From: a virus
IMG/VR virus record: IMGVR_UViG_3300028840_006907
Location: 288,001 to 352,000 of that record
DNA length: 64,000 bases
Direction: 5' to 3' (one strand)
Of the stretch, positions 1 through 64,000 are shown one piece after another. The notes beneath the pieces are model-generated. The model worked only from the letters and a program-made list of their open reading frames with translations. It ran no database searches and was not told the DNA's origin. The position numbers were made by a program, and so were the translations under genes. How positions within the stretch are numbered: the first letter of the stretch is position 1; every line of letters starts with the position of its first letter.

Positions 1-1
1 T

Positions 2-706
2 ATGAATTCGGTCGGAAAAAGAATTTGGATTGGGGCTGATGATCCTAAAAATTTGACCTTAAGAGTAGTAGACGAAAATTTAGACTATGCTTTTGAGATA
101 GGTATGTCTGATATGAAAGATACAGCACATTTATTAAATGCTCAAGAAATCGAAGTTTTCCGAAATAGCAAAGACCACTGGAGATTGGTGAAGGATGTCA
201 AGATCACTGAGCATCAGAAATATCTAATTAGTCATTCTTATTTCAATGGTATGGCGGATTATTTGAGTAGAATTTACAGTCAAGAGTCGTACTTTAGTGA
301 TTTACGGTTGAATGGTGAGATCAAGATATTAAAAGAAGGCGAATTACCTTTATACGATATTAATCCAGAAAAAGAAACCTATTGTTTTGGTGAGGATGGT
401 GAAGAGTTAATAAAGGTTGGATTTAAAAACAGAGTATATGTCCCTCTTTTTGAGATAGCCCAATGTCCTTTAAAAAAGTATAACTCTGTATGGGATGTAA
501 AGGTAGACGATTTTATTACCAATAATGATTTATTGGAATATGAGAACGATTTTTATGAAAGAATCGTAAAGGAGATAGGGACAAAAGTTAAGATAATTAT
601 CCCTATAAGAACTCCTATAACTGTTTTACCAGTGACTAACTGGGTTAAAGGTGAATTTGGTTTTTCATCTTTTATTATTCTTGGGATCGGAGTATTTAAA
701 CAGTGA
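2..706 (+). CDS. hypothetical protein (5' end may lie outside the window)
   Basis: Long ORF starting at window edge; hydrophobic C-terminal tail; no recognisable motif. Confidence 0.5.
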   Translation: MNSVGKRIWIGADDPKNLTLRVVDENLDYAFEIGMSDMKDTAHLLNAQEIEVFRNSKDHWRLVKDVKITEHQKYLISHSYFNGMADYLSRIYSQESYFSDLRLNGEIKILKEGELPLYDINPEKETYCFGEDGEELIKVGFKNRVYVPLFEIAQCPLKKYNSVWDVKVDDFITNNDLLEYENDFYERIVKEIGTKVKIIIPIRTPITVLPVTNWVKGEFGFSSFIILGIGVFKQ

Positions 707-1434
707 TTGATATTTTTATGACCACATGGTTTCGAGAAGAGTTCACACGTAAGTCTATTGAATTGATTCATGAAAGGACTAAACCTGGCACTTTCCAACT
801 TCATATTTTTGATAATAACAGTGGCCCGAAGATGCGCGAGTATTTAATAGGGCTTTTAAAAAATAAGAAAATAGCATCATTACATCTTGATTCTCGGAAT
901 ACCGGATGTCTTTATAATAAAGGTATTTTTCATATGATGGTGGAGGATTTTTGTAAATATTATATATGTACAGATAATGATGTCTATCCGCCTAAACTCT
1001 CTCCTGATTGGCTATCCCAGATGATTAAAATTATGGATGCTCATCCTGAACTAGCCTTTCTTGTCCCTCAGATACCCCCTCAGTGGCTTCAGGAACCTGA
1101 TCTTGCTAATTTAAAGGATGATATCGTTTATTGTAAAGCTGTTGGAAACACTTTTAAATTAGTTCGTAGAAAAGCGTTTCCTATATCAGAATTCCGTCCT
1201 GTACTAGGAGCATATGGTGATGATGCTCAGGTATGTGAACAGGTAAAATTACGAAATTATAAAGTAGCGTTTTGTCGGAATATTTTTTGTTATCATGCAG
1301 GACAATGTGAAAATTGGGGTTATAAAAAAGAAGAGATAGATTTGGATCCTCGTAAAGATGGTTACGGTAAACCGTTTAGCTATAAATTAATGAATGAAGA
1401 AACCTATGAACCTTTTCCGGAGAACAAAATATGA
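703..1434 (+). CDS. putative GT-A fold glycosyltransferase
   Basis: ORF with GTG 703 / ATG 718 start; HIFDNNSG and TDND acidic motifs reminiscent of GT2 nucleotide-sugar binding; weak. Confidence 0.4.
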   Translation: MIDIFMTTWFREEFTRKSIELIHERTKPGTFQLHIFDNNSGPKMREYLIGLLKNKKIASLHLDSRNTGCLYNKGIFHMMVEDFCKYYICTDNDVYPPKLSPDWLSQMIKIMDAHPELAFLVPQIPPQWLQEPDLANLKDDIVYCKAVGNTFKLVRRKAFPISEFRPVLGAYGDDAQVCEQVKLRNYKVAFCRNIFCYHAGQCENWGYKKEEIDLDPRKDGYGKPFSYKLMNEETYEPFPENKI

Positions 1435-1778
1435 AAAAGGCCACAGTAATAAGTCTGAGTGTAATAGTAGCTATTCTGGCAATAATTATTATAGTTACAA
1501 TAACTCATAACAGTGGAATAAATCTTACCAATCTTCATGTATCTGAAGATAAAAAAATTGAAGTAAATGAATGGGAACCTATAAAAACAGCCGGTGAAGA
1601 TGAACTAGTAAAAGTAGTTTGGGATCAGAAATATGGAGCTACGAAGACTGAGAATTGTAAAGTTGTATTTGAGAATAAGAAAAAGAAATTGTATAAATTA
1701 ATTGCCCCTGGTCTGGAAGTAGTAATAGAGCGTTCAAATATAAATGATATCTCATTTGAGATTATTAAAAAACAATAG
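1431..1778 (+). CDS. hypothetical membrane-anchored protein
   Basis: ATGA start/stop overlap with upstream gene; N-terminal hydrophobic helix (VISLSVIVAILAIIIIVTI). Confidence 0.5.
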   Translation: MKKATVISLSVIVAILAIIIIVTITHNSGINLTNLHVSEDKKIEVNEWEPIKTAGEDELVKVVWDQKYGATKTENCKVVFENKKKKLYKLIAPGLEVVIERSNINDISFEIIKKQ

Positions 1779-1844
1779 TGGTTCGAATAGATAGACCTAT
1801 ATATGGCACTATTCATTTAACTTTGATGTGTAAAGGAGATTGAA

Positions 1845-2657
1845 ATGAGTGAGTATATTCCTCAAATTTGTATTAGTGCTAGTGATCCTGTTAATTCGGT
1901 AAAAAGTCTACAGGGAAGTATTATAGGTATTCTATTTGAAAAAAAGGGTAAAGAAATTAAAAGTTCTATTTATGATAGACTCAAATCAATAGATAATAAA
2001 ATCAAAGAATATGAATCAGTATGTGGTAAGACTGAATCATTTGTGGAAGAGAAAGAGAAAGAACTAAAATCTTTAAAGGAATTTCATCAAACAAAAGAAG
2101 ACGAAAAAAAGGCTCTATTATTGCCTATTAAAAAGGAAATTGAAGAAAAAATAAAAAGAGCCAATGATATTACTTATGAATTTGATCTTAGTGTGTTTAA
2201 TGCAACAAAAGAGAAAGCGATTGAATTTGAAAAAGGTTTTGATGATATTAAAAATAAATTTGATGAGATAGATAATTTACTTATAAAAGATAGAGCTGTT
2301 ATTAAAGGTGCCAGAGGTATTCAGGGTTCAACAGGTCTTATGGGAGAAACGGGGATTCAGGGAGAACCTGTTCACGGTATAGGTTATGGAAGTGATGGTA
2401 ATATAGGAATAGGTACTGATAACCCTGATTCTATTCTTCATATGGGGACTGATCCAGGAGATAAAGCATATAGTAGATTAAATACACTTAATAATCTTTT
2501 AAAAAAATATATCAATAAACTGGAATCATTAAAAGAAGGTATTAATAGATTGAAAGAAGAAAAGAGACGTCTTCAATTAACCTATGATAATATTGATGAA
2601 TCCAGGGATTACAAATTAGATCTTAATATGTTGTCTGCTTTCGGTTTCGAAAAATAA
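1845..2657 (+). CDS. coiled-coil protein with short collagen-like Gly-X-Y tract and fibre-type GIGT motif
   Basis: RBS GGAGA upstream; seven consecutive GXY triplets (GARGIQGSTGLMGETGIQGEP) followed by GNIGIGTDNPDSILHMG, the same motif repeated in the giant fibre protein at 59979. Confidence 0.6.
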   Translation: MSEYIPQICISASDPVNSVKSLQGSIIGILFEKKGKEIKSSIYDRLKSIDNKIKEYESVCGKTESFVEEKEKELKSLKEFHQTKEDEKKALLLPIKKEIEEKIKRANDITYEFDLSVFNATKEKAIEFEKGFDDIKNKFDEIDNLLIKDRAVIKGARGIQGSTGLMGETGIQGEPVHGIGYGSDGNIGIGTDNPDSILHMGTDPGDKAYSRLNTLNNLLKKYINKLESLKEGINRLKEEKRRLQLTYDNIDESRDYKLDLNMLSAFGFEK

Positions 2658-2670
2658 CTGGAGGAATGTT

Positions 2671-3144
2671 ATGAAAATTGTAAAAGCAATGAAAAAAATT
2701 GCCCGGTTGAAAGGGGAAGTACGCGAATTAAAGAAACGCATGAGCCGTTGTTTAAATACCCTAGAAGATAATGAAGATTTTGTTGAATCCTATAAGGATT
2801 TAGAGAAAGAATTACTTCATAAAATTACGATGATTATAAATTTGAAAAGTATTATTATGAAAGCAAATATTGATAATAATATGTTTTCTGTTATTGTGAA
2901 TTTGGGTGAACTTAAGAGTTATATGGAATATTTAAAAGAACTTGAACCTAAATCGGGTTTTAATAGTTTAAATGATTATTCAGATAAAAATGCTGAATTT
3001 AAATCACAATTGACTATAAAAGAAAAGAATGATAAAATTTCTGAATGTCAAAAAGCTATTAATGATTTGACAGATCTATTGGACGATTTTAATGCTACAA
3101 CTAATGTAGAATTTACAGAAATAGATTTAAAATTATTTGAATAA
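2671..3144 (+). CDS. hypothetical coiled-coil protein
   Basis: RBS GGAGG 7 nt upstream of ATG; charged helical composition. Confidence 0.5.
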   Translation: MKIVKAMKKIARLKGEVRELKKRMSRCLNTLEDNEDFVESYKDLEKELLHKITMIINLKSIIMKANIDNNMFSVIVNLGELKSYMEYLKELEPKSGFNSLNDYSDKNAEFKSQLTIKEKNDKISECQKAINDLTDLLDDFNATTNVEFTEIDLKLFE

Positions 3145-3361
3145 ATAAAAAGTGTAGTTGTCCGATGAATAGGTTATAATTTAGTTCAGTTCCGATTGAG
3201 CTTTTTTATAATTTATAAAAAATACATGGTATAAAGATATTGATATTTTCTTAATAATCGTCTTAGGTTTTACAAGTTTTTAGTTTTCAGTTGAGTCGAA
3301 TATCATTGTTCTTTTTTAGTTTTAGTTGACAACTACACTTCCTTTATTAGATAGGAATAAT

Positions 3362-3652
3362 ATGGGTAAACTTCATAAAGAACTTTTTAAAGGATTAAAA
3401 TGGGTCCTTATTGCTATACTTATTATAGCGTTTATGGTGGGAGCCTGGGTAGGGTTGGCATGGTCAATAGGTTGGTTTGTAAATAGATTTTTTGATTTAC
3501 AAAATTTCAGCCCTGAGAGTTACATTTCATTCGGATCTATTATGCTGGTCTTTAATCTAATATTACAAATAATAACTGTAATTATCACCGTATGGGCTCT
3601 TCTTGCCTGGGGAAAATCCCGAGGAATGAATAATTTAAAGGGGGTCAAGTGA
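3362..3652 (+). CDS. small membrane protein (two predicted TM helices)
   Basis: ATG 3362 preceded by AGGA; ORF track extends to TTG 3326 which overlaps an inverted repeat; two hydrophobic segments. Confidence 0.5.
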   Translation: MGKLHKELFKGLKWVLIAILIIAFMVGAWVGLAWSIGWFVNRFFDLQNFSPESYISFGSIMLVFNLILQIITVIITVWALLAWGKSRGMNNLKGVK

Positions 3653-4134
3653 ATCGTACAATAGAGATTGATGCTGAATTTTTTGAGCACCTTTTAAATT
3701 GTATGGCAAATCAGAAGTATATCGGATCCCAATTACCTGAAAAAGCTGCCGAGAAACAAAAGATTATTGATGAGGCATGGCGAAAAGGTATGGATATATT
3801 AAATCCTATCGTTAAAACGAAAGATAAAGCAGAGGATGCTTTAAAAAAATTCAATAAGAAACTTCATAAAGATCTCCCCCTTATTACAAAAAAGATAAAA
3901 GATGTAATGGATGACAATAAATATCCAAAGGATTATGTCACTGAATATGCTATGAAGTGGACTTCTGTAAGACAAGATTGTGAGATGTATTGTCTTATAG
4001 CAGAATCGGTAGATAAAGAAGAATTCGAAAAGTTATGTGAAGACAGAAGTTATACCCGGAATATGAGAGATTATATCATAGAGGTTTTAAAACATGTAGG
4101 GTTAGGAGATAATCTTGAACTGGGACATGAATAG
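3649..4134 (+). CDS. hypothetical protein
   Basis: GTG start preceded by AGGGGG RBS; overlaps upstream stop. Confidence 0.5.
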   Translation: MNRTIEIDAEFFEHLLNCMANQKYIGSQLPEKAAEKQKIIDEAWRKGMDILNPIVKTKDKAEDALKKFNKKLHKDLPLITKKIKDVMDDNKYPKDYVTEYAMKWTSVRQDCEMYCLIAESVDKEEFEKLCEDRSYTRNMRDYIIEVLKHVGLGDNLELGHE

Positions 4135-4315
4135 GTTTGAAAGATGGTTTTTAAAACGGCTTTGTAGAAAGATAGTGACACAGGGTGATCATAAGAGGCG
4201 TATTATTGAACATTATAAAATATTAATGGAAGCTGCAAAAGAAGAATTTACAGAAGAAAATAAGTATGGTCTTGATAGTTTCATGCAAGAATGTTTTGAA
4301 AAAGCACTTAAATAG
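4115..4315 (+). CDS. hypothetical small protein
   Basis: Short ORF, TTG start with AGGAG 6 nt upstream; uncertain. Confidence 0.3.
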   Translation: MNWDMNRFERWFLKRLCRKIVTQGDHKRRIIEHYKILMEAAKEEFTEENKYGLDSFMQECFEKALK

Positions 4316-4335
4316 TAAAGGAAGATAATTGAAAT

Positions 4336-7320
4336 ATGGCAGAGCAATTAAAAGTTGGATGGGTCGGATATGGGGGTAATAGTTGGATGGCTGAGGATCT
4401 TCGGCCAGTTATAGAAAAGCTAGGAATGACTTTATTCACGATTCATGAACATGATAACGCAGATATTAAATGGGAAAAGGATAACTGGTTCAATCATTTA
4501 AAAAAAGCTGATATAGTTATAGCTCCAGCTAATTATAAAAAACAACCTGCAAAGAGTGCAAATCGATTAATACAATCAATGTCAATGGGTAAACCTGTCA
4601 TATGTTCTCCTTTACCTGCATATTTAGATGTGGCTAAAAAACATCCTGGTTCATTTCTTCTAGCTGATGTCCCGGAAGAATGGGAGGAATGTTTAAAATT
4701 GCTTAGAGATAATCCTTCTTTTCGTAAACAGATGAGTGAGAAGGCTCTAGAAGCTGTTGAAGATTTTTCGATAAATGTCATAGGAAATAAGTGGCTAGAA
4801 TTATTAGAGAAAGATGTACCAATAAAAAAAGATACTGAATCGAATAAAGTTCTTATTACAGATATAATCATACCTACATATAAAAATCTTCGTGGCTTGA
4901 AGTTATGTATTGAGAGTATTCTGGAGTGTACGTTAGTGCCGTACAATATTATAATTGTAAATAATGGAACTGATGAGGAATTGCATAACTATTGTTCTCA
5001 ATTGGTAAATGTAACTTACATAAAAAAAGACAGACTTAATTTTGCCCAAGCCATGAATGTCGGGATTAAAGCAGGTGATTCTGATTTAGTCGTTCTATTA
5101 AATGATGATGTTATTGTCAGTAAAGGATGGCTTATGAATTTGAAATATGCCTGTACTGAAGATGTGGGTGCAGTAGGACCTTTAAGTAATTGTGATAAAT
5201 CCTGGCTCCATAATCATGATATCAATATTGGTGGAGTAGAATTACTGCCTGGTTCAAATACTTTTGAACAAATTGAGCCTATTATTTCTCAGATATATAA
5301 TTATGAATCTCCTTTTTTAGAAGAACCTGAACGAAAATGGGTTGCATTTTATGCTACTTTAATTCCTCGGTCAGTAATAGAAGAAGTAGGTTTTTTAGAT
5401 GAGTCCTTTACAAATTCGGGAGAGGATGTTGATTATTGTAACAGGATTATGAAGTTAGGGTATAAAATAAAACAGACCTATAAAAGTTTTGTATTTCATT
5501 TCGGAGCTGTAAGTAGGAAATTACTGGAGCAGGAAGATAAGGGCACTTATCAGAAAGCTGATGAGGAGACTCAAGAATATTTAAAGATCAAGTATTCAAA
5601 ACCAACAGTAATAATCTATTCCGGTGCCAGTTGGGAGAGATGGAGTTATAAGTCTCTTGAACAGGGGGGTATTGGTGGTAGTGAAGTTTGGCAGATAAAT
5701 GTTTGTCGTGAGTTAAATAAATTGGGTTATAGAGTAATCAGTTTTAATGATTCCCCGGAAAAGGAAATGTGGGAAGATGGGATTCAATATCTTCATTATG
5801 GAGAATTTTCGAAATGGTGTGATGGTAACTATGCCGATTACGCAATTATAAGTAGAACAACCGATCCTTTACATCATCCTTTAAGAGCTGGAAAAATATT
5901 TATAATGGTTCACGATGTCTGGTTACTTTCTGCTAGAGATCAATTATTCCTTGATAAAGTAGATAAATTTTGTGTACTTAGTAAATGGCATTGGGATTTT
6001 TTTAAAGGTCACCATGGAATCCAAGATGAATCAAAATTGGCGTTGACTTCTAATGGGATAGATTTTAATCGTTATGATAACAAAAATATTGAAAGACATC
6101 CTTATAAAATGTTTTACAGTTCTTCCCCGGATCGAGGTCTTGATACACTCCTTTACCTATTTCCCTTTATTAAGGAAAAAATTCCAGAACTTGAACTCCA
6201 TATTTATTATGGATTTAACAATTGGGAAAAGGCAGTGAAGATGAGAAAAAACCAGATTGAGATAGATAGAATGAATAAAATAAAAAAGGATATGGAACAA
6301 CCTGGGGTATTTTATCATGGCCGAGTTGGTCAGAAGGAGCTAGCTGAAGCGCAATTAGAATGTTCTCTTTGGGCCTATCCGACGGATTTTGAAGAAGTTT
6401 TTTGCATCACTGCTATTGAGGCTCAAAGAGCCAGAATCCCTGTATTAGCAACGAATTACGCTGCTTTACAGACAACAGTAGGTGACTCAGGAATTCTAAT
6501 AGGAAATGGCATGAAAGGAGAATCTTATACACGAGATTATCGATTAAAATTTGTAGATGAGTGTATAAAAGTTTTAACAGATAAAGAATATAGAGAACAC
6601 TGGATTGAGAAAGGTTTAAAAAATACGGAGAAATATTCTTGGGAACAAGTGGCTAAAAATTGGAAGAAATTGTTTGAAAAAAGTGATCAAAAAGTAGAAG
6701 CAAAAATTATAGATGAAAAAGAATACAAGAAAGATCGAGTGCTAGTTCATGAAATGAAAATAAGTTCTAATTATATGCCAGATCCTCACAGCCATTTAAA
6801 TAATGAGAGAGATCGTTTTCATTATTATAAAACACTTAATGCTTTCGTTTCATCAAATTCATGTAGTGCATTGGATGTGGGTTGTTTTGATGGGTGGATT
6901 GATTTTCTTCTTATAGAACAAGGATTTAAATTAACTGGAGTTGAGTTGATGGAACCTCTTGTTCAAGCTGCTCGAAAATATGCAGAAGTTAAACAACTTG
7001 ATTATACAATTTATCAGGGTTTTTTTGAAGAGATTGAGATAGACCAGAAATTTGATTTAGTGATATGTTTGGAGACTTTGGAACATATTGATTTAAAACT
7101 TGTCCCTGAGTATATACAAAAAATGAAAAGTCTTGCTACAAAGGGTCTTTTCATATCACTCCCGGATCAGAAACATGAAGATAATACCCAGCATTTATGG
7201 ACACCTACTGAAAATTTAATAAGAAAAATGTGGGGTAATAAAAAGAATTTTTCATTGGAATACCATACTTATCAGGATTCAAATTTACCCGCTAATTGGT
7301 TAATTTATTTCGAAGTGTAG
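4336..7320 (+). CDS. multidomain glycosyltransferase (GT-B C-terminal-like / GT2 / GT4-like / C-terminal class I SAM methyltransferase)
   Basis: 994 aa; GT2-type region (IIIPTYKNL...IIIVNNGTDEE), GT4-like region (EVFCITAIEAQRARIPVLATNYAALQ), methyltransferase region (LDVGCFDGW ... LVICLETLEHI). Confidence 0.8.
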   Translation: MAEQLKVGWVGYGGNSWMAEDLRPVIEKLGMTLFTIHEHDNADIKWEKDNWFNHLKKADIVIAPANYKKQPAKSANRLIQSMSMGKPVICSPLPAYLDVAKKHPGSFLLADVPEEWEECLKLLRDNPSFRKQMSEKALEAVEDFSINVIGNKWLELLEKDVPIKKDTESNKVLITDIIIPTYKNLRGLKLCIESILECTLVPYNIIIVNNGTDEELHNYCSQLVNVTYIKKDRLNFAQAMNVGIKAGDSDLVVLLNDDVIVSKGWLMNLKYACTEDVGAVGPLSNCDKSWLHNHDINIGGVELLPGSNTFEQIEPIISQIYNYESPFLEEPERKWVAFYATLIPRSVIEEVGFLDESFTNSGEDVDYCNRIMKLGYKIKQTYKSFVFHFGAVSRKLLEQEDKGTYQKADEETQEYLKIKYSKPTVIIYSGASWERWSYKSLEQGGIGGSEVWQINVCRELNKLGYRVISFNDSPEKEMWEDGIQYLHYGEFSKWCDGNYADYAIISRTTDPLHHPLRAGKIFIMVHDVWLLSARDQLFLDKVDKFCVLSKWHWDFFKGHHGIQDESKLALTSNGIDFNRYDNKNIERHPYKMFYSSSPDRGLDTLLYLFPFIKEKIPELELHIYYGFNNWEKAVKMRKNQIEIDRMNKIKKDMEQPGVFYHGRVGQKELAEAQLECSLWAYPTDFEEVFCITAIEAQRARIPVLATNYAALQTTVGDSGILIGNGMKGESYTRDYRLKFVDECIKVLTDKEYREHWIEKGLKNTEKYSWEQVAKNWKKLFEKSDQKVEAKIIDEKEYKKDRVLVHEMKISSNYMPDPHSHLNNERDRFHYYKTLNAFVSSNSCSALDVGCFDGWIDFLLIEQGFKLTGVELMEPLVQAARKYAEVKQLDYTIYQGFFEEIEIDQKFDLVICLETLEHIDLKLVPEYIQKMKSLATKGLFISLPDQKHEDNTQHLWTPTENLIRKMWGNKKNFSLEYHTYQDSNLPANWLIYFEV

Positions 7321-7322
7321 TT

Positions 7323-7610
7323 ATGAATAGGTATGACATTATTTTGGGTAACAATAGTCGGTTAGCGATGATGGAAAAATGGTCCCCTAAAGATTATAGA
7401 CAGGAATATTTAGGGGAATTCGTAAAACCAACATGTTCAGTTTCTGATGGTCATAATAATTATTGCCCATCAAAACCAGAACATTTTTTTGAGTATCATG
7501 GTAAAGAAGTGGGTTTATGTAAAGACTGCTATTTACATTATTTAAATGGACATTTTGATAAAAGATTTCAGAAAAAGAATTATGGTTATACCATCTATCA
7601 AATCGATTAA
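7323..7610 (+). CDS. hypothetical Cys-rich small protein
   Basis: ATG immediately after upstream stop; several Cys (CSVSDGHNNYC...CKDCYLHY) suggest metal binding. Confidence 0.35.
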   Translation: MNRYDIILGNNSRLAMMEKWSPKDYRQEYLGEFVKPTCSVSDGHNNYCPSKPEHFFEYHGKEVGLCKDCYLHYLNGHFDKRFQKKNYGYTIYQID

Positions 7611-7611
7611 A

Positions 7612-8247
7612 ATGAAAAAAGGGCTATTTTTTACTTTTGAAGGTATTGATGGTTGTGGCAAAAGTACTCAATTAAGATTATCTACAGAATATCTTAAAAC
7701 TAAAAATATCCCTCATATAGTGACCCGAGAACCGGGAGGTACACCACTAGCAGAGAAAGTCAGAGAAATAATATTATCCCCACAGAATGATATTAAAGAT
7801 CGAGCTGAAGTTTTATTATACCTTGCTTCTAGAGCACAACATGTGGAAGAAAAGATAATCCCGGCAATGGAGCAAGGTAAAATTGTGCTTTGTGATCGTT
7901 TTCAGGAAGCTACATTTGCTTATCAAGGATTTGGTCGTGGTTTTTTAAGAGAGACTTTAGAAGTTTTAAATAATTTCTCTACTGATGGGTTGCAGCCAAC
8001 AAGGACCTTTATTTTTGATGTGAGTCTTAAATGTGCTAGTGAGAGATTAAAGAAGACCGGTAAAGCTCCGGATCGGCTTGAGCAAAATTCTCTTGAATTT
8101 TTTAGTAAAGTACGACAGGGTTTTTTTTCTCTAGCTGAAATTCATTCTGATCGAATACATCTTATTAATAGTGAGAAACCTATAGATGAAATTTTTGAAA
8201 TTGTTAAAAAAGATATAAACAAATATATAGATTATGGAAGCATATAA
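7612..8247 (+). CDS. tmk: thymidylate (dTMP) kinase
   Basis: P-loop FEGIDGCGKSTQ near N-terminus, DR motif (LCDRF), LID-like region; ORF track start 7546 is a non-ATG upstream extension. Confidence 0.8.
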   Translation: MKKGLFFTFEGIDGCGKSTQLRLSTEYLKTKNIPHIVTREPGGTPLAEKVREIILSPQNDIKDRAEVLLYLASRAQHVEEKIIPAMEQGKIVLCDRFQEATFAYQGFGRGFLRETLEVLNNFSTDGLQPTRTFIFDVSLKCASERLKKTGKAPDRLEQNSLEFFSKVRQGFFSLAEIHSDRIHLINSEKPIDEIFEIVKKDINKYIDYGSI

Positions 8248-8401
8248 ACTTTGTCCTCGATGTGGGGAATTGGTACCATTCAATACATATTTTGGTGGGT
8301 ATTTTTGTAAGTGTGGTTGGAAAGATGATACTTTTGATAAAGAGCGTATTGCTGCTATGAGAAAATGGAAACTACCAAAATCTTCAGATGGAATTATTTA
8401 A
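8234..8401 (+). CDS. small zinc-ribbon protein (not in ORF track)
   Basis: 56-codon ORF MEAYKLCPRCGELVPFNTYFGGYFCKCGW...; two CxxC-type pairs; overlaps tmk 3' end. Confidence 0.3.
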   Translation: MEAYKLCPRCGELVPFNTYFGGYFCKCGWKDDTFDKERIAAMRKWKLPKSSDGII

Positions 8402-8691
8402 GTTCATACCATTCTGGCATTGCTTCTTTTTTTGAAAGTTTTCGTTGTACCTTTATAGATGTTTTAGGTTCATTTTTAACATATACTTTGTTATATCCCA
8501 GGGATTCCTGGGGATTTAATTCCATATCATTTGTTATTTCAAAAGAGATACCAGAAAAATCACTCTCTATTCTAACTCTTCTTTTATTATTCTCCTTCGA
8601 TTTTTTAACTGCTCTAAGAAGTTCTCTTAATGTTTTTTCGGTAAGATGTATCGTACTTTTATCGATATTTATATGAGGCATATTCCCACCC
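8394..8691 (-). CDS. hypothetical protein, possibly DNA-binding
   Basis: Minus-strand ORF with ATG (MPHINID...) and protein-like charged composition; the overlapping plus-strand ORF 8365-8676 is low-complexity hydrophobic. Confidence 0.4.
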
Positions 8692-8930
8692 AATAAATTT
8701 TATAGCCGATCAAAAATTAAAGATAATATAATGCATTTCTAAATTTCAAATTTCCTTTAATTCAAAGGGTATTTCAGTGTCTCTTTGTGGCTCTTCAGTT
8801 TAATAATCATTTAATATTAGCTTCTAATTAGGTAGAGTTATACAAGAAATATTTATGAATAAATTCGATTATCTATTAATAGTTAACCGTTTTAAAAGCA
8901 TAGAAAATCTTAGGAATAAAAAGAGGCTGT

Positions 8931-10280
8931 ATGGAACAAAAATTATCGGTTATAGGATTAGGTAAATTGGGCTGTACAATGATGGTATGTTTTGCTCATA
9001 AAGGATGGGAAGTTATAGGGGTTGATGTTAATGAATTAACTATTGAAACTATTCTACGAGGTCGGAGTCCTATCGATGAACCTTTTGTAGAAGAGATGAT
9101 AAGTGATAATGCAGAAAGGATAAGAGTAACATCTGATTGTGAAAATGCTGTTTTAAATAGTGATGTAAGTTTTGTAATAGTTCCTACTCCCAGTAAGGAA
9201 GATGGGTCTTTTTCGACAGAATATGTTGAAAATGCTACAATGGAAGTTGCGAAAGCTTTGACAAAAAAGAACTCTTATCATTTAATTGTAATTACTTCTA
9301 CTGTTCTTCCTGGAGACAGTCTTCGAATTTCTTATGAGATTGCTCGGGAGTCAGGGAAAGAACTAGGAAAGGATTTCGGTGTTGTTTATAATCCTGATTT
9401 CATAGCACTCGGTAAAATTGTCAGCGATTTTTTAAACCCTGACATGATCCTTATCGGTGAGTACGATGAGAAGTCAGGAGATATCATTCAAGACATACAC
9501 CTGAAACTTATAGATAGTAATCCTACTTTTCATAGGATGAATTTCTTTAATGCTGAACTGGCGAAAATTTCTCTTAATGCCTACTGTACTTTGAAAATTA
9601 CTTTTGCGAACATAATCGCGGAGATATGTGAGAATTTACCTGGCGGTGATTCTAATAAAGTCTTAAGTGCTGTAGGAGCTGATAGTCGGGTGGGTCAAAA
9701 ATATCTCAAAGGTGGTTTGGGGTACAGCGGACCATGTTTTCCGCGTGATAATCGAGCCCTCGCCCATTCTGCAAGGTTCTTTGGCACTACAAATTATTTC
9801 TGTGAGATGACAGATGCAATAAACAACTATCATAAAACAGAAAGAATATGCAATCTTTTATTGGGGTACATGGAAGAAAAGAACACAAAAGAATTAGCTA
9901 TACTTGGTTTATCCTATAAGGAAGATACTCCTGTGATTGAAGAATCTGTATCTATTTCAGTTATAAAAACTCTTTGGGAAAAAGGAATGAATATAAAAGT
10001 TTTTGATCCGGTTGCTATGGAAAATGCAAAAAGAGAATTAGAAGGTTATGATAATATTTATTATGCCTCTTCTGAATATGATTGTATAGATGGTACTTCC
10101 GTTTGTTTTATAGCTACTCCTTGGAAACAGTTCTTTAGTTTGAATCATCAAGAAGTAATAAAAAGAATGAAAAAGAGTTCTATTATTCTTGACTCATGGG
10201 GAGTATTACCTTATGACAGAGCAACTAATAGAGGCAAAAAAGTAGAGGTAAAACAACTAGGGAAAAATTATCAATCGTAA
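8931..10280 (+). CDS. nucleotide-sugar 6-dehydrogenase (UDP-glucose/GDP-mannose dehydrogenase family)
   Basis: N-terminal Rossmann VIGLGKLGC, catalytic-Cys motif GYSGPCFPRD, RBS AAGAGG upstream. Confidence 0.85.
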   Translation: MEQKLSVIGLGKLGCTMMVCFAHKGWEVIGVDVNELTIETILRGRSPIDEPFVEEMISDNAERIRVTSDCENAVLNSDVSFVIVPTPSKEDGSFSTEYVENATMEVAKALTKKNSYHLIVITSTVLPGDSLRISYEIARESGKELGKDFGVVYNPDFIALGKIVSDFLNPDMILIGEYDEKSGDIIQDIHLKLIDSNPTFHRMNFFNAELAKISLNAYCTLKITFANIIAEICENLPGGDSNKVLSAVGADSRVGQKYLKGGLGYSGPCFPRDNRALAHSARFFGTTNYFCEMTDAINNYHKTERICNLLLGYMEEKNTKELAILGLSYKEDTPVIEESVSISVIKTLWEKGMNIKVFDPVAMENAKRELEGYDNIYYASSEYDCIDGTSVCFIATPWKQFFSLNHQEVIKRMKKSSIILDSWGVLPYDRATNRGKKVEVKQLGKNYQS

Positions 10281-10342
10281 AAATTAGATATAAGAAGTCT
10301 CATTGAGACTATTCAATAAAATAATAAATAGGAATAAAAAAG

Positions 10343-11146
10343 ATGCCGAGATTAAGCTTTATTGTCACTGGACGAAATGACAATTATGACCAAAATTTTA
10401 ATGAACGTTTAACCATCGCTTTAAGAAGAAATATAAAATCCCTTCCAGACGCTGAATTCATTTTTGTAGAATGGAATCCTTATTTAGACCGCCCATTAAC
10501 ATGTTCAAAATTAAAAAGGACTTTTGGAGATCGAGTTAAATATTATGTAGTTCATCCTAAATATCATAAATATTATTGTAACATTGATGGTTTTCTTGAA
10601 TACCCTCCAAAAAATATCGGAATACGTAAGGCTACAGGTGAATTTATTATTTGTACAAATTCAGATGTAATTTTTTGTCCAGATCTAGTTCATTGTATGA
10701 ATATGCATTTGGAAAAAAATGTCCTTTATCGTGCTACTCGAATTGATATCCGACCAGATTATCTTAATGTAAGTTTCCCCCTTCATCCAAAATTTAAGCT
10801 TGAAACAAATCAAGGTCCTATGAATGCAGCGGGTGATTTTCTTTTAATGCATCGGGATCTATGGTATAAAACTACTGGTTATTGCGAGGAATACCCGTGG
10901 CAGAGATTACATAAAGATGCTCAGATAGTTTATTTGCTTTCTAATAAAAGAGGGTATGAAGTTCGAAACATAGGATCTATGACACATTGGAGACATCCTA
11001 GCTCCTGGTCTAATGGAAAATGTCGAGCTAGAGTAGGTGATGTGAATTGGGATTTTCAAAAATGTAATTACAAAATGAATAAAAAAACATGGGGTCTCAC
11101 GTTTACAGATGAGGTCGAAAAAGACGGCATAATTTGGCTAATTTAA
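10343..11146 (+). CDS. putative GT-A fold glycosyltransferase
   Basis: SFIVTGRNDNYD and TGEFIICTNSDVIF resemble GT2/GT7-type motifs. Confidence 0.45.
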   Translation: MPRLSFIVTGRNDNYDQNFNERLTIALRRNIKSLPDAEFIFVEWNPYLDRPLTCSKLKRTFGDRVKYYVVHPKYHKYYCNIDGFLEYPPKNIGIRKATGEFIICTNSDVIFCPDLVHCMNMHLEKNVLYRATRIDIRPDYLNVSFPLHPKFKLETNQGPMNAAGDFLLMHRDLWYKTTGYCEEYPWQRLHKDAQIVYLLSNKRGYEVRNIGSMTHWRHPSSWSNGKCRARVGDVNWDFQKCNYKMNKKTWGLTFTDEVEKDGIIWLI

Positions 11147-11176
11147 ATTTACATATAGATATTGAAAGGAGATTGT

Positions 11177-12151
11177 ATGAAACGTATATTGGTTACTGGA
11201 GCAGGCGGTTTTATTGGAGGCCATTTAGTCACTCGATTGAAAGAGGAGGGCTATTGGGTTCGTGGAGTTGATATTAAAGAGCATGAATATAAGAAGACTG
11301 ATGCAGATGAATTTTATCTTAAAGATTTGAGAATAATGCAAAATTGTCTTACTTCATGCGCTGATATTGATGAATGTTATACATTAGCTGCTGACATGGG
11401 TGGTGCAGGATTTGTTTTTACTGGTGAGAATGATGCTGATATCATGCATAATTCTGCGAAGATAAATTTAAATATGGCTGAAGCTTGCCGAATACAAGGA
11501 GTAAAGAAGATATTTTATTCCTCTTCAGCGTGCATGTATCCTGCTCATAATCAAACCGATCCGGATAATCCTTTACTTTCTGAGGATTCTGCTTATCCTG
11601 CAGCTCCCGATAGTGAATACGGGTGGGAAAAACTTTTCTCAGAACATCTTTATTTAGCTTATAACAAAAATTATGGACTGGATGTTCGTGTGGCAAGATT
11701 TCATAATATTTTTGGAGTTTTGGGAACATGGCAAGGTGGAAGAGAAAAAGCTCCTGCTGCATTGAATCGTAAAGTAGCTATGGCTAAAGATGGTGATGTA
11801 ATCGAAGTGTGGGGACCTGGTACTCAAACACGTTCTTTCCTTTATATAGAGGAATGTATTGAAGCAGTACGTCGTTTCATGGAATCAGATTTTTTAGGCC
11901 CTGTAAATATAGGTTCTGAAGAAATGATTTCAATAAACGATCTTGCGAAAATGGCCATAGATATTAGTGGTAAAAAACTTACTATCAAAAATGTGGAAGG
12001 TCCTGTAGGAGTTATGGGCCGTAATTCAGATAATAATTTATATGAAGAAAAGGTTGGATGGAGACCTTCAAAACCTTTACATTATGGTATGGAAAAGACT
12101 TATGCTTGGATAAGTGATCAAATTAAACAAATTTATCCCTTTAGAAAATAG
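11177..12151 (+). CDS. NAD-dependent sugar epimerase/dehydratase (SDR family; GDP-mannose 3,5-epimerase-like)
   Basis: RBS AAGGAG then ATG 11177; VTGAGGFIGGHL Rossmann motif; SSSACMYP...AYPAAPDSEYGWEKL resembles GME-type active-site region. Confidence 0.8.
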   Translation: MKRILVTGAGGFIGGHLVTRLKEEGYWVRGVDIKEHEYKKTDADEFYLKDLRIMQNCLTSCADIDECYTLAADMGGAGFVFTGENDADIMHNSAKINLNMAEACRIQGVKKIFYSSSACMYPAHNQTDPDNPLLSEDSAYPAAPDSEYGWEKLFSEHLYLAYNKNYGLDVRVARFHNIFGVLGTWQGGREKAPAALNRKVAMAKDGDVIEVWGPGTQTRSFLYIEECIEAVRRFMESDFLGPVNIGSEEMISINDLAKMAIDISGKKLTIKNVEGPVGVMGRNSDNNLYEEKVGWRPSKPLHYGMEKTYAWISDQIKQIYPFRK

Positions 12152-12154
12152 CTT

Positions 12155-12856
12155 ATGGAATTAATAACAAAAGCAGTTATAATGGCTGGTGGAGAGGGTA
12201 CTCGGTTAAGACCTTATACAGAAATGACTCCTAAAGCAATGTTAGAGGTTAACGGTATTCCTCTCTTACGTTTAATGATAGAGAGACTTCATAGTTTTGG
12301 TATAACTCATTTCTATTTAAGTGTAAATTATCTCTCGAAAGTAATCTGTGATTATTTCGGTGATGGATCTAAATTTGGGATTAATATCACTTATATAAAA
12401 GAACCTTATTCGATGGGGACCGCAGGTTCAATTAGTATGGTTGATATTGAAGAACCTTTTTTGGTTATAAATGGAGATGTTTATACCAGTCTTGATTTTA
12501 GAGATCTCTTTGTAGAATTTAGAAGATCTAAATCAGATCTATTAATATGTTGTAGGGAGCAATTATTAAAAACAGATTATGGTGTTATTGTAAAAGAAGA
12601 TGACAGGATAACTTCCTGGGTTGAAAAACCTGAGTTTACTCATTACATAAGTTGTGGTATCTATGTATTCAAACCAGAGATTGTAAAATATATACCTAAA
12701 GAACATTTTTTTAATATGAATCATTTAGCTGAAGCGGTTATTGAAAAGAATAAAAAAGCTGGATTTTATTTAATGGATGATCTAGATATCTGGATTGATA
12801 TAGGAACTATTGAAGAATATAATAAGGTCAAGGAATTGTTAACAGTAAAAAAATAA
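12155..12856 (+). CDS. sugar-phosphate nucleotidyltransferase
   Basis: N-terminal AVIMAGGEGTRLRPYT signature of NDP-sugar pyrophosphorylases. Confidence 0.8.
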   Translation: MELITKAVIMAGGEGTRLRPYTEMTPKAMLEVNGIPLLRLMIERLHSFGITHFYLSVNYLSKVICDYFGDGSKFGINITYIKEPYSMGTAGSISMVDIEEPFLVINGDVYTSLDFRDLFVEFRRSKSDLLICCREQLLKTDYGVIVKEDDRITSWVEKPEFTHYISCGIYVFKPEIVKYIPKEHFFNMNHLAEAVIEKNKKAGFYLMDDLDIWIDIGTIEEYNKVKELLTVKK

Positions 12857-12865
12857 GAGGATAAA

Positions 12866-13759
12866 GTGAGAGTTGTATTTATTGGTTGCGTCAATTTCAG
12901 TAAAGCAATGTTGGAATATGCTTTAGAAATAGAGTGCCTTGAAATAGTGGGTATCGTGACAAAATCAGAATCCAATTTTAATACAGATTTCTGTTCTTTG
13001 GCCCCTTTAGCCCAGGAACATAATATTTCTTATCTTTTATACGATCAATTAAAATCGGAAAGTGGACTCAATAGTTGGGTTGAATTAAAATTTCCTGATG
13101 TGATCTTTTGTTTTGGTTGGTCCCATTTATTAAAAGCTGAACTTATAGAAATTCCTAAAATAGGAGTCATAGGACATCATCCTACAATGCTTCCTAAGAA
13201 TAGAGGGCGACATCCAGTAATATGGGCGTTAGCTTTAGGATTGGAGTATACTGCTTCAACTTTTTTCTTTATAGATCCTGGGGTGGATTCTGGGGATATT
13301 CTAGATCAAATCCCTGTAAATATAAATTTTGATGATGATGCTAGTATTCTCTATCAGAAGATCACAGTGACTGCAGGAAAGCAATTAAAAACATTTTCTC
13401 CTCTTTTGGAGAAAGGAGAATATATAGTTGTTAAACAAGATATGAGTAAAGCTACATGGTGGAGAAAAAGGTCAAAAGCTGATGGATATATTGATTGGCG
13501 TATGAGTTGTTTTTCCATTCATAATTTAGTCCGGGCTTTGACTTGTCCTTATGTAGGGGCTCATTGTGAATTTAACAATAGGGATATAAAGATCTGGAAA
13601 GTTAGAATAATGTATAAAGGATTAGATGATATTGAACCAGGTAAAATAATCGATTTAAATAGAAATAAAAATGAAATCTATATAAAGTGCGGGGATGGAG
13701 TTATGTGTATCTATGATCATGAATTTGATCCTCTGCCTGAGATCGGAACTTATTTATGA
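12866..13759 (+). CDS. formyltransferase family protein (probable sugar N-formyltransferase)
   Basis: GTG start with AAGAGGA RBS; HHPTMLPKNRGRHPVIWAL matches the formyl-transferase catalytic loop. Confidence 0.7.
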   Translation: MRVVFIGCVNFSKAMLEYALEIECLEIVGIVTKSESNFNTDFCSLAPLAQEHNISYLLYDQLKSESGLNSWVELKFPDVIFCFGWSHLLKAELIEIPKIGVIGHHPTMLPKNRGRHPVIWALALGLEYTASTFFFIDPGVDSGDILDQIPVNINFDDDASILYQKITVTAGKQLKTFSPLLEKGEYIVVKQDMSKATWWRKRSKADGYIDWRMSCFSIHNLVRALTCPYVGAHCEFNNRDIKIWKVRIMYKGLDDIEPGKIIDLNRNKNEIYIKCGDGVMCIYDHEFDPLPEIGTYL

Positions 13760-14415
13760 AAATTATTGCCATTGCACCTCATCCTGATGATGAGACTCTG
13801 GGATGTGGTGGTACACTCTTGAAGCATCGGGATGCCTCAGATGATATTTATTTGGTTCTTGTTACTACAGCAGGTTCTGAATACAGTGAAGAGCATATCA
13901 ATAATAAATACAAAGAAATAGATAATGCCAACGAGATTTTTGAATTTAAGACTATCTTCGATTTGGGTTTCCCTGTTACTCATATTGGTTCTATAGATAT
14001 ATCAGAAATAATTGGTAAACTAATGGACACATTTAAATTAGTGGGTCCCGATATTATTTATGTTCCTTTCCCGTATGATATTCATACTGATCATCAAGTT
14101 GTTTTTGATGCGGTTTCTTCGTGTACAAAATGGTTCAGAATACCTACTTTGAAAAGAATACTAGCCTATGAAACTATATCTGAAACAGATTTTATTATTA
14201 GACCCGGTCCTTCTTTTATCCCTAATGTTTTTGTCAATATTGAAGATCACATTGATAAAAAGATAGAGGCTATGAAATGCTATGCTAGTGAAATTGCTAT
14301 GCCTCCTTTTCCTCGTAGTGAGGAGAATATCAGAGCCCTGGCAACATTAAGAGGTTCAACATCTGGTTTCAAAGCTGCGGAAGCTTTCATGTTGTTAAAG
14401 GAGATAGATGAATGA
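13756..14415 (+). CDS. PIG-L/LmbE family N-acetyl-sugar deacetylase
   Basis: IAIAPHPDDETLGCGGTL signature; start overlaps upstream stop. Confidence 0.75.
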   Translation: MKIIAIAPHPDDETLGCGGTLLKHRDASDDIYLVLVTTAGSEYSEEHINNKYKEIDNANEIFEFKTIFDLGFPVTHIGSIDISEIIGKLMDTFKLVGPDIIYVPFPYDIHTDHQVVFDAVSSCTKWFRIPTLKRILAYETISETDFIIRPGPSFIPNVFVNIEDHIDKKIEAMKCYASEIAMPPFPRSEENIRALATLRGSTSGFKAAEAFMLLKEIDE

Positions 14416-15380
14416 GTAAAAAAGTTTTAGTTACTGGTGCAGGAGGATTTATAGGATCTCATTTAGTAAAACGGCTCATGGAATATGGGTATGATGTTAC
14501 AGCACTGGTAAAATATAATGCAAATGGTTCTTGGGGCTGGTTAGACACATTTCATCGTTCTGTAATCAAAGATATTAGAGTAGAGTTGGGTGATGTTCGG
14601 GATCCGGAACAAATGATGAGATATAAAAACATGGATATTATTTTCCATTTAGCTGCTTTGATAGGTATCCCTTATTCCTATGTAGCTCCTCGTTCATATG
14701 TCGATACCAATATAAACGGTACTTTAAACATGCTTCAGGTTTGTCGGGAAAATGGAGCTACTTATATTCATACATCAACTTCTGAGGTATATGGTACAGC
14801 CCTTTATGAACCTATTGATGAAAAACATCCTATCCAAACACAGAGTCCATATTCAGCTACAAAAAGTGCTGGAGATAGTTTAGCAAAGAGTTATTATCTT
14901 TCCTTCGATTTGCCCGTTATTATAGTAAGACCATTCAATACTTTTGGAACACGTCAATCTTTAAGAGCTGTTATTCCCACTATTATCAGTCAGGCATGTA
15001 AAGATGATGTTATAAAACTTGGAGATCCAAGTACCATGAGAGATTTCATTTTTGTGGATGATACTGTAGAAGGCTTTATAAAGGCCGCTGAGAGGGGAAA
15101 ATCTGGAGAGACTTATAATATAGGTTATGGCAAAAAAAGGTCAATAAGAAGTATTGTGGATGACGTAGGCAATATATTAGGTAAAGTTTTAAAAATTGAA
15201 TCGGAACCAGAGAGAATGCGACCTCCGAAGAGTGAGGTAAGAGTTCTTGTTTGTAATAATGAAAAAGCAAAAAAAGAATTGGGATGGGATATTAAATGGC
15301 CTTTTAAAAAAGGGTTGGAATATTTGATCTACGATTGGCAACGAGAAAACAAAGAAAGTAAAGATTTTTATCATGTCTAG
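14412..15380 (+). CDS. NAD-dependent nucleotide-sugar 4,6-dehydratase/epimerase (SDR)
   Basis: VTGAGGFIGSHL Rossmann motif; catalytic YSATK (YxxxK). Confidence 0.8.
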   Translation: MSKKVLVTGAGGFIGSHLVKRLMEYGYDVTALVKYNANGSWGWLDTFHRSVIKDIRVELGDVRDPEQMMRYKNMDIIFHLAALIGIPYSYVAPRSYVDTNINGTLNMLQVCRENGATYIHTSTSEVYGTALYEPIDEKHPIQTQSPYSATKSAGDSLAKSYYLSFDLPVIIVRPFNTFGTRQSLRAVIPTIISQACKDDVIKLGDPSTMRDFIFVDDTVEGFIKAAERGKSGETYNIGYGKKRSIRSIVDDVGNILGKVLKIESEPERMRPPKSEVRVLVCNNEKAKKELGWDIKWPFKKGLEYLIYDWQRENKESKDFYHV

Positions 15381-16449
15381 TATATTTTTACACATACCTC
15401 ATATAGGGGAAGAGGAAAAGGCAGAAGTAAATAAGGCTCTTAATACTGGAGAATTGACCTGTGGAAATTATTTAAATCAATTTGAAAAAGAATTAAGTGA
15501 AAGGATAAATTCTCCTGTTGTTTTATGCTCTTCTGGAACAGCAGCTTTGCAATTAGGTCTACATGCTATGGGTATAGGTCCAGGAGATGAAGTAATTGTT
15601 CCTAATATGTCTTTTGTTTCGACTATAAATTCTGTTTTATATATGGGTGCTACCCCAGTTTTGTGCGATGTAGGTGATCCTGAATACGAGCTTTCCATTG
15701 ATCCTGAAGAAATAATCGATCTCATAACTCCTCGAACTAAAGCTATAATGGTATCTCATCTTTGTGGGGGATACGGTGACATTGAAAAGATATTAGATAT
15801 AGCTAGTGCGTATAAAGTTGATGTCATTGAAGATGCTGCTCAGGCAGTAGGTTGTACTATGAATGGCAAAGCTTTGGGAACATTTGGAAAGTTTGGTGTC
15901 TATTCATTTAATGGGAATAAAATTATCACCACAGGTGGTGGAGGCACTCTTTTAACTTCAGATCGTGGAATGAGTCAGAGAGTACGAAATCTTCTTAATC
16001 AAGCGAAAGACATTTTAAATCCTTTTTCTCATATAGAGATGGGGTATAATTATAGAATCAGTAATATCCATGCTGCGATAGGTTGTGCTCAATTAAAAAA
16101 ATTAGACTCTTTTATTGATAAGAAAAAATTTATTCATGAGACCTATAAAAAGAAGTTAGACATAATAACTTATAAGGAAAAATCCAATTATTGGTTGAAT
16201 GTTTATAAAGTAAAAAAATTTAATCCTTATGAAGCTGTTTGGAATCTGGATTACAAAAGCATAGAGACTCGTCCTATTTATACCCCTTTTCATATGATGG
16301 ATTTTCTTAAAAAATATGGTGAGGATGAATACCCGGTTTCAGAGAAATTATATAACAGTCTTTTTTGTTTGCCATCTTATTTATCTCTTGATGAAGAGAT
16401 AATCGATAAAGTAGTGGATGAAATAAATAATTTGGAGAATAGTGAATGA
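15373..16449 (+). CDS. DegT/DnrJ/EryC1-family PLP-dependent sugar aminotransferase
   Basis: Family-typical layout, FNGNKIITTGGGG motif around the PLP lysine. Confidence 0.85.
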   Translation: MSSIFLHIPHIGEEEKAEVNKALNTGELTCGNYLNQFEKELSERINSPVVLCSSGTAALQLGLHAMGIGPGDEVIVPNMSFVSTINSVLYMGATPVLCDVGDPEYELSIDPEEIIDLITPRTKAIMVSHLCGGYGDIEKILDIASAYKVDVIEDAAQAVGCTMNGKALGTFGKFGVYSFNGNKIITTGGGGTLLTSDRGMSQRVRNLLNQAKDILNPFSHIEMGYNYRISNIHAAIGCAQLKKLDSFIDKKKFIHETYKKKLDIITYKEKSNYWLNVYKVKKFNPYEAVWNLDYKSIETRPIYTPFHMMDFLKKYGEDEYPVSEKLYNSLFCLPSYLSLDEEIIDKVVDEINNLENSE

Positions 16450-17141
16450 AAAAACATATCCTTTTGATGTTTAATATGGGAAATAGTGGTGGGAAGTATT
16501 TCGAAGATATTTGTAATACTCACGAAGATGTTCAGATATGGCAAGAAGCAAATCACCTTTTAAAAGTAGATCATCTTGAGACACCAGTTCAGTTCGACAG
16601 GGTATATGCTTTTTTCATGAAACAGTATGAAGAAAATAAGAAAAAAACCATCGGATTAATAAAAGCTTTTGATCATCGGTTAATAGGATTGGCTGAAAGA
16701 ACTGGTGGGTCTATCATGCAGATGTTCAGACATCCTGTAGGTGTGGTGGGTTTTAAGACAGGCCATAAAATGGCTGAGTGTGAACAGAGAGGTTTGTTTG
16801 ACAAACTAGACACACCTGAAAAGATTTTTGAAGCTCATGTGGATTTTTATGCCTCAATATATAATTCCTATACGAAGAATGCTCATAAGTGGCCTGTTGT
16901 TAAATTAGAGGATTTAAAAAAGTCTTTACGGGAAAGAACTCCGTATTTTGAAGATGTAATGAAAAAAGCGCTGAAAGTTGACTGGCAACCGAAACATACA
17001 AAAAAAGTTATTAATATGGGAGGGCTTGAAGAGAATAGAGATCATTTTGATATTTGGAAATCATGGGAAGATTGGAAGAAAGATATTTTTCTGAAGTATT
17101 TCCAGGAAATAATGAAATTGTATATGTATGAATGGGAATGA
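16446..17141 (+). CDS. sulfotransferase-like protein (paralogue of 20367-21158)
   Basis: MGNSGGKYF (5'-PSB-like) and FRHPVGVV (3'-PB-like RNP motif); clear paralogy with 20367 ORF at N- and C-termini. Confidence 0.4.
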   Translation: MKKHILLMFNMGNSGGKYFEDICNTHEDVQIWQEANHLLKVDHLETPVQFDRVYAFFMKQYEENKKKTIGLIKAFDHRLIGLAERTGGSIMQMFRHPVGVVGFKTGHKMAECEQRGLFDKLDTPEKIFEAHVDFYASIYNSYTKNAHKWPVVKLEDLKKSLRERTPYFEDVMKKALKVDWQPKHTKKVINMGGLEENRDHFDIWKSWEDWKKDIFLKYFQEIMKLYMYEWE

Positions 17142-17155
17142 TAGGAGGACGAAGT

Positions 17156-18151
17156 ATGAAAAATTTGGAAATCATAGCTGAGTTCGGAACTAATCATGTC
17201 GATCCTAATGGTAAAGTTCTTGAAAATATTGAGGATTTGATACATACACTAGCAGACAAAGGAGCGACTGCAGTTAAATTTCAGCTTTTTAAAGCTGATA
17301 ATTTAGTAGAAAAGAATACTGAAGTACATGGCCTTATAAAAAATTTGGAAATTGCTCTTGAAGAGCATGTCAGATTAAAAAAGATCTGCGAAGAAATAGG
17401 TTTGCGGTATCTTTGCACTCCTTTTTGCGTTGAGTCTTTGGATGCTCTTCTTAGTATAGGAGTAAAGGAAATAAAAATAGCCAGTTGTGATTGTGGTAAT
17501 TTACAATTGATGTCAGATATTGTACAACGTCATAACAAAATTCATCGAGTTATAATGGCTACAGGTATGTCAACATTGAATGAAATTGGTGTTTCCATTG
17601 ACATCCTTATTGATGGAGGATTTAATATTGATCTTTTACATTGTACAAGTGTTTACCCTACACCGATATACCGAGCTTCTCTAGACATGATAAGAGTCTT
17701 AAAAAAGAAGTGGGGTTTATTTAATATAGGATATTCGGATCATACATTGGGGACTGAAGTGGTGGGTATAGCCCGAGCTATGGGTTGTACCATTTTTGAA
17801 AAGCATGTAACTCCTGATAGAACAATGCCCGGTTTTGATCATGCTTATTCTTTTCCTATTGATGAATTTGATAAATATGTCGATGCTATCAAGAATGTCG
17901 ATCAGATAATAGGAGAAGAAAGAAAATACGTAGATAAAAAAGAAGCAGTATCTCGTGATGCCATGAAAAGAGGCATATGGTTTAAAAAAGAAGTGTTTAA
18001 AGGGCAGAAAATAACCAGAGATGATATCATTGTACGAAGACCGTTGAAAGGGGCCGTTAACCAGACTTACTATTTTTCTGTTCTTGGTAAAAAAGTAAAG
18101 AAGAATTTTAATGAGGATGATCCCGTTTTAACGGAGAATTTATATGAGTAA
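17156..18151 (+). CDS. N-acetylneuraminate/pseudaminate/legionaminate synthase family (NeuB-like)
   Basis: RBS AGGAGG then ATG 17156; IIAEFGTNHVD signature; nonulosonic-acid synthase length. Confidence 0.85.
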   Translation: MKNLEIIAEFGTNHVDPNGKVLENIEDLIHTLADKGATAVKFQLFKADNLVEKNTEVHGLIKNLEIALEEHVRLKKICEEIGLRYLCTPFCVESLDALLSIGVKEIKIASCDCGNLQLMSDIVQRHNKIHRVIMATGMSTLNEIGVSIDILIDGGFNIDLLHCTSVYPTPIYRASLDMIRVLKKKWGLFNIGYSDHTLGTEVVGIARAMGCTIFEKHVTPDRTMPGFDHAYSFPIDEFDKYVDAIKNVDQIIGEERKYVDKKEAVSRDAMKRGIWFKKEVFKGQKITRDDIIVRRPLKGAVNQTYYFSVLGKKVKKNFNEDDPVLTENLYE

Positions 18152-19052
18152 AATAGGAATTCGATGTGATTGTGGACCGGTAATGGGCATGGGTCATATA
18201 TCTAGGCAGAAACTTATTTATGAAGAACTCATGAAATTGGACCACGAAGTTTCTTTTTTTGTAAAAAGAGAACGGAACATAGTTAAATCAATGGGACTTC
18301 CACTTTCAAATAAGATTTTAATGGATACAATGGATACTTTGATAATTGATTTAGTGGAAGGTTTTGAGGATTATGATTTTCCTCGAACTAAAATAGTTTT
18401 TTATGATGGTCCGGAAATGATACATTGTGATGCTGATATCATTTTTGCTTTAAATTATAAACAACAGAAATCCTGGTATAGAGGAACGGGTTATTATGTT
18501 GGGCTAGATTATATCCCGATGGATCCCAGCATTTCTAAAATAGAGAAAGAATTTGGTAATTTAGAAAAAATATTAATTATGACAAGTGGAATCGATCCTT
18601 GGGATATGCCAGGACAAATAGTTAGAGTTATTAAGGATCTGGGTTATGACATCACAGTTAAATTATCTAATGCTTATCCAAAAGATTGGATCAGTAAACT
18701 TGAGAAACATGCTGAGATAATTTTAAATGTGGATAGTGTTGCTTCATTATATGAAGAATATGATTTAATGATATGTACTGCAGGAAATGTGTTGTTCGAG
18801 GCTGCTGTAGCTGGTTTACCCTGTATAAGTTTTTCGACGGGTAAAGTTCAGGAGGGCCATGGGGCGTTTATGAGTGACAAAGGTTTTTCAGTTCATCTTG
18901 GAGGCTTTTGGAATAATACTGCTGAAGTTGGTTATTTGTCTGATGCTATAAAATTTTTAGCTGATAGATCGGATAGAGAACAAAGATCTGAGATAGGTCG
19001 TTCTATTTGTGATGGTAAAGGATTAGAAAGGATAATAAATATTATAGGGTAA
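18144..19052 (+). CDS. putative PseG-like UDP-sugar hydrolase (GT-B-like)
   Basis: N-terminal IGIRCDCGPVMGMGHISR resembles PseG/SpsG motif; position between synthase and cytidylyltransferase. Confidence 0.4.
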   Translation: MSKIGIRCDCGPVMGMGHISRQKLIYEELMKLDHEVSFFVKRERNIVKSMGLPLSNKILMDTMDTLIIDLVEGFEDYDFPRTKIVFYDGPEMIHCDADIIFALNYKQQKSWYRGTGYYVGLDYIPMDPSISKIEKEFGNLEKILIMTSGIDPWDMPGQIVRVIKDLGYDITVKLSNAYPKDWISKLEKHAEIILNVDSVASLYEEYDLMICTAGNVLFEAAVAGLPCISFSTGKVQEGHGAFMSDKGFSVHLGGFWNNTAEVGYLSDAIKFLADRSDREQRSEIGRSICDGKGLERIINIIG

Positions 19053-19055
19053 AAT

Positions 19056-19718
19056 ATGAAAACTATCGCATTTACATTGCCAGTAAGAAAGAACAGTCAA
19101 AGAGTAAAAAATAAAATGTTAAGACCTTTTGCAGGGAGAAGTTTATTTGAGATCTATTTGGATAAAATCGAATGTTTCAAACATTTGGTTTATGTTGTTG
19201 CCTATGAAGAAGAATTTATTAACATAGCTAAAAAAAGGGGATTTAAATATCTTCATAGAAGTGAAGAGTCTGCTAATGGGGAAACTTCTCCAGTTATCCA
19301 TAGTTATTTAAATGAGATGAAAGAAGATTTCATTTTTATGGCAACTGCGTGTTGTCCTTTGATGAAGACAGAGACTTTGAAAAATATCATGGTAGAGCTA
19401 TGTTCAAAACTCCATGATCCTAATTATCACGGTTTAATAACTGTAAAAAGATGTGGTAATGCTATTTGGAATTCAGAGAAGAAAGTAATGAATGATGATG
19501 TTCGAACTTTCAATACTAAGTTAAGAAAACCTTTTTACATCGAGACTAGTTCCGTTTTTGTTTTTAGACGTGAAAGATTTCTTAAACTAGGTGCATATTG
19601 GGATTTTGGTGATAAAGATCCCGATCTTTATGAAATTAATTCAATTGAAGCTACTGATATTGATACAATGGATGATTTCGAAGTAGCTGAAATACTTTAC
19701 AAAAGAAGGTTGTCATGA
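19056..19718 (+). CDS. acylneuraminate cytidylyltransferase family (CMP-nonulosonic acid synthetase)
   Basis: N-terminal FTLPVRKNSQRVKNK matches the CMP-NeuAc synthetase family motif. Confidence 0.7.
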   Translation: MKTIAFTLPVRKNSQRVKNKMLRPFAGRSLFEIYLDKIECFKHLVYVVAYEEEFINIAKKRGFKYLHRSEESANGETSPVIHSYLNEMKEDFIFMATACCPLMKTETLKNIMVELCSKLHDPNYHGLITVKRCGNAIWNSEKKVMNDDVRTFNTKLRKPFYIETSSVFVFRRERFLKLGAYWDFGDKDPDLYEINSIEATDIDTMDDFEVAEILYKRRLS

Positions 19719-20374
19719 AAAATTATGGCTATGCTGATATGAGTGAAAAAGAAAAATTATCTAAAGAACAAGTATTAGAATTTTGGAAAAATCCTATAAA
19801 CGATAATACTAATAAAAATGAGAACAATGATCCTGAGCATTATTTGAGTGGGGAAAAACGTAGCCGATATCTCGTTGAATTAATTAAAAGGCATTTACAT
19901 AAAGAAGCAAAAATATTAGAGATTGGTTGTAATGTCGGGAGGAATTTGCATTATCTATATGAAACAGGTTATAACAATTTAAATGGGATAGAAATTAATG
20001 ATAATGCTGTTCAAGTGATGCATAAAAATTATCCCGAATTATATGGAAGTGTAGGAATTTATAATTGTCCGGTTGAATCTATTATTACATCTTTTTCCGA
20101 TGAAGCCTATGACTTGGTCTTTACAATGGCTGTTTTAGAGCACATTCATTATGAGAGTGATTTCATTTTCTCTGAGATAGCTCGGGTAGCCAAAAGATGT
20201 ATAATTACAATTGAAGATGAAAAAACTACCTGGAGTAACAGACATTTTCCTCGTAATTATAAGGAGGTGTTTGAGAAGATCGGGAATTGGGTACAGATTT
20301 ATGATATGAATTGTGGTGGGATTAATATACTTGATGATCGATTTTGGGTAAGGGTATTTAAAAAGAATGTCTAA
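19715..20374 (+). CDS. class I SAM-dependent methyltransferase
   Basis: Motif I ILEIGCNVGRN, motif post-I/II region; overlapping start. Confidence 0.6.
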   Translation: MKNYGYADMSEKEKLSKEQVLEFWKNPINDNTNKNENNDPEHYLSGEKRSRYLVELIKRHLHKEAKILEIGCNVGRNLHYLYETGYNNLNGIEINDNAVQVMHKNYPELYGSVGIYNCPVESIITSFSDEAYDLVFTMAVLEHIHYESDFIFSEIARVAKRCIITIEDEKTTWSNRHFPRNYKEVFEKIGNWVQIYDMNCGGINILDDRFWVRVFKKNV

Positions 20375-21158
20375 ACGAATAGTGTTAGTCAGAAATATGG
20401 GAAACAGTGGCGGTGCCTGGTTAATGAAGGTATTTAATATGCATGAAAACATATTAATGTTTCAGGAATTAAACCAGATACTGAGGTTAAGATATGATTA
20501 TTCGGATATAAATAAGAAGAATCTAAATTACCCTCATGTTGACTATGATGTAAAAATAGCTCAACGGAGTCGTGATCTTAAAGGATTTTTATTTAATAGT
20601 AGAACTCAGTGTCATATAGCAACTAGTTTTCTTTTATATCAATATGATATTAGAAAAGAAGATGCGATTGGGTTAATAAAATGTTTTGATCATGAATCTA
20701 TAAGAGAATGTAGAGTAAAATGTCCTTCTGTTAAAGTTGTACAAGTTTTAAGAAATCCTATTGGTATAATAGATTTTTATATGAGTCAGGAAAATTTAAG
20801 GCAAATAGCCCATCATGATCCATATGAAATATCTTTTAAAAAACATGTGGATTTCTTTCATAATAAATTTATAGATTTTTGGGAAAATAATGAAAAAAAA
20901 GGTGAGAAAATTATACGACTAGAAGATTTGAATATATCATTGAAAGATGGAAATCCTTTCTTAAAAGACACTATGGAAGATTTATTTGAAGTTAATTTCT
21001 CAAATGAATTTATTGAAAAAATCAAACAAAATTTAGGTTATGGGAATGAAGGTAACCAGAATAAAGAGATATGGCAAAACTGGGAAGGATGGAAAAAAGA
21101 ATATTTCAAGAAATATTTCGAAAATCTAATGATGAATCTTGGCTATGAATTGAGGTGA
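20367..21158 (+). CDS. sulfotransferase-like protein (paralogue of 16446-17141)
   Basis: MGNSGGAWL and VLRNPIGIIDFY (resembles SULT 3'-PB RNPKD region); shared C-terminal W..W.GWKK.YF motif with paralogue. Confidence 0.4.
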   Translation: MSKRIVLVRNMGNSGGAWLMKVFNMHENILMFQELNQILRLRYDYSDINKKNLNYPHVDYDVKIAQRSRDLKGFLFNSRTQCHIATSFLLYQYDIRKEDAIGLIKCFDHESIRECRVKCPSVKVVQVLRNPIGIIDFYMSQENLRQIAHHDPYEISFKKHVDFFHNKFIDFWENNEKKGEKIIRLEDLNISLKDGNPFLKDTMEDLFEVNFSNEFIEKIKQNLGYGNEGNQNKEIWQNWEGWKKEYFKKYFENLMMNLGYELR

Positions 21159-21161
21159 TAA

Positions 21162-21737
21162 ATGAATTTATTTGAATCTGCGTACTATACTGAAGAGGAT
21201 CTGAGAAAAGGCGGTTTTAAAAGTGTCGGTAAAAATGTTCAGATTGATAAAAGTTGCACGATAATAGGCTTAGATAAAATCACTCTAGGAGATAATGTTC
21301 GAATCGATGGTTACTGTTGTATTATTGCCACAAAAGAGGAAGTGATTTTCGGTTCTTATATTCATATAGGTTCGTTTTGTCATCTCTGTGGAACTGCAGG
21401 TCTTATAATGAAAGATTTTTCAGGTTTGTCACAAGGAGTTCGAATTTACTCCTCTTCTGATGATTATTCAGGAAAGTTTTTAACTAATCCAACTGTTCCC
21501 GATAAATACACAGGTATAATAAGAGAACCAGTTATTATAGGTAAACATGTTATAATCGGGGCTAATACTGTTATTCTTCCAGGAGTTGTTATAGGTGATG
21601 GGTCAGCTATTGGTGCCATGTCCCTTGTAACAAAAGACGTAGATAAAAATAGTGTCTATGCAGGTTGTCCAGCGAAATTTATAAAAACACGTTCAAAAAG
21701 AATATTTGATTTAGAGAAGAGGTTATTAAATGAATAA
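21162..21737 (+). CDS. hexapeptide-repeat (LbH) acetyltransferase
   Basis: Left-handed beta-helix repeats IGANTVILPGVVIGDGSAIGAMSLV. Confidence 0.75.
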   Translation: MNLFESAYYTEEDLRKGGFKSVGKNVQIDKSCTIIGLDKITLGDNVRIDGYCCIIATKEEVIFGSYIHIGSFCHLCGTAGLIMKDFSGLSQGVRIYSSSDDYSGKFLTNPTVPDKYTGIIREPVIIGKHVIIGANTVILPGVVIGDGSAIGAMSLVTKDVDKNSVYAGCPAKFIKTRSKRIFDLEKRLLNE

Positions 21738-22443
21738 ATCAATTTTCATATGTTCAGGAGGTCGATGTGGTACACATTGGGTTCGGCCTATTCTTGCTCA
21801 GCTTTTAGATTTACAAACTGGGTTTGATTGGAAAGGATATAATCCAAATAAAATTCCCTTTAAAACAGAACCTGGAGCTATTTGGAAAATAAAGATGGTA
21901 GAAAAGAGAGAGCCAGGAGGAAGGATTTATTCAGGGCATATGCCAATTACAGAACTTCTACCTATTATCAGTTTAGTAAATATAATAATTCTTATAAGAG
22001 ATCCTAGAGATATGTGTGTTTCGGCTGCATATTATACTCCAGAAAGAAGAGTATTAACTCAAGAAGAATTTGAATCTAAATTTAATAATTTATTAATACA
22101 AGGAAGCCCGAATCCTGATTTTCATGAATCTTATATAGAAAGTAAGAATAAAATACCTCATTTTTTATTAAAATATGAAGATATGATTCATGATGATTAT
22201 GGCTCAATAGTTAAATTTTTAAATAATTCAGGTTATAAATTTGAAGAAGAAAAATTAAAATATGTACTTGATAAAAACTCATTCAAGAATTTATCAGGTG
22301 GACGAGAAGCCGGTGAGGAGGATAATACCGCTTTTTATAGAAAAGGTATTGTGGGTGATTGGGTAAATTATCTCTCTAATGGTTTACTTGAACAATATAC
22401 CGATAGGCATAAAACTTTGTTGGAAGAATGGGGGTATATGTAA
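21730..22443 (+). CDS. sulfotransferase
   Basis: 5'-PSB-like SGGRCGTHW, 3'-PB RDPRD, and C-terminal RKGIVGDWVN matching RKGxxGDWKN. Confidence 0.75.
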   Translation: MNKSIFICSGGRCGTHWVRPILAQLLDLQTGFDWKGYNPNKIPFKTEPGAIWKIKMVEKREPGGRIYSGHMPITELLPIISLVNIIILIRDPRDMCVSAAYYTPERRVLTQEEFESKFNNLLIQGSPNPDFHESYIESKNKIPHFLLKYEDMIHDDYGSIVKFLNNSGYKFEEEKLKYVLDKNSFKNLSGGREAGEEDNTAFYRKGIVGDWVNYLSNGLLEQYTDRHKTLLEEWGYM

Positions 22444-22444
22444 T

Positions 22445-23116
22445 ATGGAAGATTATTTTGAACAAATGGTAACAGTTTTTAAAAAGTACTTTAAAGAGTA
22501 TTATCGTAATGTATTCACAAATCAATCAGTGGAAACCTGTACAGGTATTTATAATCTTTGTAAAAAAGAAAATCCAGATCAAGTAGTGGAAATGGGAACC
22601 AATCATGGGGCTTCTACTCTTTCTATAGTAAAAGCACTGACTGATTTAGGGAAAGATTTGTCTATTATTACTTCAATTGATTTAGACCACGAGAAATGGA
22701 AGGCAACATTTAATATACAAAAAGAATTGATTAAAAAGTATGATTTAAATTTAGGAAAAGTAAAATTAATAACTCAAGATTTTAATTCAGTAGATCCTGT
22801 AGAAATAATTGACCCTGAAAAGAAAGTATTTATTTTTTATGATATGCATGATCATCGAGGCCCATGGTCACAGAGACTACTTGATTTATGGGTACCTTTA
22901 GTTAAGAATGGTGTCTTCTCTATTCATGATGTAACTCCTGTAAGTGAATCCTTTGAAATAGTTCAGGATAAAATTTCCCCTCGAACAAAGATACAGTATA
23001 AGAGTGGGCAGTATTTTGCAGGTTTCAATGAATGTTTTCGAATAATAAAATGGGCAAATACAAATAACATAAATATAGAGATATTTCCAGGAGGAGTATA
23101 TTTCAGAAATGGCTAA
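22445..23116 (+). CDS. putative class I methyltransferase (CmcI/TylF-like)
   Basis: ATG right after upstream stop; VVEMGTNHGAST resembles CmcI-type SAM-binding; weak. Confidence 0.35.
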   Translation: MEDYFEQMVTVFKKYFKEYYRNVFTNQSVETCTGIYNLCKKENPDQVVEMGTNHGASTLSIVKALTDLGKDLSIITSIDLDHEKWKATFNIQKELIKKYDLNLGKVKLITQDFNSVDPVEIIDPEKKVFIFYDMHDHRGPWSQRLLDLWVPLVKNGVFSIHDVTPVSESFEIVQDKISPRTKIQYKSGQYFAGFNECFRIIKWANTNNINIEIFPGGVYFRNG

Positions 23117-23795
23117 CATTTTTATTGGAAAAAATATGTCAAATATAAAAAATATTCCTGGTTTAAATAAAATAACAAAGATACATGATGTGGCTGATTA
23201 TGTGAGATTAGCTGATTTTGTCTATAAAACAATTTCCCATTCTATGGATAGTGGGATTGATTTAGATTATTCTGTTAATCAATTGTATTGGCAATTTGTG
23301 AATAAAAAGAGATTTGGATGGTGCTATATGCATGCTCTGTATTATCATCTTATAGTACAAGAATATGGTCGTGAATCTTTTGTTTATGATTATGGCTTAC
23401 CAGCGCCACAATTAACTCATAGTGTTGTTGTAGTAACTTTACGTGATGATAAGTATTTAATTGATCCTTATTTTAATCGTTATTATGTAACAGAAAAAGG
23501 GAATCCGTATACATTTCCTGACTTATTGGCTATGATAAAAACTGATCCAACAAAAATTTATAGTAAATATGGACCTGGTTTGAAAGAAGTTAAACAGGGA
23601 GATAAATATATAGAAACTTCTCCTGAACAATTTGAAAAAGGAGTATTGGAATCGTGGCGAGTAAATCAGAATTATGATAAAATAATGATGGAAAAATTTA
23701 ATAGCACAAATGCATTATTATTAATGCATTGTAAAGTACAAAAAGCTAAAGTATGTAAAAAAATAGATGGGACAAAGTATTTTGACTTTTTCTAA
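23109..23795 (+). CDS. hypothetical protein
   Basis: ORF in operon context; no motif recognised. Confidence 0.5.
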   Translation: MANIFIGKNMSNIKNIPGLNKITKIHDVADYVRLADFVYKTISHSMDSGIDLDYSVNQLYWQFVNKKRFGWCYMHALYYHLIVQEYGRESFVYDYGLPAPQLTHSVVVVTLRDDKYLIDPYFNRYYVTEKGNPYTFPDLLAMIKTDPTKIYSKYGPGLKEVKQGDKYIETSPEQFEKGVLESWRVNQNYDKIMMEKFNSTNALLLMHCKVQKAKVCKKIDGTKYFDFF

Positions 23796-24570
23796 TGTTA
23801 TATCCTTTATCAGTGCATTTAAAAAGTTTAAACCTCCTTATGGTATGATACAGCATTCTGCTATGTATTCATGGAATGCTAATAATATTGAAGTATTTGT
23901 TCCAGATAATGAGGTTGGAGTTAAAGATGCTTGTCAGAGTTATCCTAATATTAAATTAATCCCCGATGTTAAACGGGCTCGGGAAATGGGCTTTTCAAAT
24001 CAGTCTCCTATGGTAAAAGATCTGATTGCAAAAGCTCTACCTTTAATCAATACTCCGATGGTAGCTTTAATTAATTCAGACATTATAATTCAACCTGATT
24101 TTATAGAAAGAATAGAAAAAATACTGAAAGAATACGGTTTTGATATTTATATGGTGGGAACTCGATTTGATATTAAATTGGATATTCATATAAGTTCGGA
24201 AGAGACATATAAACAGGTATTGAGTTCAGAACGAAAAAGTTATGATGGCAGTACTTCTTCAGATATATTTATAGCTTCTAAATTTACCTGGAGGAAGATA
24301 GTTCATGAAATGCCTGATTTTATTCTAGGTCGGTATGGGTGGGATAATTGGTTACATATGATTGCAGAACTTAAAGGATATCGTAAATTTAATTGTACAG
24401 ATGCTTTGACTATTCTTCATTGTGAGCATGATCATAAGCATATAGTTCTTCAGGAAAAGGCTGAAAAACAAAGTGCTCCAAGTTCACAGCATAATTTAAA
24501 GTTATGGAATGAAGTAAAAAATGTTTATGGGACGACCAGGATAAATGCATGGCCAAAAATTGAAATATAA
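23767..24570 (+). CDS. hypothetical protein
   Basis: ORF in operon context; start uncertain. Confidence 0.5.
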   Translation: MGQSILTFSNVISFISAFKKFKPPYGMIQHSAMYSWNANNIEVFVPDNEVGVKDACQSYPNIKLIPDVKRAREMGFSNQSPMVKDLIAKALPLINTPMVALINSDIIIQPDFIERIEKILKEYGFDIYMVGTRFDIKLDIHISSEETYKQVLSSERKSYDGSTSSDIFIASKFTWRKIVHEMPDFILGRYGWDNWLHMIAELKGYRKFNCTDALTILHCEHDHKHIVLQEKAEKQSAPSSQHNLKLWNEVKNVYGTTRINAWPKIEI

Positions 24571-24661
24571 TAGGGGTAAAGAAGTTTCTCTACCCCTACA
24601 TGCACATTTTAACCACAATCCCATCTTATGGCTAAAAATATAATAAAAGGATGATACAAGA

Positions 24662-25480
24662 ATGAACCTTCTTCAGAGAGTAAAAAAATATTGGGATGAT
24701 AGACCCTGTAATATACGCCATTCAAAGGAACCCGTTGGAACCAGAAATTATTTCAATGAGGTTGAATATAAAAAATATAAAGTTGAACCGCATATATCAG
24801 GTTTCGCTGATTTTAATAAATGGAAGGATAAAAAGGTCCTTGAGATAGGCTGTGGGCTGGGCACTGAGACTATAAATTTTGCTAGAGCTGGTGCTAGGGT
24901 TGTCGCTGTGGATATGTCTGAGAAATCTTTGGAGCTGGCTAAGAAACGAGCGGAAGTTTTTGGCTTGTCCGATAAGATTACATTTTATCAGGGAAATGCT
25001 GAAGAACTTGATAAATTTATCCCAGCTCAGAAATTTGATCTTATCTGGTCTTTTGGTGTTATTCATCATACCCCGAATCCTGAGAACGTTATTGAATGTA
25101 TCAAGAAGTACCTGTCTCCAAGCAGTGAATTACGAATGATGGTTTATAATAAATTTAGTTGGAAAGTATTCTGGATCCTTTTTAAGTACGGGAAGTTTAA
25201 GTTTTGGGATATTGATAAATTCATAGCTCAAAATTCAGAAGCTCAGACCGGGTGCCCAATCACCTACACTTATACAAATAAATCAGTTCAAAAATTACTA
25301 AAAGGGTTTGTAATCGATAATATTAAAATTGAGCATATTTTTCCTTATAAAATTCGTGAATATAAGGAGAATAAATTCAAATTTATCTGGTATTTTAGAT
25401 ACCTGCCCAAATGGTTTTTTCATTGGTTAGAAAAGAGAATCGGTTGGCATATGTGCATAATCGCCAGATGGAGAATTTAG
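24662..25480 (+). CDS. class I SAM-dependent methyltransferase
   Basis: VLEIGCGLGTETINFARAGARVVAVDMSE motif I/II; RBS AAGGA upstream. Confidence 0.8.
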   Translation: MNLLQRVKKYWDDRPCNIRHSKEPVGTRNYFNEVEYKKYKVEPHISGFADFNKWKDKKVLEIGCGLGTETINFARAGARVVAVDMSEKSLELAKKRAEVFGLSDKITFYQGNAEELDKFIPAQKFDLIWSFGVIHHTPNPENVIECIKKYLSPSSELRMMVYNKFSWKVFWILFKYGKFKFWDIDKFIAQNSEAQTGCPITYTYTNKSVQKLLKGFVIDNIKIEHIFPYKIREYKENKFKFIWYFRYLPKWFFHWLEKRIGWHMCIIARWRI

Positions 25481-25487
25481 GGGTGGC

Positions 25488-25565
25488 CAGCCCCGCGTAG
25501 GCGGGGAAAAGGGATACGATAAGAAAAAATCTGCTCTGTGGAACAGCCCCACGAAAGTGGGGAAT
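25488..25565 (-). repeat. two reverse-orientation copies of the CRISPR-like hairpin repeat (mini-array) in a convergent intergenic region
   Basis: Minus-strand reading gives ATTCCCCACTTTCGTGGGGCTG and TTTCCCCGCCTACGCGGGGCTG about 56 bp apart, matching the 51417-52310 unit consensus; bracketed by GGGTGGC/GCCACCC. Confidence 0.5.
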
Positions 25566-25631
25566 AATGCCACCCATTTTAAAAGATAGTATTGGGTGGT
25601 CTTTTAAATCAACTCTAAATTTTCCAGGAGT

Positions 25632-26096
25632 TTACAACCAGTCATCTTCTTTTCGGATAGATATTTTAGATAAAGTATCATTGTTAAGAAAAAGAGTTAC
25701 AATATAACGAACCCATTGATCATCATAATACCCAAATTCTTGTATTTCACTATTATCTGGAAATGAATCTACTATAACACTAGGTCCATAAACTTTCAGG
25801 ATTTTTCTTTTTGACATTCCAATCTTTAAATTTTGAAATTTACCTTCTTTAATTTCGATGTTATATAATCGGTGAGCAAAGATGTAACAAACCATATTCG
25901 GATAGTGCATATAAAGATCACTTTTAATAGTATCAATTTTTATAGGTTCTCCGAATTTTTCTATAACATCTTTAACAGTAAGGTCTTTTCGAAGATCGAA
26001 ATCAGGTCCGAATGGGAAGACACCGCAACTGTCGATTGAACGACTGAAGCATAAACTTACAAAAAGTATGATTGATATTAAAGTTTTCATATTCAC
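25632..26096 (-). CDS. secreted hypothetical protein
   Basis: N-terminal signal-peptide-like segment MNMKTLISIILFVSLCFS. Confidence 0.55.
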   Translation of the reverse strand: MNMKTLISIILFVSLCFSRSIDSCGVFPFGPDFDLRKDLTVKDVIEKFGEPIKIDTIKSDLYMHYPNMVCYIFAHRLYNIEIKEGKFQNLKIGMSKRKILKVYGPSVIVDSFPDNSEIQEFGYYDDQWVRYIVTLFLNNDTLSKISIRKEDDWL

Positions 26097-26195
26097 TCCT
26101 CTCTATATATTATACCAGTCAAATAGCCATTTTATACCAAAAAAAATTGTAATAATCTTTTAATTGCGATGTAACGTAATGAAAAGGGGTAAATT

Positions 26196-26963
26196 ATGAT
26201 AGATGCGAAAAGAGTCGTTTTTTCATACTTAAATTTAAAAGTTGCCAAAGATATGACACCAGAAGAGGCAAAGAAAATAGTGGATAAAATGCCTCCAGGA
26301 AGATTTGATAAAATTAAAAAATTGTTACAGCCTTTTGCTAGATTGTTTAAAAAATCTTTTAATGTAAGAGATGCTGGTGTCCTTGATACTTTAGGAAAAT
26401 TAAGTAGGGCTAAGGGAATTCCTCTTGTTGAATTGTTAGCAGTAGCTTCTATCATGTTTGGTGCTACTGTTCCGTCTTATGCTGACACTGCTAAAGAAAA
26501 AGCTCCAATAGTTCAAGTAAAAGAGAAAAGGCCCATTTCTGAGGTAAGAGCGGATCTAGAAAAAGTTTTTGAATTACCAAAAGGTTTAATGACTCTTGTA
26601 AAAGTTACTCCTCAATTAGCAATAAATTTAAAAGGTATAGATGGATTTGTAGAGACCGTGGGTAAAAATCTCGATAAGAGTATAACTCCTGAAGTTTCAG
26701 TATTGTTAAATCAAGTCCCAGATAATCAATGGCCTGAATTATTGTCTGGTTTAGTAATGCAGAAAATTCAAGAAGATGATAAAGTTGATAAGAAATTTAA
26801 AAAGTTTATTAAACACCATAAAACTAGCCCTCAAAATATGAAAAAAGAGATAGCAAAAGTTGTCTCACAAGAGAAATCTGGCATTCAAAAATTTGTTGAT
26901 AAAGGCATGGCTGAGAAGGGCCTAGCTAAAAAAGCCCATGAAAGAGGCTATTTAATTTCATAA
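26196..26963 (+). CDS. hypothetical protein
   Basis: RBS-like GGGG upstream; Lys-rich protein-like composition; preferred over overlapping antisense ORF 26132-26455. Confidence 0.5.
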   Translation: MIDAKRVVFSYLNLKVAKDMTPEEAKKIVDKMPPGRFDKIKKLLQPFARLFKKSFNVRDAGVLDTLGKLSRAKGIPLVELLAVASIMFGATVPSYADTAKEKAPIVQVKEKRPISEVRADLEKVFELPKGLMTLVKVTPQLAINLKGIDGFVETVGKNLDKSITPEVSVLLNQVPDNQWPELLSGLVMQKIQEDDKVDKKFKKFIKHHKTSPQNMKKEIAKVVSQEKSGIQKFVDKGMAEKGLAKKAHERGYLIS

Positions 26964-27496
26964 ATAGCTGTCTTTGTAGTTTTCATACCGAAAAGTTTAA
27001 ATGGATATTTCCCTAAAAACAATTCTATTGCATCTTGGTATACGTATTCTACAGGATTTTGAAGAATTATAATTCCTCCTTTTCTCACTTTTGGAACAGC
27101 CTCTTTGATACAAGAAGATCTTGATCTACCATTTATGAAAATGATATCAAAAGAATGATCAGCAAAGTTATTTATATAATTTACATAGTCTCTAAAATTC
27201 TTATATAAATAAGCCGGTACAGTACTTCCGAAGCTCTCATGGCTGTAAGGAAAGGGTTTAGGGTCATCGATAGGTTCTATTAATTCATAAGTAAAATTTC
27301 CTTTATTAGGTCCTATCTGTTTTTTTAATGTCTCATATGTTTCTCTGTCATGTTCCACTGATACTACAGCTTTAACAGTTCTTCTGAAATAAATAGTAGA
27401 ATCTCCTGATCCATATTCAAAAGTGATCATGTCATATTCAATGAAACTTTTTAACCAGTCTATAGCTTCAGGTTCAATTGGGGGGTAAACTTCCAT
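26948..27496 (-). CDS. putative class I methyltransferase-like protein
   Basis: EYGSGDSTIYF (motif I-like) and FDIIFINGRS; weak. Confidence 0.4.
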   Translation of the reverse strand: MEVYPPIEPEAIDWLKSFIEYDMITFEYGSGDSTIYFRRTVKAVVSVEHDRETYETLKKQIGPNKGNFTYELIEPIDDPKPFPYSHESFGSTVPAYLYKNFRDYVNYINNFADHSFDIIFINGRSRSSCIKEAVPKVRKGGIIILQNPVEYVYQDAIELFLGKYPFKLFGMKTTKTAIYEIK

Positions 27497-27856
27497 TTAT
27501 TCTTCCTCTATTCTTTTTAGTCCAATATTTCCAAGTTCTTCATCATTAAGTTTTTCTAATTTTATATGTTCATTCATGATAATTACATAAAATGGAATAT
27601 CAATAGATGATTGAAAGATGTCAATTAAATCTTGTGCTTGTGCCTCGGTAACAGGCATTTTAGGTCTTATAATGACAAGATCATCTTCTTTCAATTGTAA
27701 CTTTTCTAATTGGTAATTTATAACGATGTTTTCTACATATTGTTCAGCTACCTCTTTTGGATTGTGGCTCAAAGTATATCCGCATTTGTCACATTTGCCT
27801 GTATAAAAATCGATAGCTTCATCTCTACATTCAGGGCATTCTATTTTTTTATCCAT
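27497..27856 (-). CDS. zinc-ribbon hypothetical protein
   Basis: CPECRDEAIDFYTGKCDKCG Cys4 cluster. Confidence 0.5.
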   Translation of the reverse strand: MDKKIECPECRDEAIDFYTGKCDKCGYTLSHNPKEVAEQYVENIVINYQLEKLQLKEDDLVIIRPKMPVTEAQAQDLIDIFQSSIDIPFYVIIMNEHIKLEKLNDEELGNIGLKRIEEE

Positions 27857-27858
27857 TT

Positions 27859-28485
27859 CTAAAATTTCCTTTCTACAGTATCTTTGAATTTAATCATTTT
27901 CCCAGTTCCGGTTCCTATGTGAGGAAAAGGAGTTTCAAATTCATATTTAATGACACATTTTGGCCAAGTCATGGTTGATTTTCCTCTTCTTTGTACTTTT
28001 GTTGTTGTCACACTTCTATTGTTATCTTCTATAATGAATGTGCAAGGTAAATCCCAACCATCTACATAACGAACAGCTTCATAAAAATGTCCTTCATCTT
28101 CAGCTCCATCTCCAATAAAACACCATACTTTATTTTTGCTTTTCTCCATTTTTAAAGATAAGGCTATTCCGGTAGCTATAGAAGCGGTTCCTGCTAGTAT
28201 AGAAGATGACAGGAAATTTAATTTTTTATCGAAGACATGCATTGAATCCCCGTTTAATAATATCTTTTCAAGATCTTTTTCATTTCCTCCTGCTAGTAAA
28301 TAATGGTAGTGGGATCGATGGGTAGAAAGAATATAATCTCCTTCATTAACTTTTTTGAATATTTCAATAATTTGATCTTCATTTCCTCCATTTAAATATA
28401 TCAAATAAGGAAGAAGCCCTTCTTCAAAGAGTTCAATTACTCTCTTTTCAAAAGAGATAAGTTCATTTTTTGTTTTATTAAACAT
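27859..28485 (-). CDS. thiamine-diphosphate-dependent enzyme, transketolase N-terminal / E1-alpha-like subunit
   Basis: TPP-binding motif GDGAEDEGHFYEA and upstream STHRSH; short split subunit. Confidence 0.55.
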   Translation of the reverse strand: MFNKTKNELISFEKRVIELFEEGLLPYLIYLNGGNEDQIIEIFKKVNEGDYILSTHRSHYHYLLAGGNEKDLEKILLNGDSMHVFDKKLNFLSSSILAGTASIATGIALSLKMEKSKNKVWCFIGDGAEDEGHFYEAVRYVDGWDLPCTFIIEDNNRSVTTTKVQRRGKSTMTWPKCVIKYEFETPFPHIGTGTGKMIKFKDTVERKF

Positions 28486-29545
28486 AGTTATCTCCGTAAC
28501 ATTCTATTATTTGATGTATTATCTTATTTTTTGCCTCATTAGCACATTGATGTGTACAAGATATGTCAGGTCTAAAATTTTGAAAGAAATTTTCTGTATC
28601 TCGTGAGAACCAGGTTTCACTGAATTTTTTATTTTTAATGGATCCTACCAATCCTTTTGGAGAATAAGCCATATTGTGACAAGTATAGATATTGAGATCA
28701 GCTCCAATTACAGGTACTATTAACGAGAAGAAACATTTTTTGTATTCTCTTTTATTTACCATAGGAGATATATTGTAACTGTCAAAAACATCAATACCTT
28801 CAATTTGACTAGCATATATAGTATCCAATTGTTCTCTTACTTGATATTTAATGGTATTGTGATAGTTATAAAAATCAGGAACCCACACCGGGGAGAATCG
28901 TATATTATCTACACCCATTTTATGTACAAGTTGAAAAGCTTCTATTAAGAATTCACAATTTTCTTTTGTTATGATATAGTTGACCCCGAGATTACAGGAA
29001 CTTTCTTTTTTTGAAAAGTTAAGAACATTTTCTACTATTTGATGAAACATTTTAGGGGATGCTTTTCTCGATTCGATAAAACTTTTTTCATCCCAGTAAT
29101 CGATAGAAACTCTAATCCATTTAGCATGAGTCATAATATCAGCTATGTTTCCACTGAGGAATTGACCATTTGTTAATATGGAAAGATCTATTTTACACTC
29201 AAGAGTTTTTTCAAGTATTTTCTCAATACCTTTATGAATTAATGGCTCTCCTCCACCAGAATAGGTAATAGCTTTAACACCAATGTCTTGAAGATCCTCT
29301 AATATTTCCATCATCTTTTCTGTGGGAATTTCATCCACTCTTTTCATATCGTCATGCATTTTAGAAAAGGAATAGTTGTACACACAGAAGTAACAATTAT
29401 GACAACATCTATTGGTAGGTTTTATTCTGACATAGATAGGAGAAGTTACAACATCATTTCGAAACGATTTCAATTTATCAGGAAACCACACTATTTTATA
29501 GTTGTTGTATTTATTATTCATTGTCATAGAAACCTCGTGTTTCAA
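28478..29545 (-). CDS. radical SAM enzyme
   Basis: CxxxCxxC cluster in CCHNCYFC near N-terminus; glycine-rich SAM region YSGGGEP. Confidence 0.85.
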   Translation of the reverse strand: MKHEVSMTMNNKYNNYKIVWFPDKLKSFRNDVVTSPIYVRIKPTNRCCHNCYFCVYNYSFSKMHDDMKRVDEIPTEKMMEILEDLQDIGVKAITYSGGGEPLIHKGIEKILEKTLECKIDLSILTNGQFLSGNIADIMTHAKWIRVSIDYWDEKSFIESRKASPKMFHQIVENVLNFSKKESSCNLGVNYIITKENCEFLIEAFQLVHKMGVDNIRFSPVWVPDFYNYHNTIKYQVREQLDTIYASQIEGIDVFDSYNISPMVNKREYKKCFFSLIVPVIGADLNIYTCHNMAYSPKGLVGSIKNKKFSETWFSRDTENFFQNFRPDISCTHQCANEAKNKIIHQIIECYGDNYV

Positions 29546-30038
29546 TTAGCATCATAGAGGTTTCCCATTTTGCTGCCTCTTTATAATGGTATAAAATTTC
29601 TTCTGAGTTATTTAATCTGATAACAGGAAAATCTACCATTTTCGATACAGCTTCAGTATGGTCCTGGACATGAGTTATGCAACTATATAAAGGTTTTTCT
29701 TTTTTCCCAATGACAACTCTTATAATCACTTTAGGATCGTAATCACCGTTTGACATAACTTTTATTTTGTCTAAATGATTTACTATTGAATCTAGTGCAT
29801 TTAAAACAAAATCAAATCGTTCAAAATAAACAATTGGTTTGTATCCTCTGATGCTCATTCCTATGGCCATTCCTGCCATTAAGTTCTCGGCTACAGGTGT
29901 TTCGATTAATTGAGATTCCGGAACATCAATTAAGGTATTAGCTGCTCTAGTGTATTTTGTATTATATCCTATAAATACTGTTTTTTCTTGTTTAGCCAAT
30001 TCATTCATCGAGTATTTAAGAGCATCTATATATCGCAT
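29514..30038 (-). CDS. transketolase C-terminal / E1-beta-like subunit
   Basis: ETPVAENLMAGMAIGMSIRGYKPIVYFERFDF resembles pyrimidine-binding domain of split transketolases. Confidence 0.5.
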   Translation of the reverse strand: MRYIDALKYSMNELAKQEKTVFIGYNTKYTRAANTLIDVPESQLIETPVAENLMAGMAIGMSIRGYKPIVYFERFDFVLNALDSIVNHLDKIKVMSNGDYDPKVIIRVVIGKKEKPLYSCITHVQDHTEAVSKMVDFPVIRLNNSEEILYHYKEAAKWETSMMLIETRGFYDNE

Positions 30039-30656
30039 CTATTTAACCTTTTCTTTTGGTGTAATAATCAGATAACCTTGGTCTCGGTAATCTTTTGTGA
30101 CATCGTGTGTCTCTTTAAACATTTCAACAATGTAATTAGTACCATTTAAACCGTATTTAGGTCTGAAGTATCTGTAACGTGCTATTAAATTACCTGTTTC
30201 AAATGGCCCATCTTCATGATGATTTAGATCATCAATAATCATGACGTCTTTACCTTTTCGATATTTTTTTATCATTTCGAGTTCTAAGTTTAAAGGAAAT
30301 TTCAATCTTTTTGGAAGATCTTCATCATAGTGATGTCCATCTATCTGAAAGTCAGCTCCGGGAAAATGAGCATCTAAAAAGAAAAGAACTACATCAGTTT
30401 CTTTAACTTCATTTTTAAATAGTGATTCGAGTCCTACTGGAGATTCACAATTCAAAAAATTAATTCGTGGGTCTACAATATTTTTTGAGGTTTCATTGAA
30501 AAGTTTTTCGATAATTTCAATAGAGTGTATTTTTTCAAAAGGAAATCCTAATGCATATGTTACTCCTTCTCCTTTTCCCGTACCTGTCTCTATCATAATA
30601 TTGCATCCGTAATCTCTGATATACTCATCAAGTTTATGCTTGTTTAGAGTTCCCAT
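30039..30656 (-). CDS. putative methyltransferase-like protein (paralogue of 32001-32615)
   Basis: IETGTGKGEG and FFLDAHFPGADF shared with paralogue. Confidence 0.4.
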   Translation of the reverse strand: MGTLNKHKLDEYIRDYGCNIMIETGTGKGEGVTYALGFPFEKIHSIEIIEKLFNETSKNIVDPRINFLNCESPVGLESLFKNEVKETDVVLFFLDAHFPGADFQIDGHHYDEDLPKRLKFPLNLELEMIKKYRKGKDVMIIDDLNHHEDGPFETGNLIARYRYFRPKYGLNGTNYIVEMFKETHDVTKDYRDQGYLIITPKEKVK

Positions 30657-31513
30657 TATATTTCCCTTTGGTTAAAGTTTGGTGTATAAAATTGTTGAAT
30701 CGCTTTATAATCATGTGGTAAAAAGTATTTCTTTATCCATGTATATGTAGGCATTCTATTGTAGATATTTTGATCATGAGTTTTTATGAATAATTTATGA
30801 GGAGGAAGTACTTTACAACATAAAATAGCACAGAAAGAATCGCACCCAACATAATAACCTGCGTATTTTGACAGGGCTATTATTGAAGTTAAAGGAATGT
30901 CTTTTGGGGCTATGAAATGATTTAAAGTAGGTGCAACAGGTGTGTCTGAAATAATGAGAACCTTTAAGCCAGTCTTTATTGACAGGTTATTTATAAATTC
31001 CCAATCATCATTATTGATAACCGCTATATCACTTCGTGGTCTTGAAGAGGTTGGATAGTGCATTAAGATATATTTAAAAGGTTCTATTTTTAATCCATTC
31101 CAATCAATATCATCAACACTAGCGCTCATTAAAAATGATGACCCTTGAAAAGTTCTATTGGTATCCATTATCATTGGTACCATGTCTACGGGACGTACAT
31201 CATCTTCAGGTTTTATATTAAGTAATTCTTTTCCTATTGTGTAATCAGGTTCGATGTCAGATCTAAAATGCCAGAAGGTATCTTTTATCGGGCTAGATTG
31301 AAAGGTCCTTCTCATATTTTTTCTACCTACTTCTTCATCTATGAAGTGATGCTTTTTTACTCTGTAATAGATATTATGATCAATTATAGGAGCTATGCAT
31401 TTCCCAAATCTGCATGGCCAGTATATTTCAGTTATAGATTCTCTTTCTTTTTGAGTCATTAAAGCATCGATACACATCATATCTCCGATGCCGACAGAGA
31501 AGTAAATTTTCAT
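30656..31513 (-). CDS. hypothetical protein (possible GT-B-type glycosyltransferase)
   Basis: N-terminal GIGD motif as in 32624 ORF; weak. Confidence 0.45.
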   Translation of the reverse strand: MKIYFSVGIGDMMCIDALMTQKERESITEIYWPCRFGKCIAPIIDHNIYYRVKKHHFIDEEVGRKNMRRTFQSSPIKDTFWHFRSDIEPDYTIGKELLNIKPEDDVRPVDMVPMIMDTNRTFQGSSFLMSASVDDIDWNGLKIEPFKYILMHYPTSSRPRSDIAVINNDDWEFINNLSIKTGLKVLIISDTPVAPTLNHFIAPKDIPLTSIIALSKYAGYYVGCDSFCAILCCKVLPPHKLFIKTHDQNIYNRMPTYTWIKKYFLPHDYKAIQQFYTPNFNQREI

Positions 31514-32001
31514 TATTTTTCTCCAAAAATCATAAATGAGTGAAATAGGTCCCTTTCGGAAGCATAAATATTTTTATAGCCTTTGTTTTTCATGTAATCT
31601 TGGATAATTTTAGGTGTAAAGATATGCCTATGTTTTCTATTGTTCCATGGCCTCCAATATTCTTGTTCATAATGAGGAAGGTATAAGAACAATATCCCTC
31701 CTTCTTTTAAAATTTCATACCAATAATCCATGGCATCTATCCAGTTTTCGATATGTTCTAAGCAATGACTTGAGAAGACATAATCGACATCTTTCTTTGG
31801 TAAATTTAAAGCATGATACCCATCATCGAAGATTAGGTCAATAGGAATAGCTCCAGGTAAAGCCCAGGATCCTTTTCTGCATCCTATGTCATAACCTGTA
31901 CCTTTACATAATTGTTGGGCATAAGGTATAGCGAATTTGGCTGCATAACCTTCTGCTTGAAAATGGGGGTAAAATTTATTATTGAATTCTATTAATTCCA
32001 T
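31513..32001 (-). CDS. class I SAM-dependent methyltransferase
   Basis: GYDIGCRKG motif I and VFSSHCLEHI ... LKEGGILFL. Confidence 0.65.
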   Translation of the reverse strand: MELIEFNNKFYPHFQAEGYAAKFAIPYAQQLCKGTGYDIGCRKGSWALPGAIPIDLIFDDGYHALNLPKKDVDYVFSSHCLEHIENWIDAMDYWYEILKEGGILFLYLPHYEQEYWRPWNNRKHRHIFTPKIIQDYMKNKGYKNIYASERDLFHSFMIFGEK

Positions 32002-32615
32002 TATTCCTCTCGTTTTGGTGTTATTATCATATATCCTTGTGATTGGAAATCTCTAGTAAGAGAATGTGTCTTTCCGAATGCATCAAAAAGGAATTTTGAT
32101 CCGGAGGTAGGAGATATTTCATGGGCTAAAGTATTCGGTCCATCTGTAAAGGGGCCACTCTCATAAAGGCGTAAATCATCAGTTATAATTATATCATTTG
32201 TGACATCTTTTAAAGATGTGATTACTTCTACTTCTTTCTCACATGGGAGTCTCGTATTATAATCAGGTTCACTATTATAATAGGTATAATGGAAGTCAGC
32301 TCCTGGGAAATGAGCATCTAAAAAGAACAGTGTGTTGCCTTTCAAGTCCTTTATGATTTCGGGCAGAATTTTAAATGAGTTACCGTGATAAATTTTACAA
32401 TTTTTCCCTTTTTCTTTTGATAGAGCATCAAATTTTTTTACTGCTTTTTTATATATCTGATCATAAATCTCTATTGAATAAAAATTTTCAAAGGAATAAT
32501 TTAATGCATATTCCAAGCAATCACCTTCACCGGTACCAGTTTCAACATAATTTTTGAGGTTAAACGATTTAATCCATTTTTCCATTTCTGTAATAACTTG
32601 ATTTATGTGTCCCAT
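32001..32615 (-). CDS. putative methyltransferase-like protein (paralogue of 30039-30656)
   Basis: VETGTGEGDC and FFLDAHFPGADF. Confidence 0.4.
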   Translation of the reverse strand: MGHINQVITEMEKWIKSFNLKNYVETGTGEGDCLEYALNYSFENFYSIEIYDQIYKKAVKKFDALSKEKGKNCKIYHGNSFKILPEIIKDLKGNTLFFLDAHFPGADFHYTYYNSEPDYNTRLPCEKEVEVITSLKDVTNDIIITDDLRLYESGPFTDGPNTLAHEISPTSGSKFLFDAFGKTHSLTRDFQSQGYMIITPKREE

Positions 32616-32623
32616 TTAATTCC

Positions 32624-33286
32624 TTATCTATAATTGTAATTGACTTTGAATAAGTCTTTGAGGTGGTAATAGTTCTTTGGTCCCCATCTTGAAAAGAGAT
32701 CAATCTTTTTTGCCTTTAAAGTAAGCTTTTCCATTATGTAATTAAACACTGTATCGATTAATTGAATCTCTTCAGCATTTTCAATTACTTTGGACCAATC
32801 AATTACATTAAAACCTTCATAAAGAGTATTATCTATTATTCTTAAATTAGTGGTAATTGGTATGGGAAAACATTTACTATGAGGAGGAGTACCATAATGA
32901 ATATTTCTAAAGACATATCTCTCATTATCTTTTAAACCTAGTATTTTATAATAAAGTTCATTTTCTTTCTTAGGGAATCTTTTAAAATTAAAGTAATTGG
33001 TCCAATCCCTGTGATCCAGTCCTACTAATTTATACTTTCCTTCCATGATAGGACCTGGAATTATTTGATCCGCATTTTGTAGATCTACATAGAGGTCTAT
33101 ATTATCGGGTTGGCCAAGAGGTACGAATTCGACTCCTGGGCTTATGAGGTAATCATTATACCATAAAAATTCTTTTCTGACGGGCCATTTTACTTGATAG
33201 CCTTGGTGCACAAAGTGCTGACCAATTTTTTGACAGAAAAAGACATCTCCAATGCCAGCCGGTTGATTTATTACGCATAGTTTCAT
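32624..33286 (-). CDS. hypothetical protein
   Basis: ORF in operon; N-terminal PAGIGDVFF motif. Confidence 0.45.
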   Translation of the reverse strand: MKLCVINQPAGIGDVFFCQKIGQHFVHQGYQVKWPVRKEFLWYNDYLISPGVEFVPLGQPDNIDLYVDLQNADQIIPGPIMEGKYKLVGLDHRDWTNYFNFKRFPKKENELYYKILGLKDNERYVFRNIHYGTPPHSKCFPIPITTNLRIIDNTLYEGFNVIDWSKVIENAEEIQLIDTVFNYIMEKLTLKAKKIDLFSRWGPKNYYHLKDLFKVNYNYR

Positions 33287-34090
33287 TTATCCAATAATAT
33301 CCTTTAAGTATTTGTCGTATAAGATATCTTCAATTATGTCATACTGTAAGGCAATTTTGAAATTATTCTCAATATATTCCATCAAGGAATAATACAATTC
33401 AGGGGATAAATCCGATACATCAAAGTCATCTTTTAATGTTATGATACCACGACTATCAAAAAACTCTCCTACATCGGGACTCCCATGATATACTGGAACT
33501 GTACCAGTAGTAAAACAGTCCAATATTTTTTCAGTCCAGTAAGTTTCATATTGTGAATTTTCAATTGTAACGGAGAACATGTAATCTACCAGAGCAATTT
33601 CTTTTTTCTCTATTTCATTAAACCCTCTGCCGTAAAGATCTAATTTATCTCTTAATTTATTTACCCATGCTAGTCTGAAATTATGGCCAGCACACATCCT
33701 TTTAGCAGAACTCATCATTGAGGCTAATTTAGTCTTCTTATAAATTTTAGGTTCCTTTATCCAGTACCCGTGAGAGGTGATGTAATGGAAATTATCTGCA
33801 AGGCTGTAGATTCTTTTGTCATGGGTAAATAGGAGAGGATAGGATTCTGAAATTTCTTTTGCATGGGCTATTATGTTGTCTATTACATTAGGAATAATTG
33901 AACTGGATTCTACTACCCAGGCAATTTTATTCGTTTTATTATTTATGTTCGGAACTATTTGTTCATCTACGAAAAAAGTCAGATCTTCTTGTTTACCTTT
34001 AGACCAATCAAAGTACGTAGGTTTTTTCCATAGTGTAGAAGAATAAGCATGTTGGAACCAACCACCTATAAGTCCTATTTTCTTTTTCAT
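33287..34090 (-). CDS. putative fucosyltransferase-like glycosyltransferase (GT10-like)
   Basis: YMFSVTIENSQYETYWTEKILDCFTTGTVPVYHG resembles the GT10 alpha-1,3-fucosyltransferase motif (FENS...YxTEK...G.VPVV). Confidence 0.5.
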   Translation of the reverse strand: MKKKIGLIGGWFQHAYSSTLWKKPTYFDWSKGKQEDLTFFVDEQIVPNINNKTNKIAWVVESSSIIPNVIDNIIAHAKEISESYPLLFTHDKRIYSLADNFHYITSHGYWIKEPKIYKKTKLASMMSSAKRMCAGHNFRLAWVNKLRDKLDLYGRGFNEIEKKEIALVDYMFSVTIENSQYETYWTEKILDCFTTGTVPVYHGSPDVGEFFDSRGIITLKDDFDVSDLSPELYYSLMEYIENNFKIALQYDIIEDILYDKYLKDIIG

Positions 34091-34710
34091 TACAGACCGC
34101 CCTTGATATAGAATGCATCACCCCATGTCCCTCCATCCCATGTGGTCTCAGCTCTTTCAAAACCGTATTTTGAAAGGAAAGAATCCAACTCAGTTACCAT
34201 GCAACAATTTTCATAGACTTGATCACGATTTACTTCAGCAATGATATAGTCAATCTTTCTTAATGTCTCTGTGCCCCCTTTAAAAACTTCCAGCTCAAAT
34301 CCCTGGACATCAATATTAATGAGGTTGCTAAAATCAGAAAAATAAAAGTTGTCTAATTTTTCTACTCTTATCTCATCCGATTCTTCAAACTTAATATGTG
34401 GGTACTGTCTTAAATGTATCAGTGGTTTTAATAAGGAGCTAGATTCTCCTTGATTGGATGATTTATAGAAAGTCTTAAAACATTCTTCCGGACCTAAAGC
34501 AATGTTATAAATTCTTACTCTAGAGTCGTCTTTGATATTCTCGTATAGTACTTTAAAGGAATCTGGATCGGGTTCGAAAAAGTTCATCTCTTTTATTGAA
34601 TCATATTTTATATAAATTTTATATTCTTCCCCATAATGGGCTCCTATATGAATGATCCCAGTAACATTCATGTCGTATTTGTTTATTAATCTATCGAAAT
34701 CAAGTAGCAT
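34090..34710 (-). CDS. FkbM-family methyltransferase-like protein
   Basis: GIIHIGAHYGEE resembles FkbM motif; weak. Confidence 0.45.
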   Translation of the reverse strand: MLLDFDRLINKYDMNVTGIIHIGAHYGEEYKIYIKYDSIKEMNFFEPDPDSFKVLYENIKDDSRVRIYNIALGPEECFKTFYKSSNQGESSSLLKPLIHLRQYPHIKFEESDEIRVEKLDNFYFSDFSNLINIDVQGFELEVFKGGTETLRKIDYIIAEVNRDQVYENCCMVTELDSFLSKYGFERAETTWDGGTWGDAFYIKGGL

Positions 34711-36765
34711 TTAATCCTCCCACTTAAGTTCAATCTCTTGATGTGGGGAAATATTTTTTACCCCTTTAATATTTCTGATAGATAGTTTACGGCCTTCCAA
34801 ATATTTCTGATTAAATTCTCCTGCTGAAATATTACCATGTCTGTTAGGGTAAGCTCCAACAAGATTTACAGGTATATTAACAATTTTAGATTCGTCATAA
34901 CAGAGCATCATAGGTCTTTCTGGAATCTGTTTCATAAGAGCATCTTCGAAAGTATTAGGATTGTTATAGGTACCGTTTTTTATTGCACTCATTAAATCAG
35001 GTGTACGATAGATATTTCCATCAACACTCATGGGATACCCCCAATCCCCGGCATAATTTTTCCATTCCCATTTATTTTCTGAAGAAAGATCGGGAGGCGG
35101 AGATGGTATGTTTTGGGGATAACAGAAATTGATCCTAGAGCATAATCTCAAAGAGATGCTTAAGATCTCATCTGGATTTAATTTGTCAAAGTCATTTCTT
35201 AATTTGTACGGTTCTTTGAATACAATGTCATCAACTAAAAACATTGTATATTCTTTTTCGGTATTTACAGCATTTATAACTGAATCTTTAAAATCATTAG
35301 TTTGTTTATAAAAGTAGAATCCTGGATGATCTGAGATAACTTTATCATAACCAGCTTTAAAATCATCGTTACTGTATGTCCATATAATAGTTATTTTGAA
35401 TTCGTACCAGTTTTCCCAAAGTTCCTTTATACTTCTTAATAATAAATCTAGTTGACATGCCCGATCTTTACTGAAAATAACAACATTCATATTTTTTAGT
35501 CTTTTATAGGGAGGTCTTTGGAAGATCCCATGAGCACAGTCCCTCTGTGTAGACCCTCTTTTATGGTCATTGACATCACTTTCAGTATTATAGATGTAGT
35601 TAAATGAAGTTAATAATTTAGCGTGTGAAGGACCTGCCATTTCGAGCATGGGTATCATGAATGACAAATCTCCTGCCATATGCCAGAAAGTGTCACCAGA
35701 GATAAAATCTCTTTTATCTATTTTTCTAAACAGCCATGTTTTAAAGGTCCTTAAATGAGTGGCTCTCCAGTCGGTGGTTTTTCTGAGAAGGTCCCAATTG
35801 GGCATTTTTGCCCATCCATCTCGTTCACCTCTTCCATTATATTCTCTAAATTGTCCGAATGAGATCCAGGTATCCGGGTCTTTATAAGCTTCAAGGACTC
35901 TTTCAAAAACCTTATTGTCATCTGGTAGCCAGTCATCTCCATCAATATTTATACAAATATCTTGATTATTAATTTCGGGTCTATGTAAAGTATGATAATA
36001 ATTTCCGCTGACATATCTTTTTTCGGTATTATTTATAATAACAAATCGATCATCTCCGTAAGTATGCCTTTCAATAAAATCAAGACTGTTATCTGTAGAT
36101 AGGTCATTACAGATATAACATTTCCAGTTTCTTACTGATTGGTTTTTTATACTGTTGATACATCGGATAATGTATTTACCTGCATTCCAACATGGAGTGA
36201 CAATTCGTAATGTATTTTTTTCTTCTTGATATTCTTGTAACACTTTGACTTCAGGTTTGGTCTCTTCTTTTTGGATACTCTTTTTTCGAACAACAATTTC
36301 GAAGGACCATTCTCCGTACATTTTTAAGTCGTAACGTTCATGATGGATAAGTTCTACACCACCTATTTTTTGAAGAATTTCCCAGAGATCTTCCCAGCCA
36401 AAATGATGGATATGTTTTTTGTTACATCTTGGATCATCTAATGGATGATAATATTCTTTGTCTACTTGGTAGAGGACTAGATATCCATCATCTTTGAGTA
36501 TTCTGAGCCACTCTCTGAGGGTTGCTTCGGTATCATATATTTCTTCCAATAAATGACTGGAATAGACATAATCAAAATGTTTATCAGGGTAGCAGGGCAT
36601 GAGACGGGCGTCTATGGGCATGTCTGCGAAAGGACTTAAAAGATCTATCCCTATAGCATCAATTTTTATTTTTGTATTACCACAGCCTAAGTCAACTCCT
36701 TGACCTTGACAGTATTTGAGTAATCTATTTCTGCAATTATCTGTTTCTCCTTTATGTCTTTCCAT
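34711..36765 (-). CDS. multidomain methyltransferase-glycosyltransferase (class I MT / GT2 / C-terminal GT-A-like)
   Basis: N-terminal GVDLGCGN ... LKDDGYLVLY; central GT2 RIVTPCWNAGKYI...CNDLSTDNS; C-terminal region with FLVDDIVF. Confidence 0.8.
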   Translation of the reverse strand: MERHKGETDNCRNRLLKYCQGQGVDLGCGNTKIKIDAIGIDLLSPFADMPIDARLMPCYPDKHFDYVYSSHLLEEIYDTEATLREWLRILKDDGYLVLYQVDKEYYHPLDDPRCNKKHIHHFGWEDLWEILQKIGGVELIHHERYDLKMYGEWSFEIVVRKKSIQKEETKPEVKVLQEYQEEKNTLRIVTPCWNAGKYIIRCINSIKNQSVRNWKCYICNDLSTDNSLDFIERHTYGDDRFVIINNTEKRYVSGNYYHTLHRPEINNQDICINIDGDDWLPDDNKVFERVLEAYKDPDTWISFGQFREYNGRGERDGWAKMPNWDLLRKTTDWRATHLRTFKTWLFRKIDKRDFISGDTFWHMAGDLSFMIPMLEMAGPSHAKLLTSFNYIYNTESDVNDHKRGSTQRDCAHGIFQRPPYKRLKNMNVVIFSKDRACQLDLLLRSIKELWENWYEFKITIIWTYSNDDFKAGYDKVISDHPGFYFYKQTNDFKDSVINAVNTEKEYTMFLVDDIVFKEPYKLRNDFDKLNPDEILSISLRLCSRINFCYPQNIPSPPPDLSSENKWEWKNYAGDWGYPMSVDGNIYRTPDLMSAIKNGTYNNPNTFEDALMKQIPERPMMLCYDESKIVNIPVNLVGAYPNRHGNISAGEFNQKYLEGRKLSIRNIKGVKNISPHQEIELKWED

Positions 36766-36788
36766 TTTATTCCTCTAATTTAAATATG

Positions 36789-37337
36789 TTATCTGTTATC
36801 TTTTACAATCTGTTCTAATTGAGCTATACGATTTTTTAACTCAGTATTTTCAGTTTTTAATTTTTCTAATTCTTTCTCTTCTTCAATTTCGGTGTCTTTT
36901 ATCATAATGGAAAGAATTTCAATTTCAGCAGGTTTAATAATTTCTGGAAAATGTTCGAAATTAATTAAATAGAAATCTATTTCGATTTCTTCCTCCAGAA
37001 TTGAGTTGATTTCAGTAAAGAGTTTTTCATATTTATTTTTTAAATCAATAAGTTCAATTTTGAATTGAGGATTTTCTGCAACACCTTTAAATTCTTCGTT
37101 CTCGATGATGGGGGCATTATTTTCGTCTCTATCCACATATTTGGCACAAAGGTTTAGTCTCTTTTCTTCAAATTCATTTAAATCTTTTTGAAGGTTATCT
37201 AATATTTCGAGTTCTTCTTTTATCTTGTTTTTATTTTTTAATAAACCTAGTCCAAACCATTTGGATGCATCTATAATACTAACTCTTTGTATTGATTCGT
37301 TAATTTTTTTGATTTCTCCTCTTTTTATTTTAGCCAT
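36789..37337 (-). CDS. hypothetical coiled-coil protein
   Basis: Glu/Lys-rich heptad-like sequence. Confidence 0.5.
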   Translation of the reverse strand: MAKIKRGEIKKINESIQRVSIIDASKWFGLGLLKNKNKIKEELEILDNLQKDLNEFEEKRLNLCAKYVDRDENNAPIIENEEFKGVAENPQFKIELIDLKNKYEKLFTEINSILEEEIEIDFYLINFEHFPEIIKPAEIEILSIMIKDTEIEEEKELEKLKTENTELKNRIAQLEQIVKDNR

Positions 37338-37344
37338 TTTTTTC

Positions 37345-37842
37345 TCACTCTGTCCTTGTTATGTTGTAAACTTCAGTTTTTATCTTATCTAATTTTTTAA
37401 GAGTATCTTTTAAATTTTTCTCTATATCAAAGATTTCTTTCACAAATACTTCACTAGCGTTATATTGACCTTTTTTTATTTGCATTATAGCTATTTGTCT
37501 ATGTTCCGGTTCTGAAAGTACAAGAACGGTATTATCAGGAATTTTTCTTGAAATTATAACAGTAGCTCCCCACATATAACCCATAATACCATTTCTTATA
37601 GATTCTTTTCTTGTCTCCATATCAATTGAATCTTTACAAAATTTTCTAATATCAACATAAGATCTAGAATTCATTAAAACTTCATTTACTCTATTTTCAT
37701 GTTTTTCTATTTCTGCAAATCCATCAGCTAAAATATCGGGTATAAAATTAGGAATAGGGCTTTTAATAATTTTCCTAATATTTAATGACTTGATGAATTC
37801 TTCATATTCTATGTCTTTTAATTCTTTCGATAGGTATGCCAC
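37345..37842 (-). CDS. hypothetical protein
   Basis: ORF in operon. Confidence 0.5.
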   Translation of the reverse strand: MAYLSKELKDIEYEEFIKSLNIRKIIKSPIPNFIPDILADGFAEIEKHENRVNEVLMNSRSYVDIRKFCKDSIDMETRKESIRNGIMGYMWGATVIISRKIPDNTVLVLSEPEHRQIAIMQIKKGQYNASEVFVKEIFDIEKNLKDTLKKLDKIKTEVYNITRTE

Positions 37843-38393
37843 TATTCATCCCCTTTAAAGATAGTATCTAAAAGTGAACCTTTATTATCCGATAATATGC
37901 AATTTTCGAAATAGGTTTTGAAAGATAAAGCATTTATTAATCGTTGAAAATCGACTCTTATTATTTTAAAGAAATAGTCATAAGCACAAGATGGGCATAT
38001 ATGATATATTTCAGGTTTTCCAGAGTTTTCTGAAACAATATCATATTTAATACATGTACTCTTAGCAGGGATATTACATCCTTTGATAGAACATTTTTGA
38101 GCCCATTCAATTATCTCTATGAATACTCTTCCTTTTTCACCATTATAGAAATTTGTGTAGAAAGGATTTATTTTCATATAAGTAATAGGGAATATATTAT
38201 ATACAGTAAGAACCGTATGGGGCTCTTTCATTGTTGCATCGATATCTTCTGAATTTCGTGAAATATATAATTCAGAGTCACATTGCATAATTTCTTTAGC
38301 CTTATTTTTATCACTAGTGGCTATTACTACTCTGTATGAGAAATTCAAAAGATTATCAAAATATTTATCAGTTGTAAATACTTCTAAATTCAT
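37842..38393 (-). CDS. hypothetical Cys-containing protein
   Basis: ORF in operon; several Cys (CSIKGCNIPAKSTC ... CPSCAYDY). Confidence 0.5.
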   Translation of the reverse strand: MNLEVFTTDKYFDNLLNFSYRVVIATSDKNKAKEIMQCDSELYISRNSEDIDATMKEPHTVLTVYNIFPITYMKINPFYTNFYNGEKGRVFIEIIEWAQKCSIKGCNIPAKSTCIKYDIVSENSGKPEIYHICPSCAYDYFFKIIRVDFQRLINALSFKTYFENCILSDNKGSLLDTIFKGDE

Positions 38394-38731
38394 TATAATC
38401 CTAATCTTTTAATAGTATGAGCTATATTTGGGAAATCCTCTTTTAATATATTAAATTGATTTTTACTATATGCTTTGATTTCGGTTGCTTCAGGAGCTAT
38501 CCAAATTTGAGCACCCCATATTTTTGCACAACATCCTTTTTCAAAACGTTCCTTATTTTTTTCAAAATCAAAAAAATTGTATACTTCTCTTGCGTAAAAC
38601 CAGTCTTGTGGGCCTATAATTATATGATCAACTTCTTCTTTAGCGCTTCGTATTTTTGAAAATATCTGTCCAAAATATCCGATTATATCTTCTTCATTCA
38701 TTTTTTTTAAAATTGACATGTCTACTCCCAT
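38393..38731 (-). CDS. hypothetical protein (paralogue of 38722-39081)
   Basis: Shared C-terminal motif W..P..L..EATE.K.Y....F....DFPN. Confidence 0.5.
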   Translation of the reverse strand: MGVDMSILKKMNEEDIIGYFGQIFSKIRSAKEEVDHIIIGPQDWFYAREVYNFFDFEKNKERFEKGCCAKIWGAQIWIAPEATEIKAYSKNQFNILKEDFPNIAHTIKRLGL

Positions 38732-39081
38732 CGTACTTTTTGTAATAATAGATTGTTAGGGAAGTCTTTTTTCATATCACTGAAATTTCCTTCGTGGTAA
38801 ACTTTGACTTCAGTTGCTTCTTCAATTAATAATACAGGGGTTTTCCATAGGAAACCCACTAGTCCATCTTGAGAGTGTTCATGTTTTTCGATAGAGTCGG
38901 TGTCTAAATATTCTCTGATACCTGATAAGGATGTGAGATAATCCCAATCAATTCGATTTATTATCATATAGCGTGGTTTTTTCTCTTGTCTGATAAAGAG
39001 CAAAGAGATGTGATTAATTACTTTATTCTTTTTAGTATTTTTATTACCGGTTTTTCCAGCGATTTCTTTTAAGCTTGGCAT
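38722..39081 (-). CDS. hypothetical protein (paralogue of 38393-38731)
   Basis: See paralogue. Confidence 0.5.
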   Translation of the reverse strand: MPSLKEIAGKTGNKNTKKNKVINHISLLFIRQEKKPRYMIINRIDWDYLTSLSGIREYLDTDSIEKHEHSQDGLVGFLWKTPVLLIEEATEVKVYHEGNFSDMKKDFPNNLLLQKVRWE

Positions 39082-39084
39082 TTA

Positions 39085-39759
39085 CTATTCCCGGTAAAAA
39101 GGTGGAAAGGAAACCCAATCTTTCATTCCTTTTAGAACGAGTCCATCTACATCTACCTGCATTCCTCCTACTATTTGGATCATGGGTTTGAACTTTTCAC
39201 AAATTCTTTTTATAAATCGGAAATCATGTTCAGGTTCATGTCTCCAAGGTTCTTCGATGGCCCATTCTCTTTTTACTATATAACAAGGAGTACCTACGTG
39301 GCATATGATAGGAAACATATGAATATCAATTTCAGGAACAAGAACAATTGTCTCGGGATCTCCATCTTTATACATCCGGGATTGCTGACATGACATCTGT
39401 ACTATACCAATCATGTTGTCACGGCAATTTGAGATGAGTGTTTCGAGATAAGTATCTTTGTAACGATCATCATCATCACAAAATACTAGGTATTGTCCCC
39501 GAGAAATTTTTATACCGTGATTTCGTGGTTTCGTTCCTGGAGAGATATCCATATTACCGTAATCTTTTTCGATATTACAGAATTGTGTCCAGGGTCCAGC
39601 AGTTTTCATTAAGTTAATGACATCTACAGGAGGTGGTCCATCATATACTATTATATGTTCAAAATTTTTAAAAGTTTGGTTTTTGAAATCGTTAAGTAAA
39701 TTTGATAGTTCTCTTACACCGCGAGAAGCAGGGGTAATAACACTGATAGTTGGTCCCAT
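39085..39759 (-). CDS. glycosyltransferase family 2-like
   Basis: ISVITPASRGV...NQTFKNFEHIIVYDG and VFCDDDD (DxD). Confidence 0.6.
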   Translation of the reverse strand: MGPTISVITPASRGVRELSNLLNDFKNQTFKNFEHIIVYDGPPPVDVINLMKTAGPWTQFCNIEKDYGNMDISPGTKPRNHGIKISRGQYLVFCDDDDRYKDTYLETLISNCRDNMIGIVQMSCQQSRMYKDGDPETIVLVPEIDIHMFPIICHVGTPCYIVKREWAIEEPWRHEPEHDFRFIKRICEKFKPMIQIVGGMQVDVDGLVLKGMKDWVSFPPFYRE

Positions 39760-40011
39760 TTTGTCTCCAAGCCAATTTTAAAAAAGATAAATAAAAATTA
39801 GGTCTCATCATAGTAAAAAATATTAAAAGAATATTAAAATACCCTTTACATGCCATATAAATACTTTTTTCTTTTAGAAGTCCTTATAGTCCAGTAGGTT
39901 ATATATCAATTTAATTATCTTTTAATACAAAATTCCTTTGTATAGATCTAAATTTTCTTTAAAATAGAGATATTAAATTCAAATCTAAATCAAATAGTGA
40001 AAGGATTCCTA

Positions 40012-41475
40012 ATGGTAACAGAGTTTACAAAAGGCAAAAATCAAAAATTTGTAGCAACTATATCCTTCAGTCTTAATTGGGATGATAGAGATATTAAATC
40101 TATTAAGATAAAAGAGGGTCAGGAACTTTTCTATGATGGTGAAGTAGCTACTGTAGAAAATGGTGCTGGACAAGTAAAAGGTCGGTGTATGGGGTTAAAA
40201 TCAGCCATTAATGTTATGAATTGGTTGGTTCCTGTGGAAAATGGGGGGTCTTCAAAAACTCCTGAAGTACCAAAAATAGTTAGTGATAGTTTATTTGAGA
40301 ATGATGATTATAAACCAGGAATAGGTGGAAATCTTGACACTTATATCGAACGAACTAATGAAATTGGTGGGAAACGAGAAATTATCAAGGAAGAAGATTT
40401 GATTGTTAAAACTGTCTCACCTATTAATAAGAGAGAAGAGCAACCTAAGAAAGGAAAATTGGAAATAGCAGGAGATCAAGTTGAAGTCCCTAAAGACCGC
40501 CTTTTAGTAAGTAGTACCACTATAAGAACAAAGTCGAGTAAAAGAGATGTCACAATAACCAGAGCTGATGAAATGGGAGCTGATTCGGTACAACCTCTTA
40601 AAAAGGTTAAAGGAACAACTGCTAAAAAAGAAAAGAAAAAAAGTTTTACAGTTGATGATACTACTCCAAGACAAATTCATGAAGATATGAAATTGGATGA
40701 GATCCATCGTATCACTAAAGTTGTAAATGCTGATGAGTCTCAAGATGCTAAAGTTGTAAAGAAAATCGATAGATCTAAAGTAGAAGTCAAAGAAATTGAG
40801 GGAGTTACATTAAAGAGAACCGATTCTCCAAAAGATGTTAAGTTTAATAAAACAACTTCTCCTACTGAAGTTTCTATAAAAACTACTGTTGGTTCTGGAA
40901 GTAATTATTCCGCAGGAGATCAAGGTGGTGTGGTTGTAGGTAGATCTAAAGTTGCTAAAACTGGAGTTGAGAAAAAAGGTCAAGATTTAATTGATGATAT
41001 TTTTGAGGAAGCTCCAGTAATTACTGAAGAGGAAAAACAAAAACAAGCTAAAAAATTAGCTGAGAGAACAAAAAAAGCCCAAGAACGAGCGGCCAGCAGG
41101 AAAAAAAGTTCTAAAGAAACACAGAAAATGATGGAAAAGGAGAAAGAAGTTCAGAATGTAGAAGTTGAAATCCCTGCTGATAAGGCACCTGATCTTATTG
41201 AAGAAGTAAAAGCAGATGATTTAACAAAAATTACATCAGTGGAAATAGATGGTGATTTAACTGAAATAACTTCTGTAAAAGAAGATACTGTTGATTATCT
41301 ATTAATGTTGCCCGATAATTGGAACAAACTACATTGGGTAAAGAAGGAAAAATTTATAAAAGAAGTAACAGATGCTTCCTTTATAAGGTTTATTCTTTCT
41401 ATGGAAATAACCAAAGCAGTCAGAAATGCTTGTTTAGAAAGGTTAGAAGAACTTGGACAGAAAGAGTCAGGCTAA
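40012..41475 (+). CDS. Lys/Glu-rich low-complexity protein
   Basis: RBS GAAAGGA 6 nt before ATG 40012 (ORF track starts at GTG 39997); long charged low-complexity stretches. Confidence 0.55.
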   Translation: MVTEFTKGKNQKFVATISFSLNWDDRDIKSIKIKEGQELFYDGEVATVENGAGQVKGRCMGLKSAINVMNWLVPVENGGSSKTPEVPKIVSDSLFENDDYKPGIGGNLDTYIERTNEIGGKREIIKEEDLIVKTVSPINKREEQPKKGKLEIAGDQVEVPKDRLLVSSTTIRTKSSKRDVTITRADEMGADSVQPLKKVKGTTAKKEKKKSFTVDDTTPRQIHEDMKLDEIHRITKVVNADESQDAKVVKKIDRSKVEVKEIEGVTLKRTDSPKDVKFNKTTSPTEVSIKTTVGSGSNYSAGDQGGVVVGRSKVAKTGVEKKGQDLIDDIFEEAPVITEEEKQKQAKKLAERTKKAQERAASRKKSSKETQKMMEKEKEVQNVEVEIPADKAPDLIEEVKADDLTKITSVEIDGDLTEITSVKEDTVDYLLMLPDNWNKLHWVKKEKFIKEVTDASFIRFILSMEITKAVRNACLERLEELGQKESG

Positions 41476-41506
41476 ACGAATACTTGCGAATGTTGTCGAT
41501 TTTGAT

Positions 41507-43231
41507 ATGCATAACCTTTTTCCTCCACGAACCTTTATGGAGAATCTGGAAGATGCATCATCAGGAGAGTTTACATCTCAGCCTCAAAAAACTCTTAGGG
41601 AACGCCCTTATGGTACTCAACCATTAATGGTAACCCCTAAGTATGAGGGTGATTTCCTGAAAAAGTTACGGAAACCCGAACTAGAAGGCAAACCTGTAAT
41701 GCCTTTGGAAAATGTCGTGAATGTTTATGCTGCAAATCCAAATAATTTATGGGATTTCAGTATGCCTTCTGAATGGTTAAAACATCAGGAACGGCCTTTT
41801 CCCCGTAACCTCGTGGATCTCTATTATGAAACAAATAGGCCAGGTGAGGGTGTTGGAGAAAAAACTCTTGATGAATACCATGATCGGGGTTGGGATGCAG
41901 ATGATGCTCCTGAAATGTCAGAAGACAAACCTATTCGTAGAGGACCTTTTCCTGGGAAACCTTTAAAAGTTCCTTTTCATTCGGCATCAAAAAGAGTGGT
42001 GGCGTCATATTTATCTGAGTTTACGGAAAAAGATGAATGTTGTGGACCGAATGTAGGGATAGTTGTAGCATCATATTTAATGAATTGTGTTCCTTCTGAA
42101 TTTATTGTTAATTTTGAAAATATTAAAACCGCTATGTTATTAGAGGGGTTAGAAGAAAGTCGGATTGATAGTAAAACAAAAGGACTTCATAAATTAGAGA
42201 CTGGGGATGTGGTTGTAAGACCTTATAGAAATAGCCCTAAACAGGGTAAATGGATTTTTAAAACATTCTCAGGTCCAAGACCACCTGCAGCAATAGAGTG
42301 GCCTTATACTACAACTTTTGAGTTTATACCACATGGAAGAGAAAAACGAGTAAATAAACTTCATGTAAGAACGAGTTGCACTTGTCCTTCCTGGCTTTTT
42401 TGGGGTGCTCAATATAATGCTACTATGCAGGATTATAGGTATGGTCCTATAAGACCTAAGTTTGCTCCTCCTGACAAAAGAGATAAAAGGCGTAAGTTTT
42501 TAGCCTGTAAACATATCATAGCTTGTATTCCATATTTAGTTGGAACAGGACAACGTGGTAAATTTACCGATGAAGGTTTTTCTCTTCATATGATTGATGT
42601 TCCTGTAGAAAAGAGAAAACGGATCATAAAAGCTCCTAAATTTCAAATAATGAAAAAGGCTCCGATAGAAGAGTTAAGAATACCCCAGGAATTAATGAAA
42701 GCAGGTAAGAAGCCTGAAGTAAGATCTATTGTTTCTGAGTGGAAAACTGCTACTCCGCGTTTAAGAAAATCCATGTTGAAAAAGTTGGATGATGTTCAGG
42801 ATGTCTCTTACATAGCTCATAGGTTTCCTGAATCAGCTACTCATTTAGTTGCTGAGAGATTGAAGGAAATTGGTGATAAGACAAAACAGATGGATGTCAA
42901 GAAAGATGCGGTGGAGGAAATAAAAGTAATAGAGAAGATTGAGGATAAAGTTGAAAAAGCTCTTCCAGAAGTTCCGGCTGAATTGAGTCATTTTGAAGAT
43001 GATGAGAAGATCCAAAATTTATTAAAGGACATTAAAGAAACTCCTGGTTGGGAAAGAAAAAGTACACTTTTGAAGGAACAGGATGATGCTGATGCTCTTG
43101 CATATATGGCAATAGCTTTATATCGAGAGGATTTTGATGAAAGTGTTAATATTATCCTTGAAAAATTAAGTGATATGGTTAAGGAAAAGGGTGATCCAAA
43201 AGCCAAGAAATGGTCGGAGTATATTTATTAA
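41507..43231 (+). CDS. hypothetical protein with Cys/His cluster (possible zinc finger)
   Basis: First ATG 41507 (track start 41453 is TTG, overlapping upstream gene); CTCPSW ... CKHIIAC arrangement is SWIM-like but with a longer spacer. Confidence 0.5.
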   Translation: MHNLFPPRTFMENLEDASSGEFTSQPQKTLRERPYGTQPLMVTPKYEGDFLKKLRKPELEGKPVMPLENVVNVYAANPNNLWDFSMPSEWLKHQERPFPRNLVDLYYETNRPGEGVGEKTLDEYHDRGWDADDAPEMSEDKPIRRGPFPGKPLKVPFHSASKRVVASYLSEFTEKDECCGPNVGIVVASYLMNCVPSEFIVNFENIKTAMLLEGLEESRIDSKTKGLHKLETGDVVVRPYRNSPKQGKWIFKTFSGPRPPAAIEWPYTTTFEFIPHGREKRVNKLHVRTSCTCPSWLFWGAQYNATMQDYRYGPIRPKFAPPDKRDKRRKFLACKHIIACIPYLVGTGQRGKFTDEGFSLHMIDVPVEKRKRIIKAPKFQIMKKAPIEELRIPQELMKAGKKPEVRSIVSEWKTATPRLRKSMLKKLDDVQDVSYIAHRFPESATHLVAERLKEIGDKTKQMDVKKDAVEEIKVIEKIEDKVEKALPEVPAELSHFEDDEKIQNLLKDIKETPGWERKSTLLKEQDDADALAYMAIALYREDFDESVNIILEKLSDMVKEKGDPKAKKWSEYIY

Positions 43232-43578
43232 TGAAAATCGTTCCAGACATAATTTATTCAAAATGTAAAACTAGCTTGTATTGTAAAGGAGGAGAGACTC
43301 TAAATGATTCTTTGAATTACGGTTTCGCCTATATAGAACAACAGGATCATATCGTTGAATACATTGTGGCAAACAATCGTGTGATGAAAAGGATTTTGGG
43401 AGAAATCGGTGATTCAAAATTGAAACCTGAAAAACAATTTATTGGAGAACTCTGGACAGCAAAATTATTATTGTCGAATAAATTGCATGATTCACAAATA
43501 CTTTTTTCTAACAGTGTTTTTTCAATAGTTATAAATCTAAATCTAAATCCAAAGGAAGTTGACAATGCCTACATATGA
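43231..43578 (+). CDS. hypothetical protein
   Basis: ATG overlapping upstream stop (TAATG). Confidence 0.45.
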   Translation: MKIVPDIIYSKCKTSLYCKGGETLNDSLNYGFAYIEQQDHIVEYIVANNRVMKRILGEIGDSKLKPEKQFIGELWTAKLLLSNKLHDSQILFSNSVFSIVINLNLNPKEVDNAYI

Positions 43579-43954
43579 CTATTCCTGTTCTTCTTGTAAG
43601 GTAGTAGAAGAGCATATACACCCAATAAATGATGAACCAAAATATAAATGCCCTAAATGCGGTAAAGTAATGAAAAAAATAATTTCAGGTAGTTTCGGAG
43701 GATTTATAATGAAGGGTGGAACACCTGCTATTCATTATAGAGAGAAACAGCAACGCTTAAAAAATAGTGAAAAAATGGAGAAAAAACAGAGGCAAACATG
43801 GGGAGACTCTGGGCCTAAGATAGCCCCCAATATAGCGGGTGTGAGAACTGATTCTTGGTCAGATGCTCAGAAGATGGCTAAAGAGGCAGGAATGAATCAT
43901 GAGAGTTATACACCATATGTAGAGAAGGAAAAGAAGAAAAAAATCATCATTTAA
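43559..43954 (+). CDS. FmdB-family zinc-ribbon protein
   Basis: MPTYDYSCSSCKVVEEHIH...KCPKCGK typical FmdB N-terminal zinc ribbon; RBS AAGGAAG. Confidence 0.6.
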   Translation: MTMPTYDYSCSSCKVVEEHIHPINDEPKYKCPKCGKVMKKIISGSFGGFIMKGGTPAIHYREKQQRLKNSEKMEKKQRQTWGDSGPKIAPNIAGVRTDSWSDAQKMAKEAGMNHESYTPYVEKEKKKKIII

Positions 43955-44005
43955 GTCTTAATAATCTTTTGATATCGGTTTTATATTAAAATAAGGAATT
44001 TATCT

Positions 44006-44647
44006 ATGAATAGTTTTATTGAACCTCTTTATAAAGCAGTCGATTTGATCAAATTTGGTTGGAGTCGAGAAGCTGGTGCAGTCTCATATAATATGTATGT
44101 AGGACAGACTTCAGGGTCTTTATCACAACTTTACACAGATATACCTGATGTAGCAAGCAAACAACCCGTTGGACTAGGGAAAGTTATCCGTGATGCAACG
44201 ATAGAAGATGTAAGATCGACTTTAAGTCTAGCAAGTACAGTTAATTTTGGTAATAGGACGTTGTATTTTGCCATCACTTATGTAGACTCAGTAGGAGCAG
44301 AAAGTGCCCTAGCTGATTCCAGAATAGTAGAAGTACCCCCAGTTGGCATAACTCCAAAAACTATGAAAGATGATCCAACAATCAGAAGACAGGGATTTGT
44401 CTATAGTGAGGATTTATTAAAATGGGTAAAAATGGCTGGTTCCGCAAGTGGTGCTTTAATTACAAGTGAATCGAGTTTTTATTCAGATAATATTACAACT
44501 GAATATACTTATGACGGAACAAATCTATCGACTGAGAAGTCTTATTTAAGTGATGCCACGACTGCAGGGTCACCGGCAAAATTAAAGACATATACTTATT
44601 CTGGGAGTGATTTAATTAAGGTTGTAGTAACGGACAGCACCGTTTAA
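44006..44647 (+). CDS. hypothetical protein
   Basis: RBS AAGGAA; Ser/Thr-rich. Confidence 0.5.
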   Translation: MNSFIEPLYKAVDLIKFGWSREAGAVSYNMYVGQTSGSLSQLYTDIPDVASKQPVGLGKVIRDATIEDVRSTLSLASTVNFGNRTLYFAITYVDSVGAESALADSRIVEVPPVGITPKTMKDDPTIRRQGFVYSEDLLKWVKMAGSASGALITSESSFYSDNITTEYTYDGTNLSTEKSYLSDATTAGSPAKLKTYTYSGSDLIKVVVTDSTV

Positions 44648-44723
44648 TAATCTATTGATACGGAAAAAATAGTATATCTCAGGATTATAATGACAATTTA
44701 TTAATAGCTAAGGAGGAAATACC

Positions 44724-44990
44724 ATGGCAATTCCTACAGTAATAGTCAACTATGATGGTACTGATTACGGCAGAGTTTATCTAGGTGATGTTGGTCGAAG
44801 ACATCAGCTCGGAGGTGCGAAGGGCCTTTATTCTTTAGGTCAAGATCGTTATCTCAGTAGTGGTCAAGATGCAACATTTATCGCTACAAGTGATGTAATC
44901 ATGAGTGCCACATATGCCGGAGCAGATAGAACCGGTCAGATTAAGAACATGGAAGACAGGGGTGCCTTTACAGTTACTGACACCTTTTAA
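44724..44990 (+). CDS. small protein, probably highly expressed
   Basis: Strong RBS AAGGAGG; followed within 40 nt by a strong intrinsic terminator. Confidence 0.6.
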   Translation: MAIPTVIVNYDGTDYGRVYLGDVGRRHQLGGAKGLYSLGQDRYLSSGQDATFIATSDVIMSATYAGADRTGQIKNMEDRGAFTVTDTF

Positions 44991-45031
44991 ACGGTCATAA
45001 AGATGTAATGTATTAGAAATCAGCCCTTAAG

Positions 45032-45067
45032 AAGGCCACCGTTATTTTTAAGGGTGGCCTTTTTTTA
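45032..45067 (+). terminator. rho-independent terminator
   Basis: Stem AAGGCCACC / GGTGGCCTT followed by T7-8 run. Confidence 0.7.
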
Positions 45068-45113
45068 TAAGATATTAGATAACAGATTTAAATATTAGAT
45101 AAGAGAGTTTTTT

Positions 45114-45410
45114 ATGGACGAAAATGAAATTATTACTGATGACAGTTTTGATGCTTCATCTGGCTATCAAACATGTGATTTATATTTGGCAGCTTTTTTT
45201 CTTTCTGCTGGATGTGAAATGATGAAATCAGTACGGAATAAGAGAACAAAAAGAGTTTATTTTCTTTTTGAAAAGAATCCAACACTGAAAGATTTAAAAT
45301 TAGATTACTTTAGCCGTAAAGCTAAAATTGATGCTTTAACATTTGCTGATAATGTGAAATCTCTTAAAAGTCTATGCCATAATATATCGACTATGAGGGA
45401 TATGAGTTAA
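45114..45410 (+). CDS. hypothetical protein
   Basis: ORF after terminator; weak RBS. Confidence 0.45.
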   Translation: MDENEIITDDSFDASSGYQTCDLYLAAFFLSAGCEMMKSVRNKRTKRVYFLFEKNPTLKDLKLDYFSRKAKIDALTFADNVKSLKSLCHNISTMRDMS

Positions 45411-45428
45411 ATCTAAAAGGGGGCATAA

Positions 45429-45599
45429 ATGGCTACCACTATTGTAAATCAAGAAAGAGAAAAGGTGATTTCTCCTACTCTAGGAGATAAAATGTCTTCA
45501 TCAGAGCCTAGTGTTTATTATGTTACACATAAATGGGTTCTTGATTCTACGAGCAATGTGCCTGTTGGTACTCAAGTCGAAATAAGTTTTCCTTCTTAA
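45429..45599 (+). CDS. small hypothetical protein (not in ORF track)
   Basis: 56-codon ORF MATTIVNQEREK... with strong RBS AAAGGGGG upstream. Confidence 0.35.
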   Translation: MATTIVNQEREKVISPTLGDKMSSSEPSVYYVTHKWVLDSTSNVPVGTQVEISFPS

Positions 45600-45613
45600 A
45601 AGGTTTATAATAT

Positions 45614-46051
45614 ATGTTGCTAAATGATTTTGTTCGAGTTGTCAATGCAGCGAAAAAATTCAAAATAAAAGATAAATTTGAATTTATTTCGTTTGATGAT
45701 ATTACTCATGAAACAGGTGGATTGAAAGATGATCCCGAAAGTATTGAAATTTGGGCTGCTGTAAAAATCTTTTATGAAGGCGAACTCCCCGATAGTTATA
45801 AAGCACTCAATCTTATTATCGGGGATTGGGTAGAAAAGAATAAAAGTGAATTAACAAAAGTCCTTCATTCTGAATTGAAATATCACTTTAAAGAAAAATA
45901 TAAAGACAGTGATTCGGAAGAACTGGATAAACTTGATGATTCAGCTATATGGGCGGATCAACTAGATTATATGCCTGCTACAGTTGAAGGTGAAAAAGCA
46001 TTAATGATTGAAATTGAACTTGTTCTTCACGCTGAACCTATCGAGGAATAA
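45614..46051 (+). CDS. hypothetical acidic protein
   Basis: ORF; acidic C-terminus. Confidence 0.5.
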   Translation: MLLNDFVRVVNAAKKFKIKDKFEFISFDDITHETGGLKDDPESIEIWAAVKIFYEGELPDSYKALNLIIGDWVEKNKSELTKVLHSELKYHFKEKYKDSDSEELDKLDDSAIWADQLDYMPATVEGEKALMIEIELVLHAEPIEE

Positions 46052-46053
46052 TT

Positions 46054-46431
46054 ATGAGGAAATCTAATGAATCTACTGATAGAGCATGTAATGCTGTTGT
46101 TGACTATATAGATGAAGGATCATTATACTCTGCCGGTAGATTGGTTATTTATCGGCAAGATTCTAGTGTCATGTCAATTCATAGCCTTTCTGATCCAGCA
46201 TGTATAGACTCAACTGATGGGACCGCAGTATTTAATACTATCTATGATGCTACAGCTATGCTAGACGGTACAGCAACAACATTCGATGTATTAAATAAAG
46301 ATGCAAGTAATGTCTTTGATGGAAGCGTATCCTTAACAAATGGCTCAGGTGATCTGAAATTACCTGCTACAACCATATATCAGGATTCCACCATTAATAT
46401 CTCATATGCCTTTTACTCTGTCCCACGGTAA
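46054..46431 (+). CDS. hypothetical protein
   Basis: ORF tightly packed after upstream gene; Ser/Thr/Asp-rich. Confidence 0.5.
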   Translation: MRKSNESTDRACNAVVDYIDEGSLYSAGRLVIYRQDSSVMSIHSLSDPACIDSTDGTAVFNTIYDATAMLDGTATTFDVLNKDASNVFDGSVSLTNGSGDLKLPATTIYQDSTINISYAFYSVPR

Positions 46432-46437
46432 GGTCCT

Positions 46438-47013
46438 ATGGATATTTATGACGGAAAACTATCCCTTGTTGATAGTACCCATATTAGTGAATTTATAGGG
46501 AGTATTACTCTTACTAGTTCTCTTCGACTTGTTGATACCACTCATACCGTTTCCCTTACTGGGTATGTCTTAAATGACTCAACTTATCTCCCTGGTGATG
46601 CTACCTTTGCTCAAGGCAGTGAGCTAACTTCTGCTGATATGACGGTTGTCTTTGCTGACTGGACATATGCTCACGGTGTTCCGAATATTGATGGTACCCT
46701 TGTAGATGGGACTTTAGGTTATAGATGGTTTGATCCATATAGAATTCATTACAGTATTTATTATATGGATTATGATACCTCTGATTTTAATCTTATCGGA
46801 TATAGGTATCGAGAACCAGGTCGTCAAAATGTAGGTTTATATTTTGCCCCTATGATAGTAGGGCAACCTGGTCATTACGAAAATAGATGGGTATATCAAA
46901 GAGAAGTATTGGGCTATTCTCAAGAAATAAGACAAAAATTTACTTCTATGTCCAGTGGCCTGGACGCTATGAGAGATTACCCAGTGGATTCCACTAGTGG
47001 TGACAGTACGTAA
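46438..47013 (+). CDS. hypothetical protein
   Basis: ORF; Thr/Tyr/Asp-rich. Confidence 0.5.
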   Translation: MDIYDGKLSLVDSTHISEFIGSITLTSSLRLVDTTHTVSLTGYVLNDSTYLPGDATFAQGSELTSADMTVVFADWTYAHGVPNIDGTLVDGTLGYRWFDPYRIHYSIYYMDYDTSDFNLIGYRYREPGRQNVGLYFAPMIVGQPGHYENRWVYQREVLGYSQEIRQKFTSMSSGLDAMRDYPVDSTSGDST

Positions 47014-47027
47014 ATGGAGGATTTAAA

Positions 47028-47807
47028 ATGAAAATATCGAATTTAACTTTAGAACTTGATAAAATAGCGGATGAAATCCAGGTCCAGGATCCTACTATAG
47101 CCCTTGCTATTGATAAAATATCTGATGCTTTGGAGAATCCTAAAAAGAAAATCGATCCTTCAACTTTAACAGATGAACAAATTAAAAAGATGAAAGTTCA
47201 TCTTAGAGTCAGAACTGCTCGATATGTTATTAGTAGTGAAACTTTGCATATGTTAAAGGAAGCAGGTCTTAAGGAAGATTTTGATAAAATATTCAGTAAA
47301 GGTAAAGCCACATGGTTTAATTTATGGAATAAAATTAAAGATAAAACTCTTATGGCTGAAATAAAAGCTTTAAATTCTGTCCATGCTATCAAAGAATTCC
47401 TTAAAAAAAATCCTGCAATGAAATGGACTGTATTAAGTGCTATTGCCTTAGGTCTCATATCTTTGCCTTTGGCAGCGAATGTCGATATCATATCTCCAAG
47501 TAATTTAATTGATCTTGTCACTAGTATCGATATTGATATAGTGATGGATCCATCTGGATTCCCTTCTCTTGAAATCACTATTGATGATTCATGGATACAG
47601 GAAGTAGCTCAAGAAAGTATGATGGATGCAAAATCTAAAGAGCAGTTAAAATCCAATCTTAAAGATAGTCTTATGGAGATTTTAACTGAAAAGTATGAAA
47701 GAAGTCCTTTGAAAAAAGTTATTAAAAAAGAACAGATAATTCCACATCTCCAACGAATTATTAAAGAGCAATTATGGCCAAAAATTTTAAAATATTTAGT
47801 TATATAA
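47028..47807 (+). CDS. hypothetical protein with central hydrophobic segment
   Basis: RBS GGAGG; TM-like WTVLSAIALGLISLPLAA. Confidence 0.5.
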   Translation: MKISNLTLELDKIADEIQVQDPTIALAIDKISDALENPKKKIDPSTLTDEQIKKMKVHLRVRTARYVISSETLHMLKEAGLKEDFDKIFSKGKATWFNLWNKIKDKTLMAEIKALNSVHAIKEFLKKNPAMKWTVLSAIALGLISLPLAANVDIISPSNLIDLVTSIDIDIVMDPSGFPSLEITIDDSWIQEVAQESMMDAKSKEQLKSNLKDSLMEILTEKYERSPLKKVIKKEQIIPHLQRIIKEQLWPKILKYLVI

Positions 47808-47822
47808 TAAAGGAGATATAAG

Positions 47823-47966
47823 ATGCCTACTAGAAAAGTTTATGGTGGTAAAAATTATGATTGGAATTATGGTAGAACCAGAGATGATTTAAAAGCTGAA
47901 GCAAAATGGAAAGAATCAAAAGACCGGAAAGAACGTCAAGAACAAGACAAAAGAAATAAGAAATAA
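47823..47966 (+). CDS. small basic protein (not in ORF track)
   Basis: 47-codon ORF with RBS AAAGGAG; next gene starts on the following nucleotide. Confidence 0.35.
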   Translation: MPTRKVYGGKNYDWNYGRTRDDLKAEAKWKESKDRKERQEQDKRNKK

Positions 47967-48536
47967 ATGTTTTATAGAAGAGAATTAATTGATCTAAATT
48001 CTAGTGAAGGAAAGACTCTAATGGAATGTATGTTGCCAGGTTGTCAGGGCAATGAGTTTAAAGAGACTGTTGCCAATAGATTAAGAAAAGTCTCACGGAT
48101 ACTTAAGGCTCAATTCTATGACATCGATCCTGAAATGCTCCTGAGACTATATCAGGATTATCTCGAAGAAATGCCTGATAATTGGAATTATATCCTTCCA
48201 CCTGAACTTAATGAAATTATAAAAAGTGGTCAGGCTAGTAATTATTTTCTACTTGATATTCGGAAACCTGAAGATTTTCAGGAAGTTCGTATACCAGGTA
48301 CAGTAAATATCTATTGGCAAGATGTATTGAAAAAAGAAAATTTAAATAAATTGCCTATTGATAAAGAAATAATAATTATTTGTTATCTTGGTCATACAAG
48401 TTCTCAGATCTTGGTTATTTTGTCCACATTAGGTTACCGTTGTAGATCTCTGAAGTTCGGGATGGGTAAAAGTCCCGATGTAAAAGTACTTATAAAGGGT
48501 TGGTTGGATTATAATTTCCCAGTGATAAAACAATAG
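47967..48536 (+). CDS. rhodanese-like domain protein
   Basis: FLLDIRKPEDFQEVRIPGTVNI and IIICYLGHTSS resemble rhodanese fold with active-site Cys loop. Confidence 0.45.
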   Translation: MFYRRELIDLNSSEGKTLMECMLPGCQGNEFKETVANRLRKVSRILKAQFYDIDPEMLLRLYQDYLEEMPDNWNYILPPELNEIIKSGQASNYFLLDIRKPEDFQEVRIPGTVNIYWQDVLKKENLNKLPIDKEIIIICYLGHTSSQILVILSTLGYRCRSLKFGMGKSPDVKVLIKGWLDYNFPVIKQ

Positions 48537-48543
48537 ATTTATT

Positions 48544-49032
48544 ATGAATAAGCAATCGTTTAATAAAGAAAATGTTACAGAACTTCTTAGTCAATTGAAA
48601 AAAGTAGTTAATCGGGATTTGGGTGATGAATATAATCAGGAATTAATAGAATTAAGTAGGAAAATAGACCGAAATTTTAAAAAGAGAAAATTAGTAATGC
48701 GGGTGGCTTCTAATTTTTTAAAAACTATTCTTGCTACAATGGCATATAGTACTCATGGTAAATGGTCACCTTCAAAAGAGATTTATAAAACTGAAAAAGA
48801 ACGTGGTAATAAAGTTGATAAACTTCTTTTACAAGAAAATTATGACGCTATTTGGGTATGCCCTAAACCAGAAGATTGTGTAAGATATAATAGAAGTAGT
48901 GATGAAGAAGATGATCCTGTAACACAGGAAGAAATTGATGAACTCGTCAAAGTCAATTTGAGTGGAGCTACACACGTAAAATCTATGGATGATGGTGATG
49001 GCGGGGAATTATGGATTAGAAAGGCAAAGTAG
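48544..49032 (+). CDS. hypothetical protein
   Basis: ORF in operon. Confidence 0.5.
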   Translation: MNKQSFNKENVTELLSQLKKVVNRDLGDEYNQELIELSRKIDRNFKKRKLVMRVASNFLKTILATMAYSTHGKWSPSKEIYKTEKERGNKVDKLLLQENYDAIWVCPKPEDCVRYNRSSDEEDDPVTQEEIDELVKVNLSGATHVKSMDDGDGGELWIRKAK

Positions 49033-49610
49033 TGATTTGTTCTGATGAATATCAATTCATATTTTATGCAGTCCCTAAAACCGGTTCTCGATCCATGCAA
49101 AATTTTCTTCAACGTTACGGTCGTCGCTCTGTAACTGGCTGGTCACCTAATCATAATAATTATGAAGAAGTAAAAAGTGATGTAGGTATAGAAAAAAGTA
49201 ATAAATATTTTAAGTTTGCTTTTTTCAGAAATCCATGGGCTATGCTTGTATCCATGTATTTCTATAATATGCATATATGGGGACTAAATGCCAAAAAAGA
49301 TTCTGTTGTAAATTGGCTTAATACATATAAAGGCGGGGATCCTTATATTCCTTATATTTTTGATAATGAAGGAAATGCCATTTTGGATTTTATGGGTAAG
49401 TTAGAAAATTCCAGAGAAGATTTAAAAACTGTCTGTAAAATGTTAAAGATCCCGATCTCAGGAGAATTGTCCCATATAGGAAAACAACATGTAAAAGGAA
49501 GATTGGATTATAGAGCGTATTATGAAAGTCCAGTACTAGTGGAAAAAATAAGAAAGATATTTTCAAAAAGTCTTAGTGTGTTAAATTATGACTTTAATGA
49601 AGGGGTTTAA
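49032..49610 (+). CDS. sulfotransferase-like protein
   Basis: N-terminal FYAVPKTGSRSMQ resembles PAPS 5'-PSB motif; GTG start. Confidence 0.5.
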   Translation: MICSDEYQFIFYAVPKTGSRSMQNFLQRYGRRSVTGWSPNHNNYEEVKSDVGIEKSNKYFKFAFFRNPWAMLVSMYFYNMHIWGLNAKKDSVVNWLNTYKGGDPYIPYIFDNEGNAILDFMGKLENSREDLKTVCKMLKIPISGELSHIGKQHVKGRLDYRAYYESPVLVEKIRKIFSKSLSVLNYDFNEGV

Positions 49611-49673
49611 CTTAAATATAAAGCTAGGGTCTTATAAGTTGTGATGGGCTTATATATGACTAAAGTGTGGTAA

Positions 49674-49715
49674 GTGGTCAAGGTTCTTAGAGAGGTCCCT
49701 TGACCACTTTTATTT
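49674..49715 (+). terminator. rho-independent terminator
   Basis: 10-bp stem GTGGTCAAGG / CCTTGACCAC followed by TTTTATTT. Confidence 0.6.
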
Positions 49716-49764
49716 AATTTAAGTATATTAATTTCCCAGAGAGCATAACTAATGCAAAGAAGTT

Positions 49765-49807
49765 TAGGTTGTGGGACCAAGGTCAGGGTTCTGCAACCTA
49801 TTTTTTT
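49765..49807 (+). terminator. rho-independent terminator (second of a tandem pair)
   Basis: Stem TAGGTTG / CAACCTA followed by T7. Confidence 0.6.
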
Positions 49808-49949
49808 ATCCTATAATACCTCCCATAATTTATGCCCATTAAAGAGGCCAGTAAAAATTTATTTTCTGGCATTTTTTGTAATAAACTTCTAATATCTGTA
49901 ACCTCCGATAAAGGGAAAGCGACTATTACCCTAAAAAGGAGGTCCGTTT

Positions 49950-50816
49950 ATGGACAAAAAATATGAAGACCGAATGCTTGTCGTTTTTATCTTAGTGGGT
50001 CTAGTTGGTGGGTCACTGTTCTATTTCCTTAAAGATGGTCAGCCTCTCAGCTCAATTTTCATGACTTTCGCTCTATCAAGTATCCTCTATCGATTCCTGG
50101 GTGGAATTGGCCAAGGCACAAAATTCAGTGTCGGAGCATTTCGGTTAGGTGGTAGTGCAGCCTTCATGATCGGCTGTATCTTTTTTATCAACGAGTACAT
50201 TTTCCCAAAACCAGAAATCAACACCATTGTTTTAAGTACTCCCCAGGATCGATGGGTTCCTGTTAAATACCCTACAGGTGAGTATGTGAATGTTAAGGTA
50301 TTAACTCCTTCTGGAGATACTATTATTCATGGTATAAGTAGTGTAGAAATGGATGCTTTAAAAAAAAGGGAATACTGCATCACAAAAGAAGGGGAGAATT
50401 TTTATATCTGTTCTAATGCTGATTCAACGGTAATAGGCCATCTTAAGTTTGAAGATGTTTTTAAAGCTATTGAAAATGATATCCATATCACAGTCCAAGA
50501 TTTTCGGGTTTTTAAATTATACCCTAATCCTATAAATGACCCAAAAGATCAAGAAAAGAAATATAAAACTACTGATTCACTTGATGCTGTAAGTCAGACT
50601 TTTCCCATAGTAATCGAAGTCGATAAAACTAATATGAATATAAAGACAAAGGATGACAGTTTATTAACATCAGATGTACCTCGTAGTGAAAAATTCTATT
50701 TAGTTGATATTGAAAATGAGTATTTTATAGTTACAATATTACATGCTAATTTAGAAACATCAGAAAGTAAATGGTATTCTGAGTTTCTTGTTGGAAAAGT
50801 ATCTATTAATCGATAG
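49950..50816 (+). CDS. membrane protein
   Basis: Strong RBS AAGGAGG; three N-terminal hydrophobic helices. Confidence 0.55.
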   Translation: MDKKYEDRMLVVFILVGLVGGSLFYFLKDGQPLSSIFMTFALSSILYRFLGGIGQGTKFSVGAFRLGGSAAFMIGCIFFINEYIFPKPEINTIVLSTPQDRWVPVKYPTGEYVNVKVLTPSGDTIIHGISSVEMDALKKREYCITKEGENFYICSNADSTVIGHLKFEDVFKAIENDIHITVQDFRVFKLYPNPINDPKDQEKKYKTTDSLDAVSQTFPIVIEVDKTNMNIKTKDDSLLTSDVPRSEKFYLVDIENEYFIVTILHANLETSESKWYSEFLVGKVSINR

Positions 50817-50823
50817 AGGTAAT

Positions 50824-51252
50824 ATGAGCAATATGAAAATTGCAATAGCTTCTTATATGCGTTATACAGTTGTTTTAGCCAACTTGAAAGAGCATTTCAA
50901 AAGAGAACTCGATCTAGCTGGCCTATTTGATAAAGACTCCGATTATAATGGAATGATAGGTAACGCTGTTATGGACCTGTGTAAAGTCTTCTCTGATCAG
51001 GGCCATAGCGGGTTCTCCGCGAACTGGGTTCTGAAATTGTTCGATACTCTTGGTCACTATAAAACGTTGACTCCTATTACAGATAATCCGAAAGAGTGGA
51101 TGAAGGTTACAGATGGCCTCGGTAGAGATGAACCGGTCTGGCAGAGTAATCGAAATCCTTCCCTTTTTTCTAATAATGGTGGAAAGAGTTATTATGATGT
51201 AGACGATAAGAAGCGTAAGAAGATCCGCTCTAAAAAGTTTAAAAAGAAATAA
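50824..51252 (+). CDS. hypothetical protein with basic C-terminus
   Basis: ATG 50824 with AGAGG RBS (track start 50788 is an overlapping extension); KKRKKIRSKKFKKK tail. Confidence 0.45.
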   Translation: MSNMKIAIASYMRYTVVLANLKEHFKRELDLAGLFDKDSDYNGMIGNAVMDLCKVFSDQGHSGFSANWVLKLFDTLGHYKTLTPITDNPKEWMKVTDGLGRDEPVWQSNRNPSLFSNNGGKSYYDVDDKKRKKIRSKKFKKK

Positions 51253-51387
51253 TTTTTCTGAATAAATCAGGTTTTTTTCTTATTCTTTCGATAATTTCTC
51301 TTCTCTTTTTTCTCATAATTTATTATAATTATATATAGTATCTATAGCTCTTTGAAATTGGTAGAAATTTACTGAATCCGTAAGCCC

Positions 51388-51416
51388 TTGATCTTATGAT
51401 ATTTATGTTTTAGTAT
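51388..51416 (+). promoter_or_regulatory. candidate sigma70-like promoter / leader end upstream of the repeat array
   Basis: TTGATC - 17 nt - TAGTAT immediately before the first repeat, inside an AT-rich leader-like region 51253-51416. Confidence 0.2.
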
Positions 51417-52310
51417 ATTCCCCGCGTATGCGGGGCTGGGCCGATAAATCTTAAAATGGGTAAGATAAAAACCTGAATATTCCCCGCCCATGCGGGGCTG
51501 ATGCGTAATATAAATAATTTTTGATCAATTATAGGACATATTCCCCGCCCCTGCGGGGATTCCCCGAAAATATTGATGTTTTTTTGTATATATCAAAAAT
51601 ATTCCCCGCCCCTGCGGGGTTGATGCGAATACCGAACAAGTGCAGGGCCTGCAGATTATATATTCCCCGCGTATGCGGGGCTGGCGCGTAGGAGGTAAAA
51701 ATGAAATCGAAACATATTCCCCGCGTATGCGGGGCTGGTTCTAGAATTGAATGAAGCGCTGAATTTTCCCCGCCCATGCGGGGCTGAACCGACCGGGAAA
51801 TCATATCTATCCATAAATCTTGCATATTCCCCGCGTATGCGGGGCTGAACCGATACTAGATTGGGACATGTGTTTACCCAGAACATATTCCCCGCCCATG
51901 CGGGGCTGAACCGATTTCAAAAAACACGACCAGATAAAGATGAATATTCCCCGCGTATGCGGGGCTGTGTCAGGGTGAGAGGCTCGTGACGAATAATTTT
52001 TCATATTCCCCGACTCTTCGGGGTTGCCCCTCAGGAAGCTATTGAATTGCAAAAAACTGTATTCCCCGTCTATGCGGGGCTGTCTCTCCACATGCAAATG
52101 TAAGTAGTAAATACTGAATATTCCCCGGCATTCCGGGGCTGATCCCGTCTGGTAAAAACATAAAATGGTTCATCATAAGTATTCCCCGCCCATGCGAGGT
52201 TGGGCCATCCAGTACTGCTACTGCTAGGACCGTATTCCCCGCCCATGCGGGGCTGATCCTACGACTGGGACAGAAGTATTCATTGGTTTCACCCCGGCCT
52301 TTCCGGGGTC
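51417..52310 (+). CRISPR. degenerate type I-E-like CRISPR-style repeat array, 15-16 units, no cas genes in window
   Basis: Units start at 51417, 51479, 51540, 51601, 51662, 51716, 51765, 51826, 51887, 51946, 52005, 52061, 52120, 52181, 52234 (degenerate 52291); core ATTCCCCGC-N4-GCGGGGCTG; best units end CTGAACCGA; period mostly 59-62 bp; intervening sequences unique. Confidence 0.55.
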
Positions 52311-52409
52311 TAAAATAAGGATCTGAGATTTTTTTCTTAGATCCTTATATTTTTAATAATGTATTTATATTATTCCTTTAAATAATATCAAAATAAAAAA
52401 GGAAAAAGT

Positions 52410-53315
52410 ATGGCAATTGCGTTTATGAGAGGAAGCACCACTAATCAGAATGATTTGACCATAACGGTACGTGATACATCCAATAATTTGATCGACCCGT
52501 ATTCGTTGGAGTATGCTGTCTTCGATTACACTAGTGGCACTGAGGTCCTCATCGGATCCCCTGTTAATACTCCGCTCAAGTTGTCAACAGGAGAATATTG
52601 GGCGGAGGTTGTAATAGCAGCCGATGCCAATATAGGTCTCTGGCGCATCCGTTGGACAATTCAAGAAACAGCAGTCAGTCCTGTTTATCAATCGGTTCAG
52701 GAATTTCAAGTAGTAGGTTCCAGTGTTGTGACGAGTGTAACCGGAGATGCAAATTTTGATGCATTGGTCCATTCTTTACGAGTGATACTCCGAGACAACA
52801 ATCCGGACCGCAACTACAGATTTCGTCCCCCAGCTTCCGAGAAATTTATCCAAGGTCAGACCCAAGTCTTTGGATTCATTTGGGAAGATGAAGAGCTTGT
52901 AGAGTATATATACATGGCTATTGACGACTTCAATTCACGCCCCCCGACTACAGGTATAGATGTGGCCAATCTTTGGGGAACTGAGAGACGGTGGAGAACT
53001 ACAATTATTTTAAGAGCAGCAGCTTTTGCATGTTTCGCTATAACAATGAATTGGATCGCTGACGAATTTTCTTATTCAATTTCTGGAGTATCTCTTGACA
53101 TTGAGAAATCTTCGAAGTATCAATCTATGAAAGAGAATTATATCAATGAATATGACAAGCTTGTCGAGGCCAATAAGAGATCCATAAAAATTATAAAAGG
53201 TCTTAGGCAATATCGGTACGGGGTGGGCATCACGAGCGCCCTGGGACCCATGAACAGACCTGGAGTTCAAAGTAGAAGAAACCTTATAAGTCCAAGTTAT
53301 GGCCCTTATTTCTAA
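52410..53315 (+). CDS. hypothetical protein
   Basis: RBS AAGGAAAAAG; 301-aa ORF directly downstream of the array. Confidence 0.55.
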   Translation: MAIAFMRGSTTNQNDLTITVRDTSNNLIDPYSLEYAVFDYTSGTEVLIGSPVNTPLKLSTGEYWAEVVIAADANIGLWRIRWTIQETAVSPVYQSVQEFQVVGSSVVTSVTGDANFDALVHSLRVILRDNNPDRNYRFRPPASEKFIQGQTQVFGFIWEDEELVEYIYMAIDDFNSRPPTTGIDVANLWGTERRWRTTIILRAAAFACFAITMNWIADEFSYSISGVSLDIEKSSKYQSMKENYINEYDKLVEANKRSIKIIKGLRQYRYGVGITSALGPMNRPGVQSRRNLISPSYGPYF

Positions 53316-53408
53316 TGAGTTATGGAGATGATAGCTTTTTCTGTAAATCTAAATTATTCTATATGATTTTATAAAGAATATTTGTAGACTTGGACCTAGG
53401 GCAGTACC

Positions 53409-55859
53409 TTATATTTTATTATTTTTTCTAAGGAGAGCTATCTGACGTTTAATCCATCGAGGAGTTTCTTCAAGAGTTTCAGCCATTTGATTTCTTGTCA
53501 TCTTTCCACGATTATCTATTATGAATTGGAGCTTTTCTTCAGTCTTTCTATCTTTGGTACAACCAATAGGGTTTTTTGTAGATAATGTACCTTTTTTTTG
53601 TAAGAATTTTATTTGAGATTTAACCCATCGCTCTGTTTCATTGAGAGCTTTAGATAATTCTTTTTTAGTTTTATTTTTATAATTAGTGATTATATACTGC
53701 GTTTTTTCAGGGGTTCTTCTACATTTTGTTGAGAATTTAGAAATCTCTTTTAAATAGGTAAATTTCTCAGTGGGTTGTTTAATATTTATATCTTCAATAC
53801 ATTTTGAATTATATATTTCTTTTTCTCTTTTAGGATAAGGTTTAGTAACATAATTTTTTAATTTGTTAATTTTTTTCTTATCTCTTTTATTTTCACCTAT
53901 TAATAAGACATATTTATGTTTTCTTTCAGTAATAAATTTTTGAGCTTCAGATAATATATTTTTATTCCAATTATTCCATTGAACTTTAATTCCTTCTGGT
54001 ATGGTACTCATATTTTTAAAACCATTTTCTTTAAACCATTCCTTTTGAGAAATAATCCCTTGATTTTTACACCATTTTTTAAATGCTGATGTACGTTTTA
54101 GAGATTGAGCTGAAAAAGTCCTATTATTTTTAATGGAAGGATGTTTATATAAGTATGAACTTCCAAAGTTATTTCCTAGATAATCAAATCCACAAGCTTG
54201 GTAAATAGTCCCTATTTCAAGAGCTTTAGGATCAGCATAACCTATGAAAGCTCTTTTAGAAGTGTTATTAGCCATCCAATTACAAGCAAACCTTATAAGA
54301 CGGCTACCCAGGTTTTTCGGGGTCCATGAGGCAGTGGCACCTCTTTGAATTAAAGCTTCATATTTGGGAGTATCTTTACCTAGAATTTTGGAATATGCTG
54401 TGGGTTCATTTATAAATAATACTCCTGCGAGAATATTATTGTATCTGGCTGTGAAGCACCATTTTGGTATTACTCCAATTGTTCCTAACCATTCATATTT
54501 TTTTATAAATTGGACCATTTCATTATTAAATTTTTCTTCAGATAATGTAAAAGAAGTAGCTTTTAAAGAAGAGTGATTGAAATCGATATTTTTTTTATCT
54601 TCATCAATCCATTGAAGTTTCTTTTTATATTGGTGGCATATAAAAGTGGTCTTGTTTTTACTGTTAATTTTATTTTTTATTAAATCAATGATAATACCTT
54701 TTCGGATAGCTTCTTTTACATCATCAGACCAAAATCTAATCAAATTGGGTATATTTTTATTTTGGATTTCATCATTCTTAATATTTTCTTTTATTTTTAA
54801 TGCCCTTGGAGACGTATCATTTTCTCTTATTTCTTTACCATGCCAATAATTACCATCATATTGTACCCATAAGTTATAGCGAGGCATATAGAAATCAATT
54901 ACATGTTTAATAATTGGGTGCATAACTTGATGTTCTACAAAAGGATCAAATACAATAAGATAATTAAAAAAGTTATTTTCTTCATCTGAGGATGAGAAGG
55001 AATTATTTAGTTTAACTGTTTTATATGTTTTTTCTTTTATTTCAACATTCTGTTGGGGATTTTCAACGCCATATCTTTCAATATTAGTTTCAGTGATTTT
55101 TTTCTTAATCTCTGGAGATTGGAATACATTGTCAACCCCGTATCTTGATTGTACTGTTACTTTAACTTTTCTTTTTACTTCTTTAGATTGAGAGGGGTAT
55201 TCTACTCCTCGTTTTTCAATATTAGATTGACGGGATTTTTCTTTCATTGAGTTTAGTTGAGTAGAATATTCTACGCCATAACGTTTTTTAATAGTTTCGT
55301 TATTATGTTTAACTATATCTTCATTTATTTTATCTCGATTCCTTCTTAATCCTAGTTTAATAGCTCTTTCTCGGATGGCTTTCCAGGTCCTGTTTTCAAA
55401 GTAGAGCATAATAAATTCCATAGAATTCTTTTCATATACTTCTTTTAAAAGATCATCTTCTTTGGGTGACCAGAAGTCTTCCCTAGCAGGAGCGCTTTTA
55501 CCACCATCAATCATTTCTTGTTTAATTATTTCAGGATTTCTTTGAAGGTTTAATTTTTGAGCATTACTTCGGATGCTTTGCCATGATCGATTCTTGAATT
55601 TAGAAAGGATAAATTCTTTTGAATTATTTTCATATATATTTTTAAGAATATTTATCTCTTCGGTTGTCCAGGAATCTTTTCTTGGTCCTCTTTTTTTACG
55701 GTCTTCATTTATAAGGTCAGGATTACGGTGAAGATTTAGCTTACGTGCTTTTCTACAGATGGTTGTCCAAGATTTATTTAATTTGGAGATAATAAATTCT
55801 TTTGAATTATTTTTATATATTTCTTTTAATAAATTTTCTTCTTCTATTTTCCAACGCAT
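53409..55859 (-). CDS. large multidomain DNA-binding / nuclease-like protein
   Basis: Start at MRWKIEE (RBS AGAGG; track start 55916 is a non-ATG extension); three tandem ~60-aa HTH-like repeats (W..EE..L...Y...S.EFI..F.NR.W..IR..A.KL.L.RN), tandem RYGVEN repeats, Vsr/DUF559-like motif FYMPRYNLWVQYDGNYWHG, two C-terminal ET.RW.K.QI.LL.K repeats. Confidence 0.6.
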   Translation of the reverse strand: MRWKIEEENLLKEIYKNNSKEFIISKLNKSWTTICRKARKLNLHRNPDLINEDRKKRGPRKDSWTTEEINILKNIYENNSKEFILSKFKNRSWQSIRSNAQKLNLQRNPEIIKQEMIDGGKSAPAREDFWSPKEDDLLKEVYEKNSMEFIMLYFENRTWKAIRERAIKLGLRRNRDKINEDIVKHNNETIKKRYGVEYSTQLNSMKEKSRQSNIEKRGVEYPSQSKEVKRKVKVTVQSRYGVDNVFQSPEIKKKITETNIERYGVENPQQNVEIKEKTYKTVKLNNSFSSSDEENNFFNYLIVFDPFVEHQVMHPIIKHVIDFYMPRYNLWVQYDGNYWHGKEIRENDTSPRALKIKENIKNDEIQNKNIPNLIRFWSDDVKEAIRKGIIIDLIKNKINSKNKTTFICHQYKKKLQWIDEDKKNIDFNHSSLKATSFTLSEEKFNNEMVQFIKKYEWLGTIGVIPKWCFTARYNNILAGVLFINEPTAYSKILGKDTPKYEALIQRGATASWTPKNLGSRLIRFACNWMANNTSKRAFIGYADPKALEIGTIYQACGFDYLGNNFGSSYLYKHPSIKNNRTFSAQSLKRTSAFKKWCKNQGIISQKEWFKENGFKNMSTIPEGIKVQWNNWNKNILSEAQKFITERKHKYVLLIGENKRDKKKINKLKNYVTKPYPKREKEIYNSKCIEDINIKQPTEKFTYLKEISKFSTKCRRTPEKTQYIITNYKNKTKKELSKALNETERWVKSQIKFLQKKGTLSTKNPIGCTKDRKTEEKLQFIIDNRGKMTRNQMAETLEETPRWIKRQIALLRKNNKI

Positions 55860-55962
55860 ATGAGTACCTCTTTTTAGTATATTACTTATTATAACAGGTA
55901 TTAGAGTTATTGTCAATATTTCATTTAATAAATATGGAATTCATTAATTTATAGGGAAAAAG

Positions 55963-56316
55963 ATGGAAATTGAAATTTATGGAAAAGAATTTGTTTCTTG
56001 TAATATTTTAAGGGCTGAAGTAGGTACAAATTGCCCACAGGGGGGAGATACAGGACATGGTGGTCGAACTATTTTAAGATTGATTGATGAAGCAGCTACT
56101 GATATAAGTATAAAAGTAGATGGTCAGCCTTTAGGTAGTATAAAAACTTTGGAAATATTATTAGGTGGCGATACTGAGTGCGACACTTTTATGAATGCTC
56201 TTAATTTTGCCTTGAATGTATTAAAAGATCATAATCCAAATTATGAAATGGATCCACATATAAGAGGTTCTGGGAAGGGATTGATACAAAAAGATTATAA
56301 AATAGAAACATTATGA
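55963..56316 (+). CDS. hypothetical protein (first gene of ATPase mini-operon)
   Basis: ORF whose stop overlaps next start (ATGA). Confidence 0.5.
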   Translation: MEIEIYGKEFVSCNILRAEVGTNCPQGGDTGHGGRTILRLIDEAATDISIKVDGQPLGSIKTLEILLGGDTECDTFMNALNFALNVLKDHNPNYEMDPHIRGSGKGLIQKDYKIETL

Positions 56317-56861
56317 TTACAAAGATAGAATTATTAGAAAAATACAGAACTTTAAAACCGTTTGTTATGGAGCCTAATCTAGGAGTCAATCTTATTGTTG
56401 GTGAGAATGGTTCGGGTAAATCCTCATTGTTAAATATTATAAAGGAAAATGCTCCTGAGGTAAGATTAGAAATTGAAGGTACTATAAATTATTACCATTT
56501 TGATACGGAAAAGGACAATCCTCGAACTCAAGGCACTCTTCCATTTAATGCTCCTGGTGATGTTTATGCCTATCATCTGACGTCACATTTCCAGAGTCAT
56601 GGTGAAGTACTATTTCCTATTTTAAATCTTATGAGAACTTTTGAGAACAGGATTTTATTCTATGATGAACCGGAGAGTGGGGTCTCGATTAATAATCAGT
56701 TAAAGGCATGTACTGCGATAAGAAAAGCGGTAAGGAATGGTTGTCAACTTTTTATTGCGACTCATTCTTATATATTTATAAAAAAATTTAAAAAAGTCTT
56801 TGATTTAAAGACATATCAATTTGTAAAATCAGAGGATTGGTTATCTCAATTTAGGATATAA
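56313..56861 (+). CDS. minimal ABC-type P-loop ATPase
   Basis: Walker A GENGSGKSS, Walker B ILFYDEPESG, H-loop-like IATHS in only 182 aa. Confidence 0.6.
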   Translation: MITKIELLEKYRTLKPFVMEPNLGVNLIVGENGSGKSSLLNIIKENAPEVRLEIEGTINYYHFDTEKDNPRTQGTLPFNAPGDVYAYHLTSHFQSHGEVLFPILNLMRTFENRILFYDEPESGVSINNQLKACTAIRKAVRNGCQLFIATHSYIFIKKFKKVFDLKTYQFVKSEDWLSQFRI

Positions 56862-56862
56862 C

Positions 56863-57000
56863 ATGATACCAGAATGGGTTTATAGATTAATGGTTGAAGA
56901 TCGAGAACGATGTATGATAAATCATTTAGAAAAAAGGAATTATATTGACGAGGAAGAGATAAAAGAGAATACTCTTTCTGATATCTCTGAAAAGGATTAA
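56863..57000 (+). CDS. small acidic peptide (not in ORF track)
   Basis: 45-codon ORF starting 1 nt after ATPase stop; weak. Confidence 0.25.
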   Translation: MIPEWVYRLMVEDRERCMINHLEKRNYIDEEEIKENTLSDISEKD

Positions 57001-57073
57001 AATATGACTCTCATGGATTTACATAAATAAATTTTATTTCACATATTTTTTAACTTTACATAAGGAGACATAC

Positions 57074-57913
57074 ATGCACAAAATAATAGTCTTATTATTA
57101 GTTTTGTTAGTGAATGTTTTTTCTGTAACGCCTGAATATTTGTGGGTAGGTTCCTACACTATTGAGCATTACAATAATGGTGTTTATTTGGCTTATAGTC
57201 ATAAGCAAGCTTCTGCTTTTACTTCTCTAATGAGTTGGCTTATTAATTGGAAAAATCTTGATATTGATTATAAGTGGAATCATAACTATAAGGATGCTGC
57301 TGTTAATGAGACAGTATTCGAAGGACAGGATTTTAATATTAATGAATTTCTCATTTTTGTTAGTCATGGTTATCGGGGAGGAATGGTCATTAATAAATAT
57401 AATACTTCGACTACTTATGCAATGGATATCTCTAATCAATATCCTAATACCAGATCATGGGATTTTGGTAATTCTTATACCAAATGGATTATCATGGGTT
57501 CTTGTCATACAATCCTGGATGAGCATGTGACTGTGTGGGGGACCACTTTTTATTTTTACGATCAGATTTTTGATGGTGTGCATAGTATTATGGGCTATAA
57601 ATCTGATGGTAGAAACGTTTATGATGGTGGTCCGATAGGAAGATTCCCATTAGAGTGGGTTCATAATCGACGTTCTATTTGGAATGCATGGCGTGTGTCG
57701 GTCCGGGAAGAAGTATATGAAGGTTGCAACCAAGATGTGACACCTTCCATGGTAGGTGTTTGGGGAACTGTGAATGGGCAAGATTGGGATGCAGATACTG
57801 AATTGTTTTATGCTGTGTATGATGCCTTAACACCTCATAATGAAACTTTGGGGGCTTGGATAGGTTATGGTATGATGTATCGTCATGTTGAATATGGCGA
57901 TCCGGAATATTAA
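57074..57913 (+). CDS. secreted protein with caspase-like His/Cys dyad (putative CHF-fold peptidase)
   Basis: Signal peptide MHKIIVLLLVLLVNVFS; strand-His-Gly (LIFVSHGYRGG) and strand-Cys (WIIMGSCHT) about 48 residues apart as in caspase/gingipain-type peptidases; ORF call firm, function tentative. Confidence 0.55.
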   Translation: MHKIIVLLLVLLVNVFSVTPEYLWVGSYTIEHYNNGVYLAYSHKQASAFTSLMSWLINWKNLDIDYKWNHNYKDAAVNETVFEGQDFNINEFLIFVSHGYRGGMVINKYNTSTTYAMDISNQYPNTRSWDFGNSYTKWIIMGSCHTILDEHVTVWGTTFYFYDQIFDGVHSIMGYKSDGRNVYDGGPIGRFPLEWVHNRRSIWNAWRVSVREEVYEGCNQDVTPSMVGVWGTVNGQDWDADTELFYAVYDALTPHNETLGAWIGYGMMYRHVEYGDPEY

Positions 57914-57930
57914 AAAAGGGAGATAAAGAG

Positions 57931-58848
57931 ATGAAAAAAGTATTTATTATAATAGTATTGTTTTGTGCTTATGGATTTTCAGAAATATCTGTGTCAGATA
58001 TTGTTAAATCATTTGTGGATAATCCAAAGACTTTCAGATCTAGATTGTTGAAATATGAAGTTATTCCAGACCATGTTGATTTACCAATAGAATTTGTCGA
58101 TGATGAAGATGAAAGTTTATGGAAAACTAAGAAAAAGGTTAATTATATAATAGATTATTCAAAGATGTCGAAATGTGCTGATAAATTTAGAGATCTTTTT
58201 GCATATGAAGGATTGACTGAATATCAGTATATGGATCAGTCAAACCTTTTGGTATTTAATCATCCTAATGGTGGCCGTGAAGTATCCGCACAGATTGTCA
58301 GGGATTTGATTAATACTAGAACAGAGGCAGAATTAAAAAATATAGGATTGACTTTAGGTGAAAAGCTCTTTGCCATTTTTAAGAATAAAATAGAATTTCA
58401 ATGTACGGAAATAGAGTATACAAGGGGTCATACGAATTTAAACCAAATAAGTAAATACTCTATTCGATATAGGCGTATTTTTAATGATGGTATTGTCTTA
58501 CAGAATATTTCCTATATAATGTTAACTCTGGAAGGACTTGGTGATTTGATTGAAGTCGAGATTAAATGGCCTAAATTTAAAAAATGTGAAAATATAAAGA
58601 ATGGCATTTTAATTAAGGACGCTTTAATATTAGCTAAACAAGAGTATAATGAAATCGCTTCTCGAAAAGTTGATGAATTCTTAAATATTGAAGCTATCGA
58701 TAGACTTTCTATAACTGGATCTTGTTTTGGATGGACTCATGAGATCATTGATGGTGTTAATTTATTAAAACCTAGTTATGGGTTTGTGGGAATAGCTGAA
58801 ACAAAGAATGGTAAAAAAGAACATCATTATATAAATATCGATAAATGA
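57931..58848 (+). CDS. secreted hypothetical protein
   Basis: RBS GGGAG; signal peptide MKKVFIIIVLFCAYGFS. Confidence 0.55.
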   Translation: MKKVFIIIVLFCAYGFSEISVSDIVKSFVDNPKTFRSRLLKYEVIPDHVDLPIEFVDDEDESLWKTKKKVNYIIDYSKMSKCADKFRDLFAYEGLTEYQYMDQSNLLVFNHPNGGREVSAQIVRDLINTRTEAELKNIGLTLGEKLFAIFKNKIEFQCTEIEYTRGHTNLNQISKYSIRYRRIFNDGIVLQNISYIMLTLEGLGDLIEVEIKWPKFKKCENIKNGILIKDALILAKQEYNEIASRKVDEFLNIEAIDRLSITGSCFGWTHEIIDGVNLLKPSYGFVGIAETKNGKKEHHYINIDK

Positions 58849-58888
58849 TCTATTTTTTTGATACAGTTTTGTAGAAATGGGCTAAATC

Positions 58889-59614
58889 TTGCAACAACAA
58901 ATTTTCGGGTGTTTAAAAGATACTCTTTCGATTCTGATTGTTTTAAAAGATCCTACAGTTGTTAAAAAGATTATAAGGTTTATTCAGCCTACTTATATTT
59001 ATAATATCACAATAGTTAATTCGGTTAAAGGAGCACAGGAAGTTCTTGACAAAGAAAGAGTTCATCTCTGTCTTCTGGGTTCTGAATTTAAAGAATTTGC
59101 TATTATAAATAAATATTTATATACTTCGTTTATAATATTTGTAATTGATGATATAAATTATCATGAGATTTTTAATTATGTGAAATTAGGAGTTAAGACT
59201 CTAATTGACAAAGGTAGTATTAACTTCTCTTTGATAAAAATAATTAATCATTTTTCTCTTAGGAATGTTATTAATCCATTCTATAGAAGAGGTTTCGAAG
59301 ATATTTTATCTGTTTCCACTGAAAAATTAATTGAAAGAAATCCTAGTGGAGTAACTGACTGGGCTTCTGATTGTGGTATATCAGAAAGACAATTAAGATG
59401 GATATGGAATATAAGATTTAAAGTAAAAACTAGAATCGTATTATTTATTTATAAAATTTATAAAACTGCTTTTGATGTTAAAAACCCTTTAGACAAAAAG
59501 ACCTTCGAACAATTAACTTTTTTCTTTATTTCCCATAAAAATGAAATAATAGATTATATCAATTACTTACAATTAAAAGATGTTCCTGTCTACAAAATGT
59601 TCTTTCAATCGTAA
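58889..59614 (+). CDS. hypothetical protein
   Basis: ORF; no motif recognised. Confidence 0.45.
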   Translation: MQQQIFGCLKDTLSILIVLKDPTVVKKIIRFIQPTYIYNITIVNSVKGAQEVLDKERVHLCLLGSEFKEFAIINKYLYTSFIIFVIDDINYHEIFNYVKLGVKTLIDKGSINFSLIKIINHFSLRNVINPFYRRGFEDILSVSTEKLIERNPSGVTDWASDCGISERQLRWIWNIRFKVKTRIVLFIYKIYKTAFDVKNPLDKKTFEQLTFFFISHKNEIIDYINYLQLKDVPVYKMFFQS

Positions 59615-59695
59615 TAAACTTCTAATACTCTATTCAATGTAATAATCAATTGATATTTAGCTCTGTTTTAAAGACTATCTGATAAGGAGCAAAAA

Positions 59696-59941
59696 ATGGC
59701 TTTTGAAGTTGAATATTTTGAATTGTCACCGAGCGATGCAACAAATGAGTATGTCTCATTAGGGGGTGTTCCAGTGGTTGCTGATAATGTTGCAATAGAT
59801 CTTGTGGGAGGTACAGCCCAAGCATTAACGAATGATTTTGCCGTTGATGGAACAAGAATTGTATGGGATAGTACATCCTATAATTTAAATGGACTGCTTG
59901 CTACTGGTGACAAAATGAGAGCTATCTACGATAGATCCTAA
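59696..59941 (+). CDS. small hypothetical protein upstream of fibre gene
   Basis: RBS AAGGAG; 81 aa. Confidence 0.5.
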   Translation: MAFEVEYFELSPSDATNEYVSLGGVPVVADNVAIDLVGGTAQALTNDFAVDGTRIVWDSTSYNLNGLLATGDKMRAIYDRS

Positions 59942-59978
59942 CACCTATAACTAATCGATTTTAAAGGAGTTAGAGCAA

Positions 59979-62900
59979 ATGGCTCAAGTAGAAAGAAAAT
60001 GGATCCAGGACCAAGCAATTTCCAATGAAAAAGTAGATCCCACTGATATTTATACCATTACAGGTTTAAGAGTTGATGAAACCAATGCCATTGGGAGAGT
60101 AGGAATAGGTTTATCTAGCCCTTTGGATGCTCTTCATATTCAACGAACTGATTCTTCTTCTGGAATGATGCTGGATCTTAGTGATGGTACAAATGGTAAA
60201 CTTTATAAGATATATTCAGGAGCTAATGGTTTACTGAATTTTACTGATGCTACAGATGGGGGCATATTCACCTATGGTGAATCAGGTTCGATAGGTCGAG
60301 TTGGTATCAATACCGCATCTATCCAAGATCACCTTCATGTAAGTTCCCCTTTAACAGATGCTGCGTTAAGACTTGATTTAGATGATGGACTCAATGGTCG
60401 AGCTTATCGTCTTGTCTCAGATACAGATGGAGCTTTTAGGATAATTGATGTTGATGCGGGTAATGTAAATAGACTTCAGATTGCTAATACAGGAACTTTA
60501 ACTGTCTCAGGTGATGCAACTTTTGATAGTAATTTTCAAATTAATGGTACTGTTACAGTTATTAATACTGAAATTGTCATTGCAGATCAATTAGAAATAA
60601 ATCAAACTGACAATCAGGCAGCATTGATAGTAAGTCAAGATACAGGTGGTGCTACAGCCACTGTAATGAGAATTGAAAATGCTGGCACAGGCCATGCTTT
60701 AACCGTAGATTCTGGTAATGTAGGTATTGGTACTTTAACTCCGGCTGCTCCTCTTCATGTTCAAGGTGATATAATTACTGCCAATGGGTATAATATCGGA
60801 GACACCACTCATAGAATTGGTACTCTTTGGATGGCTTCTACTGTAGATTATTTGACTGACCTTAATTTTAGTTCAGGTGGAACAAATGTTACTTTTGCAA
60901 CCGGTGGAAATGTCGGGATAGGTTCTGGTACTCCTACCCAGGCCCTGGATGTGGTTGGAACTATAGAAAATACAGGTGATATCATAACAACTGGTTCTTA
61001 TCCTTCCGGTTTAATAAGAGGAGCTTATTTAACGATAACTACTGGAAATTCGACTTTCCAAGGAAGAGTGGGAATTGGTGTTACAAGTCCGTCTTATCCT
61101 CTTCATGTTGGTGGAGACATTTATTCCAATACAGGTAATATTGTAGCCACTGCTGGAACTGTGACAGGTGGATCTGGTTTAATAGCTACTACAGGTGGTG
61201 TTATAGCCTCTGCTGGAAATATAACAGCGACCTTGGGTGATCTCATCGCTTCTGCGGGTTCTGTAACTGCTAATACAAATGTAACTGCTACGAATGGAAA
61301 TATAGTTGCTTCTAATGGAAATATTTCTGCTACGAATGGTACAGTAACAGGAGGCACCGGTTTAATAGCTACCACAGGGGGTGTGACCGCTACGAATGGA
61401 AATATAGTTGCTTCTAATGGAAATATTTCTGCTACGAATGGTACAGTAACAGGAGGCACCGGTTTAATAGCTACCACAGGGGGTGTGACCGCTTTAGCTG
61501 GTAATATCTCTGCTTCGGCTGGTTCTGTAACTGCTAATACTAATATAACAGCCACGAATGGTAATATTGTTGCTTCTAATGGAAATATTTCTGCTACAAA
61601 TGGTACGGTAACAGGAGGCACCGGTTTAATAGCGACTACAGGTGGTGTAACCGCTACGGCTGGAAATATCACTGCTTCAAATGGTAGTTTTGTCGCTCCA
61701 AATGGAATTGTAAGTGTAGGTTTTGGCGTTATAGCAGCAGGGGGTGATATATTTGCCCAAACGGGTAAAGTAGGAATTTCAACCAGTTCTATTGCAGGAG
61801 GTTATGTATTACATGTTCAAGGAAACGCTTATTGTTCAGGTCAAGTAGATACAAATACTTTGGATGTAGGTAGTGGCAGTTTTACTGTAAGTGCAATTGG
61901 TGCAACAAATATCGGACCAGGCTGGTTAACTTTCGGTCAACATATGTCTGGTGGAGGACAGATTGGATCTGCTTCTACCGTAAATATTGTTTCAACCAGT
62001 GGTGCAACTATGTCAGGAGGTTCAGGCGCTGTCTCAATTACTACTAATAACAGTGGTACGCCAAGTGCGATTAATGTGACCTCTGGAAATAACACCGGAT
62101 CAGGAGTTGGTGGAGCACTCAATCTGAATGCAGGTGATTCGGGAGGAGCTGGTACAGGTGGTGCAGTAACTATTACTGGAGGAACGGCTTCAGGTGGTGG
62201 ATCTACAGGAGGAGACATTTTGCTGCTTCCTGGAAGTGCTGTCTCAAATGGGCGCGTTGAGGTAGGCACAGGTGCCTCTTCGAAAAATTTATGGGTTTCA
62301 GGTAGTGTAACTATAGAAGGAGCTAATTCTGCTTTTGCTCTTTCGATTAATAATACGAATTATGTAGGAGCTTATTGTGCAATAGCAGGAGCATCAACGG
62401 TAGCTGGCTGGTTTGAAAATAGTGGTTCAGATTCAACATCTATGTTTGTGCAACAATTAAATACTGGTAAAGGGCTTTTCGCTACTGGATTAGGATTAAA
62501 TTCTTTTGCAGGATTTTTCCAAAGTACGGGCTATACAACTCTTAGGTCAGAAGTGAGTGGTACTGGAGGTGGTGATTATGCTGTACATGCAATATGTACA
62601 AATGCTGGATCGAGTGCCACTTCAGCAGCAGTTTTTGCTCAAAATTGGGGAGGTGGAAAAGCTATTCAGGCAACCGCAGGAACTGGAACTACTATTCAAG
62701 GGTCAAACACTAATGGTACTGCTATTTATGGGTCTCAAGCAGGAACCTCTGGTAGAGCAGGACGTTTTAGGTGTAATGCTGGATCTTATGCATACAATGC
62801 TGTTGAGGTAGAAGTGACTTCAGGTACAGGAGCTTCAAAAGGGATCTTAGTTAATTATACCGGTTCTGGTAATGCTATAGAAGTAAACGGTGGTAGTGGC

Positions 62901-63665
62901 TATGGTATTGAAGCATACCAAAGTGCAGGAACAGTTTATCATGGGACTAATTCAGGAACTACAGGTAGAGCTGCTTTATTCGAAACTTCTAATACCAGTT
63001 TTAATGGTACTATAGTTGAAATAAGTAGTAATACAACATCACTGAATAATAATTGTTTAGTTTGCAATCATTCAGGTAGTGGTACAGGTCTTACTGTTAA
63101 CTCCAATGCAGCGGGTGCTAGTTTTGGTATTAACAGCTTTATGCCGGGTGTCTCTGGAACTGGAAGAGCTATTAATGGCTACTGTGTTTCAGCATCAGGA
63201 TTTGCCGGTTATTTTACTGGGAATGTACATATTGCGGGTACTCTTTCTAAAACTGCGGGTGGTTTTAAAATTGATCATCCAATTGAACCTGAGACAAAGA
63301 ATTTAGTTCATAGTTTTGTTGAAAGCCCTGAGATGAGGAATGTCTATTATGGACGGGCTGTGACTCATGATGGGACAGCATCTATAGGTCTTCCGGATTG
63401 GTGGGTTACATTAAATGGGTCTAATAAGGAAGAGTATAATTATAGTTTAACTACTATTGGTAAATACAGCAGATTATTTATTAGTAAAGAAATAGAGAAC
63501 AATCAATTTGAAGTCTCTTCATTGGATGGAGACTGTACTTTTTCCTGGACTATCTCAGCCATTCGCCATGATACTTATGCTGAGAGCAACAGAATACAAG
63601 TAGAAAAGAACAAAACACAAGAAGAAATAGATGATTATAAAAAAGAGCATGGCATTTCTGTCTAA
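59979..63665 (+). CDS. giant Gly/Thr/Ser-rich fibre protein (tail-fibre or surface-fibre like) with internal tandem repeats
   Basis: 1228 aa; RBS AAAGGAG; at least six G.VGIGT..P...LHV.G motifs, 34-aa tandem repeats, C-terminal FKIDHP...VHSFVESPE...YYG domain. Confidence 0.8.
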   Translation: MAQVERKWIQDQAISNEKVDPTDIYTITGLRVDETNAIGRVGIGLSSPLDALHIQRTDSSSGMMLDLSDGTNGKLYKIYSGANGLLNFTDATDGGIFTYGESGSIGRVGINTASIQDHLHVSSPLTDAALRLDLDDGLNGRAYRLVSDTDGAFRIIDVDAGNVNRLQIANTGTLTVSGDATFDSNFQINGTVTVINTEIVIADQLEINQTDNQAALIVSQDTGGATATVMRIENAGTGHALTVDSGNVGIGTLTPAAPLHVQGDIITANGYNIGDTTHRIGTLWMASTVDYLTDLNFSSGGTNVTFATGGNVGIGSGTPTQALDVVGTIENTGDIITTGSYPSGLIRGAYLTITTGNSTFQGRVGIGVTSPSYPLHVGGDIYSNTGNIVATAGTVTGGSGLIATTGGVIASAGNITATLGDLIASAGSVTANTNVTATNGNIVASNGNISATNGTVTGGTGLIATTGGVTATNGNIVASNGNISATNGTVTGGTGLIATTGGVTALAGNISASAGSVTANTNITATNGNIVASNGNISATNGTVTGGTGLIATTGGVTATAGNITASNGSFVAPNGIVSVGFGVIAAGGDIFAQTGKVGISTSSIAGGYVLHVQGNAYCSGQVDTNTLDVGSGSFTVSAIGATNIGPGWLTFGQHMSGGGQIGSASTVNIVSTSGATMSGGSGAVSITTNNSGTPSAINVTSGNNTGSGVGGALNLNAGDSGGAGTGGAVTITGGTASGGGSTGGDILLLPGSAVSNGRVEVGTGASSKNLWVSGSVTIEGANSAFALSINNTNYVGAYCAIAGASTVAGWFENSGSDSTSMFVQQLNTGKGLFATGLGLNSFAGFFQSTGYTTLRSEVSGTGGGDYAVHAICTNAGSSATSAAVFAQNWGGGKAIQATAGTGTTIQGSNTNGTAIYGSQAGTSGRAGRFRCNAGSYAYNAVEVEVTSGTGASKGILVNYTGSGNAIEVNGGSGYGIEAYQSAGTVYHGTNSGTTGRAALFETSNTSFNGTIVEISSNTTSLNNNCLVCNHSGSGTGLTVNSNAAGASFGINSFMPGVSGTGRAINGYCVSASGFAGYFTGNVHIAGTLSKTAGGFKIDHPIEPETKNLVHSFVESPEMRNVYYGRAVTHDGTASIGLPDWWVTLNGSNKEEYNYSLTTIGKYSRLFISKEIENNQFEVSSLDGDCTFSWTISAIRHDTYAESNRIQVEKNKTQEEIDDYKKEHGISV
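61288..61491 (+). repeat. two perfect 102-bp in-frame tandem repeats inside the fibre gene (third diverged copy near 61552-61653)
   Basis: Identical DNA units encoding TATNGNIVASNGNISATNGTVTGGTGLIATTGGV. Confidence 0.85.
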
Positions 63666-63695
63666 ATTTCTTTTGTAAAAAGGAGTTAAATACTC

Positions 63696-64000
63696 ATGTC
63701 ACAAGTGTTGAGAAAATGGATAGCTGATCAAGCCGTTAATAATGATAAAATAGATCCTACCGATACCTATACAATTACAGGATTGAGAGTCGATGAGACG
63801 AATGCCGTAGGAAGAATAGCAATGGGATTAAGCAGTCCATTAGATGCTATTCATATTAGGAGGACTGATACTTCTGCTGGTATAATAATGGATCTTGATG
63901 ATGGAGGTTCAGGACGATCTTATCAAATAACTTCAGATCAAAGTGGCTTTTTAAATGTAAGAGATAGAGATCTCGATGTTGATCGATTGACTTTATATTC
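63696..64000 (+). CDS. second fibre protein, paralogue of 59979 gene (3' end outside window)
   Basis: RBS AAAGGAG; N-terminus MSQVLRKWIADQAVNNDKIDPTDTYTITGLRVDETNAVGR closely parallels the N-terminus of the 59979 protein. Confidence 0.6.
   Translation, partial: MSQVLRKWIADQAVNNDKIDPTDTYTITGLRVDETNAVGRIAMGLSSPLDAIHIRRTDTSAGIIMDLDDGGSGRSYQITSDQSGFLNVRDRDLDVDRLTLY

Follow-up and report, generated by a model that had tools for sequence, protein, structure and literature searches.

A glycan gene island in the virion-structure region of a huge phage genome, probably of about 469 kb

The nearest described phages are Bacillus phage G (Donellivirus gee, 498 kb), which lacks a CRISPR array (PMC12484599), the uncultured phage LR745208.1 (485 kb) and Tunturiibacter phage Tunturi_5 (309 kb). 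The genome discussed here is in the same size class and belongs to the broad group that includes all three, but the kinship is distant. It has the phage-G-type short HK97 capsid protein family, in which gp27 (6wkk) resembles the product of ORF48. It also has a connector family (ORF74) in common with phage G gp165 and Tunturi_5 gp319, and a SWIM-finger virion-module protein also found in Tunturi_5. LR745208.1 is collinear in gene order, but has a G+C content of 55% versus 33% here. Its homologues are detectable for only 7 of 94 ORFs, so this relationship is distant too. One feature that sets the present genome apart from the phage G group is a glycan island of ~35 kb.

Giant eukaryotic viruses have glycan gene clusters. 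Virion glycosylation is also described for the mycobacteriophages Che8, Corndog and Myrna (Freeman et al. 2023, as cited in PMC12619734). As in those systems, glycosyltransferase and methyltransferase genes here lie beside capsid and tail genes, without lipid-carrier or export machinery, which fits direct cytoplasmic glycosylation of virion proteins. The mycobacteriophages have a handful of such genes; the present system, as predicted from its genes, has ~45. It also differs in having a complete-looking nonulosonic-acid pathway and tailoring enzymes of the radical SAM, TPP-dependent and sulfotransferase kinds.

Camara-Wilpert et al. are said to have described, in 2023, RNA anti-CRISPRs (Racr), or solitary repeat units. 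Huge phages carry cas-less CRISPR arrays, with a median of six repeats (Al-Shayeb et al. 2020, PMC7162821).

The window, meaning the whole stretch of 64,000 nucleotides analysed, covers part of the virion-structure region of a tailed huge phage. From left to right it holds a capsid-derived gene, two divergent glycan operons, conserved virion genes, a Tad3 gene with a CRISPR-like array, a connector gene, a Mom-like/homing-endonuclease gene and a run of giant fibre genes. With its flanks, 82 kb of a genome of ~469 kb was read, containing 94 ORFs.

Divergent virion genes

ORF74 (52410..53315, + strand, 301 aa) is a head-tail connector homologue. With tblastn it matches Tunturi_5 gp319, a ‘head-tail connector protein’ (5e-29), LR745208.1 (6e-38) and phage G gp165 (2e-9); a sequence comparison with the PDB gave no match. 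Homologues are found on 154 IMG/VR viral contigs, the largest of which measures 536 kb; the closest homologues are 54-59% identical. One of these relatives is a contig of 466.7 kb (L044, 56% identity).

ORF1 (1..706, +, 249 aa; the complete gene begins 43 nt upstream of the window) is homologous to the HK97-fold major capsid protein (MCP) of phage-G type, judging by blastp to Tunturi_5 gp334; the LR745208.1 capsid gene matches it as well (tblastn). The N-arm/E-loop segment is preserved in the protein, as are the C-terminal P-domain strands, but the central ~130 residues, the A-domain, are missing. Phmmer aligns it in two segments, MCP 34-102 and 247-279, and a MAFFT alignment was made too. Against an independent 12-sequence MCP HMM it scores 6.7e-11, over positions 70-118 and 258-291. 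A search for a close homologue of ORF1 elsewhere found none.

ORF48 (37345..37842, −, 165 aa), encoded inside the glycosyltransferase operon, consists of an HK97-fold A-domain standing alone, with a long helix at the C-terminus, and matches phage G capsid protein gp27. Its predicted model is confident, and the modelled core is of HK97 type on comparison with solved structures. Nearby are two small A-domain-like paralogues, ORF50 (38393-38731, −; MCP HMM 2.1e-7) and ORF51 (38722-39081, −; 8e-9 against ORF50). Two related contigs (L018 and L034) have equivalents of this pair between a GT2 gene and an ORF48-like gene. ORF55 (43210-43578, +) is also A-domain-like (MCP HMM 3.9e-5). Relative to the shared genes, the capsid-gene position is taken here by an A-domain-less gene, with four free A-domain genes in addition. 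In more distant relatives there is one capsid gene, which is intact and lies upstream of the connector at a distance of 6-8 kb.

ORF53 to ORF63 (39997..47807, +) form a virion module. ORF53 (492 aa) has a low-complexity middle. The SWIM-finger protein ORF54 (41453-43231) matches Tunturi_5 gp336, a ‘tail protein’, and 28 IMG/VR loci. Pfam and PHROGs identify a zinc ribbon in ORF56 (43559-43954) and DUF5659 in ORF59 (45114-45410), and ORF62 (46054-46431) is a PHROG virion structural protein. ORF56, ORF59, ORF61 and ORF63 (46438-47013) are kept beside the connector in LR745208.1 and in IMG/VR relatives. The closest IMG/VR relatives keep the order ORF56, GT, ORF9, ORF58, ORF59, ORF61, connector, ORF75. 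In the collinear LR745208.1, the terminase is at 411 kb and the capsid gene at 397 kb.

The original prediction was largely right about this DNA, but it saw no recognisable capsid or other hallmark gene, and there it was wrong: a connector, capsid-derived genes and a PHROG structural protein are present. All of these are too divergent for Pfam, and the capsid-derived genes also escape routine annotation. The LR745208.1 terminase and capsid protein themselves fall below Pfam thresholds.

Fibre-like proteins had been proposed at both ends. On the right this holds well. ORF82 (59979..63665, +, 1228 aa) has tandem repeats of 21, 81 and 102 nt (TRF) and opens a run of giant fibre-like genes extending past the window’s right end. 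On contig L001 the next genes encode 1158 aa, 741 aa (Laminin_G_3) and >1088 aa, and the immediate downstream paralogue is 68% identical to ORF82 over the first 450 aa. On the left, confirmation is weak. The translation of ORF4 (1845..2657, +, 270 aa) has seven collagen-like Gly-X-Y triplets between coiled-coil-like stretches, and no family match was found for it. The protein occurs unchanged on 7 contigs, and L044 encodes a full-length homologue (35%) downstream of its connector, 6.5 kb away. It is possibly a small fibre or whisker.

The glycan island

A glycosylation locus had been predicted, and Pfam and NCBIfam indeed find glycan genes densely filling 4.3-39.8 kb. They include a nonulosonic-acid pathway, at least five glycosyltransferase domains and at least nine methyltransferases.

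The island starts with ORF9 (4336..7320, +, 994 aa), which Pfam resolves as a fusion of GT2, GT1 and a SAM methyltransferase. Four IMG/VR contigs (L040-L043) encode full-length homologues (35-38%) next to the structural genes located upstream of their connector. After a thymidylate kinase (7546..8247, +; PF02223, 7.4e-42) comes a sugar-nucleotide and nonulosonic-acid operon (8931..25480, +; Pfam, NCBIfam). Its genes, all on the + strand, encode a UDP-glucose dehydrogenase (8931-10280), an epimerase (11162-12151), a nucleotidyltransferase (12155-12856), a formyltransferase (12866-13759), a PIG-L deacetylase (13756-14415), a LegB-like dehydratase (14412-15380), a LegC-like aminotransferase (15373-16449), a NeuB/PseI-like synthase (17132-18151), a PseG-like protein (18144-19052), a CMP-sugar synthetase-like protein (19056-19718), a hexapeptide acetyltransferase (21162-21737) and several SAM methyltransferases. 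ORF21 and ORF26 are internal paralogues (1e-32).

A glycan-tailoring operon follows on the − strand (25632..39759; Pfam, PHROGs), interrupted by one + strand gene (26196-26963). In it are methyltransferases, a TPP-dependent E1/transketolase-like enzyme split in two (27859-28485 and 29514-30038), a radical SAM enzyme (28478-29545), a GT10-like transferase (33287-34090), an FkbM methyltransferase (34090-34710), a methyltransferase-GT2 fusion (34711-36765) and a GT2 (39085-39759), all on the − strand. Three related contigs (L005, L018 and L034) share this operon’s gene order, and the cassette of GT2, small A-domain proteins and methyltransferase-GT2 fusion is kept in three related phages. Further right are genes for a rhodanese-domain protein (47967-48536, +; PF00581) and a sulfotransferase (49032-49610, +; PF03567), a region that also matches phrog_3347. 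This pair may possibly serve glycan sulfation.

The LegB/LegC/NeuB/PseG/PseF-like enzymes, formyltransferase, acetyltransferase and UDP-glucose dehydrogenase recall bacterial O-antigen, capsule and flagellin-glycosylation loci. Unlike in bacterial legionaminic and pseudaminic acid loci, however, the best NCBIfam matches of the operon all score under the equivalog cut-offs. Bacterial loci differ in two more ways. In the ORFs scanned, Pfam found no Wzx flippase, Wzy polymerase, initiating phosphotransferase or exporter, nor were a Maf-type transferase, ABC exporter or chain-length regulator detected in the island. In addition, the locus here sits in a phage structural region. The absence of flippase, polymerase, initiating transferase and exporter argues for glycosylation in the cytoplasm, the target most likely being virion proteins. 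In relatives, large transferases are found among the virion genes.

A different role in the same huge phage is possible, if distinctly less probable: the island could remodel the envelope of the infected cell, or hypermodify phage DNA with sugars. Envelope remodelling would serve to exclude superinfection or to mask receptors. Phage glycosyltransferases are known to act in serotype conversion and in DNA glycosylation (reviewed in PMC12619734). A thymidylate kinase within the island, a Mom-like DNA-modification gene nearby and GtrB-like O-antigen conversion families among the PHROG matches would also fit. Against envelope glycans stands the missing lipid-carrier and export machinery already noted, and the island is embedded in a virion module and contains capsid-domain proteins. 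As for DNA, we know of no report of modification by nonulosonic acids or multi-step methylated oligosaccharides, which counts against that variant.

A putative counter-defence locus

A Tad3-family protein, an inhibitor of type I Thoeris, is encoded at 50788..51252 (+). It matches PF25185 at 1.5e-31, with 109 bits versus a cut-off of 27, and the JGI gene call agrees.

Directly adjoining is the CRISPR-like array that had been noticed earlier (51415..52260, +), a degenerate type I-E-like array of 15 repeats of 29 nt with irregular spacers of 20-33 nt. The Cas6e-type hairpin is conserved. The canonical 3’ handle CTGAACCG is kept in only 3 of the 15 repeats and lost in 12, yet by pair counts the handle-less repeats still pair in the hairpin; this includes two cases in which both bases of the innermost pair are substituted. 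Upstream is an AT-rich leader-like sequence; downstream are one more hairpin and a terminator-like stem. No cas genes were found within the 82 kb read around the array, and it had no match in Rfam. The repeat pattern recurs in 61-nt-period arrays of diverse bacteria, and the scan matched bacterial genomes only.

Like other huge-phage arrays, this one is phage-borne and without acquisition or interference genes. Since its repeat is also bacterial type I-E-like, host Cas proteins would be needed to process or bind it. With 15 repeats it exceeds the median of six given for those arrays (PMC7162821), and it differs from both them and Racr in its handle loss, its spacer lengths and its place beside an anti-Thoeris gene. 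Tad3 and the cas-less array may together act as a small counter-defence locus.

Beyond the connector, ORF75 (53409..55916, −, 835 aa) fuses DUF7487/homing-endonuclease-like repeats to a Mom-like DNA-modification domain (PF24308, PF25680; phrog_1384, phrog_12131, phrog_3339). In L040 and L043 its equivalent follows the connector in the same position and orientation. This Mom-like/HNH fusion is counted with phage anti-defence and mobile genes.

The kind of replicon

The window is contained in a JGI metagenome contig, Ga0180437_10000019 (388,651 bp). Contigs of 469,260 and 469,617 bp (NCBI, ENA, Logan) encode proteins identical to those of the window, as do other samples. The whole genome is probably ~469 kb (roughly 470 kb), with ~33% G+C.

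Genes fall into three strand blocks, 92% of the window is coding, neighbouring genes on one strand are separated by a median of 2 nt and 30 of 70 junctions overlap. Shine-Dalgarno-like motifs precede 37 of 77 genes, versus a background of 8.7%, which bears out the prokaryotic signals and tight operons on both strands first reported. Also as first reported, no integrase, transposase, terminase or portal in the window was matched by Pfam or PHROGs, and no tRNA or Rfam family was found in it. Of the flanks, which it had been suggested to check for hallmark genes, the left one encodes an HNH endonuclease as well as a topoisomerase of phage type (phrog_6247, 4e-60). Within the 82 kb, neither a terminase, portal or sheath gene of this genome nor its full-length capsid gene was found. 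Its terminase was also not found in the best 120 of 1185 terminase family members. The large contigs, the counter-defence genes and structural genes common only to jumbo/huge phages and IMG/VR viral contigs favour the huge phage that the original prediction offered as an option.

It is very unlikely that the replicon, instead of being a free lytic phage genome, is a giant extrachromosomal element of non-viral nature or a huge prophage inserted into the chromosome of a bacterium. Either would fit the JGI contig being shorter than the 469-kb contigs, but these come from two independent assemblies of nearly equal length, virion genes are present, and the 82 kb holds no integrase or partition genes.

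Slightly less likely still is the archaeal virus that had also been suggested, here taken as a large tailed one. The sample project was presumably labelled as sediment archaeal communities. The best NCBIfam match of the UDP-glucose dehydrogenase includes the archaeal AglM model, and nonulosonic acids are present in archaeal glycans (PMC6137143). Against this, the CRISPR repeat is of a bacterial kind, Shine-Dalgarno motifs are enriched, and all cultured relatives have bacterial hosts. Thoeris, countered by Tad3, is moreover known as a bacterial defence system.

Least likely of all is the suggested surface-polysaccharide island of a low-GC host, which would be an O-antigen, capsule or S-layer glycan locus on a bacterial or archaeal chromosome with phage remnants: the genes for nucleotide sugars, glycosyltransferases and methyltransferases, ~35 kb of them, are typical of such loci, and terminase, portal and integrase are absent from the 82 kb, but all functions for assembly at the membrane and for export are missing too, the sugar genes are flanked on both sides by phage structural and counter-defence genes and have some among them, the 94 ORFs include no core cellular genes, the same genes adjoin the connector and other virion genes in IMG/VR viral contigs, and the ~469 kb contigs recur.

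The best explanation, with a probability of about 0.92, is an internal segment of the genome of a Caudoviricetes huge phage that has its own glycan genes. During infection, such a phage would make its own activated sugars, including a nonulosonic acid of legionaminic or pseudaminic type. Heavily methylated glycans, possibly formylated, acetylated and sulfated, would be assembled straight onto proteins in the cytoplasm, most likely onto those of the virion. Candidates for the acceptors, or for adaptors, are the small capsid A-domain proteins from the transferase operon. The unusually large sugar-building island is probably there for coating the phage’s own particle.

Identity of the replicon

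That the window is part of a huge-phage genome is well supported, at a probability of roughly nine in ten. The original prediction had listed this origin, and it is borne out by a connector homologue, by capsid-derived genes, by virion and accessory phage genes, and by collinearity with the uncultured phage LR745208.1 (485 kb). This type of replicon is itself already known. What is notable is the scale and content of its glycan island, the arrangement of its capsid domains and its degenerate CRISPR-like array.

The proteins of the window are matched exactly on contig Ga0180437_10000019 (388,651 bp) of JGI metagenome 3300017963, at about 88.4-152.4 kb and in reversed orientation. Identical proteins recur on contigs of 469,617 and 469,260 bp (NCBI, ENA, Logan), and also in other runs. 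All three contigs exceed the 200 kb that marks a huge or jumbo phage, and the near-equal size in two independent assemblies suggests a discrete replicon of some 469 kb. The sequence covered here is the window plus 8.2 kb on its left and 9.7 kb on its right, or 82 kb with 94 ORFs. When 24 kb of the window was compared by megablast with 50,697 phage records, nothing matched. Exact-pattern searches for the contig in IMG/VR, the JGI metagenome scan collection and the GTDB representatives gave no match.

About 78 credible genes in the window form three strand blocks, at 1-25480 (+), 25632-39759 (-) and 39997-63665 (+). A few genes run against their block: one at 26196-26963 (+) within the minus block, and ORF75 at 53409-55916 (-) within the second plus block. 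The compact prokaryotic operons that had been predicted are indeed there. Coding density is 92%, the median gap between genes on the same strand is 2 nt, and 30 of the 70 junctions overlap. A Shine-Dalgarno-like motif is found at 37 of 77 genes, against 8.7% of random positions. G+C is 29-40% across the 64-kb window, which holds no tRNA and no Rfam family at gathering thresholds.

ORF74 (52410-53315, +) is a head-tail connector homologue with matches to three phage proteins. These are gp319 of the 309-kb Tunturiibacter phage Tunturi_5 (5e-29, 89% coverage), whose depositor's annotation as head-tail connector is the source of the name, a gene of LR745208.1 (6e-38), and gp165 of Bacillus phage G (2e-9). 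The phage G lineage is also reached through the capsid-derived ORF48, discussed below. The PDB, searched with ORF74 by sequence and by profile, contained no matching solved structure. A profile of four connector sequences matched 154 IMG/VR viral contigs, the largest of 536 kb; the nearest connectors there are 54-59% identical, and one of these is on a contig of 466,729 bp.

ORF62 matches a virion structural PHROG. ORF54 resembles a Tunturi_5 ‘tail protein’ in its SWIM region, and this region lies near the connector in 28 IMG/VR loci. ORF56, ORF58, ORF59, ORF61 and ORF63 are conserved neighbours of the connector in relatives. Giant fibre-like genes run from ORF82 into the right flank, where the first gene is an ORF82 paralogue, and the left flank has a phage topoisomerase (phrog_6247, 4e-60) and an HNH endonuclease. 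Within ORF82, near-perfect tandem repeats of 102 nt and 81 nt at 61280-61686 code for ‘TNGNIVASNGNISATNGTVTGGTGLIATTGGV’ units; this is a likely site of length variation.

ORF75 (835 aa) joins repeated N-terminal modules to a DUF7487/homing-endonuclease-like region and a Mom-like domain. Its N-terminal modules correspond to three direct repeats of about 190 nt at 55393-55853. The position and orientation of this gene past the connector are kept in two IMG/VR relatives (L040, L043).

In LR745208.1 the gene order is terminase (411 kb), capsid (397 kb), zinc-ribbon, an ORF63-like gene, connector (355 kb) and DUF7487. This is collinear with ORF1, ORF56, ORF63, ORF74 and ORF75 of the window.

The window had been described as lacking recognisable hallmark genes. 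This holds for the large terminase subunit and the portal, which have no match within the 82 kb covered, and fails for the connector homologue, the capsid-derived genes and the virion structural PHROG. The phage's own terminase and portal genes would lie in the roughly 390 kb beyond. With the LR745208.1 terminase as query, the best 120 of 1185 family members included none from the 469-kb contig. That terminase matches Pfam TerL_ATPase at E = 0.0026, and the LR745208.1 capsid protein matches Phage_capsid at 1.5e-4, each below the gathering score. The hallmarks escaped recognition because the lineage is very divergent.

Among the matches listed, many of the LR745208.1-clade terminases have lengths of about 1050-1080 aa and contain intein/LAGLIDADG domains (PF14528, PF14890; for example P0015, P0017 and P0023). 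Intein invasion of the terminase seems common within this huge-phage clade.

A glycan island in the structural module

The glycan island spans 4.3-39.8 kb. By Pfam and NCBIfam its content includes a GT2+GT1+methyltransferase fusion, a UDP-glucose dehydrogenase, epimerases, dehydratases, a sugar-1-phosphate nucleotidyltransferase, a formyltransferase, a PIG-L deacetylase and at least nine SAM methyltransferase domains. The island further encodes a TPP-dependent enzyme in two parts, one radical SAM enzyme, a GT10-like transferase and another two GT2s. Downstream of it, at 48-49.6 kb, come genes for a rhodanese protein and a sulfotransferase.

Every step of a legionaminic/pseudaminic (nonulosonic) acid pathway has a candidate, from 4,6-dehydratase and aminotransferase through N-acyltransferase, NDP-sugar hydrolase/epimerase and NulO synthase to CMP-NulO synthetase. 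In NCBIfam the LegB-like enzyme scores 390 bits and the LegC-like enzyme 304 bits; the others are PseG-like (64 bits), NeuB (244) or PseI (179), and PseF-like (48), with a hexapeptide acetyltransferase as candidate N-acyltransferase. Together these would make up the pathway in outline. With every score under its equivalog cut-off, the sugar cannot be named precisely.

The radical SAM enzyme lies between the two halves of the TPP-dependent, E1/transketolase-like enzyme, at 27859-30038 (-) in the glycan operon. This combination may serve to make a branched-chain or C-alkylated sugar. The island also has two internal paralogue pairs, namely 16446-17141 with 20367-21158 (1e-32), and 30039-30656 with 32001-32615 (1.5e-31).

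So many sugar genes could be read as the surface-polysaccharide island of a host, which was another of the origins first proposed. This is not supported, since an initiating polyprenyl-phosphate transferase, a flippase or ABC transporter, a polymerase and an exporter are all absent, as Pfam families, from the window ORFs scanned. The family-library scans covered the ORFs of the window apart from a 237-aa ORF at 21730-22443 (+), which overlaps the next ORF by 65 nt.

The glycosyltransferase genes instead sit within the structural module, with the island between capsid-derived ORF1 and the connector. In relatives, transferases resembling ORF9 and others of 693 aa are located among virion genes. 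The missing lipid-carrier and export genes, the island's location within the virion module and the capsid-domain genes inside it favour direct glycosylation of proteins in the cytoplasm: glycans would be built there directly on proteins, most plausibly those of the virion. Envelope remodelling or DNA modification is a possible other role for the island.

Some mycobacteriophages glycosylate their virion proteins, going by Freeman et al. 2023 as cited in PMC12619734. The likeness is that glycosyltransferase genes are found in the structural module. In scale, the island comes close to the clusters of glycan genes in giant eukaryotic viruses. The open-access literature searched yielded no account of a huge phage with a nonulosonic-acid pathway, an absence that is weak evidence. 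A phage glycan factory with such a pathway is a testable feature, and would carry virion glycosylation far past the mycobacteriophage cases.

A degenerate array next to Tad3

A type I-E-like CRISPR array at 51415-52260 (+) contains 15 repeats of 29 nt, with consensus ATATTCCCCGCnnnTGCGGGGCTGAACCG. Its repeat length, hairpin and period are those of type I-E: a Cas6e-type stem of 6 bp, a loop of 4 nt and a period of about 61 nt, with 7 of the 14 periods at 61-62 nt. Pairing of the hairpin is kept in 96.9% of stem cells across the 15 repeats. The innermost stem pair is C-G in 12 of them and A-U, G-C or U-G in the others, and the repeats at 52003 and 52118 have compensatory stem changes.

Other parts of the array have decayed. 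The 3’ end CTGAACCG, which forms the crRNA 5’ handle, is kept in only 3 of the 15 repeats and lost in 12. The 14 spacers (33% G+C) are irregular at 20-33 nt, with half of them at 32-33 nt, and so do not show the uniform length of type I-E spacers. None matches the phage's own 82 kb at up to 4 mismatches. Pfam and PHROG scans of the same 82 kb found no Cas family, and a search of the array region against Rfam, at E-values up to 1, gave only a chance miRNA match.

Downstream of the array there is a sixteenth, divergent hairpin at 52291-52310, plus a terminator-like stem. Three ORFs of 58-98 aa at 51529-52246 (-) are spurious: their repeated ‘APHTRGI’ peptides are the CRISPR repeats in translation. 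One of the three is a gene in the JGI annotation (1551-1847 of L001, a stretch of the JGI contig).

Regular arrays with the same repeat pattern exist in Nitrospirillum, Pseudoalteromonas, Propionibacteriaceae, Rhizobium and other bacteria. This speaks for a bacterial host, without identifying which one, and with a pattern shared by such diverse bacteria the proposed archaeal virus finds no support. Compact arrays that lack Cas and have host-like repeats are known from huge phages (PMC7162821).

A Tad3-family protein (PF25185, 1.5e-31, 109.1 bits where the cut-off is 27) is encoded at 50788-51252. Its gene precedes the cas-less array by 160 nt on the same strand. As read from the sequence, the pair suggests a counter-defence locus. 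Instead of supplying guides, the array could serve as a decoy RNA that titrates the host's Cas6e or Cascade; lost handles, retained hairpins and the adjacency to Tad3 also fit this reading. A putative anti-Thoeris protein beside a degenerate, cas-less type I-E-like array is a testable feature.

Capsid-derived genes and free A-domains

An HMM built from 12 full-length capsid proteins of other metagenomes was searched against the 94 ORFs. It matched ORF48 (7.8e-34) at HMM positions 171-255, ORF1 (6.7e-11) at positions 70-118 and 258-291, ORF50 (2.1e-7) at positions 181-239, and ORF55 (3.9e-5) at positions 173-249. ORF51 is a paralogue of ORF50 (8e-9). Within the 82 kb covered there is no intact full-length HK97 major capsid gene. 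In more distant IMG/VR relatives the capsid gene is single and intact, lies 6-8 kb upstream of the connector, and is matched by both ORF1 and ORF48.

In alignment, ORF1 retains the E-loop region ‘LPxYD...GEDGE...VPLFEIA’ and the C-terminal strands ‘IPIRTxxTVL...GFS’. The roughly 130 residues between these are swapped for a short unrelated sequence, and it is to this missing part of the capsid that ORF48 aligns. A single-sequence AlphaFold model of ORF1 was discarded (pLDDT 32.5).

ORF48 (37345-37842, -) is a stand-alone capsid A-domain protein. Its matches are the major head protein of Tunturi_5 (1.5e-22), PHROG 2522 ‘major head protein’, and residues 159-241 of the solved phage G capsid gp27 (6wkk_A, 7.7e-16). 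Its AlphaFold model from a 114-sequence alignment has a pLDDT of 95.4. Word-indexed homologue searches led from ORF48 to one relative only and from ORF1 to itself only, and a scan of IMG/VR with ORF1 gave zero matches. An exhaustive HMMER search placed the ORF48 family at 397 clusters at 50% identity, mostly of 120-220 aa and aligned end to end. Pfam has no family covering stand-alone A-domain proteins of this type.

A recent pseudogene fragment would also look like a capsid piece. This is ruled out for ORF48, because orthologues of equal size occupy the same operon slot (GT2, small A-domain proteins, MT-GT2) in three related phages, because the family is mainly short, and because the model is compact and confident.

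The capsid domains may have been split between genes, so that ORF1 would form an E-loop/P-domain lattice, to which ORF48, ORF50, ORF51 and ORF55 add A-domains in trans as swappable, heavily glycosylated surface modules. Such a fission of the HK97 capsid is improbable. Were it correct, the three A-domain genes within the glycosyltransferase operon would point to swappable, glycosylated display on the capsid surface. Alternatively, the free A-domain family, with its 397 clusters and some members adjoining anti-Pycsar genes, could supply decoys against bacterial immunity that senses capsids.

Two members stand apart in the family, whose sequences include P0131-P0278. P0160 (290 aa) apparently bears two A-domains in tandem. 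P0137 is a distant member, found in two loci (L036 5607-6158 and L037 5199-5750). Its gene is immediately preceded by one for an Apyc1 anti-Pycsar protein, and genes for an SNF2 helicase with an intein, DnaB and primase come after it. This neighbourhood is an early/counter-defence one rather than structural.

The large family formed by free capsid A-domain proteins, which has no annotation, is a further testable feature, together with a capsid homologue that lacks precisely that domain. This and the other findings in the window are to be taken as the biology of a huge phage in a bacterial host. The window also shows that an entire huge-phage clade evades routine hallmark detection, with its terminase and capsid protein under the Pfam thresholds.

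Follow-up and report, generated by a model that had tools for sequence, protein, structure and literature searches.

The window, a 64,000-nucleotide stretch of virus record IMGVR_UViG_3300028840_006907 (positions 288,001 to 352,000), carries a near-complete operon for an activated nine-carbon, sialic-acid-like sugar, built mostly from legionaminic-type parts together with an N-formylation module. Such an operon is rare in phages, and NeuB homologues were detected in 3 of 50,697 phage records. The operon probably encodes a virus-borne pathway to a CMP-activated 5,7-diamino-3,5,7,9-tetradeoxy-nonulosonic acid (NulO) that proceeds along the lines of legionaminic-acid synthesis of the GDP type. 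The families and folds of the proteins, their intact catalytic motifs, the way the operon is built and conserved in relatives, and the parallels in cellular genomes all contribute to this reading. The original prediction of a NulO pathway ending in CMP activation is borne out by the family assignments.

The replicon (389-470 kb, 32% GC) is apparently a very large tailed-phage genome, and its phage-like gene content makes it look viral, a point that the original prediction had left conditional. This content includes ORFan-rich flanks, Tad3, a Mom/HNH fusion, HNH/EndoVII endonucleases, the virion protein phrog_3758, and a 1228-aa protein with a tail-fibre-like C-terminus. The lack of tRNA genes and Rfam matches belongs to the same viral picture. 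No capsid, portal or terminase genes were found in the approximately 82 kb that were read, and a pattern scan of IMG/VR did not recover the lineage. The operon is part of a roughly 40-kb glycan island that has many glycosyltransferases and adjoins tail-fibre-like genes.

All the genes described below lie on the plus strand and form a densely packed operon, in which every enzyme class named beforehand was recovered. The enzymes proposed at 12155-22443 are indeed there, although the conserved block is larger, extending from 8931 to 25480. Within 11162-24570 the spacing between genes ranges from -65 to +15 nt, with overlaps of 4-10 nt predominating, which suggests that the genes are co-transcribed. 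Gene order across the block is kept in two other metagenome contigs (L007 and L009), with protein identities of 53-76%. This gene set and its arrangement are far beyond chance.

The pathway genes begin with a sugar-1-phosphate nucleotidylyltransferase (12155..12856; Pfam NTP_transferase E 5e-37). In NCBIfam it comes closest to Man-1-P guanylyltransferase and archaeal GlmU, with every score under cut-off, and it has homologues with 33-39% identity in cellular Leg-type loci. We propose a PtmE-like role for it, namely supply of the NDP-hexosamine precursor. An extended SDR at 14412..15380 (GDP_Man_Dehyd E 1e-64) is a LegB-like NAD-dependent NDP-HexNAc 4,6-dehydratase, scoring 390 bits with LegB TIGR04180 (cut-off 475) against 172 for RmlB, 74 for GMD and 58 for PseB. 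It shares 47-53% identity with the SDRs of cellular loci that pair a formyltransferase with a PIG-L deacetylase. The adjacent PLP aminotransferase (15373..16449; Pfam DegT E 1e-92) is LegC-like, with 304 bits for the LegC family TIGR04181 (cut-off 420) against 207 for PseC; its best PDB matches are 7b0m, GDP-perosamine synthases and PglE, and its family membership suggests that it acts on the C4 keto group.

Downstream lies a NeuB-family nonulosonate synthase of the LegI/NeuB type (17132..18151; Pfam NeuB E 3e-58, plus SAF), which scores 244 bits with NeuB_NnaB TIGR03569 (cut-off 400) against 179 with PseI. Beyond its own clade, the nearest relatives share at most 39% identity with it and are annotated as NeuB or as N,N'-diacetyllegionaminate synthase. 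The next gene (18144..19052) encodes a PseG-like GT-B NDP-sugar hydrolase (PseG TIGR03590 E 2e-17, 63.6 bits, cut-off 153.55), and the adjacency of the two genes is kept in L007, L009 and the more distant L010. In the structure prediction that had been suggested as a check, the AF2 model of the hydrolase (pLDDT 90.7) matched GT-B folds in Foldseek, the closest-sized and best-fitting being PseG 3hbm/3hbn (rmsd 3.7 A, TMt 0.70). Its profile aligned with PseG over the full length, placing PseG His17 on the invariant H18, and all ten nearest outgroup proteins tested matched PseG best, four of them above the PseG cut-off. The set is completed by a divergent CMP-nonulosonate synthetase (19056..19718; Pfam CTP_transf_3 E 5e-10, 39.9 bits, cut-off 22.6, full-length alignment) with the N-terminal motif PVRKNSQRVKNK. 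This cytidylyltransferase scored 48 bits with PseF, under the cut-off of 206, and had no phmmer match in the PDB.

These assignments bear on the type of route encoded. The operon had been framed as the canonical PseB/C/H/G/I/F pseudaminic pathway. We reject this framing: the dehydratase, aminotransferase and synthase all score higher with Leg or NeuB models than with their Pse counterparts, no GNAT PseH is present, and there is a dedicated nucleotidyltransferase. The GDP-type legionaminic route has a sugar-1-phosphate nucleotidyltransferase of its own, and the operon resembles that route through this enzyme and its LegB-, LegC- and LegI-type enzymes, whereas its likeness to the pseudaminic route is limited to the PseG-like hydrolase. 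The Leg route also requires a hydrolysing 2-epimerase (NeuC/LegG). No NeuC/LegG-type enzyme was found in the window or its flanks, and to our knowledge C2 epimerisation has not been described for PseG-type enzymes; the product may therefore be something other than legionaminic acid. The specific NCBIfam equivalog scores (LegB, LegC, NeuB_NnaB, PseG, PseF) all fall under the curated cut-offs; none of the enzymes is a certified orthologue.

The N-formylation module consists of two genes. The first (12866..13759) encodes an ArnA/Fmt-like, N10-formyl-THF-dependent N-formyltransferase (Pfam Formyl_trans_N E 1e-16, Formyl_trans_C E 5e-19) that carries the motifs HHPTMLPKNRG and VDSGD and matches the ArnA formyltransferase domain (E 3e-30) and PseJ (E 1e-9) in the PDB. 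The second (13756..14415) encodes a PIG-L/LmbE-family de-N-acetylase (Pfam PIG-L E 1e-20) with invariant metal-site motifs AHPDDE and HTDH. The domain searches matched NeuB, CTP_transf_3, DegT, Formyl_trans_N and PIG-L at their respective ORFs, as anticipated. A pattern scan with tblastn confirmation recovered at least 465 cellular PIG-L relatives, of which the best 80 (up to 51% identity) were retained. Among these best 80 GTDB loci, bacterial and archaeal, 38 contained a formyltransferase homologue (up to 49% identity), usually directly upstream of PIG-L; the same 80 held LegB-like (38), LegC-like (55), NeuB (30), NTP-transferase (22) and NeuC-type (37) genes. The pair is a common cellular module that recurs beside LegB, LegC, NeuB and NeuC homologues. 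A Leg-type cluster of Kuenenia with a deacetylase and a formyltransferase is associated, by mass spectrometry, with CMP-NulOs bearing free amine, N-formyl and O-methyl groups (2026 preprint 10.64898/2026.04.20.719630). Together with the cellular loci, these deacetylated or N-formylated CMP-NulOs uphold the idea that the pair is a module of NulO clusters. 5-N-formyl-legionaminic acid is known from Halorubrum sp. PV6 and on VP4 of HRPV-1 (PMC6137143).

Several further genes may tailor the product. The plural sulfotransferases of the original prediction hold in part: one is canonical and PAPS-type (21730..22443; Pfam Sulfotransfer_1 E 1e-22, 81 bits, cut-off 22), with PDB matches to SULT2A1 and others (E 3e-11) and the motifs GGRCGTHW, RDPRD..S and RKGxxGDW, while two paralogues (29% identity, E 2e-34), neither with a Pfam match, are sulfotransferase-like at the fold level only. 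The 231-aa paralogue (16446..17141), missing in L007, gave an AF2 model (pLDDT 86.6) whose top 30 Foldseek PDB matches were all sulfotransferases (E 6e-5 to 1e-3, TM about 0.5), and its P-loop, NMGNSGG, lacks the usual Lys/Arg. The 263-aa paralogue (20367..21158) is present in all three related genomes (53-56% identity in L007 and L009). A class I SAM methyltransferase (19715..20374; Pfam Methyltransf_11/25) weakly resembles a Pse-associated methylase (TIGR03587, 45 bits, cut-off 112) and is accessory, being missing in L009; it precedes the hexapeptide gene, the reverse of the order first listed. That gene (21162..21737; Pfam Hexapep) encodes an acyltransferase whose best NCBIfam matches belong to the WbbJ, Vat and maltose O-acetyltransferase class (NeuD 48 bits, cut-off 161), and it resembles O-acetyltransferases such as WbbJ and Vat more than PglD-/NeuD-type N-acetyltransferases. 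Its position is a variable acyl-transfer slot, occupied in L007 by a short formyltransferase just upstream of Sulfotransfer_1 and in L009 by an unrelated hexapeptide protein.

The block continues with a Methyltransf_24/CmcI-like (sugar O-)methyltransferase (22379..23116; PF13578 33.5 bits, cut-off 26.3, weak RMNT_CmcI match), for which the JGI gene call begins at about 22445, turning the -65 nt overlap into a gap of about 1 nt. A conserved 228-aa protein (23109..23795; 57% identity in L007 and L009) is a candidate acyltransferase, given a faint arylamine-N-acetyltransferase-like signal (PF00797 22.1 bits, cut-off 22.8). It is followed by a 267-aa, weakly GT2-like candidate glycosyltransferase (23767..24570; PF13641 17 bits, under cut-off; 57-58% identity in L007 and L009), and the block closes with a class I SAM methyltransferase (24662..25480; Pfam Methyltransf_31/25/11 E 3e-23; 62-65% identity in L007 and L009). 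At its other end, the block opens with a nucleotide-sugar 6-dehydrogenase of the UDP-glucose dehydrogenase family (8931..10280; Pfam UDPG_MGDP_dh N, central and C domains; TIGR03026 335 bits, cut-off 190; 63-67% identity in L007 and L009). Next comes another conserved 267-aa protein (10343..11146), the most conserved of the block (76% identity in L007 and L009). It has no Pfam or NCBIfam match and is probably a GT-A-like glycosyltransferase, being weakly similar to the 23767 ORF around an NSD(V/I)I motif. An extended SDR epimerase/reductase (11162..12151; Pfam Epimerase E 1e-40) has GDP-L-fucose synthase as its top NCBIfam match (106 bits, far under the cut-off of 500) and a homologue with 60% identity in the Kyanoviridae marine virus AG-345-L05.

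The steps of the following scheme are inferred from family membership, and its substrate, step order and stereochemistry, like the target of the glycan, are proposals. The nucleotidyltransferase would activate a hexosamine-1-phosphate, the LegB-like SDR would perform the 4,6-dehydration, and the LegC-like enzyme would install the C4 amine. PIG-L and the ArnA-like formyltransferase would then remodel the N-acyl pattern on the nucleotide sugar, either replacing N-acetyl with N-formyl or leaving one amine free. A second acyltransferase would acylate the other amine; the hexapeptide protein is the candidate, and one relative has a second formyltransferase in its slot. Hydrolysis of the NDP-sugar by the PseG-like enzyme, condensation of the product with PEP by the synthase, and CMP-sugar formation by the cytidylyltransferase would follow. 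Neither a glutamine amidotransferase nor a mutase for precursor supply was seen, and no NulO-transferase was identified. The methyltransferases, the canonical sulfotransferase and the two sulfotransferase-fold paralogues may tailor the NulO or neighbouring residues; the methylation and sulfation enzymes could instead modify residues elsewhere in a larger glycan, and not the NulO itself.

Most likely, the product of this operon decorates the virion or the surface of the infected cell. The make-up of the operon closely mirrors that of bacterial NulO clusters, which are common, with the PseG-like gene occupying the slot that NeuC/LegG holds in cellular clusters. A locus in a cellular MAG displays, in order, CTP_transf_3, NeuB, PseG-like, PglD-like, CBS-NTP_transferase, LegB-like and DegT genes, with Sulfotransfer_1 further on, and its LegB-like protein shares 48.5% identity with the viral dehydratase.

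The region between 8931 and 25480 holds a co-directional string of genes on the + strand, borne out by the ORF listing and by HMM scans against Pfam and NCBIfam. These scans recovered all of the enzyme classes named in the original prediction. In order along the + strand, with each ORF named by its start coordinate, the string encodes a nucleotidyltransferase (12155; NTP_transferase, E 5e-37, 128 bits in Pfam against a cut-off of 21), an Fmt/ArnA-like formyltransferase with N and C domains (12866), a PIG-L deacetylase (13756; E 1e-20), an extended SDR (14412; GDP_Man_Dehyd, E 1e-64), a DegT aminotransferase (15373; E 1e-92), a protein without a match in Pfam or NCBIfam (16446), a NeuB plus SAF synthase (17132; E 3e-58, Pfam NeuB 198 bits, above the Pfam cut-off), a protein with a weak PseG match (18144; TIGR03590, E 2e-17), a CTP_transf_3 cytidylyltransferase (19056; 39.9 bits, above the Pfam cut-off), a SAM methyltransferase (19715), another protein without a match in either database (20367), a hexapeptide transferase (21162), and a Sulfotransfer_1 protein (21730-22443; E 1e-22, 81 bits against a cut-off of 22). 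The string extends downstream into a CmcI-like methyltransferase (22379), two conserved proteins (23109 and 23767) and a further methyltransferase (24662), and upstream into a UDP-glucose-dehydrogenase-family gene (8931), a conserved protein (10343) and an SDR (11162). Directly upstream of the nonulosonic acid (NulO) genes, the string encodes UDP-glucuronate-type chemistry.

Between 11162 and 24570, intergenic spacing ranged from -65 to +15 nt, with overlaps of 4-10 nt predominating, and SD-like motifs precede about half of the operon genes. Promoter and terminator scans returned counts no higher than the shuffled expectation and are thus silent on transcription units. Catalytic motifs were intact in the PIG-L protein (AHPDDE, HTDH), the formyltransferase (HHPTMLPKNRG, VDSGD), the cytidylyltransferase (PVRKNSQRVKNK) and the 21730 sulfotransferase (GGRCGTHW, RDPRD..S, RKGxxGDW). 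A phmmer search with the cytidylyltransferase gave no match in the PDB.

The same block was found on two related metagenome contigs, L007 and L009, at 53-76% protein identity. On L007, the 16446 and hexapeptide genes are absent, a second, short formyltransferase lies immediately upstream of the Sulfotransfer_1 gene, and the UDP-glucose-dehydrogenase-family orthologue (681-2603 of that contig, 640 aa) contains an intein (Intein_splicing, weak match). Meanwhile, L009 lacks the 19715 methyltransferase and carries a different hexapeptide protein. A more distant marine sediment contig, L010, displayed the order NTP-transferase, NeuB, PseG-like, DegT; it also holds a GFO_IDH oxidoreductase and a TylF methyltransferase. 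The locus thus consists of a conserved core and a variable periphery of acyl and methyl tailoring genes.

The scores of the early and synthase enzymes pointed away from pseudaminic acid (Pse) and towards legionaminic acid (Leg). The SDR (14412) scored 390 bits as LegB (TIGR04180, cut-off 475) against 57.7 as PseB (TIGR03589, cut-off 407.75), the aminotransferase (15373) 304 bits as LegC (TIGR04181, cut-off 420) against 207 as PseC (TIGR03588, cut-off 423.5), and the synthase (17132) 244 bits as NeuB_NnaB against 179 as PseI (TIGR03586, cut-off 340), all of these scores, Leg/NeuB- and Pse-type alike, falling under the NCBIfam equivalog cut-offs. The synthase and the cytidylyltransferase both exceed their Pfam cut-offs and stay below the equivalog ones. 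By NCBIfam score, no ORF qualified as the PseB, PseC or PseI of the canonical Pse route, of which PseB is an inverting UDP-GlcNAc 4,6-dehydratase/5-epimerase of Polysacc_synt_2 type, and Pfam detected no GNAT domain, as expected of PseH, in any ORF between 8931 and 25480. The 12155 gene encodes a dedicated sugar-1-phosphate nucleotidyltransferase, and having such a gene within the cluster is characteristic of GDP-type Leg routes. The PDB neighbours of the aminotransferase include GDP-perosamine synthases and PglE. Structural neighbours did not discriminate for the synthase (NeuB, SpsE and PseI all at about 96-98 bits) or for the SDR (Pal scoring about the same as RmlB), and were not used for typing these two.

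A NeuC/LegG-type gene, which would encode a hydrolysing 2-epimerase, was found neither in the window and its 18 kb of flanks nor on the related contigs by Pfam and tblastn: no ORF of the window scanned against Pfam matched Epimerase_2, and a NeuC-type query returned nothing at E<=1e-3 in the window or in loci L005-L007, L009 and L010. The best scores to LegB, LegC and NeuB_NnaB, the nucleotidyltransferase and the lack of PseH and NeuC suggest that the cluster is of Leg type in its early and synthase steps and of Pse type in the hydrolase alone. The NulO pathway, the N-formyl swap and the viral replicon of the original prediction are retained, but its canonical Pse route is replaced, as the Leg-type models outscore the Pse ones.

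The hydrolase candidate (18144) belongs to a rare family, with only 9 homologues in a set of 5.8 billion proteins. Single-sequence PDB searches with this protein and with the 20367 protein gave nothing useful, so that profiles and structure prediction were required for both. The AF2 model of 18144 adopts a GT-B fold (pLDDT 90.7) and its best same-size match is Campylobacter PseG (3hbm/3hbn; rmsd 3.7 A, target TM-score 0.70, identity 20-21%), in agreement with the PseG-like call made originally. The family profile spans PseG end to end, and His17 of the PseG GFGH motif, a catalytic residue, corresponds to the invariant His18 of GMGH. The score to the PseG model itself is low (TIGR03590, 63.6 bits against a cut-off of 153.55). 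Exhaustive HMMER searches delimited a tight clade (3 representatives above 435 bits), followed by a drop to 168 bits, beyond which lies a continuum of some 8,000 proteins with E<=1e-10. PseG was the best NCBIfam model for 10 of the 10 nearest outgroup proteins tested, 4 of which exceeded its cut-off. A pattern scan of GTDB with the PseG-like alignment found no relative. The outgroup scores, the full-length alignment and the fold suggest that 18144 is an outlying branch of the PseG family.

The formyltransferase and PIG-L genes are adjacent within the LegB/LegC/NeuB cluster and both retain their catalytic motifs, as in the cellular module. This formyltransferase is a long ArnA/Fmt-type protein that includes a C-terminal domain, unlike the short PseJ, a structurally characterised N-formyltransferase of a Pse route (PDB 6ci2), which matches it at E 1e-9. 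The hexapeptide protein (21162) reached 48 bits with NeuD_NnaD against a cut-off of 161, had O-acetyltransferases as its top NCBIfam matches, and does not qualify as LegH, the N-acetyltransferase of PglD/NeuD type. The product of the 23109 gene, which occurs in three of three related genomes whereas the hexapeptide gene does not, is a candidate for the missing N-acetyltransferase. This conserved protein of 228 aa (23109-23795) has a borderline match to arylamine N-acetyltransferase (PF00797, 22.1 bits against a cut-off of 22.8).

Sulfotransferase-like proteins occur repeatedly. PAPS-dependent sulfotransferases are marked by a 5'-PSB loop with Lys/Arg, a 3'-PB RxxxxxS motif and a Pfam Sulfotransfer model; the Sulfotransfer_1 protein (21730-22443) has all of these, with the motifs GGRCGTHW and RDPRD..S. 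With 29% identity to each other (E 2e-34), the two operon ORFs without a match, at 16446-17141 and 20367-21158, form a paralogous pair in a very small family with 11 homologues. An AF2 model built on the family alignment (pLDDT 86.6) retrieved sulfotransferases only among its top 30 PDB matches (E 6e-5 to 1e-3, TM about 0.5). These paralogues have no Pfam match, and their likeness to PAPS sulfotransferases is at the level of the fold. An R-x-P motif is invariant, and their P-loop (NMGNSGG) is devoid of the Lys/Arg that normally binds the 5'-phosphosulfate. Based on the modelled fold and this P-loop, we refer to the paralogues as putative sulfotransferase-fold proteins and assign them no activity. 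Outside of the operon, among putative structural genes, a fourth sulfotransferase-like gene (49032-49610) matches phrog_3347, galactose-3-O-sulfotransferase (E 1e-7).

Both of the unusual features of this cluster have precedents in cells. A GTDB scan with the PIG-L alignment confirmed at least 465 cellular relatives, and the counts that follow refer to the best 80 of these loci. A formyltransferase homologue was present in 38 of the 80, usually directly upstream of PIG-L, and many of these 38 have LegB, LegC and NeuB nearby. LegB-like proteins were found in 38 of the 80 loci, LegC-like in 55, NeuB in 30, an NTP-transferase in 22, and a NeuC-type gene in 37, usually directly upstream of the formyltransferase/PIG-L pair; PseG-like, sulfotransferase-fold and Sulfotransfer_1 proteins were found in none. 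Meanwhile, a bacterial MAG locus, L096 (GCA_905333185.1), displayed the order CTP_transf_3, NeuB, PseG-like, PglD-like, CBS-NTP_transferase, LegB-like, DegT, Wzx, hexapeptide protein, Sulfotransfer_1. Its LegB-like protein is 48.5% identical to that of the window, and among outgroup proteins its PseG-like one is nearest to the 18144 family. The hydrolase swap of L096 and the cellular formyltransferase/PIG-L loci thus provide a precedent for each feature, and we came across the two combined in this lineage alone. With Leg-type early genes and a PseG-like gene directly after NeuB, L096 and L010 look like an uncharacterised variant of the NulO pathway, and the cluster studied here is probably a recombined version of the Leg-type clusters of cells that is carried by a phage.

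Other readings of the gene string were weighed against this one. A canonical PseB/C/H/G/I/F pathway with extra tailoring enzymes, as originally framed, would account for the PseG-like hydrolase, for weak matches of the methyltransferase to a Pse-associated methylase and of the cytidylyltransferase to PseF, and for the best solved structure of the SDR being Pal of the Bacillus thuringiensis Pse route, marginally above RmlB. We consider it very improbable, since PseB, PseC and PseI (58, 207 and 179 bits) are all outscored by LegB, LegC and NeuB_NnaB (390, 304 and 244 bits), the operon ORFs contain no GNAT PseH-like domain, the Pse route includes no dedicated sugar-1-phosphate nucleotidyltransferase, and the nearest cellular loci are Leg-type clusters with NeuC. 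Equally hard to credit are two pathways side by side, in which the genes at 12155-16449 make an NDP-4-formamido-4,6-dideoxyhexose (e.g., GDP-N-formylperosamine), while a NulO unrelated to that sugar is built from precursors of the host by NeuB, the PseG-like protein and the cytidylyltransferase. The nucleotidyltransferase indeed has Man-1-P guanylyltransferase as its best model, the aminotransferase lies near perosamine synthases in the PDB, and the formyltransferase matches the GDP-perosamine formyltransferase 5vyr (E 1e-11). However, the perosamine route gives a de-N-acetylase no role and would leave NeuB with no substrate source of its own, the SDR reaches 390 bits with LegB but 74 with GMD, the cellular formyltransferase/PIG-L pair sits between NeuC and NeuB within LegB/LegC clusters, and the overlapping genes form a single translationally coupled string. 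It is also quite unlikely that 18144 is a GT28/MurG-like glycosyltransferase, for instance one attaching the sugar, with the hydrolase step encoded elsewhere or supplied by the host. True glycosyltransferases (YjiC, MurG) gave the best Foldseek E-values, the PseG score is far under its cut-off, and the NeuC-type searches covered part of the genome. Against this, the protein is compact (302 aa, like PseG), has its best rmsd, TM-score and identity to PseG, aligns with it in full length including the catalytic-site His, and has PseG-best proteins as 10 of its 10 nearest tested outgroup members; its position immediately after NeuB is kept in four loci and in the cellular L096, which likewise has no NeuC-type match (tblastn including a NeuC query).

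The nature of the replicon was weighed in the same manner. The window corresponds to JGI contig 3300017963|Ga0180437_10000019 (388,651 bp), and contigs of up to 469,617 bp in NCBI, ENA and Logan encode identical proteins. The replicon could belong to a cell, as a reduced symbiont, a megaplasmid or a genomic island, or be a giant virus of eukaryotes, with the cluster being an ordinary surface-glycan locus. This would agree with the large genome (389-470 kb), with the lack of the contig itself and of its PseG-like and sulfotransferase-fold families in IMG/VR pattern scans, and with the large ORFs, among which Pfam and PHROG detected no major capsid, portal or terminase in the approximately 82 kb read. 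Among those ORFs, one of 492 aa had no match in Pfam, PHROG or phage records, and one of 592 aa had none in Pfam or PHROG and a single weak match to a jumbo-phage tail protein among phage records. Nevertheless, we regard this alternative as unlikely. The majority of flanking ORFs have no Pfam match, tRNA genes, rRNA genes and Rfam matches are absent, the PseG-like family has no relative in the GTDB pattern scan, and a virus of eukaryotes is made less likely by genes that overlap and are preceded by SD motifs. Several proteins are phage-typical: a Tad3 (anti-defence) domain protein (50788-51252), the phrog_3758 virion structural protein (46054-46431) with homologues in Rhizobium phages of about 193 kb, HNH/EndoVII homing endonucleases with T4 Srd-like matches, and an 835-aa fusion (53409-55916, - strand) of DUF7487, a Mom-like DNA-modification domain and HNH/homing-endonuclease-like regions, which suggests DNA base hypermodification in this genome. 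Moreover, the C-terminus of a 1228-aa protein (59979-63665) resembles tail-fibre/structural proteins of Flavobacterium and cyanobacterial myoviruses. The viral origin that the original prediction raised as a condition thus gains support from the phage-typical genes, the tail-fibre-like C-terminus and the lack of tRNA genes, and the replicon is, in our view, very probably that of a very large tailed phage. Regarding its host, we set aside a haloarchaeon, an idea prompted by the identity of the sample's submitter and by the parallel of 5-N-formyl-Leg in virus HRPV-1, because 32% GC, Tad3 and the T4-like endonuclease matches indicate a bacterium.

Close relatives among known viruses were scarce. 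Megablast of the operon and of the 39.5-64 kb region found nothing meaningful among 50,697 phage records, and IMG/VR pattern scans with NeuB and with the PseG-like and sulfotransferase-fold alignments found no close relatives. The NeuB scan returned two distant matches. One, the IMG/VR record IMGVR_UViG_3300007351_000481, has a phage integrase and, after it, a canonical PseF/PseC/PseI/PseB/GNAT/Maf cluster for flagellin glycosylation. This stretch most probably stems from the host and was included at the edge of a prophage, so that we did not accept it as an earlier case of a pathway encoded by a phage. A tblastn search with NeuB against the 50,697 phage records gave three matches, one of which is a bacterial Moritella contig; the others are the uncultured huge phage LR756508.1 and the Kyanoviridae marine virus AG-345-L05.

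The operon is embedded in a glycan island that occupies 1-39.8 kb of the window, with GT2, GT1 and GT10-like transferases and at least 8 methyltransferase domains. We observed a 994-aa GT2+GT1+methyltransferase fusion (4336-7320), a GT10 fucosyltransferase-like gene (33287-34090), an FkbM methyltransferase (34090-34710), a 684-aa methyltransferase+GT2 fusion (34711-36765), an additional GT2 (39085-39759) and two more methyltransferases (within 1-7320 and 30039-39759). A thymidylate kinase gene (7546-8247) lies between the larger glycosyltransferase fusion and the NulO block. On the - strand, a radical SAM gene (28478-29545) is found between two halves of a TPP-dependent enzyme (27859-30038), namely E1_dh/DXP_synthase_N at 27859-28485 and Transket_pyr at 29514-30038; this layout is reminiscent of tailoring modules for two-carbon branched-chain sugars.

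For a virus-borne CMP-NulO pathway of Leg type, the likeliest product would be a 5,7-diamino-tetradeoxy-NulO activated with CMP, which carries a single N-formyl group and has its other amine acetylated or free. A LegB-type dehydratase is not known to invert C5, nor a PseG-type hydrolase to epimerise C2. Considering these steps, and as no cellular protein exceeds 39% identity to the NeuB homologue, the product may be neither legionaminic nor pseudaminic acid, a line of reasoning that draws on what is established about how PseG, NeuC and LegB enzymes work. We put forward, as a speculative and rather unlikely proposal, that this phage lineage may make such a NulO, N-formylated and possibly bearing O-methyl or O-sulfate groups, for glycosylation of its virions or fibres or for re-coating of the infected cell. 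In that case, the aminotransferase would set the stereochemistry, giving either the D-glycero-L-manno or an undescribed D-glycero-D-gulo configuration. The former is 8-epi-pseudaminic acid, here made directly rather than via epimerisation of Pse. The methyltransferases and sulfotransferases could modify other sugars instead of the NulO, and the acceptor of the glycan may lie on the virion, on the host surface or elsewhere.

NulOs cap the surface glycans of bacteria and archaea, and serve as phage receptors and immune-evasion molecules. It would be new for a phage to bring along nearly all of a CMP-NulO pathway together with N-formylation and sulfotransferase-like tailoring; the literature that we searched, a limited collection, contained no description of a complete phage-encoded NulO pathway. 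If true, prokaryotic viruses could build complex acidic glycans independently of their hosts, as eukaryotic giant viruses do, with virion decoration, superinfection exclusion and receptor masking as possible uses. Likewise, Leg-type early enzymes with a PseG-like hydrolase, also found in at least one bacterial MAG, would be an uncharacterised branch of NulO biosynthesis.

Among characterised routes, the GDP-type Leg pathway of Campylobacter jejuni consists of PtmE, LegB, LegC, LegH, LegG, LegI and LegF. Like that pathway, the operon encodes a dedicated nucleotidyltransferase; its best NCBIfam models, LegB, LegC and NeuB_NnaB, point to a putative retaining 4,6-dehydratase, C4 aminotransferase and NeuB-type synthase, and a putative CMP-synthetase is also present. 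The operon lacks LegG (NeuC-type) and a clear PglD- or NeuD-type LegH, adds a formyltransferase and a deacetylase, and has all its scores below the equivalog cut-offs. With the Pse route of Campylobacter and Helicobacter it has in common a PseG-like hydrolase with a conserved active-site His, and the PseJ variant (PDB 6ci2) offers a parallel for a formyltransferase replacing or supplementing the N-acetyltransferase. Unlike that route, the operon has no PseB-type inverting dehydratase, GNAT PseH or PseI-type synthase. L096 resembles the operon in its Leg-type early genes, the PseG-like gene directly after NeuB and a sulfotransferase nearby, but is cellular, lacks the formyltransferase and PIG-L, encodes a clear PglD-type N-acetyltransferase and a flippase, and is 25-49% identical.

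As for viruses, LR756508.1 (484 kb) and AG-345-L05 (149 kb) are phage genomes with NeuB and SDRs, and the latter also encodes a DegT protein and an SDR that shares 60% identity with the 11162 product. They differ in that NeuB is 26-29% identical, that neither record is annotated, and that no formyltransferase, PIG-L or PseG-like gene was found within 30 kb around NeuB. Prophage-encoded tailoring of NulOs is known from Acinetobacter (PMC12053666, PMC6586298). In Halorubrum sp. PV6 and in the virus HRPV-1, 5-N-formyl-legionaminic acid has been described; there, it is made by the host, and the leg cluster includes a formyltransferase gene (PMC6137143).

The closest systems in gene content are the cellular Leg-type clusters with a formyltransferase/PIG-L pair, such as that of Ca. 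Kuenenia stuttgartiensis (10.64898/2026.04.20.719630) and the GTDB loci L016, L024 and L037. These share with the operon the LegB-like and LegC-like proteins, the adjacent formyltransferase and PIG-L, NeuB, a sugar-1-phosphate nucleotidyltransferase and a CMP-transferase. Among the best 80 of at least 465 loci, identities reached at most 53% for LegB, 51% for PIG-L and 49% for the formyltransferase, and the cytidylyltransferase of the window is too divergent for a BLAST match to the cellular ones. The cellular clusters usually have NeuC/LegG upstream of the pair, whereas the window has no NeuC and its PseG-like gene follows NeuB. The window also carries the sulfotransferase-fold paralogues and Sulfotransfer_1, seen in 0 of those best 80 (of at least 465) loci, and, unlike these clusters, lies on a phage-like replicon. 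In Kuenenia stuttgartiensis, the SugarBase study describes a Leg-type cluster holding both the deacetylase and the formyltransferase, and CMP-NulOs with one free amine, one N-formyl group and O-methylation were detected (10.64898/2026.04.20.719630).

Follow-up and report, generated by a model that had tools for sequence, protein, structure and literature searches.

Two paralogous genes, copy A and copy B, lie inside a legionaminic-type nonulosonic-acid pathway in the 64,000-nucleotide window analyzed here, and on balance we favor the explanation that both encode PAPS-dependent sulfotransferases acting in this pathway of a probable phage, beside a canonical Sulfotransfer_1 enzyme, ST1. A and B most likely stem from an ancient duplication and belong to a rare, uncurated clade within the superfamily of PAPS-sulfotransferases, nearest to the TPST/Sulfotransfer_3 type. 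Their description as sulfotransferase-like in the initial annotation is supported by fold and by profile-level homology.

Gene content of the glycan locus

The window has a GC content of 33% and is probably a piece of a very large genome, for which we infer a phage origin. Glycan synthesis takes up ~35 kb of it, around the nonulosonic-acid pathway. The genes relevant to this analysis are as follows.

12155-12856, + strand: sugar-1-P nucleotidylyltransferase (Pfam)
12866-13759, + strand: N-formyltransferase (Pfam)
13756-14415, + strand: PIG-L-type deacetylase (Pfam)
14412-15380, + strand: LegB-like 4,6-dehydratase (Pfam; NCBIfam LegB TIGR04180, 390 bits, curated cut-off 475)
15373-16449, + strand: LegC-like aminotransferase (Pfam; NCBIfam LegC TIGR04181, 304 bits, curated cut-off 420)
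16446-17141, + strand: copy A, uncurated sulfotransferase-fold family, 231 aa, after the LegC-like aminotransferase and before the NeuB-type synthase
17132-18151, + strand: NeuB-type nonulosonate synthase (Pfam NeuB, 197.7 bits; NCBIfam NeuB, 244 bits, and PseI, 179 bits)
18144-19052, + strand: PseG-like NDP-sugar hydrolase (NCBIfam PseG, 63.6 bits)
19056-19718, + strand: PseF-like CMP-cytidylyltransferase (NCBIfam PseF, 48 bits)
19715-20374, + strand: SAM methyltransferase (Methyltransf_11)
20367-21158, + strand: copy B, paralogue of A, 263 aa, after the CMP-nonulosonate cytidylyltransferase and a methyltransferase
21162-21737, + strand: left-handed beta-helix (hexapeptide) acyltransferase (Pfam Hexapep, 49.2 bits)
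21730-22443, + strand: ST1, Sulfotransfer_1 enzyme, 237 aa (Pfam PF00685)
Probable start 22445, + strand: Methyltransf_24 (Pfam; 223-aa start in the public gene call)
23109-23795, + strand: arylamine-NAT-like ORF (Pfam)
23767-24570, + strand: weak GT2-like ORF (Pfam)
24662-25480, + strand: SAM methyltransferase (Pfam)
49032-49610, + strand: short phage-type Sulfotransfer_2/Gal3ST-like sulfotransferase, 192 aa, GTG start (PF03567, PHROG 3347)

Candidates are present for all six pathway roles (LegB, LegC, N-acyltransferase, NDP-sugar hydrolase, NeuB-type synthase, and CMP-synthetase), and every NCBIfam score obtained falls below its equivalog cut-off. The hydrolase is PseG-like rather than LegG-like, and the hexapeptide acyltransferase is likely the LegH/PglD-type N-acetyltransferase of the pathway. 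We describe the pathway as putatively legionaminic-acid-type, a label resting on these sub-cut-off scores, which do not fix the stereochemistry of the product. The genes in 22445-25480 (+ strand) are tailoring genes downstream of the pathway, and three sulfotransferase-fold genes, copy A, copy B, and ST1, sit inside it. UDP-Glc dehydrogenase, formyltransferase, Leg-type genes, and sulfotransferases are all encoded in the window.

The initial annotation had called four ORFs sulfotransferase-like, and all four were found at exactly the coordinates it gave, with every motif that it quoted. ST1 carries all three PAPS-dependent landmarks ascribed to it: the 5'-PSB GRCGTHW at aa 11-17 (nt 21760-21780; R12, W17), RDPRD at aa 90-94 with the 3'-PB spanning R90 to S98, and RKGIVGDWVN at aa 204-213. 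An HMM search assigned it to Pfam Sulfotransfer_1 over its full length (81.1 bits, cut-off 22, profile positions 3-254 of 255). A KYEDM motif is also there, GH(70)MP contains a putative catalytic His, and R12, G14, T15, W17, R90, D94, and S98 are invariant in its relatives. Syntenic orthologues were found in three other loci (L003, L005, and L010).

The fourth gene, 49032-49610, is independent of these: it lies in another part of the genome and encodes an ordinary short phage sulfotransferase. It scores 38.6 bits against Pfam Sulfotransfer_2 (cut-off 22), a match confined to the N-terminal 77 residues, and matches PHROG 3347 'Galactose-3-O-sulfotransferase' at full length (E 1e-7). Its product carries YAVPKTGSRSMQ at aa 12-23 and FRNPWAMLVS at aa 65-74, the latter absent from the initial annotation, and both motifs are intact: the 5'-PSB PKTGS of the PKxGS type (K16) and the 3'-PB RNPxxxxxS (R66-N-P..S74). 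By tblastn, it covers 99% of an annotated sulfotransferase of Stenotrophomonas phage DLP_6 and has a further match in a 484 kb uncultured phage. Its sulfotransferase-like character is borne out, but its place in the glycan locus is not: it lies 27 kb outside the cluster, in another neighborhood. No additional gene of the A/B kind or of the canonical sulfotransferase kind was found elsewhere in the window.

Fold and homology of the paralogous pair

A and B are true paralogues, as had been proposed, aligning over their full length with 29% identity (BLASTP, E 2e-34). This similarity and the sulfotransferase HMM scores are beyond chance. Copy B differs from copy A by a 32-residue insertion after strand 2. 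The public gene call starts copy B at Met11 (253 aa); because all homologues begin MSKRIVL, 20367 is the better start. MGNSGG occupies aa 11-16 in both proteins. The key residues of copy A are G12-N13-S14-G15-G16, Y18, H26, E34, K73, R95-H-P97, E155, W204/W207, and K211/K212; those of copy B are N13, W18, E34, K105, R129-N-P131 (within VLRNPIGIIDFY, aa 127-138), and E186.

Neither copy has a Pfam, NCBIfam, or PHROG match. All curated HMMs score below threshold, Pfam Sulfotransfer_1/2/3 falling short of the gathering score, and on curated sulfotransferase models E ~1e-3 is attained by just 3 of 60 family members. Homology is statistically supported at the profile level. An hhalign comparison of the family with a Sulfotransfer_1/3 alignment spans 218 collinear columns at 88.5% probability (E 2.7e-6), which is moderate support, and pairs loop with loop, RNP with RDP, and LEDL with YEDM. 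In this profile-profile alignment, the motifs earlier described as weaker versions lie at homologous motif positions of true sulfotransferases. For the C-terminal RKG motif, the family shows no conserved equivalent there. The canonical GRSGG[ST]W loop is kept in seven members, which ties the family to ordinary sulfotransferases. Among PDB sequences, the family profile matches TPST1 best, in an alignment that is collinear and, at E 0.14, not significant alone.

Structure comparison of the copy A model showed the alpha/beta fold of sulfotransferases, in which a parallel sheet is combined with a strand-loop-helix and capped C-terminally by helices, and which differs from that of NMP kinases. The AF2 model of copy B (pLDDT 88.3) has its secondary-structure elements ordered as in copy A, with the insertion (residues 41-75) modeled at low confidence.

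Distribution of the family

The A/B family is rare, with 62 representatives among 1.84 billion. It was found in NeuB/formyltransferase/PIG-L clusters of the window lineage and of loci L003, L008, L010, and L012, at 2-3 copies per cluster. In every cluster with enough flank, the family is accompanied by a legionaminic-type nonulosonic-acid pathway and by one or more canonical Sulfotransfer_1/3 genes. The A-type and B-type orthologue groups are each kept at 50-80% identity, and the copy B slot is also filled in L003, L010, and L012.

Candidate active-site residues and proposed mechanism

Conservation was counted over 60 family representatives, with smaller denominators where columns are unaligned. 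G12 (52/52), W18 (48/51), E34 (56/60), K73 (53/60), R95 (58/60), P97 (59/60), and E155 (60/60) are nearly or fully invariant. The 5'-PSB loop itself aligns (G-N-S-G-G, with Trp or Tyr at +5), but the pair lacks its Lys/Arg: this column holds Asn13 in A and B and Asn or His in 38 of the 52 aligned representatives (family-wide, His in 22, Asn in 16, and Arg in 7). At the 3'-PB, the Arg is kept (R95 in A, R129 in B) within R-[N/H]-P, and the Ser position (Arg+8) is Phe in A and B and varies across the family. Glu34 aligns with the TPST catalytic Glu at the same spacing (loop residue +21) in a sequence-level mapping, and Lys73, taken as the equivalent of Lys158 of TPST2, lies one or two residues off it in the HMMER alignment.

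The general base is His in SULTs and Glu in TPST/NDST. To our knowledge, all characterized sulfotransferases carry a catalytic Lys/Arg in the 5'-PSB loop, and mutating this residue in SULT1E1 largely abolishes activity. In TPST2, in which Arg78, Glu99, and Lys158 have catalytic roles, mutation of the loop residue Arg78 likewise largely abolishes activity (PMC10951654). Because Asn replaces the loop Lys/Arg and Phe replaces the 3'-PB Ser, sulfotransferase activity of A and B, as judged from sequence, is only plausible.

In the mechanism that we propose, A and B would each take up host-made PAPS in the G-N-S-G-G strand-loop-helix, with Trp/Tyr18 stacking on the adenine and Arg95 holding the 3'-phosphate. 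Glu34 may act as the general base, like Glu99 in TPST2, and Lys73 may stabilize the transition state, like Lys158. The sulfuryl group would pass to a distinct hydroxyl or amino site on the nonulosonic acid, on its CMP-/NDP-linked precursor, or on a neighboring sugar such as glucuronic acid, and catalysis would proceed despite Asn13 in place of Lys/Arg.

Alternative explanations for the pair

The same substitutions could mark A and B as dead or regulatory pseudo-sulfotransferases that keep the fold, and perhaps the ability to bind PAP(S) or a sugar, and that serve the adjoining Sulfotransfer_1 enzyme as scaffold or specificity subunits. The replacement of both the 5'-PSB Lys/Arg and the 3'-PB Ser speaks for this, as do the canonical gene beside the family in every sufficiently long locus and one L008 copy in which even the 3'-PB Arg is lost. 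We nevertheless consider it unlikely, since the near-invariance of Glu34, Lys73, Arg95, Pro97, and Glu155 across 60 very divergent representatives would be odd for a dead enzyme. Two to three diverged paralogues are kept per cluster, His13, where present (22 members), could still give a proton or charge, and the one member that is a fusion protein is joined to a methyltransferase domain, not to a sulfotransferase.

The fold might instead serve other chemistry, either a short-lived activating sulfation to generate a leaving group, in the manner of the CurM/OLS ST domains, or transfer from another donor or of another group, so that the final glycan would be sulfate-free. This we regard as quite unlikely. 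TPSTs are an equally good match, no partner enzyme for elimination or decarboxylation is evident, and family members with an Arg-type loop sit in the same slot as copy B; moreover, copy A is missing from its slot in the otherwise syntenic L003 cluster, and is thus not an obligatory core step. Finally, a kinase fold for the pair, which the initial annotation had named as the outcome that would overturn its reading, did not emerge from modeling. That A and B are P-loop sugar or nucleotide kinases is very improbable, given that they lack the Walker A GxxxxGK[ST], that kinase structure matches are weaker (~140 residues, against ~190 for sulfotransferases), that sulfotransferase-specific RNP, LEDL, and TPST-like HP..E motifs are present, and that hhalign matches the family to a sulfotransferase alignment at E 2.7e-6.

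Probable sulfation of the glycan and significance

The surface glycan is probably sulfated. The earlier proposal of sulfation at several positions is partly supported: the canonical sulfotransferases and the sulfotransferase fold of the pair agree with it, while the missing loop Lys/Arg of the pair and the position of the fourth gene outside the locus do not. A search of the window ORFs of 100 aa or longer turned up no gene for PAPS synthesis. A bolder and rather doubtful reading is that A and B form a new sulfotransferase-fold class, with Asn/His replacing the 5'-PSB Lys/Arg, that tailors 5,7-diamino nonulosonic acids into O-/N-sulfated legionaminic-type sugars with which huge phages remodel the host or virion surface. 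We know of no report of such sugars in bacteria or phages. In a stronger version, the altered donor site would mean that the family uses another donor or carries out a reaction other than simple PAPS sulfation.

On bacterial surfaces and flagella, nonulosonic acids help to determine phage adsorption, motility, and immune recognition, and the decorations known for them are acyl, amidino, methyl, and glyceroyl groups; no sulfotransferase is mentioned in the nonulosonic-acid cluster papers listed by our literature searches. The A/B family escapes the Pfam, NCBIfam, and PHROG models that we searched, and its 2-3 copies go with legionaminic-type clusters of uncultured contigs that are probably from phages, which suggests that huge phages have a layer of glycan chemistry still to be explored. 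The family can also serve as a natural test of how far sulfuryl transfer depends on the 'invariant' loop Lys/Arg, and its alignment could seed a new HMM for genes now annotated as hypothetical. Should the pair prove inactive or ordinary, the finding would come down to two standard sulfotransferases in a glycan island of a phage.

Comparison with known systems

TPST1 and TPST2 (PDB 5WRI, 3AP3), of the Sulfotransfer_3 type, share only ~10% identity with the pair. Arg78 of TPST2 corresponds to Asn/His in the A/B family and Ser191 to Phe or a variable residue. Unlike TPSTs, the window pair has no membrane anchor, and its genomic context suggests a sugar acceptor rather than a protein tyrosine. The second-best structural matches are the ST domains of CurM and olefin synthase (PDB 4GBM, 4GOX), which are bacterial, of the Sulfotransfer_3 type, and part of a biosynthetic pathway. 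These, however, are PKS domains with a canonical Arg loop that sulfate a beta-hydroxyl for decarboxylative elimination, whereas A and B are stand-alone proteins in a sugar cluster.

Sulfotransfer_1 enzymes (PF00685), including ST1, share with the pair the collinear P-loop-W, R-x-P, and (Y/L)-E-D-(M/L) elements, but show no pairwise similarity to it. The pair lacks their RKG motif, 3'-PB Ser, and loop Lys/Arg, and its candidate base is a Glu in place of the SULT-type His. The short phage sulfotransferases of PHROG 3347, such as that of Stenotrophomonas phage DLP_6, include 49032-49610 as a full-length member and are unrelated in sequence to A and B; the sources searched gave no characterized acceptor for them.

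For the glycan itself, the N-glycan of Halorubrum sp. PV6 and its virus HRPV-1 contains Glc, GlcA, Man, sulfated GlcA, as well as 5-N-formyl-legionaminic acid (PMC6137143). In this known glycan with the same chemistries, the sulfate is on glucuronic acid and the nonulosonic acid is not sulfated; it is a product of the archaeal host and not of the virus, and no sulfotransferase is named in that paper (PMC6137143). By analogy only, it provides a chemical precedent for uronic acid, sulfate, and N-formyl-legionaminic acid occurring together (PMC6137143).

Sulfotransferase-like genes in the window

The four ORFs that the initial annotation had labelled sulfotransferase-like, and every peptide motif quoted for them, are present where it had put them. 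The label holds for all four on the combined evidence of HMM matches, fold and profile homology. The canonical gene, ST1 (ORF 21730-22443), is covered end to end by Pfam Sulfotransfer_1 (81.1 bits, cut-off 22; profile positions 3-254 of 255). ORF 49032-49610, which lies outside the glycan cluster, matches Sulfotransfer_2 at 38.6 bits (cut-off 22) over its first 77 residues only. PHROG 3347 ('Galactose-3-O-sulfotransferase') matches this ORF over its full length, and by tblastn it covers 99% of a Stenotrophomonas phage DLP_6 protein annotated as a sulfotransferase and also matches an ORF in a 484 kb uncultured phage. Together with the presence of both motifs, PKTGS (K16) and RNPWAMLVS (R66, S74), these matches indicate that the gene is short by family trait and not truncated. 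No extra copies of either sulfotransferase kind were found within the window. Two genes upstream of ORF 49032-49610, at 47967-48536 (+), lies a rhodanese-domain protein (PF00581, E 8e-10), and a link between the two through sulfur metabolism is possible.

The remaining two genes, copy A (ORF 16446-17141, 231 aa) and copy B (ORF 20367-21158, 263 aa), are indeed paralogues: an end-to-end alignment shows 29% identity (E 2e-34), with a 32-residue insertion in copy B following the second strand. Neither matches Pfam, NCBIfam or PHROGs, and neither shows pairwise similarity to ST1. Their family comprises 23 clusters in 5.8 billion proteins, and when 1.84 billion representatives were searched exhaustively with HMMER, 62 members were found. 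No member carries a curated domain, and only 3 of 60 reach Sulfotransfer_1 or Sulfotransfer_3 at E about 1e-3. Annotated phages gave no match by megablast of window positions 14000-23000 or by tblastn of copy B or ST1, and pattern-seeded scans of IMG/VR and GTDB species genomes returned no relatives of the close-family alignment. Word-indexed homologue searches gave few relatives, ten for ST1 and two for a Sulfotransfer_3 protein of another locus (L008). The pair belongs to a rare, uncurated clade that is specific to such clusters and whose donor loop departs from the canonical form.

At the 5' end of copy B (20367-20396), the public gene call starts at Met11 (253 aa; L001 13952), which removes strand beta-1. 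Since all homologues begin with MSKRIVL, the start at 20367 is favoured; from there the ORF shares 8 nt with the methyltransferase gene before it.

Fold and distant homology of the pair

AlphaFold2 models copy A with high confidence (pLDDT 92.8, pTM 0.88). The copy B model (pLDDT 88.3), compared by secondary-structure order only, has the same order of elements and is uncertain only in the insertion. In a Foldseek search of the PDB, the 19 best matches of copy A were all sulfotransferases (TPSTs, CurM-ST and SULTs; TMq 0.44-0.59), and the first matches in the viral structure library BFVD were annotated phage and giant-virus sulfotransferases. The initial annotation had named a kinase as an example of a different P-loop fold that the pair might adopt; with sulfotransferases first in both searches, the pair does not model as a kinase.

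Profile-level homology was seen once relatives of ST1 were aligned, but not with single sequences. Aligned by hhalign against a 12-sequence Sulfotransfer_1/3 alignment, the 60-sequence family alignment reached 88.5% probability (E 2.7e-6), with 218 columns aligned collinearly, pairing GhSGGsW with gRcGThW, RNP with RdprD and RLEDL with kyEdm; against ST1 or ORF 49032 singly, only short, low-probability motif-level matches were obtained. A 23-sequence family profile matched no PDB sequence. For the 60-sequence profile the best PDB match was TPST1, collinear and not significant alone (E 0.14), and five of the nine matches listed were sulfotransferases.

Predicted active-site residues

Catalysis by human TPST2 depends on Arg78, Glu99 and Lys158, and alanine mutants of each lose most activity (PMC10951654). 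The positions of the A/B family that correspond by sequence alignment are as follows.

Candidate active-site positions in the A/B family, with the number of members keeping each
Catalytic Glu (TPST2 Glu99): Glu34, with the same spacing as in TPST (loop residue +21), in a TPST-like H-P-x(6)-E; 56/60
Catalytic Lys (TPST2 Lys158): Lys73, at the end of strand 3, 1-2 residues off Lys158 in the HMMER alignment; 53/60
3'-phosphate Arg: Arg95, within R-[N/H]-P; 58/60
Adenine-stacking aromatic (loop +5): Trp18 (Tyr in copy A); 48/51
(Y/L)-E-D-L motif: Glu155, invariant; 60/60
5'-PSB Lys/Arg (TPST2 Arg78): Asn13 in copies A and B; His 22, Asn 16, Arg 7 in the family
3'-PB Ser (Arg+8): Phe in copies A and B; variable in the family
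C-terminal RKG motif: nothing conserved corresponds to it in the profile-profile alignment

Loop position 13 is Asn or His in all family copies of nine loci (L001-L009). Seven family members keep a canonical GRSGG[ST]W loop, indicating that the family grades into ordinary sulfotransferases. One copy in L008 (4807-5703) reads VYNP, with Tyr replacing the 3'-PB Arg.

The surrounding sugar pathway and its conservation

Copies A and B lie within a putative nonulosonic acid pathway.

8931, UDP-glucose dehydrogenase, upstream
10343-11146 (+), conserved protein of about 267 aa without a Pfam match
11162, epimerase, upstream
12155, sugar-1-phosphate nucleotidylyltransferase, upstream
12866, ArnA-type N-formyltransferase, upstream
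13756, PIG-L deacetylase, upstream
14412, LegB-like dehydratase, core (390 bits)
15373, LegC-like aminotransferase, core (304 bits), followed by copy A
17132, NeuB-type synthase, core, after copy A
18144, PseG-like hydrolase, core
19056, PseF-like cytidylyltransferase, core
19715, methyltransferase, core, followed by copy B
21162, hexapeptide acyltransferase, tailoring, between copy B and ST1
Downstream of ST1, further methyltransferases and a weak GT2-like ORF, tailoring
23109-23795 (+), arylamine-NAT-like ORF (PF00797, weak, E 1.5e-4, slightly under the cut-off)

Every NCBIfam score lies under its equivalog cut-off, and we therefore name the product by type and not by stereochemistry: a 5,7-diamino nonulosonic acid of legionaminic type, which probably carries N-formyl and N-acetyl groups. 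ST1 and the longest ORF of the Methyltransf_24 gene have 65 nt in common (22379-22443); the public call, starting at ATG 22445 (223 aa), is more likely correct.

Two syntenic clusters, L003 and L010, share the protein of about 267 aa (382-1188 and 1461-2267, respectively), always after the UDP-glucose dehydrogenase gene, which in L003 contains an intein (PF14890, weak). The NAT-like ORF is likewise conserved in both and may encode an atypical acyltransferase belonging to the cluster. L010, only 50-76% identical, keeps the order LegB, LegC, A, NeuB, PseG-like, CMP-transferase, B, acyltransferase, ST1. In L003 the slot of copy A is empty and three family copies lie elsewhere in the cluster, suggesting that A is an accessory tailoring gene and not a core step. 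We also considered copy A as the missing N-acyltransferase (LegH/PseH slot) and rejected this, as the hexapeptide acyltransferase and the formyltransferase are present and the L003 slot lacks it.

More distant members occur in NeuB/formyltransferase/PIG-L clusters (L008 and L012); in the latter, the gene immediately after the cytidylyltransferase, the slot of copy B, is an Arg-type member. Tandem copies are found in L009 (two) and L011 (three, at 12-2122, two of them with GRSGGTW loops), and the L006 member (4835-6262, 475 aa) is fused to a Methyltransf_9 domain. In each locus with enough flank, one or more canonical Sulfotransfer_1/3 genes accompany the family. Contigs carrying the family range from 32% to 57% GC.

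With a fusion protein and a second glycan-modification block on the opposite strand included, the glycan island extends over some 35 kb.

4336-7320, GT2/GT1/methyltransferase fusion, 994 aa
26948-39759 (-), second block, including three methyltransferases
27859-28485 (-), E1_dh half of a split TPP enzyme
28478-29545, radical-SAM ORF between the two halves
29514-30038 (-), Transket_pyr half
33287-34090 (-), GT10 fucosyltransferase-like ORF
34711-36765 (-), GT2-methyltransferase fusion
39085-39759 (-), GT2

Probable phage source

The proteins of the window are found on a 469,617-bp contig at NCBI, of which JGI sample 3300017963 has a 388,651-bp version. The window has 33% GC, densely packed short genes and three further features of interest.

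50788-51252 (+), strong Tad3 anti-Thoeris homologue (PF25185, E 5e-33, 113.8 bits)
53409-55916 (-), 835-aa ORF with Mom-like, DUF7487 and HNH/homing-endonuclease-like matches
59979-63665 (+), 1228-aa ORF without Pfam or PHROG match

The Tad3 homologue, an anti-defence gene, supports a phage origin. The 835-aa ORF may encode a DNA-modification enzyme that a mobile endonuclease module has interrupted or been joined to. The last 150-180 or so residues of the 1228-aa protein resemble tail-fibre-like or virion structural proteins, with relatives in Flavobacterium and cyanobacterial myoviruses (27.8-35.7% identity). These features, the base composition and the gene density point to a probable huge phage; no capsid or terminase gene was seen in the window.

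Proposed function of the pair

On balance, we favour the reading that copies A and B belong to a divergent TPST-like clade and sulfate a glycan or nonulosonate in a PAPS-dependent way. Either enzyme would have its own acceptor position, the canonical ST1 would work beside them, and Asn or His at position 13 would partly stand in for the usual cationic loop residue. The pair might instead be pseudo-enzymes or specificity subunits of ST1, which we consider unlikely; the departures at the 5'-PSB and 3'-PB positions stand beside retained counterparts of the catalytic Glu and Lys. Slightly less probable again is a different chemistry on the same fold, for example a CurM-like activating sulfation, CurM-ST and TPSTs both being among the structural matches. 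That A and B are kinases was dismissed on the fold matches and appears very improbable.

The sulfotransferase-like identity proposed for all four genes is supported, and the proposed sulfation of the glycan at several positions is a plausible hypothesis. A search of the window ORFs of 100 aa or more found neither APS kinase nor ATP sulfurylase, so PAPS would come from the host or the rest of the genome. Our literature search returned nothing relevant on sulfotransferases in Pse/Leg clusters or huge phages. The finding is useful for phage glycobiology and sulfotransferase enzymology, and holds no surprise of principle. A precedent for sulfated uronic acid is the glycan of the Halorubrum sp. PV6 S-layer and the virus HRPV-1, which combines sulfated GlcA with 5-N-formyl-legionaminic acid (PMC6137143); by analogy, at least one sulfate may sit on a uronic acid rather than on the nonulosonic acid.
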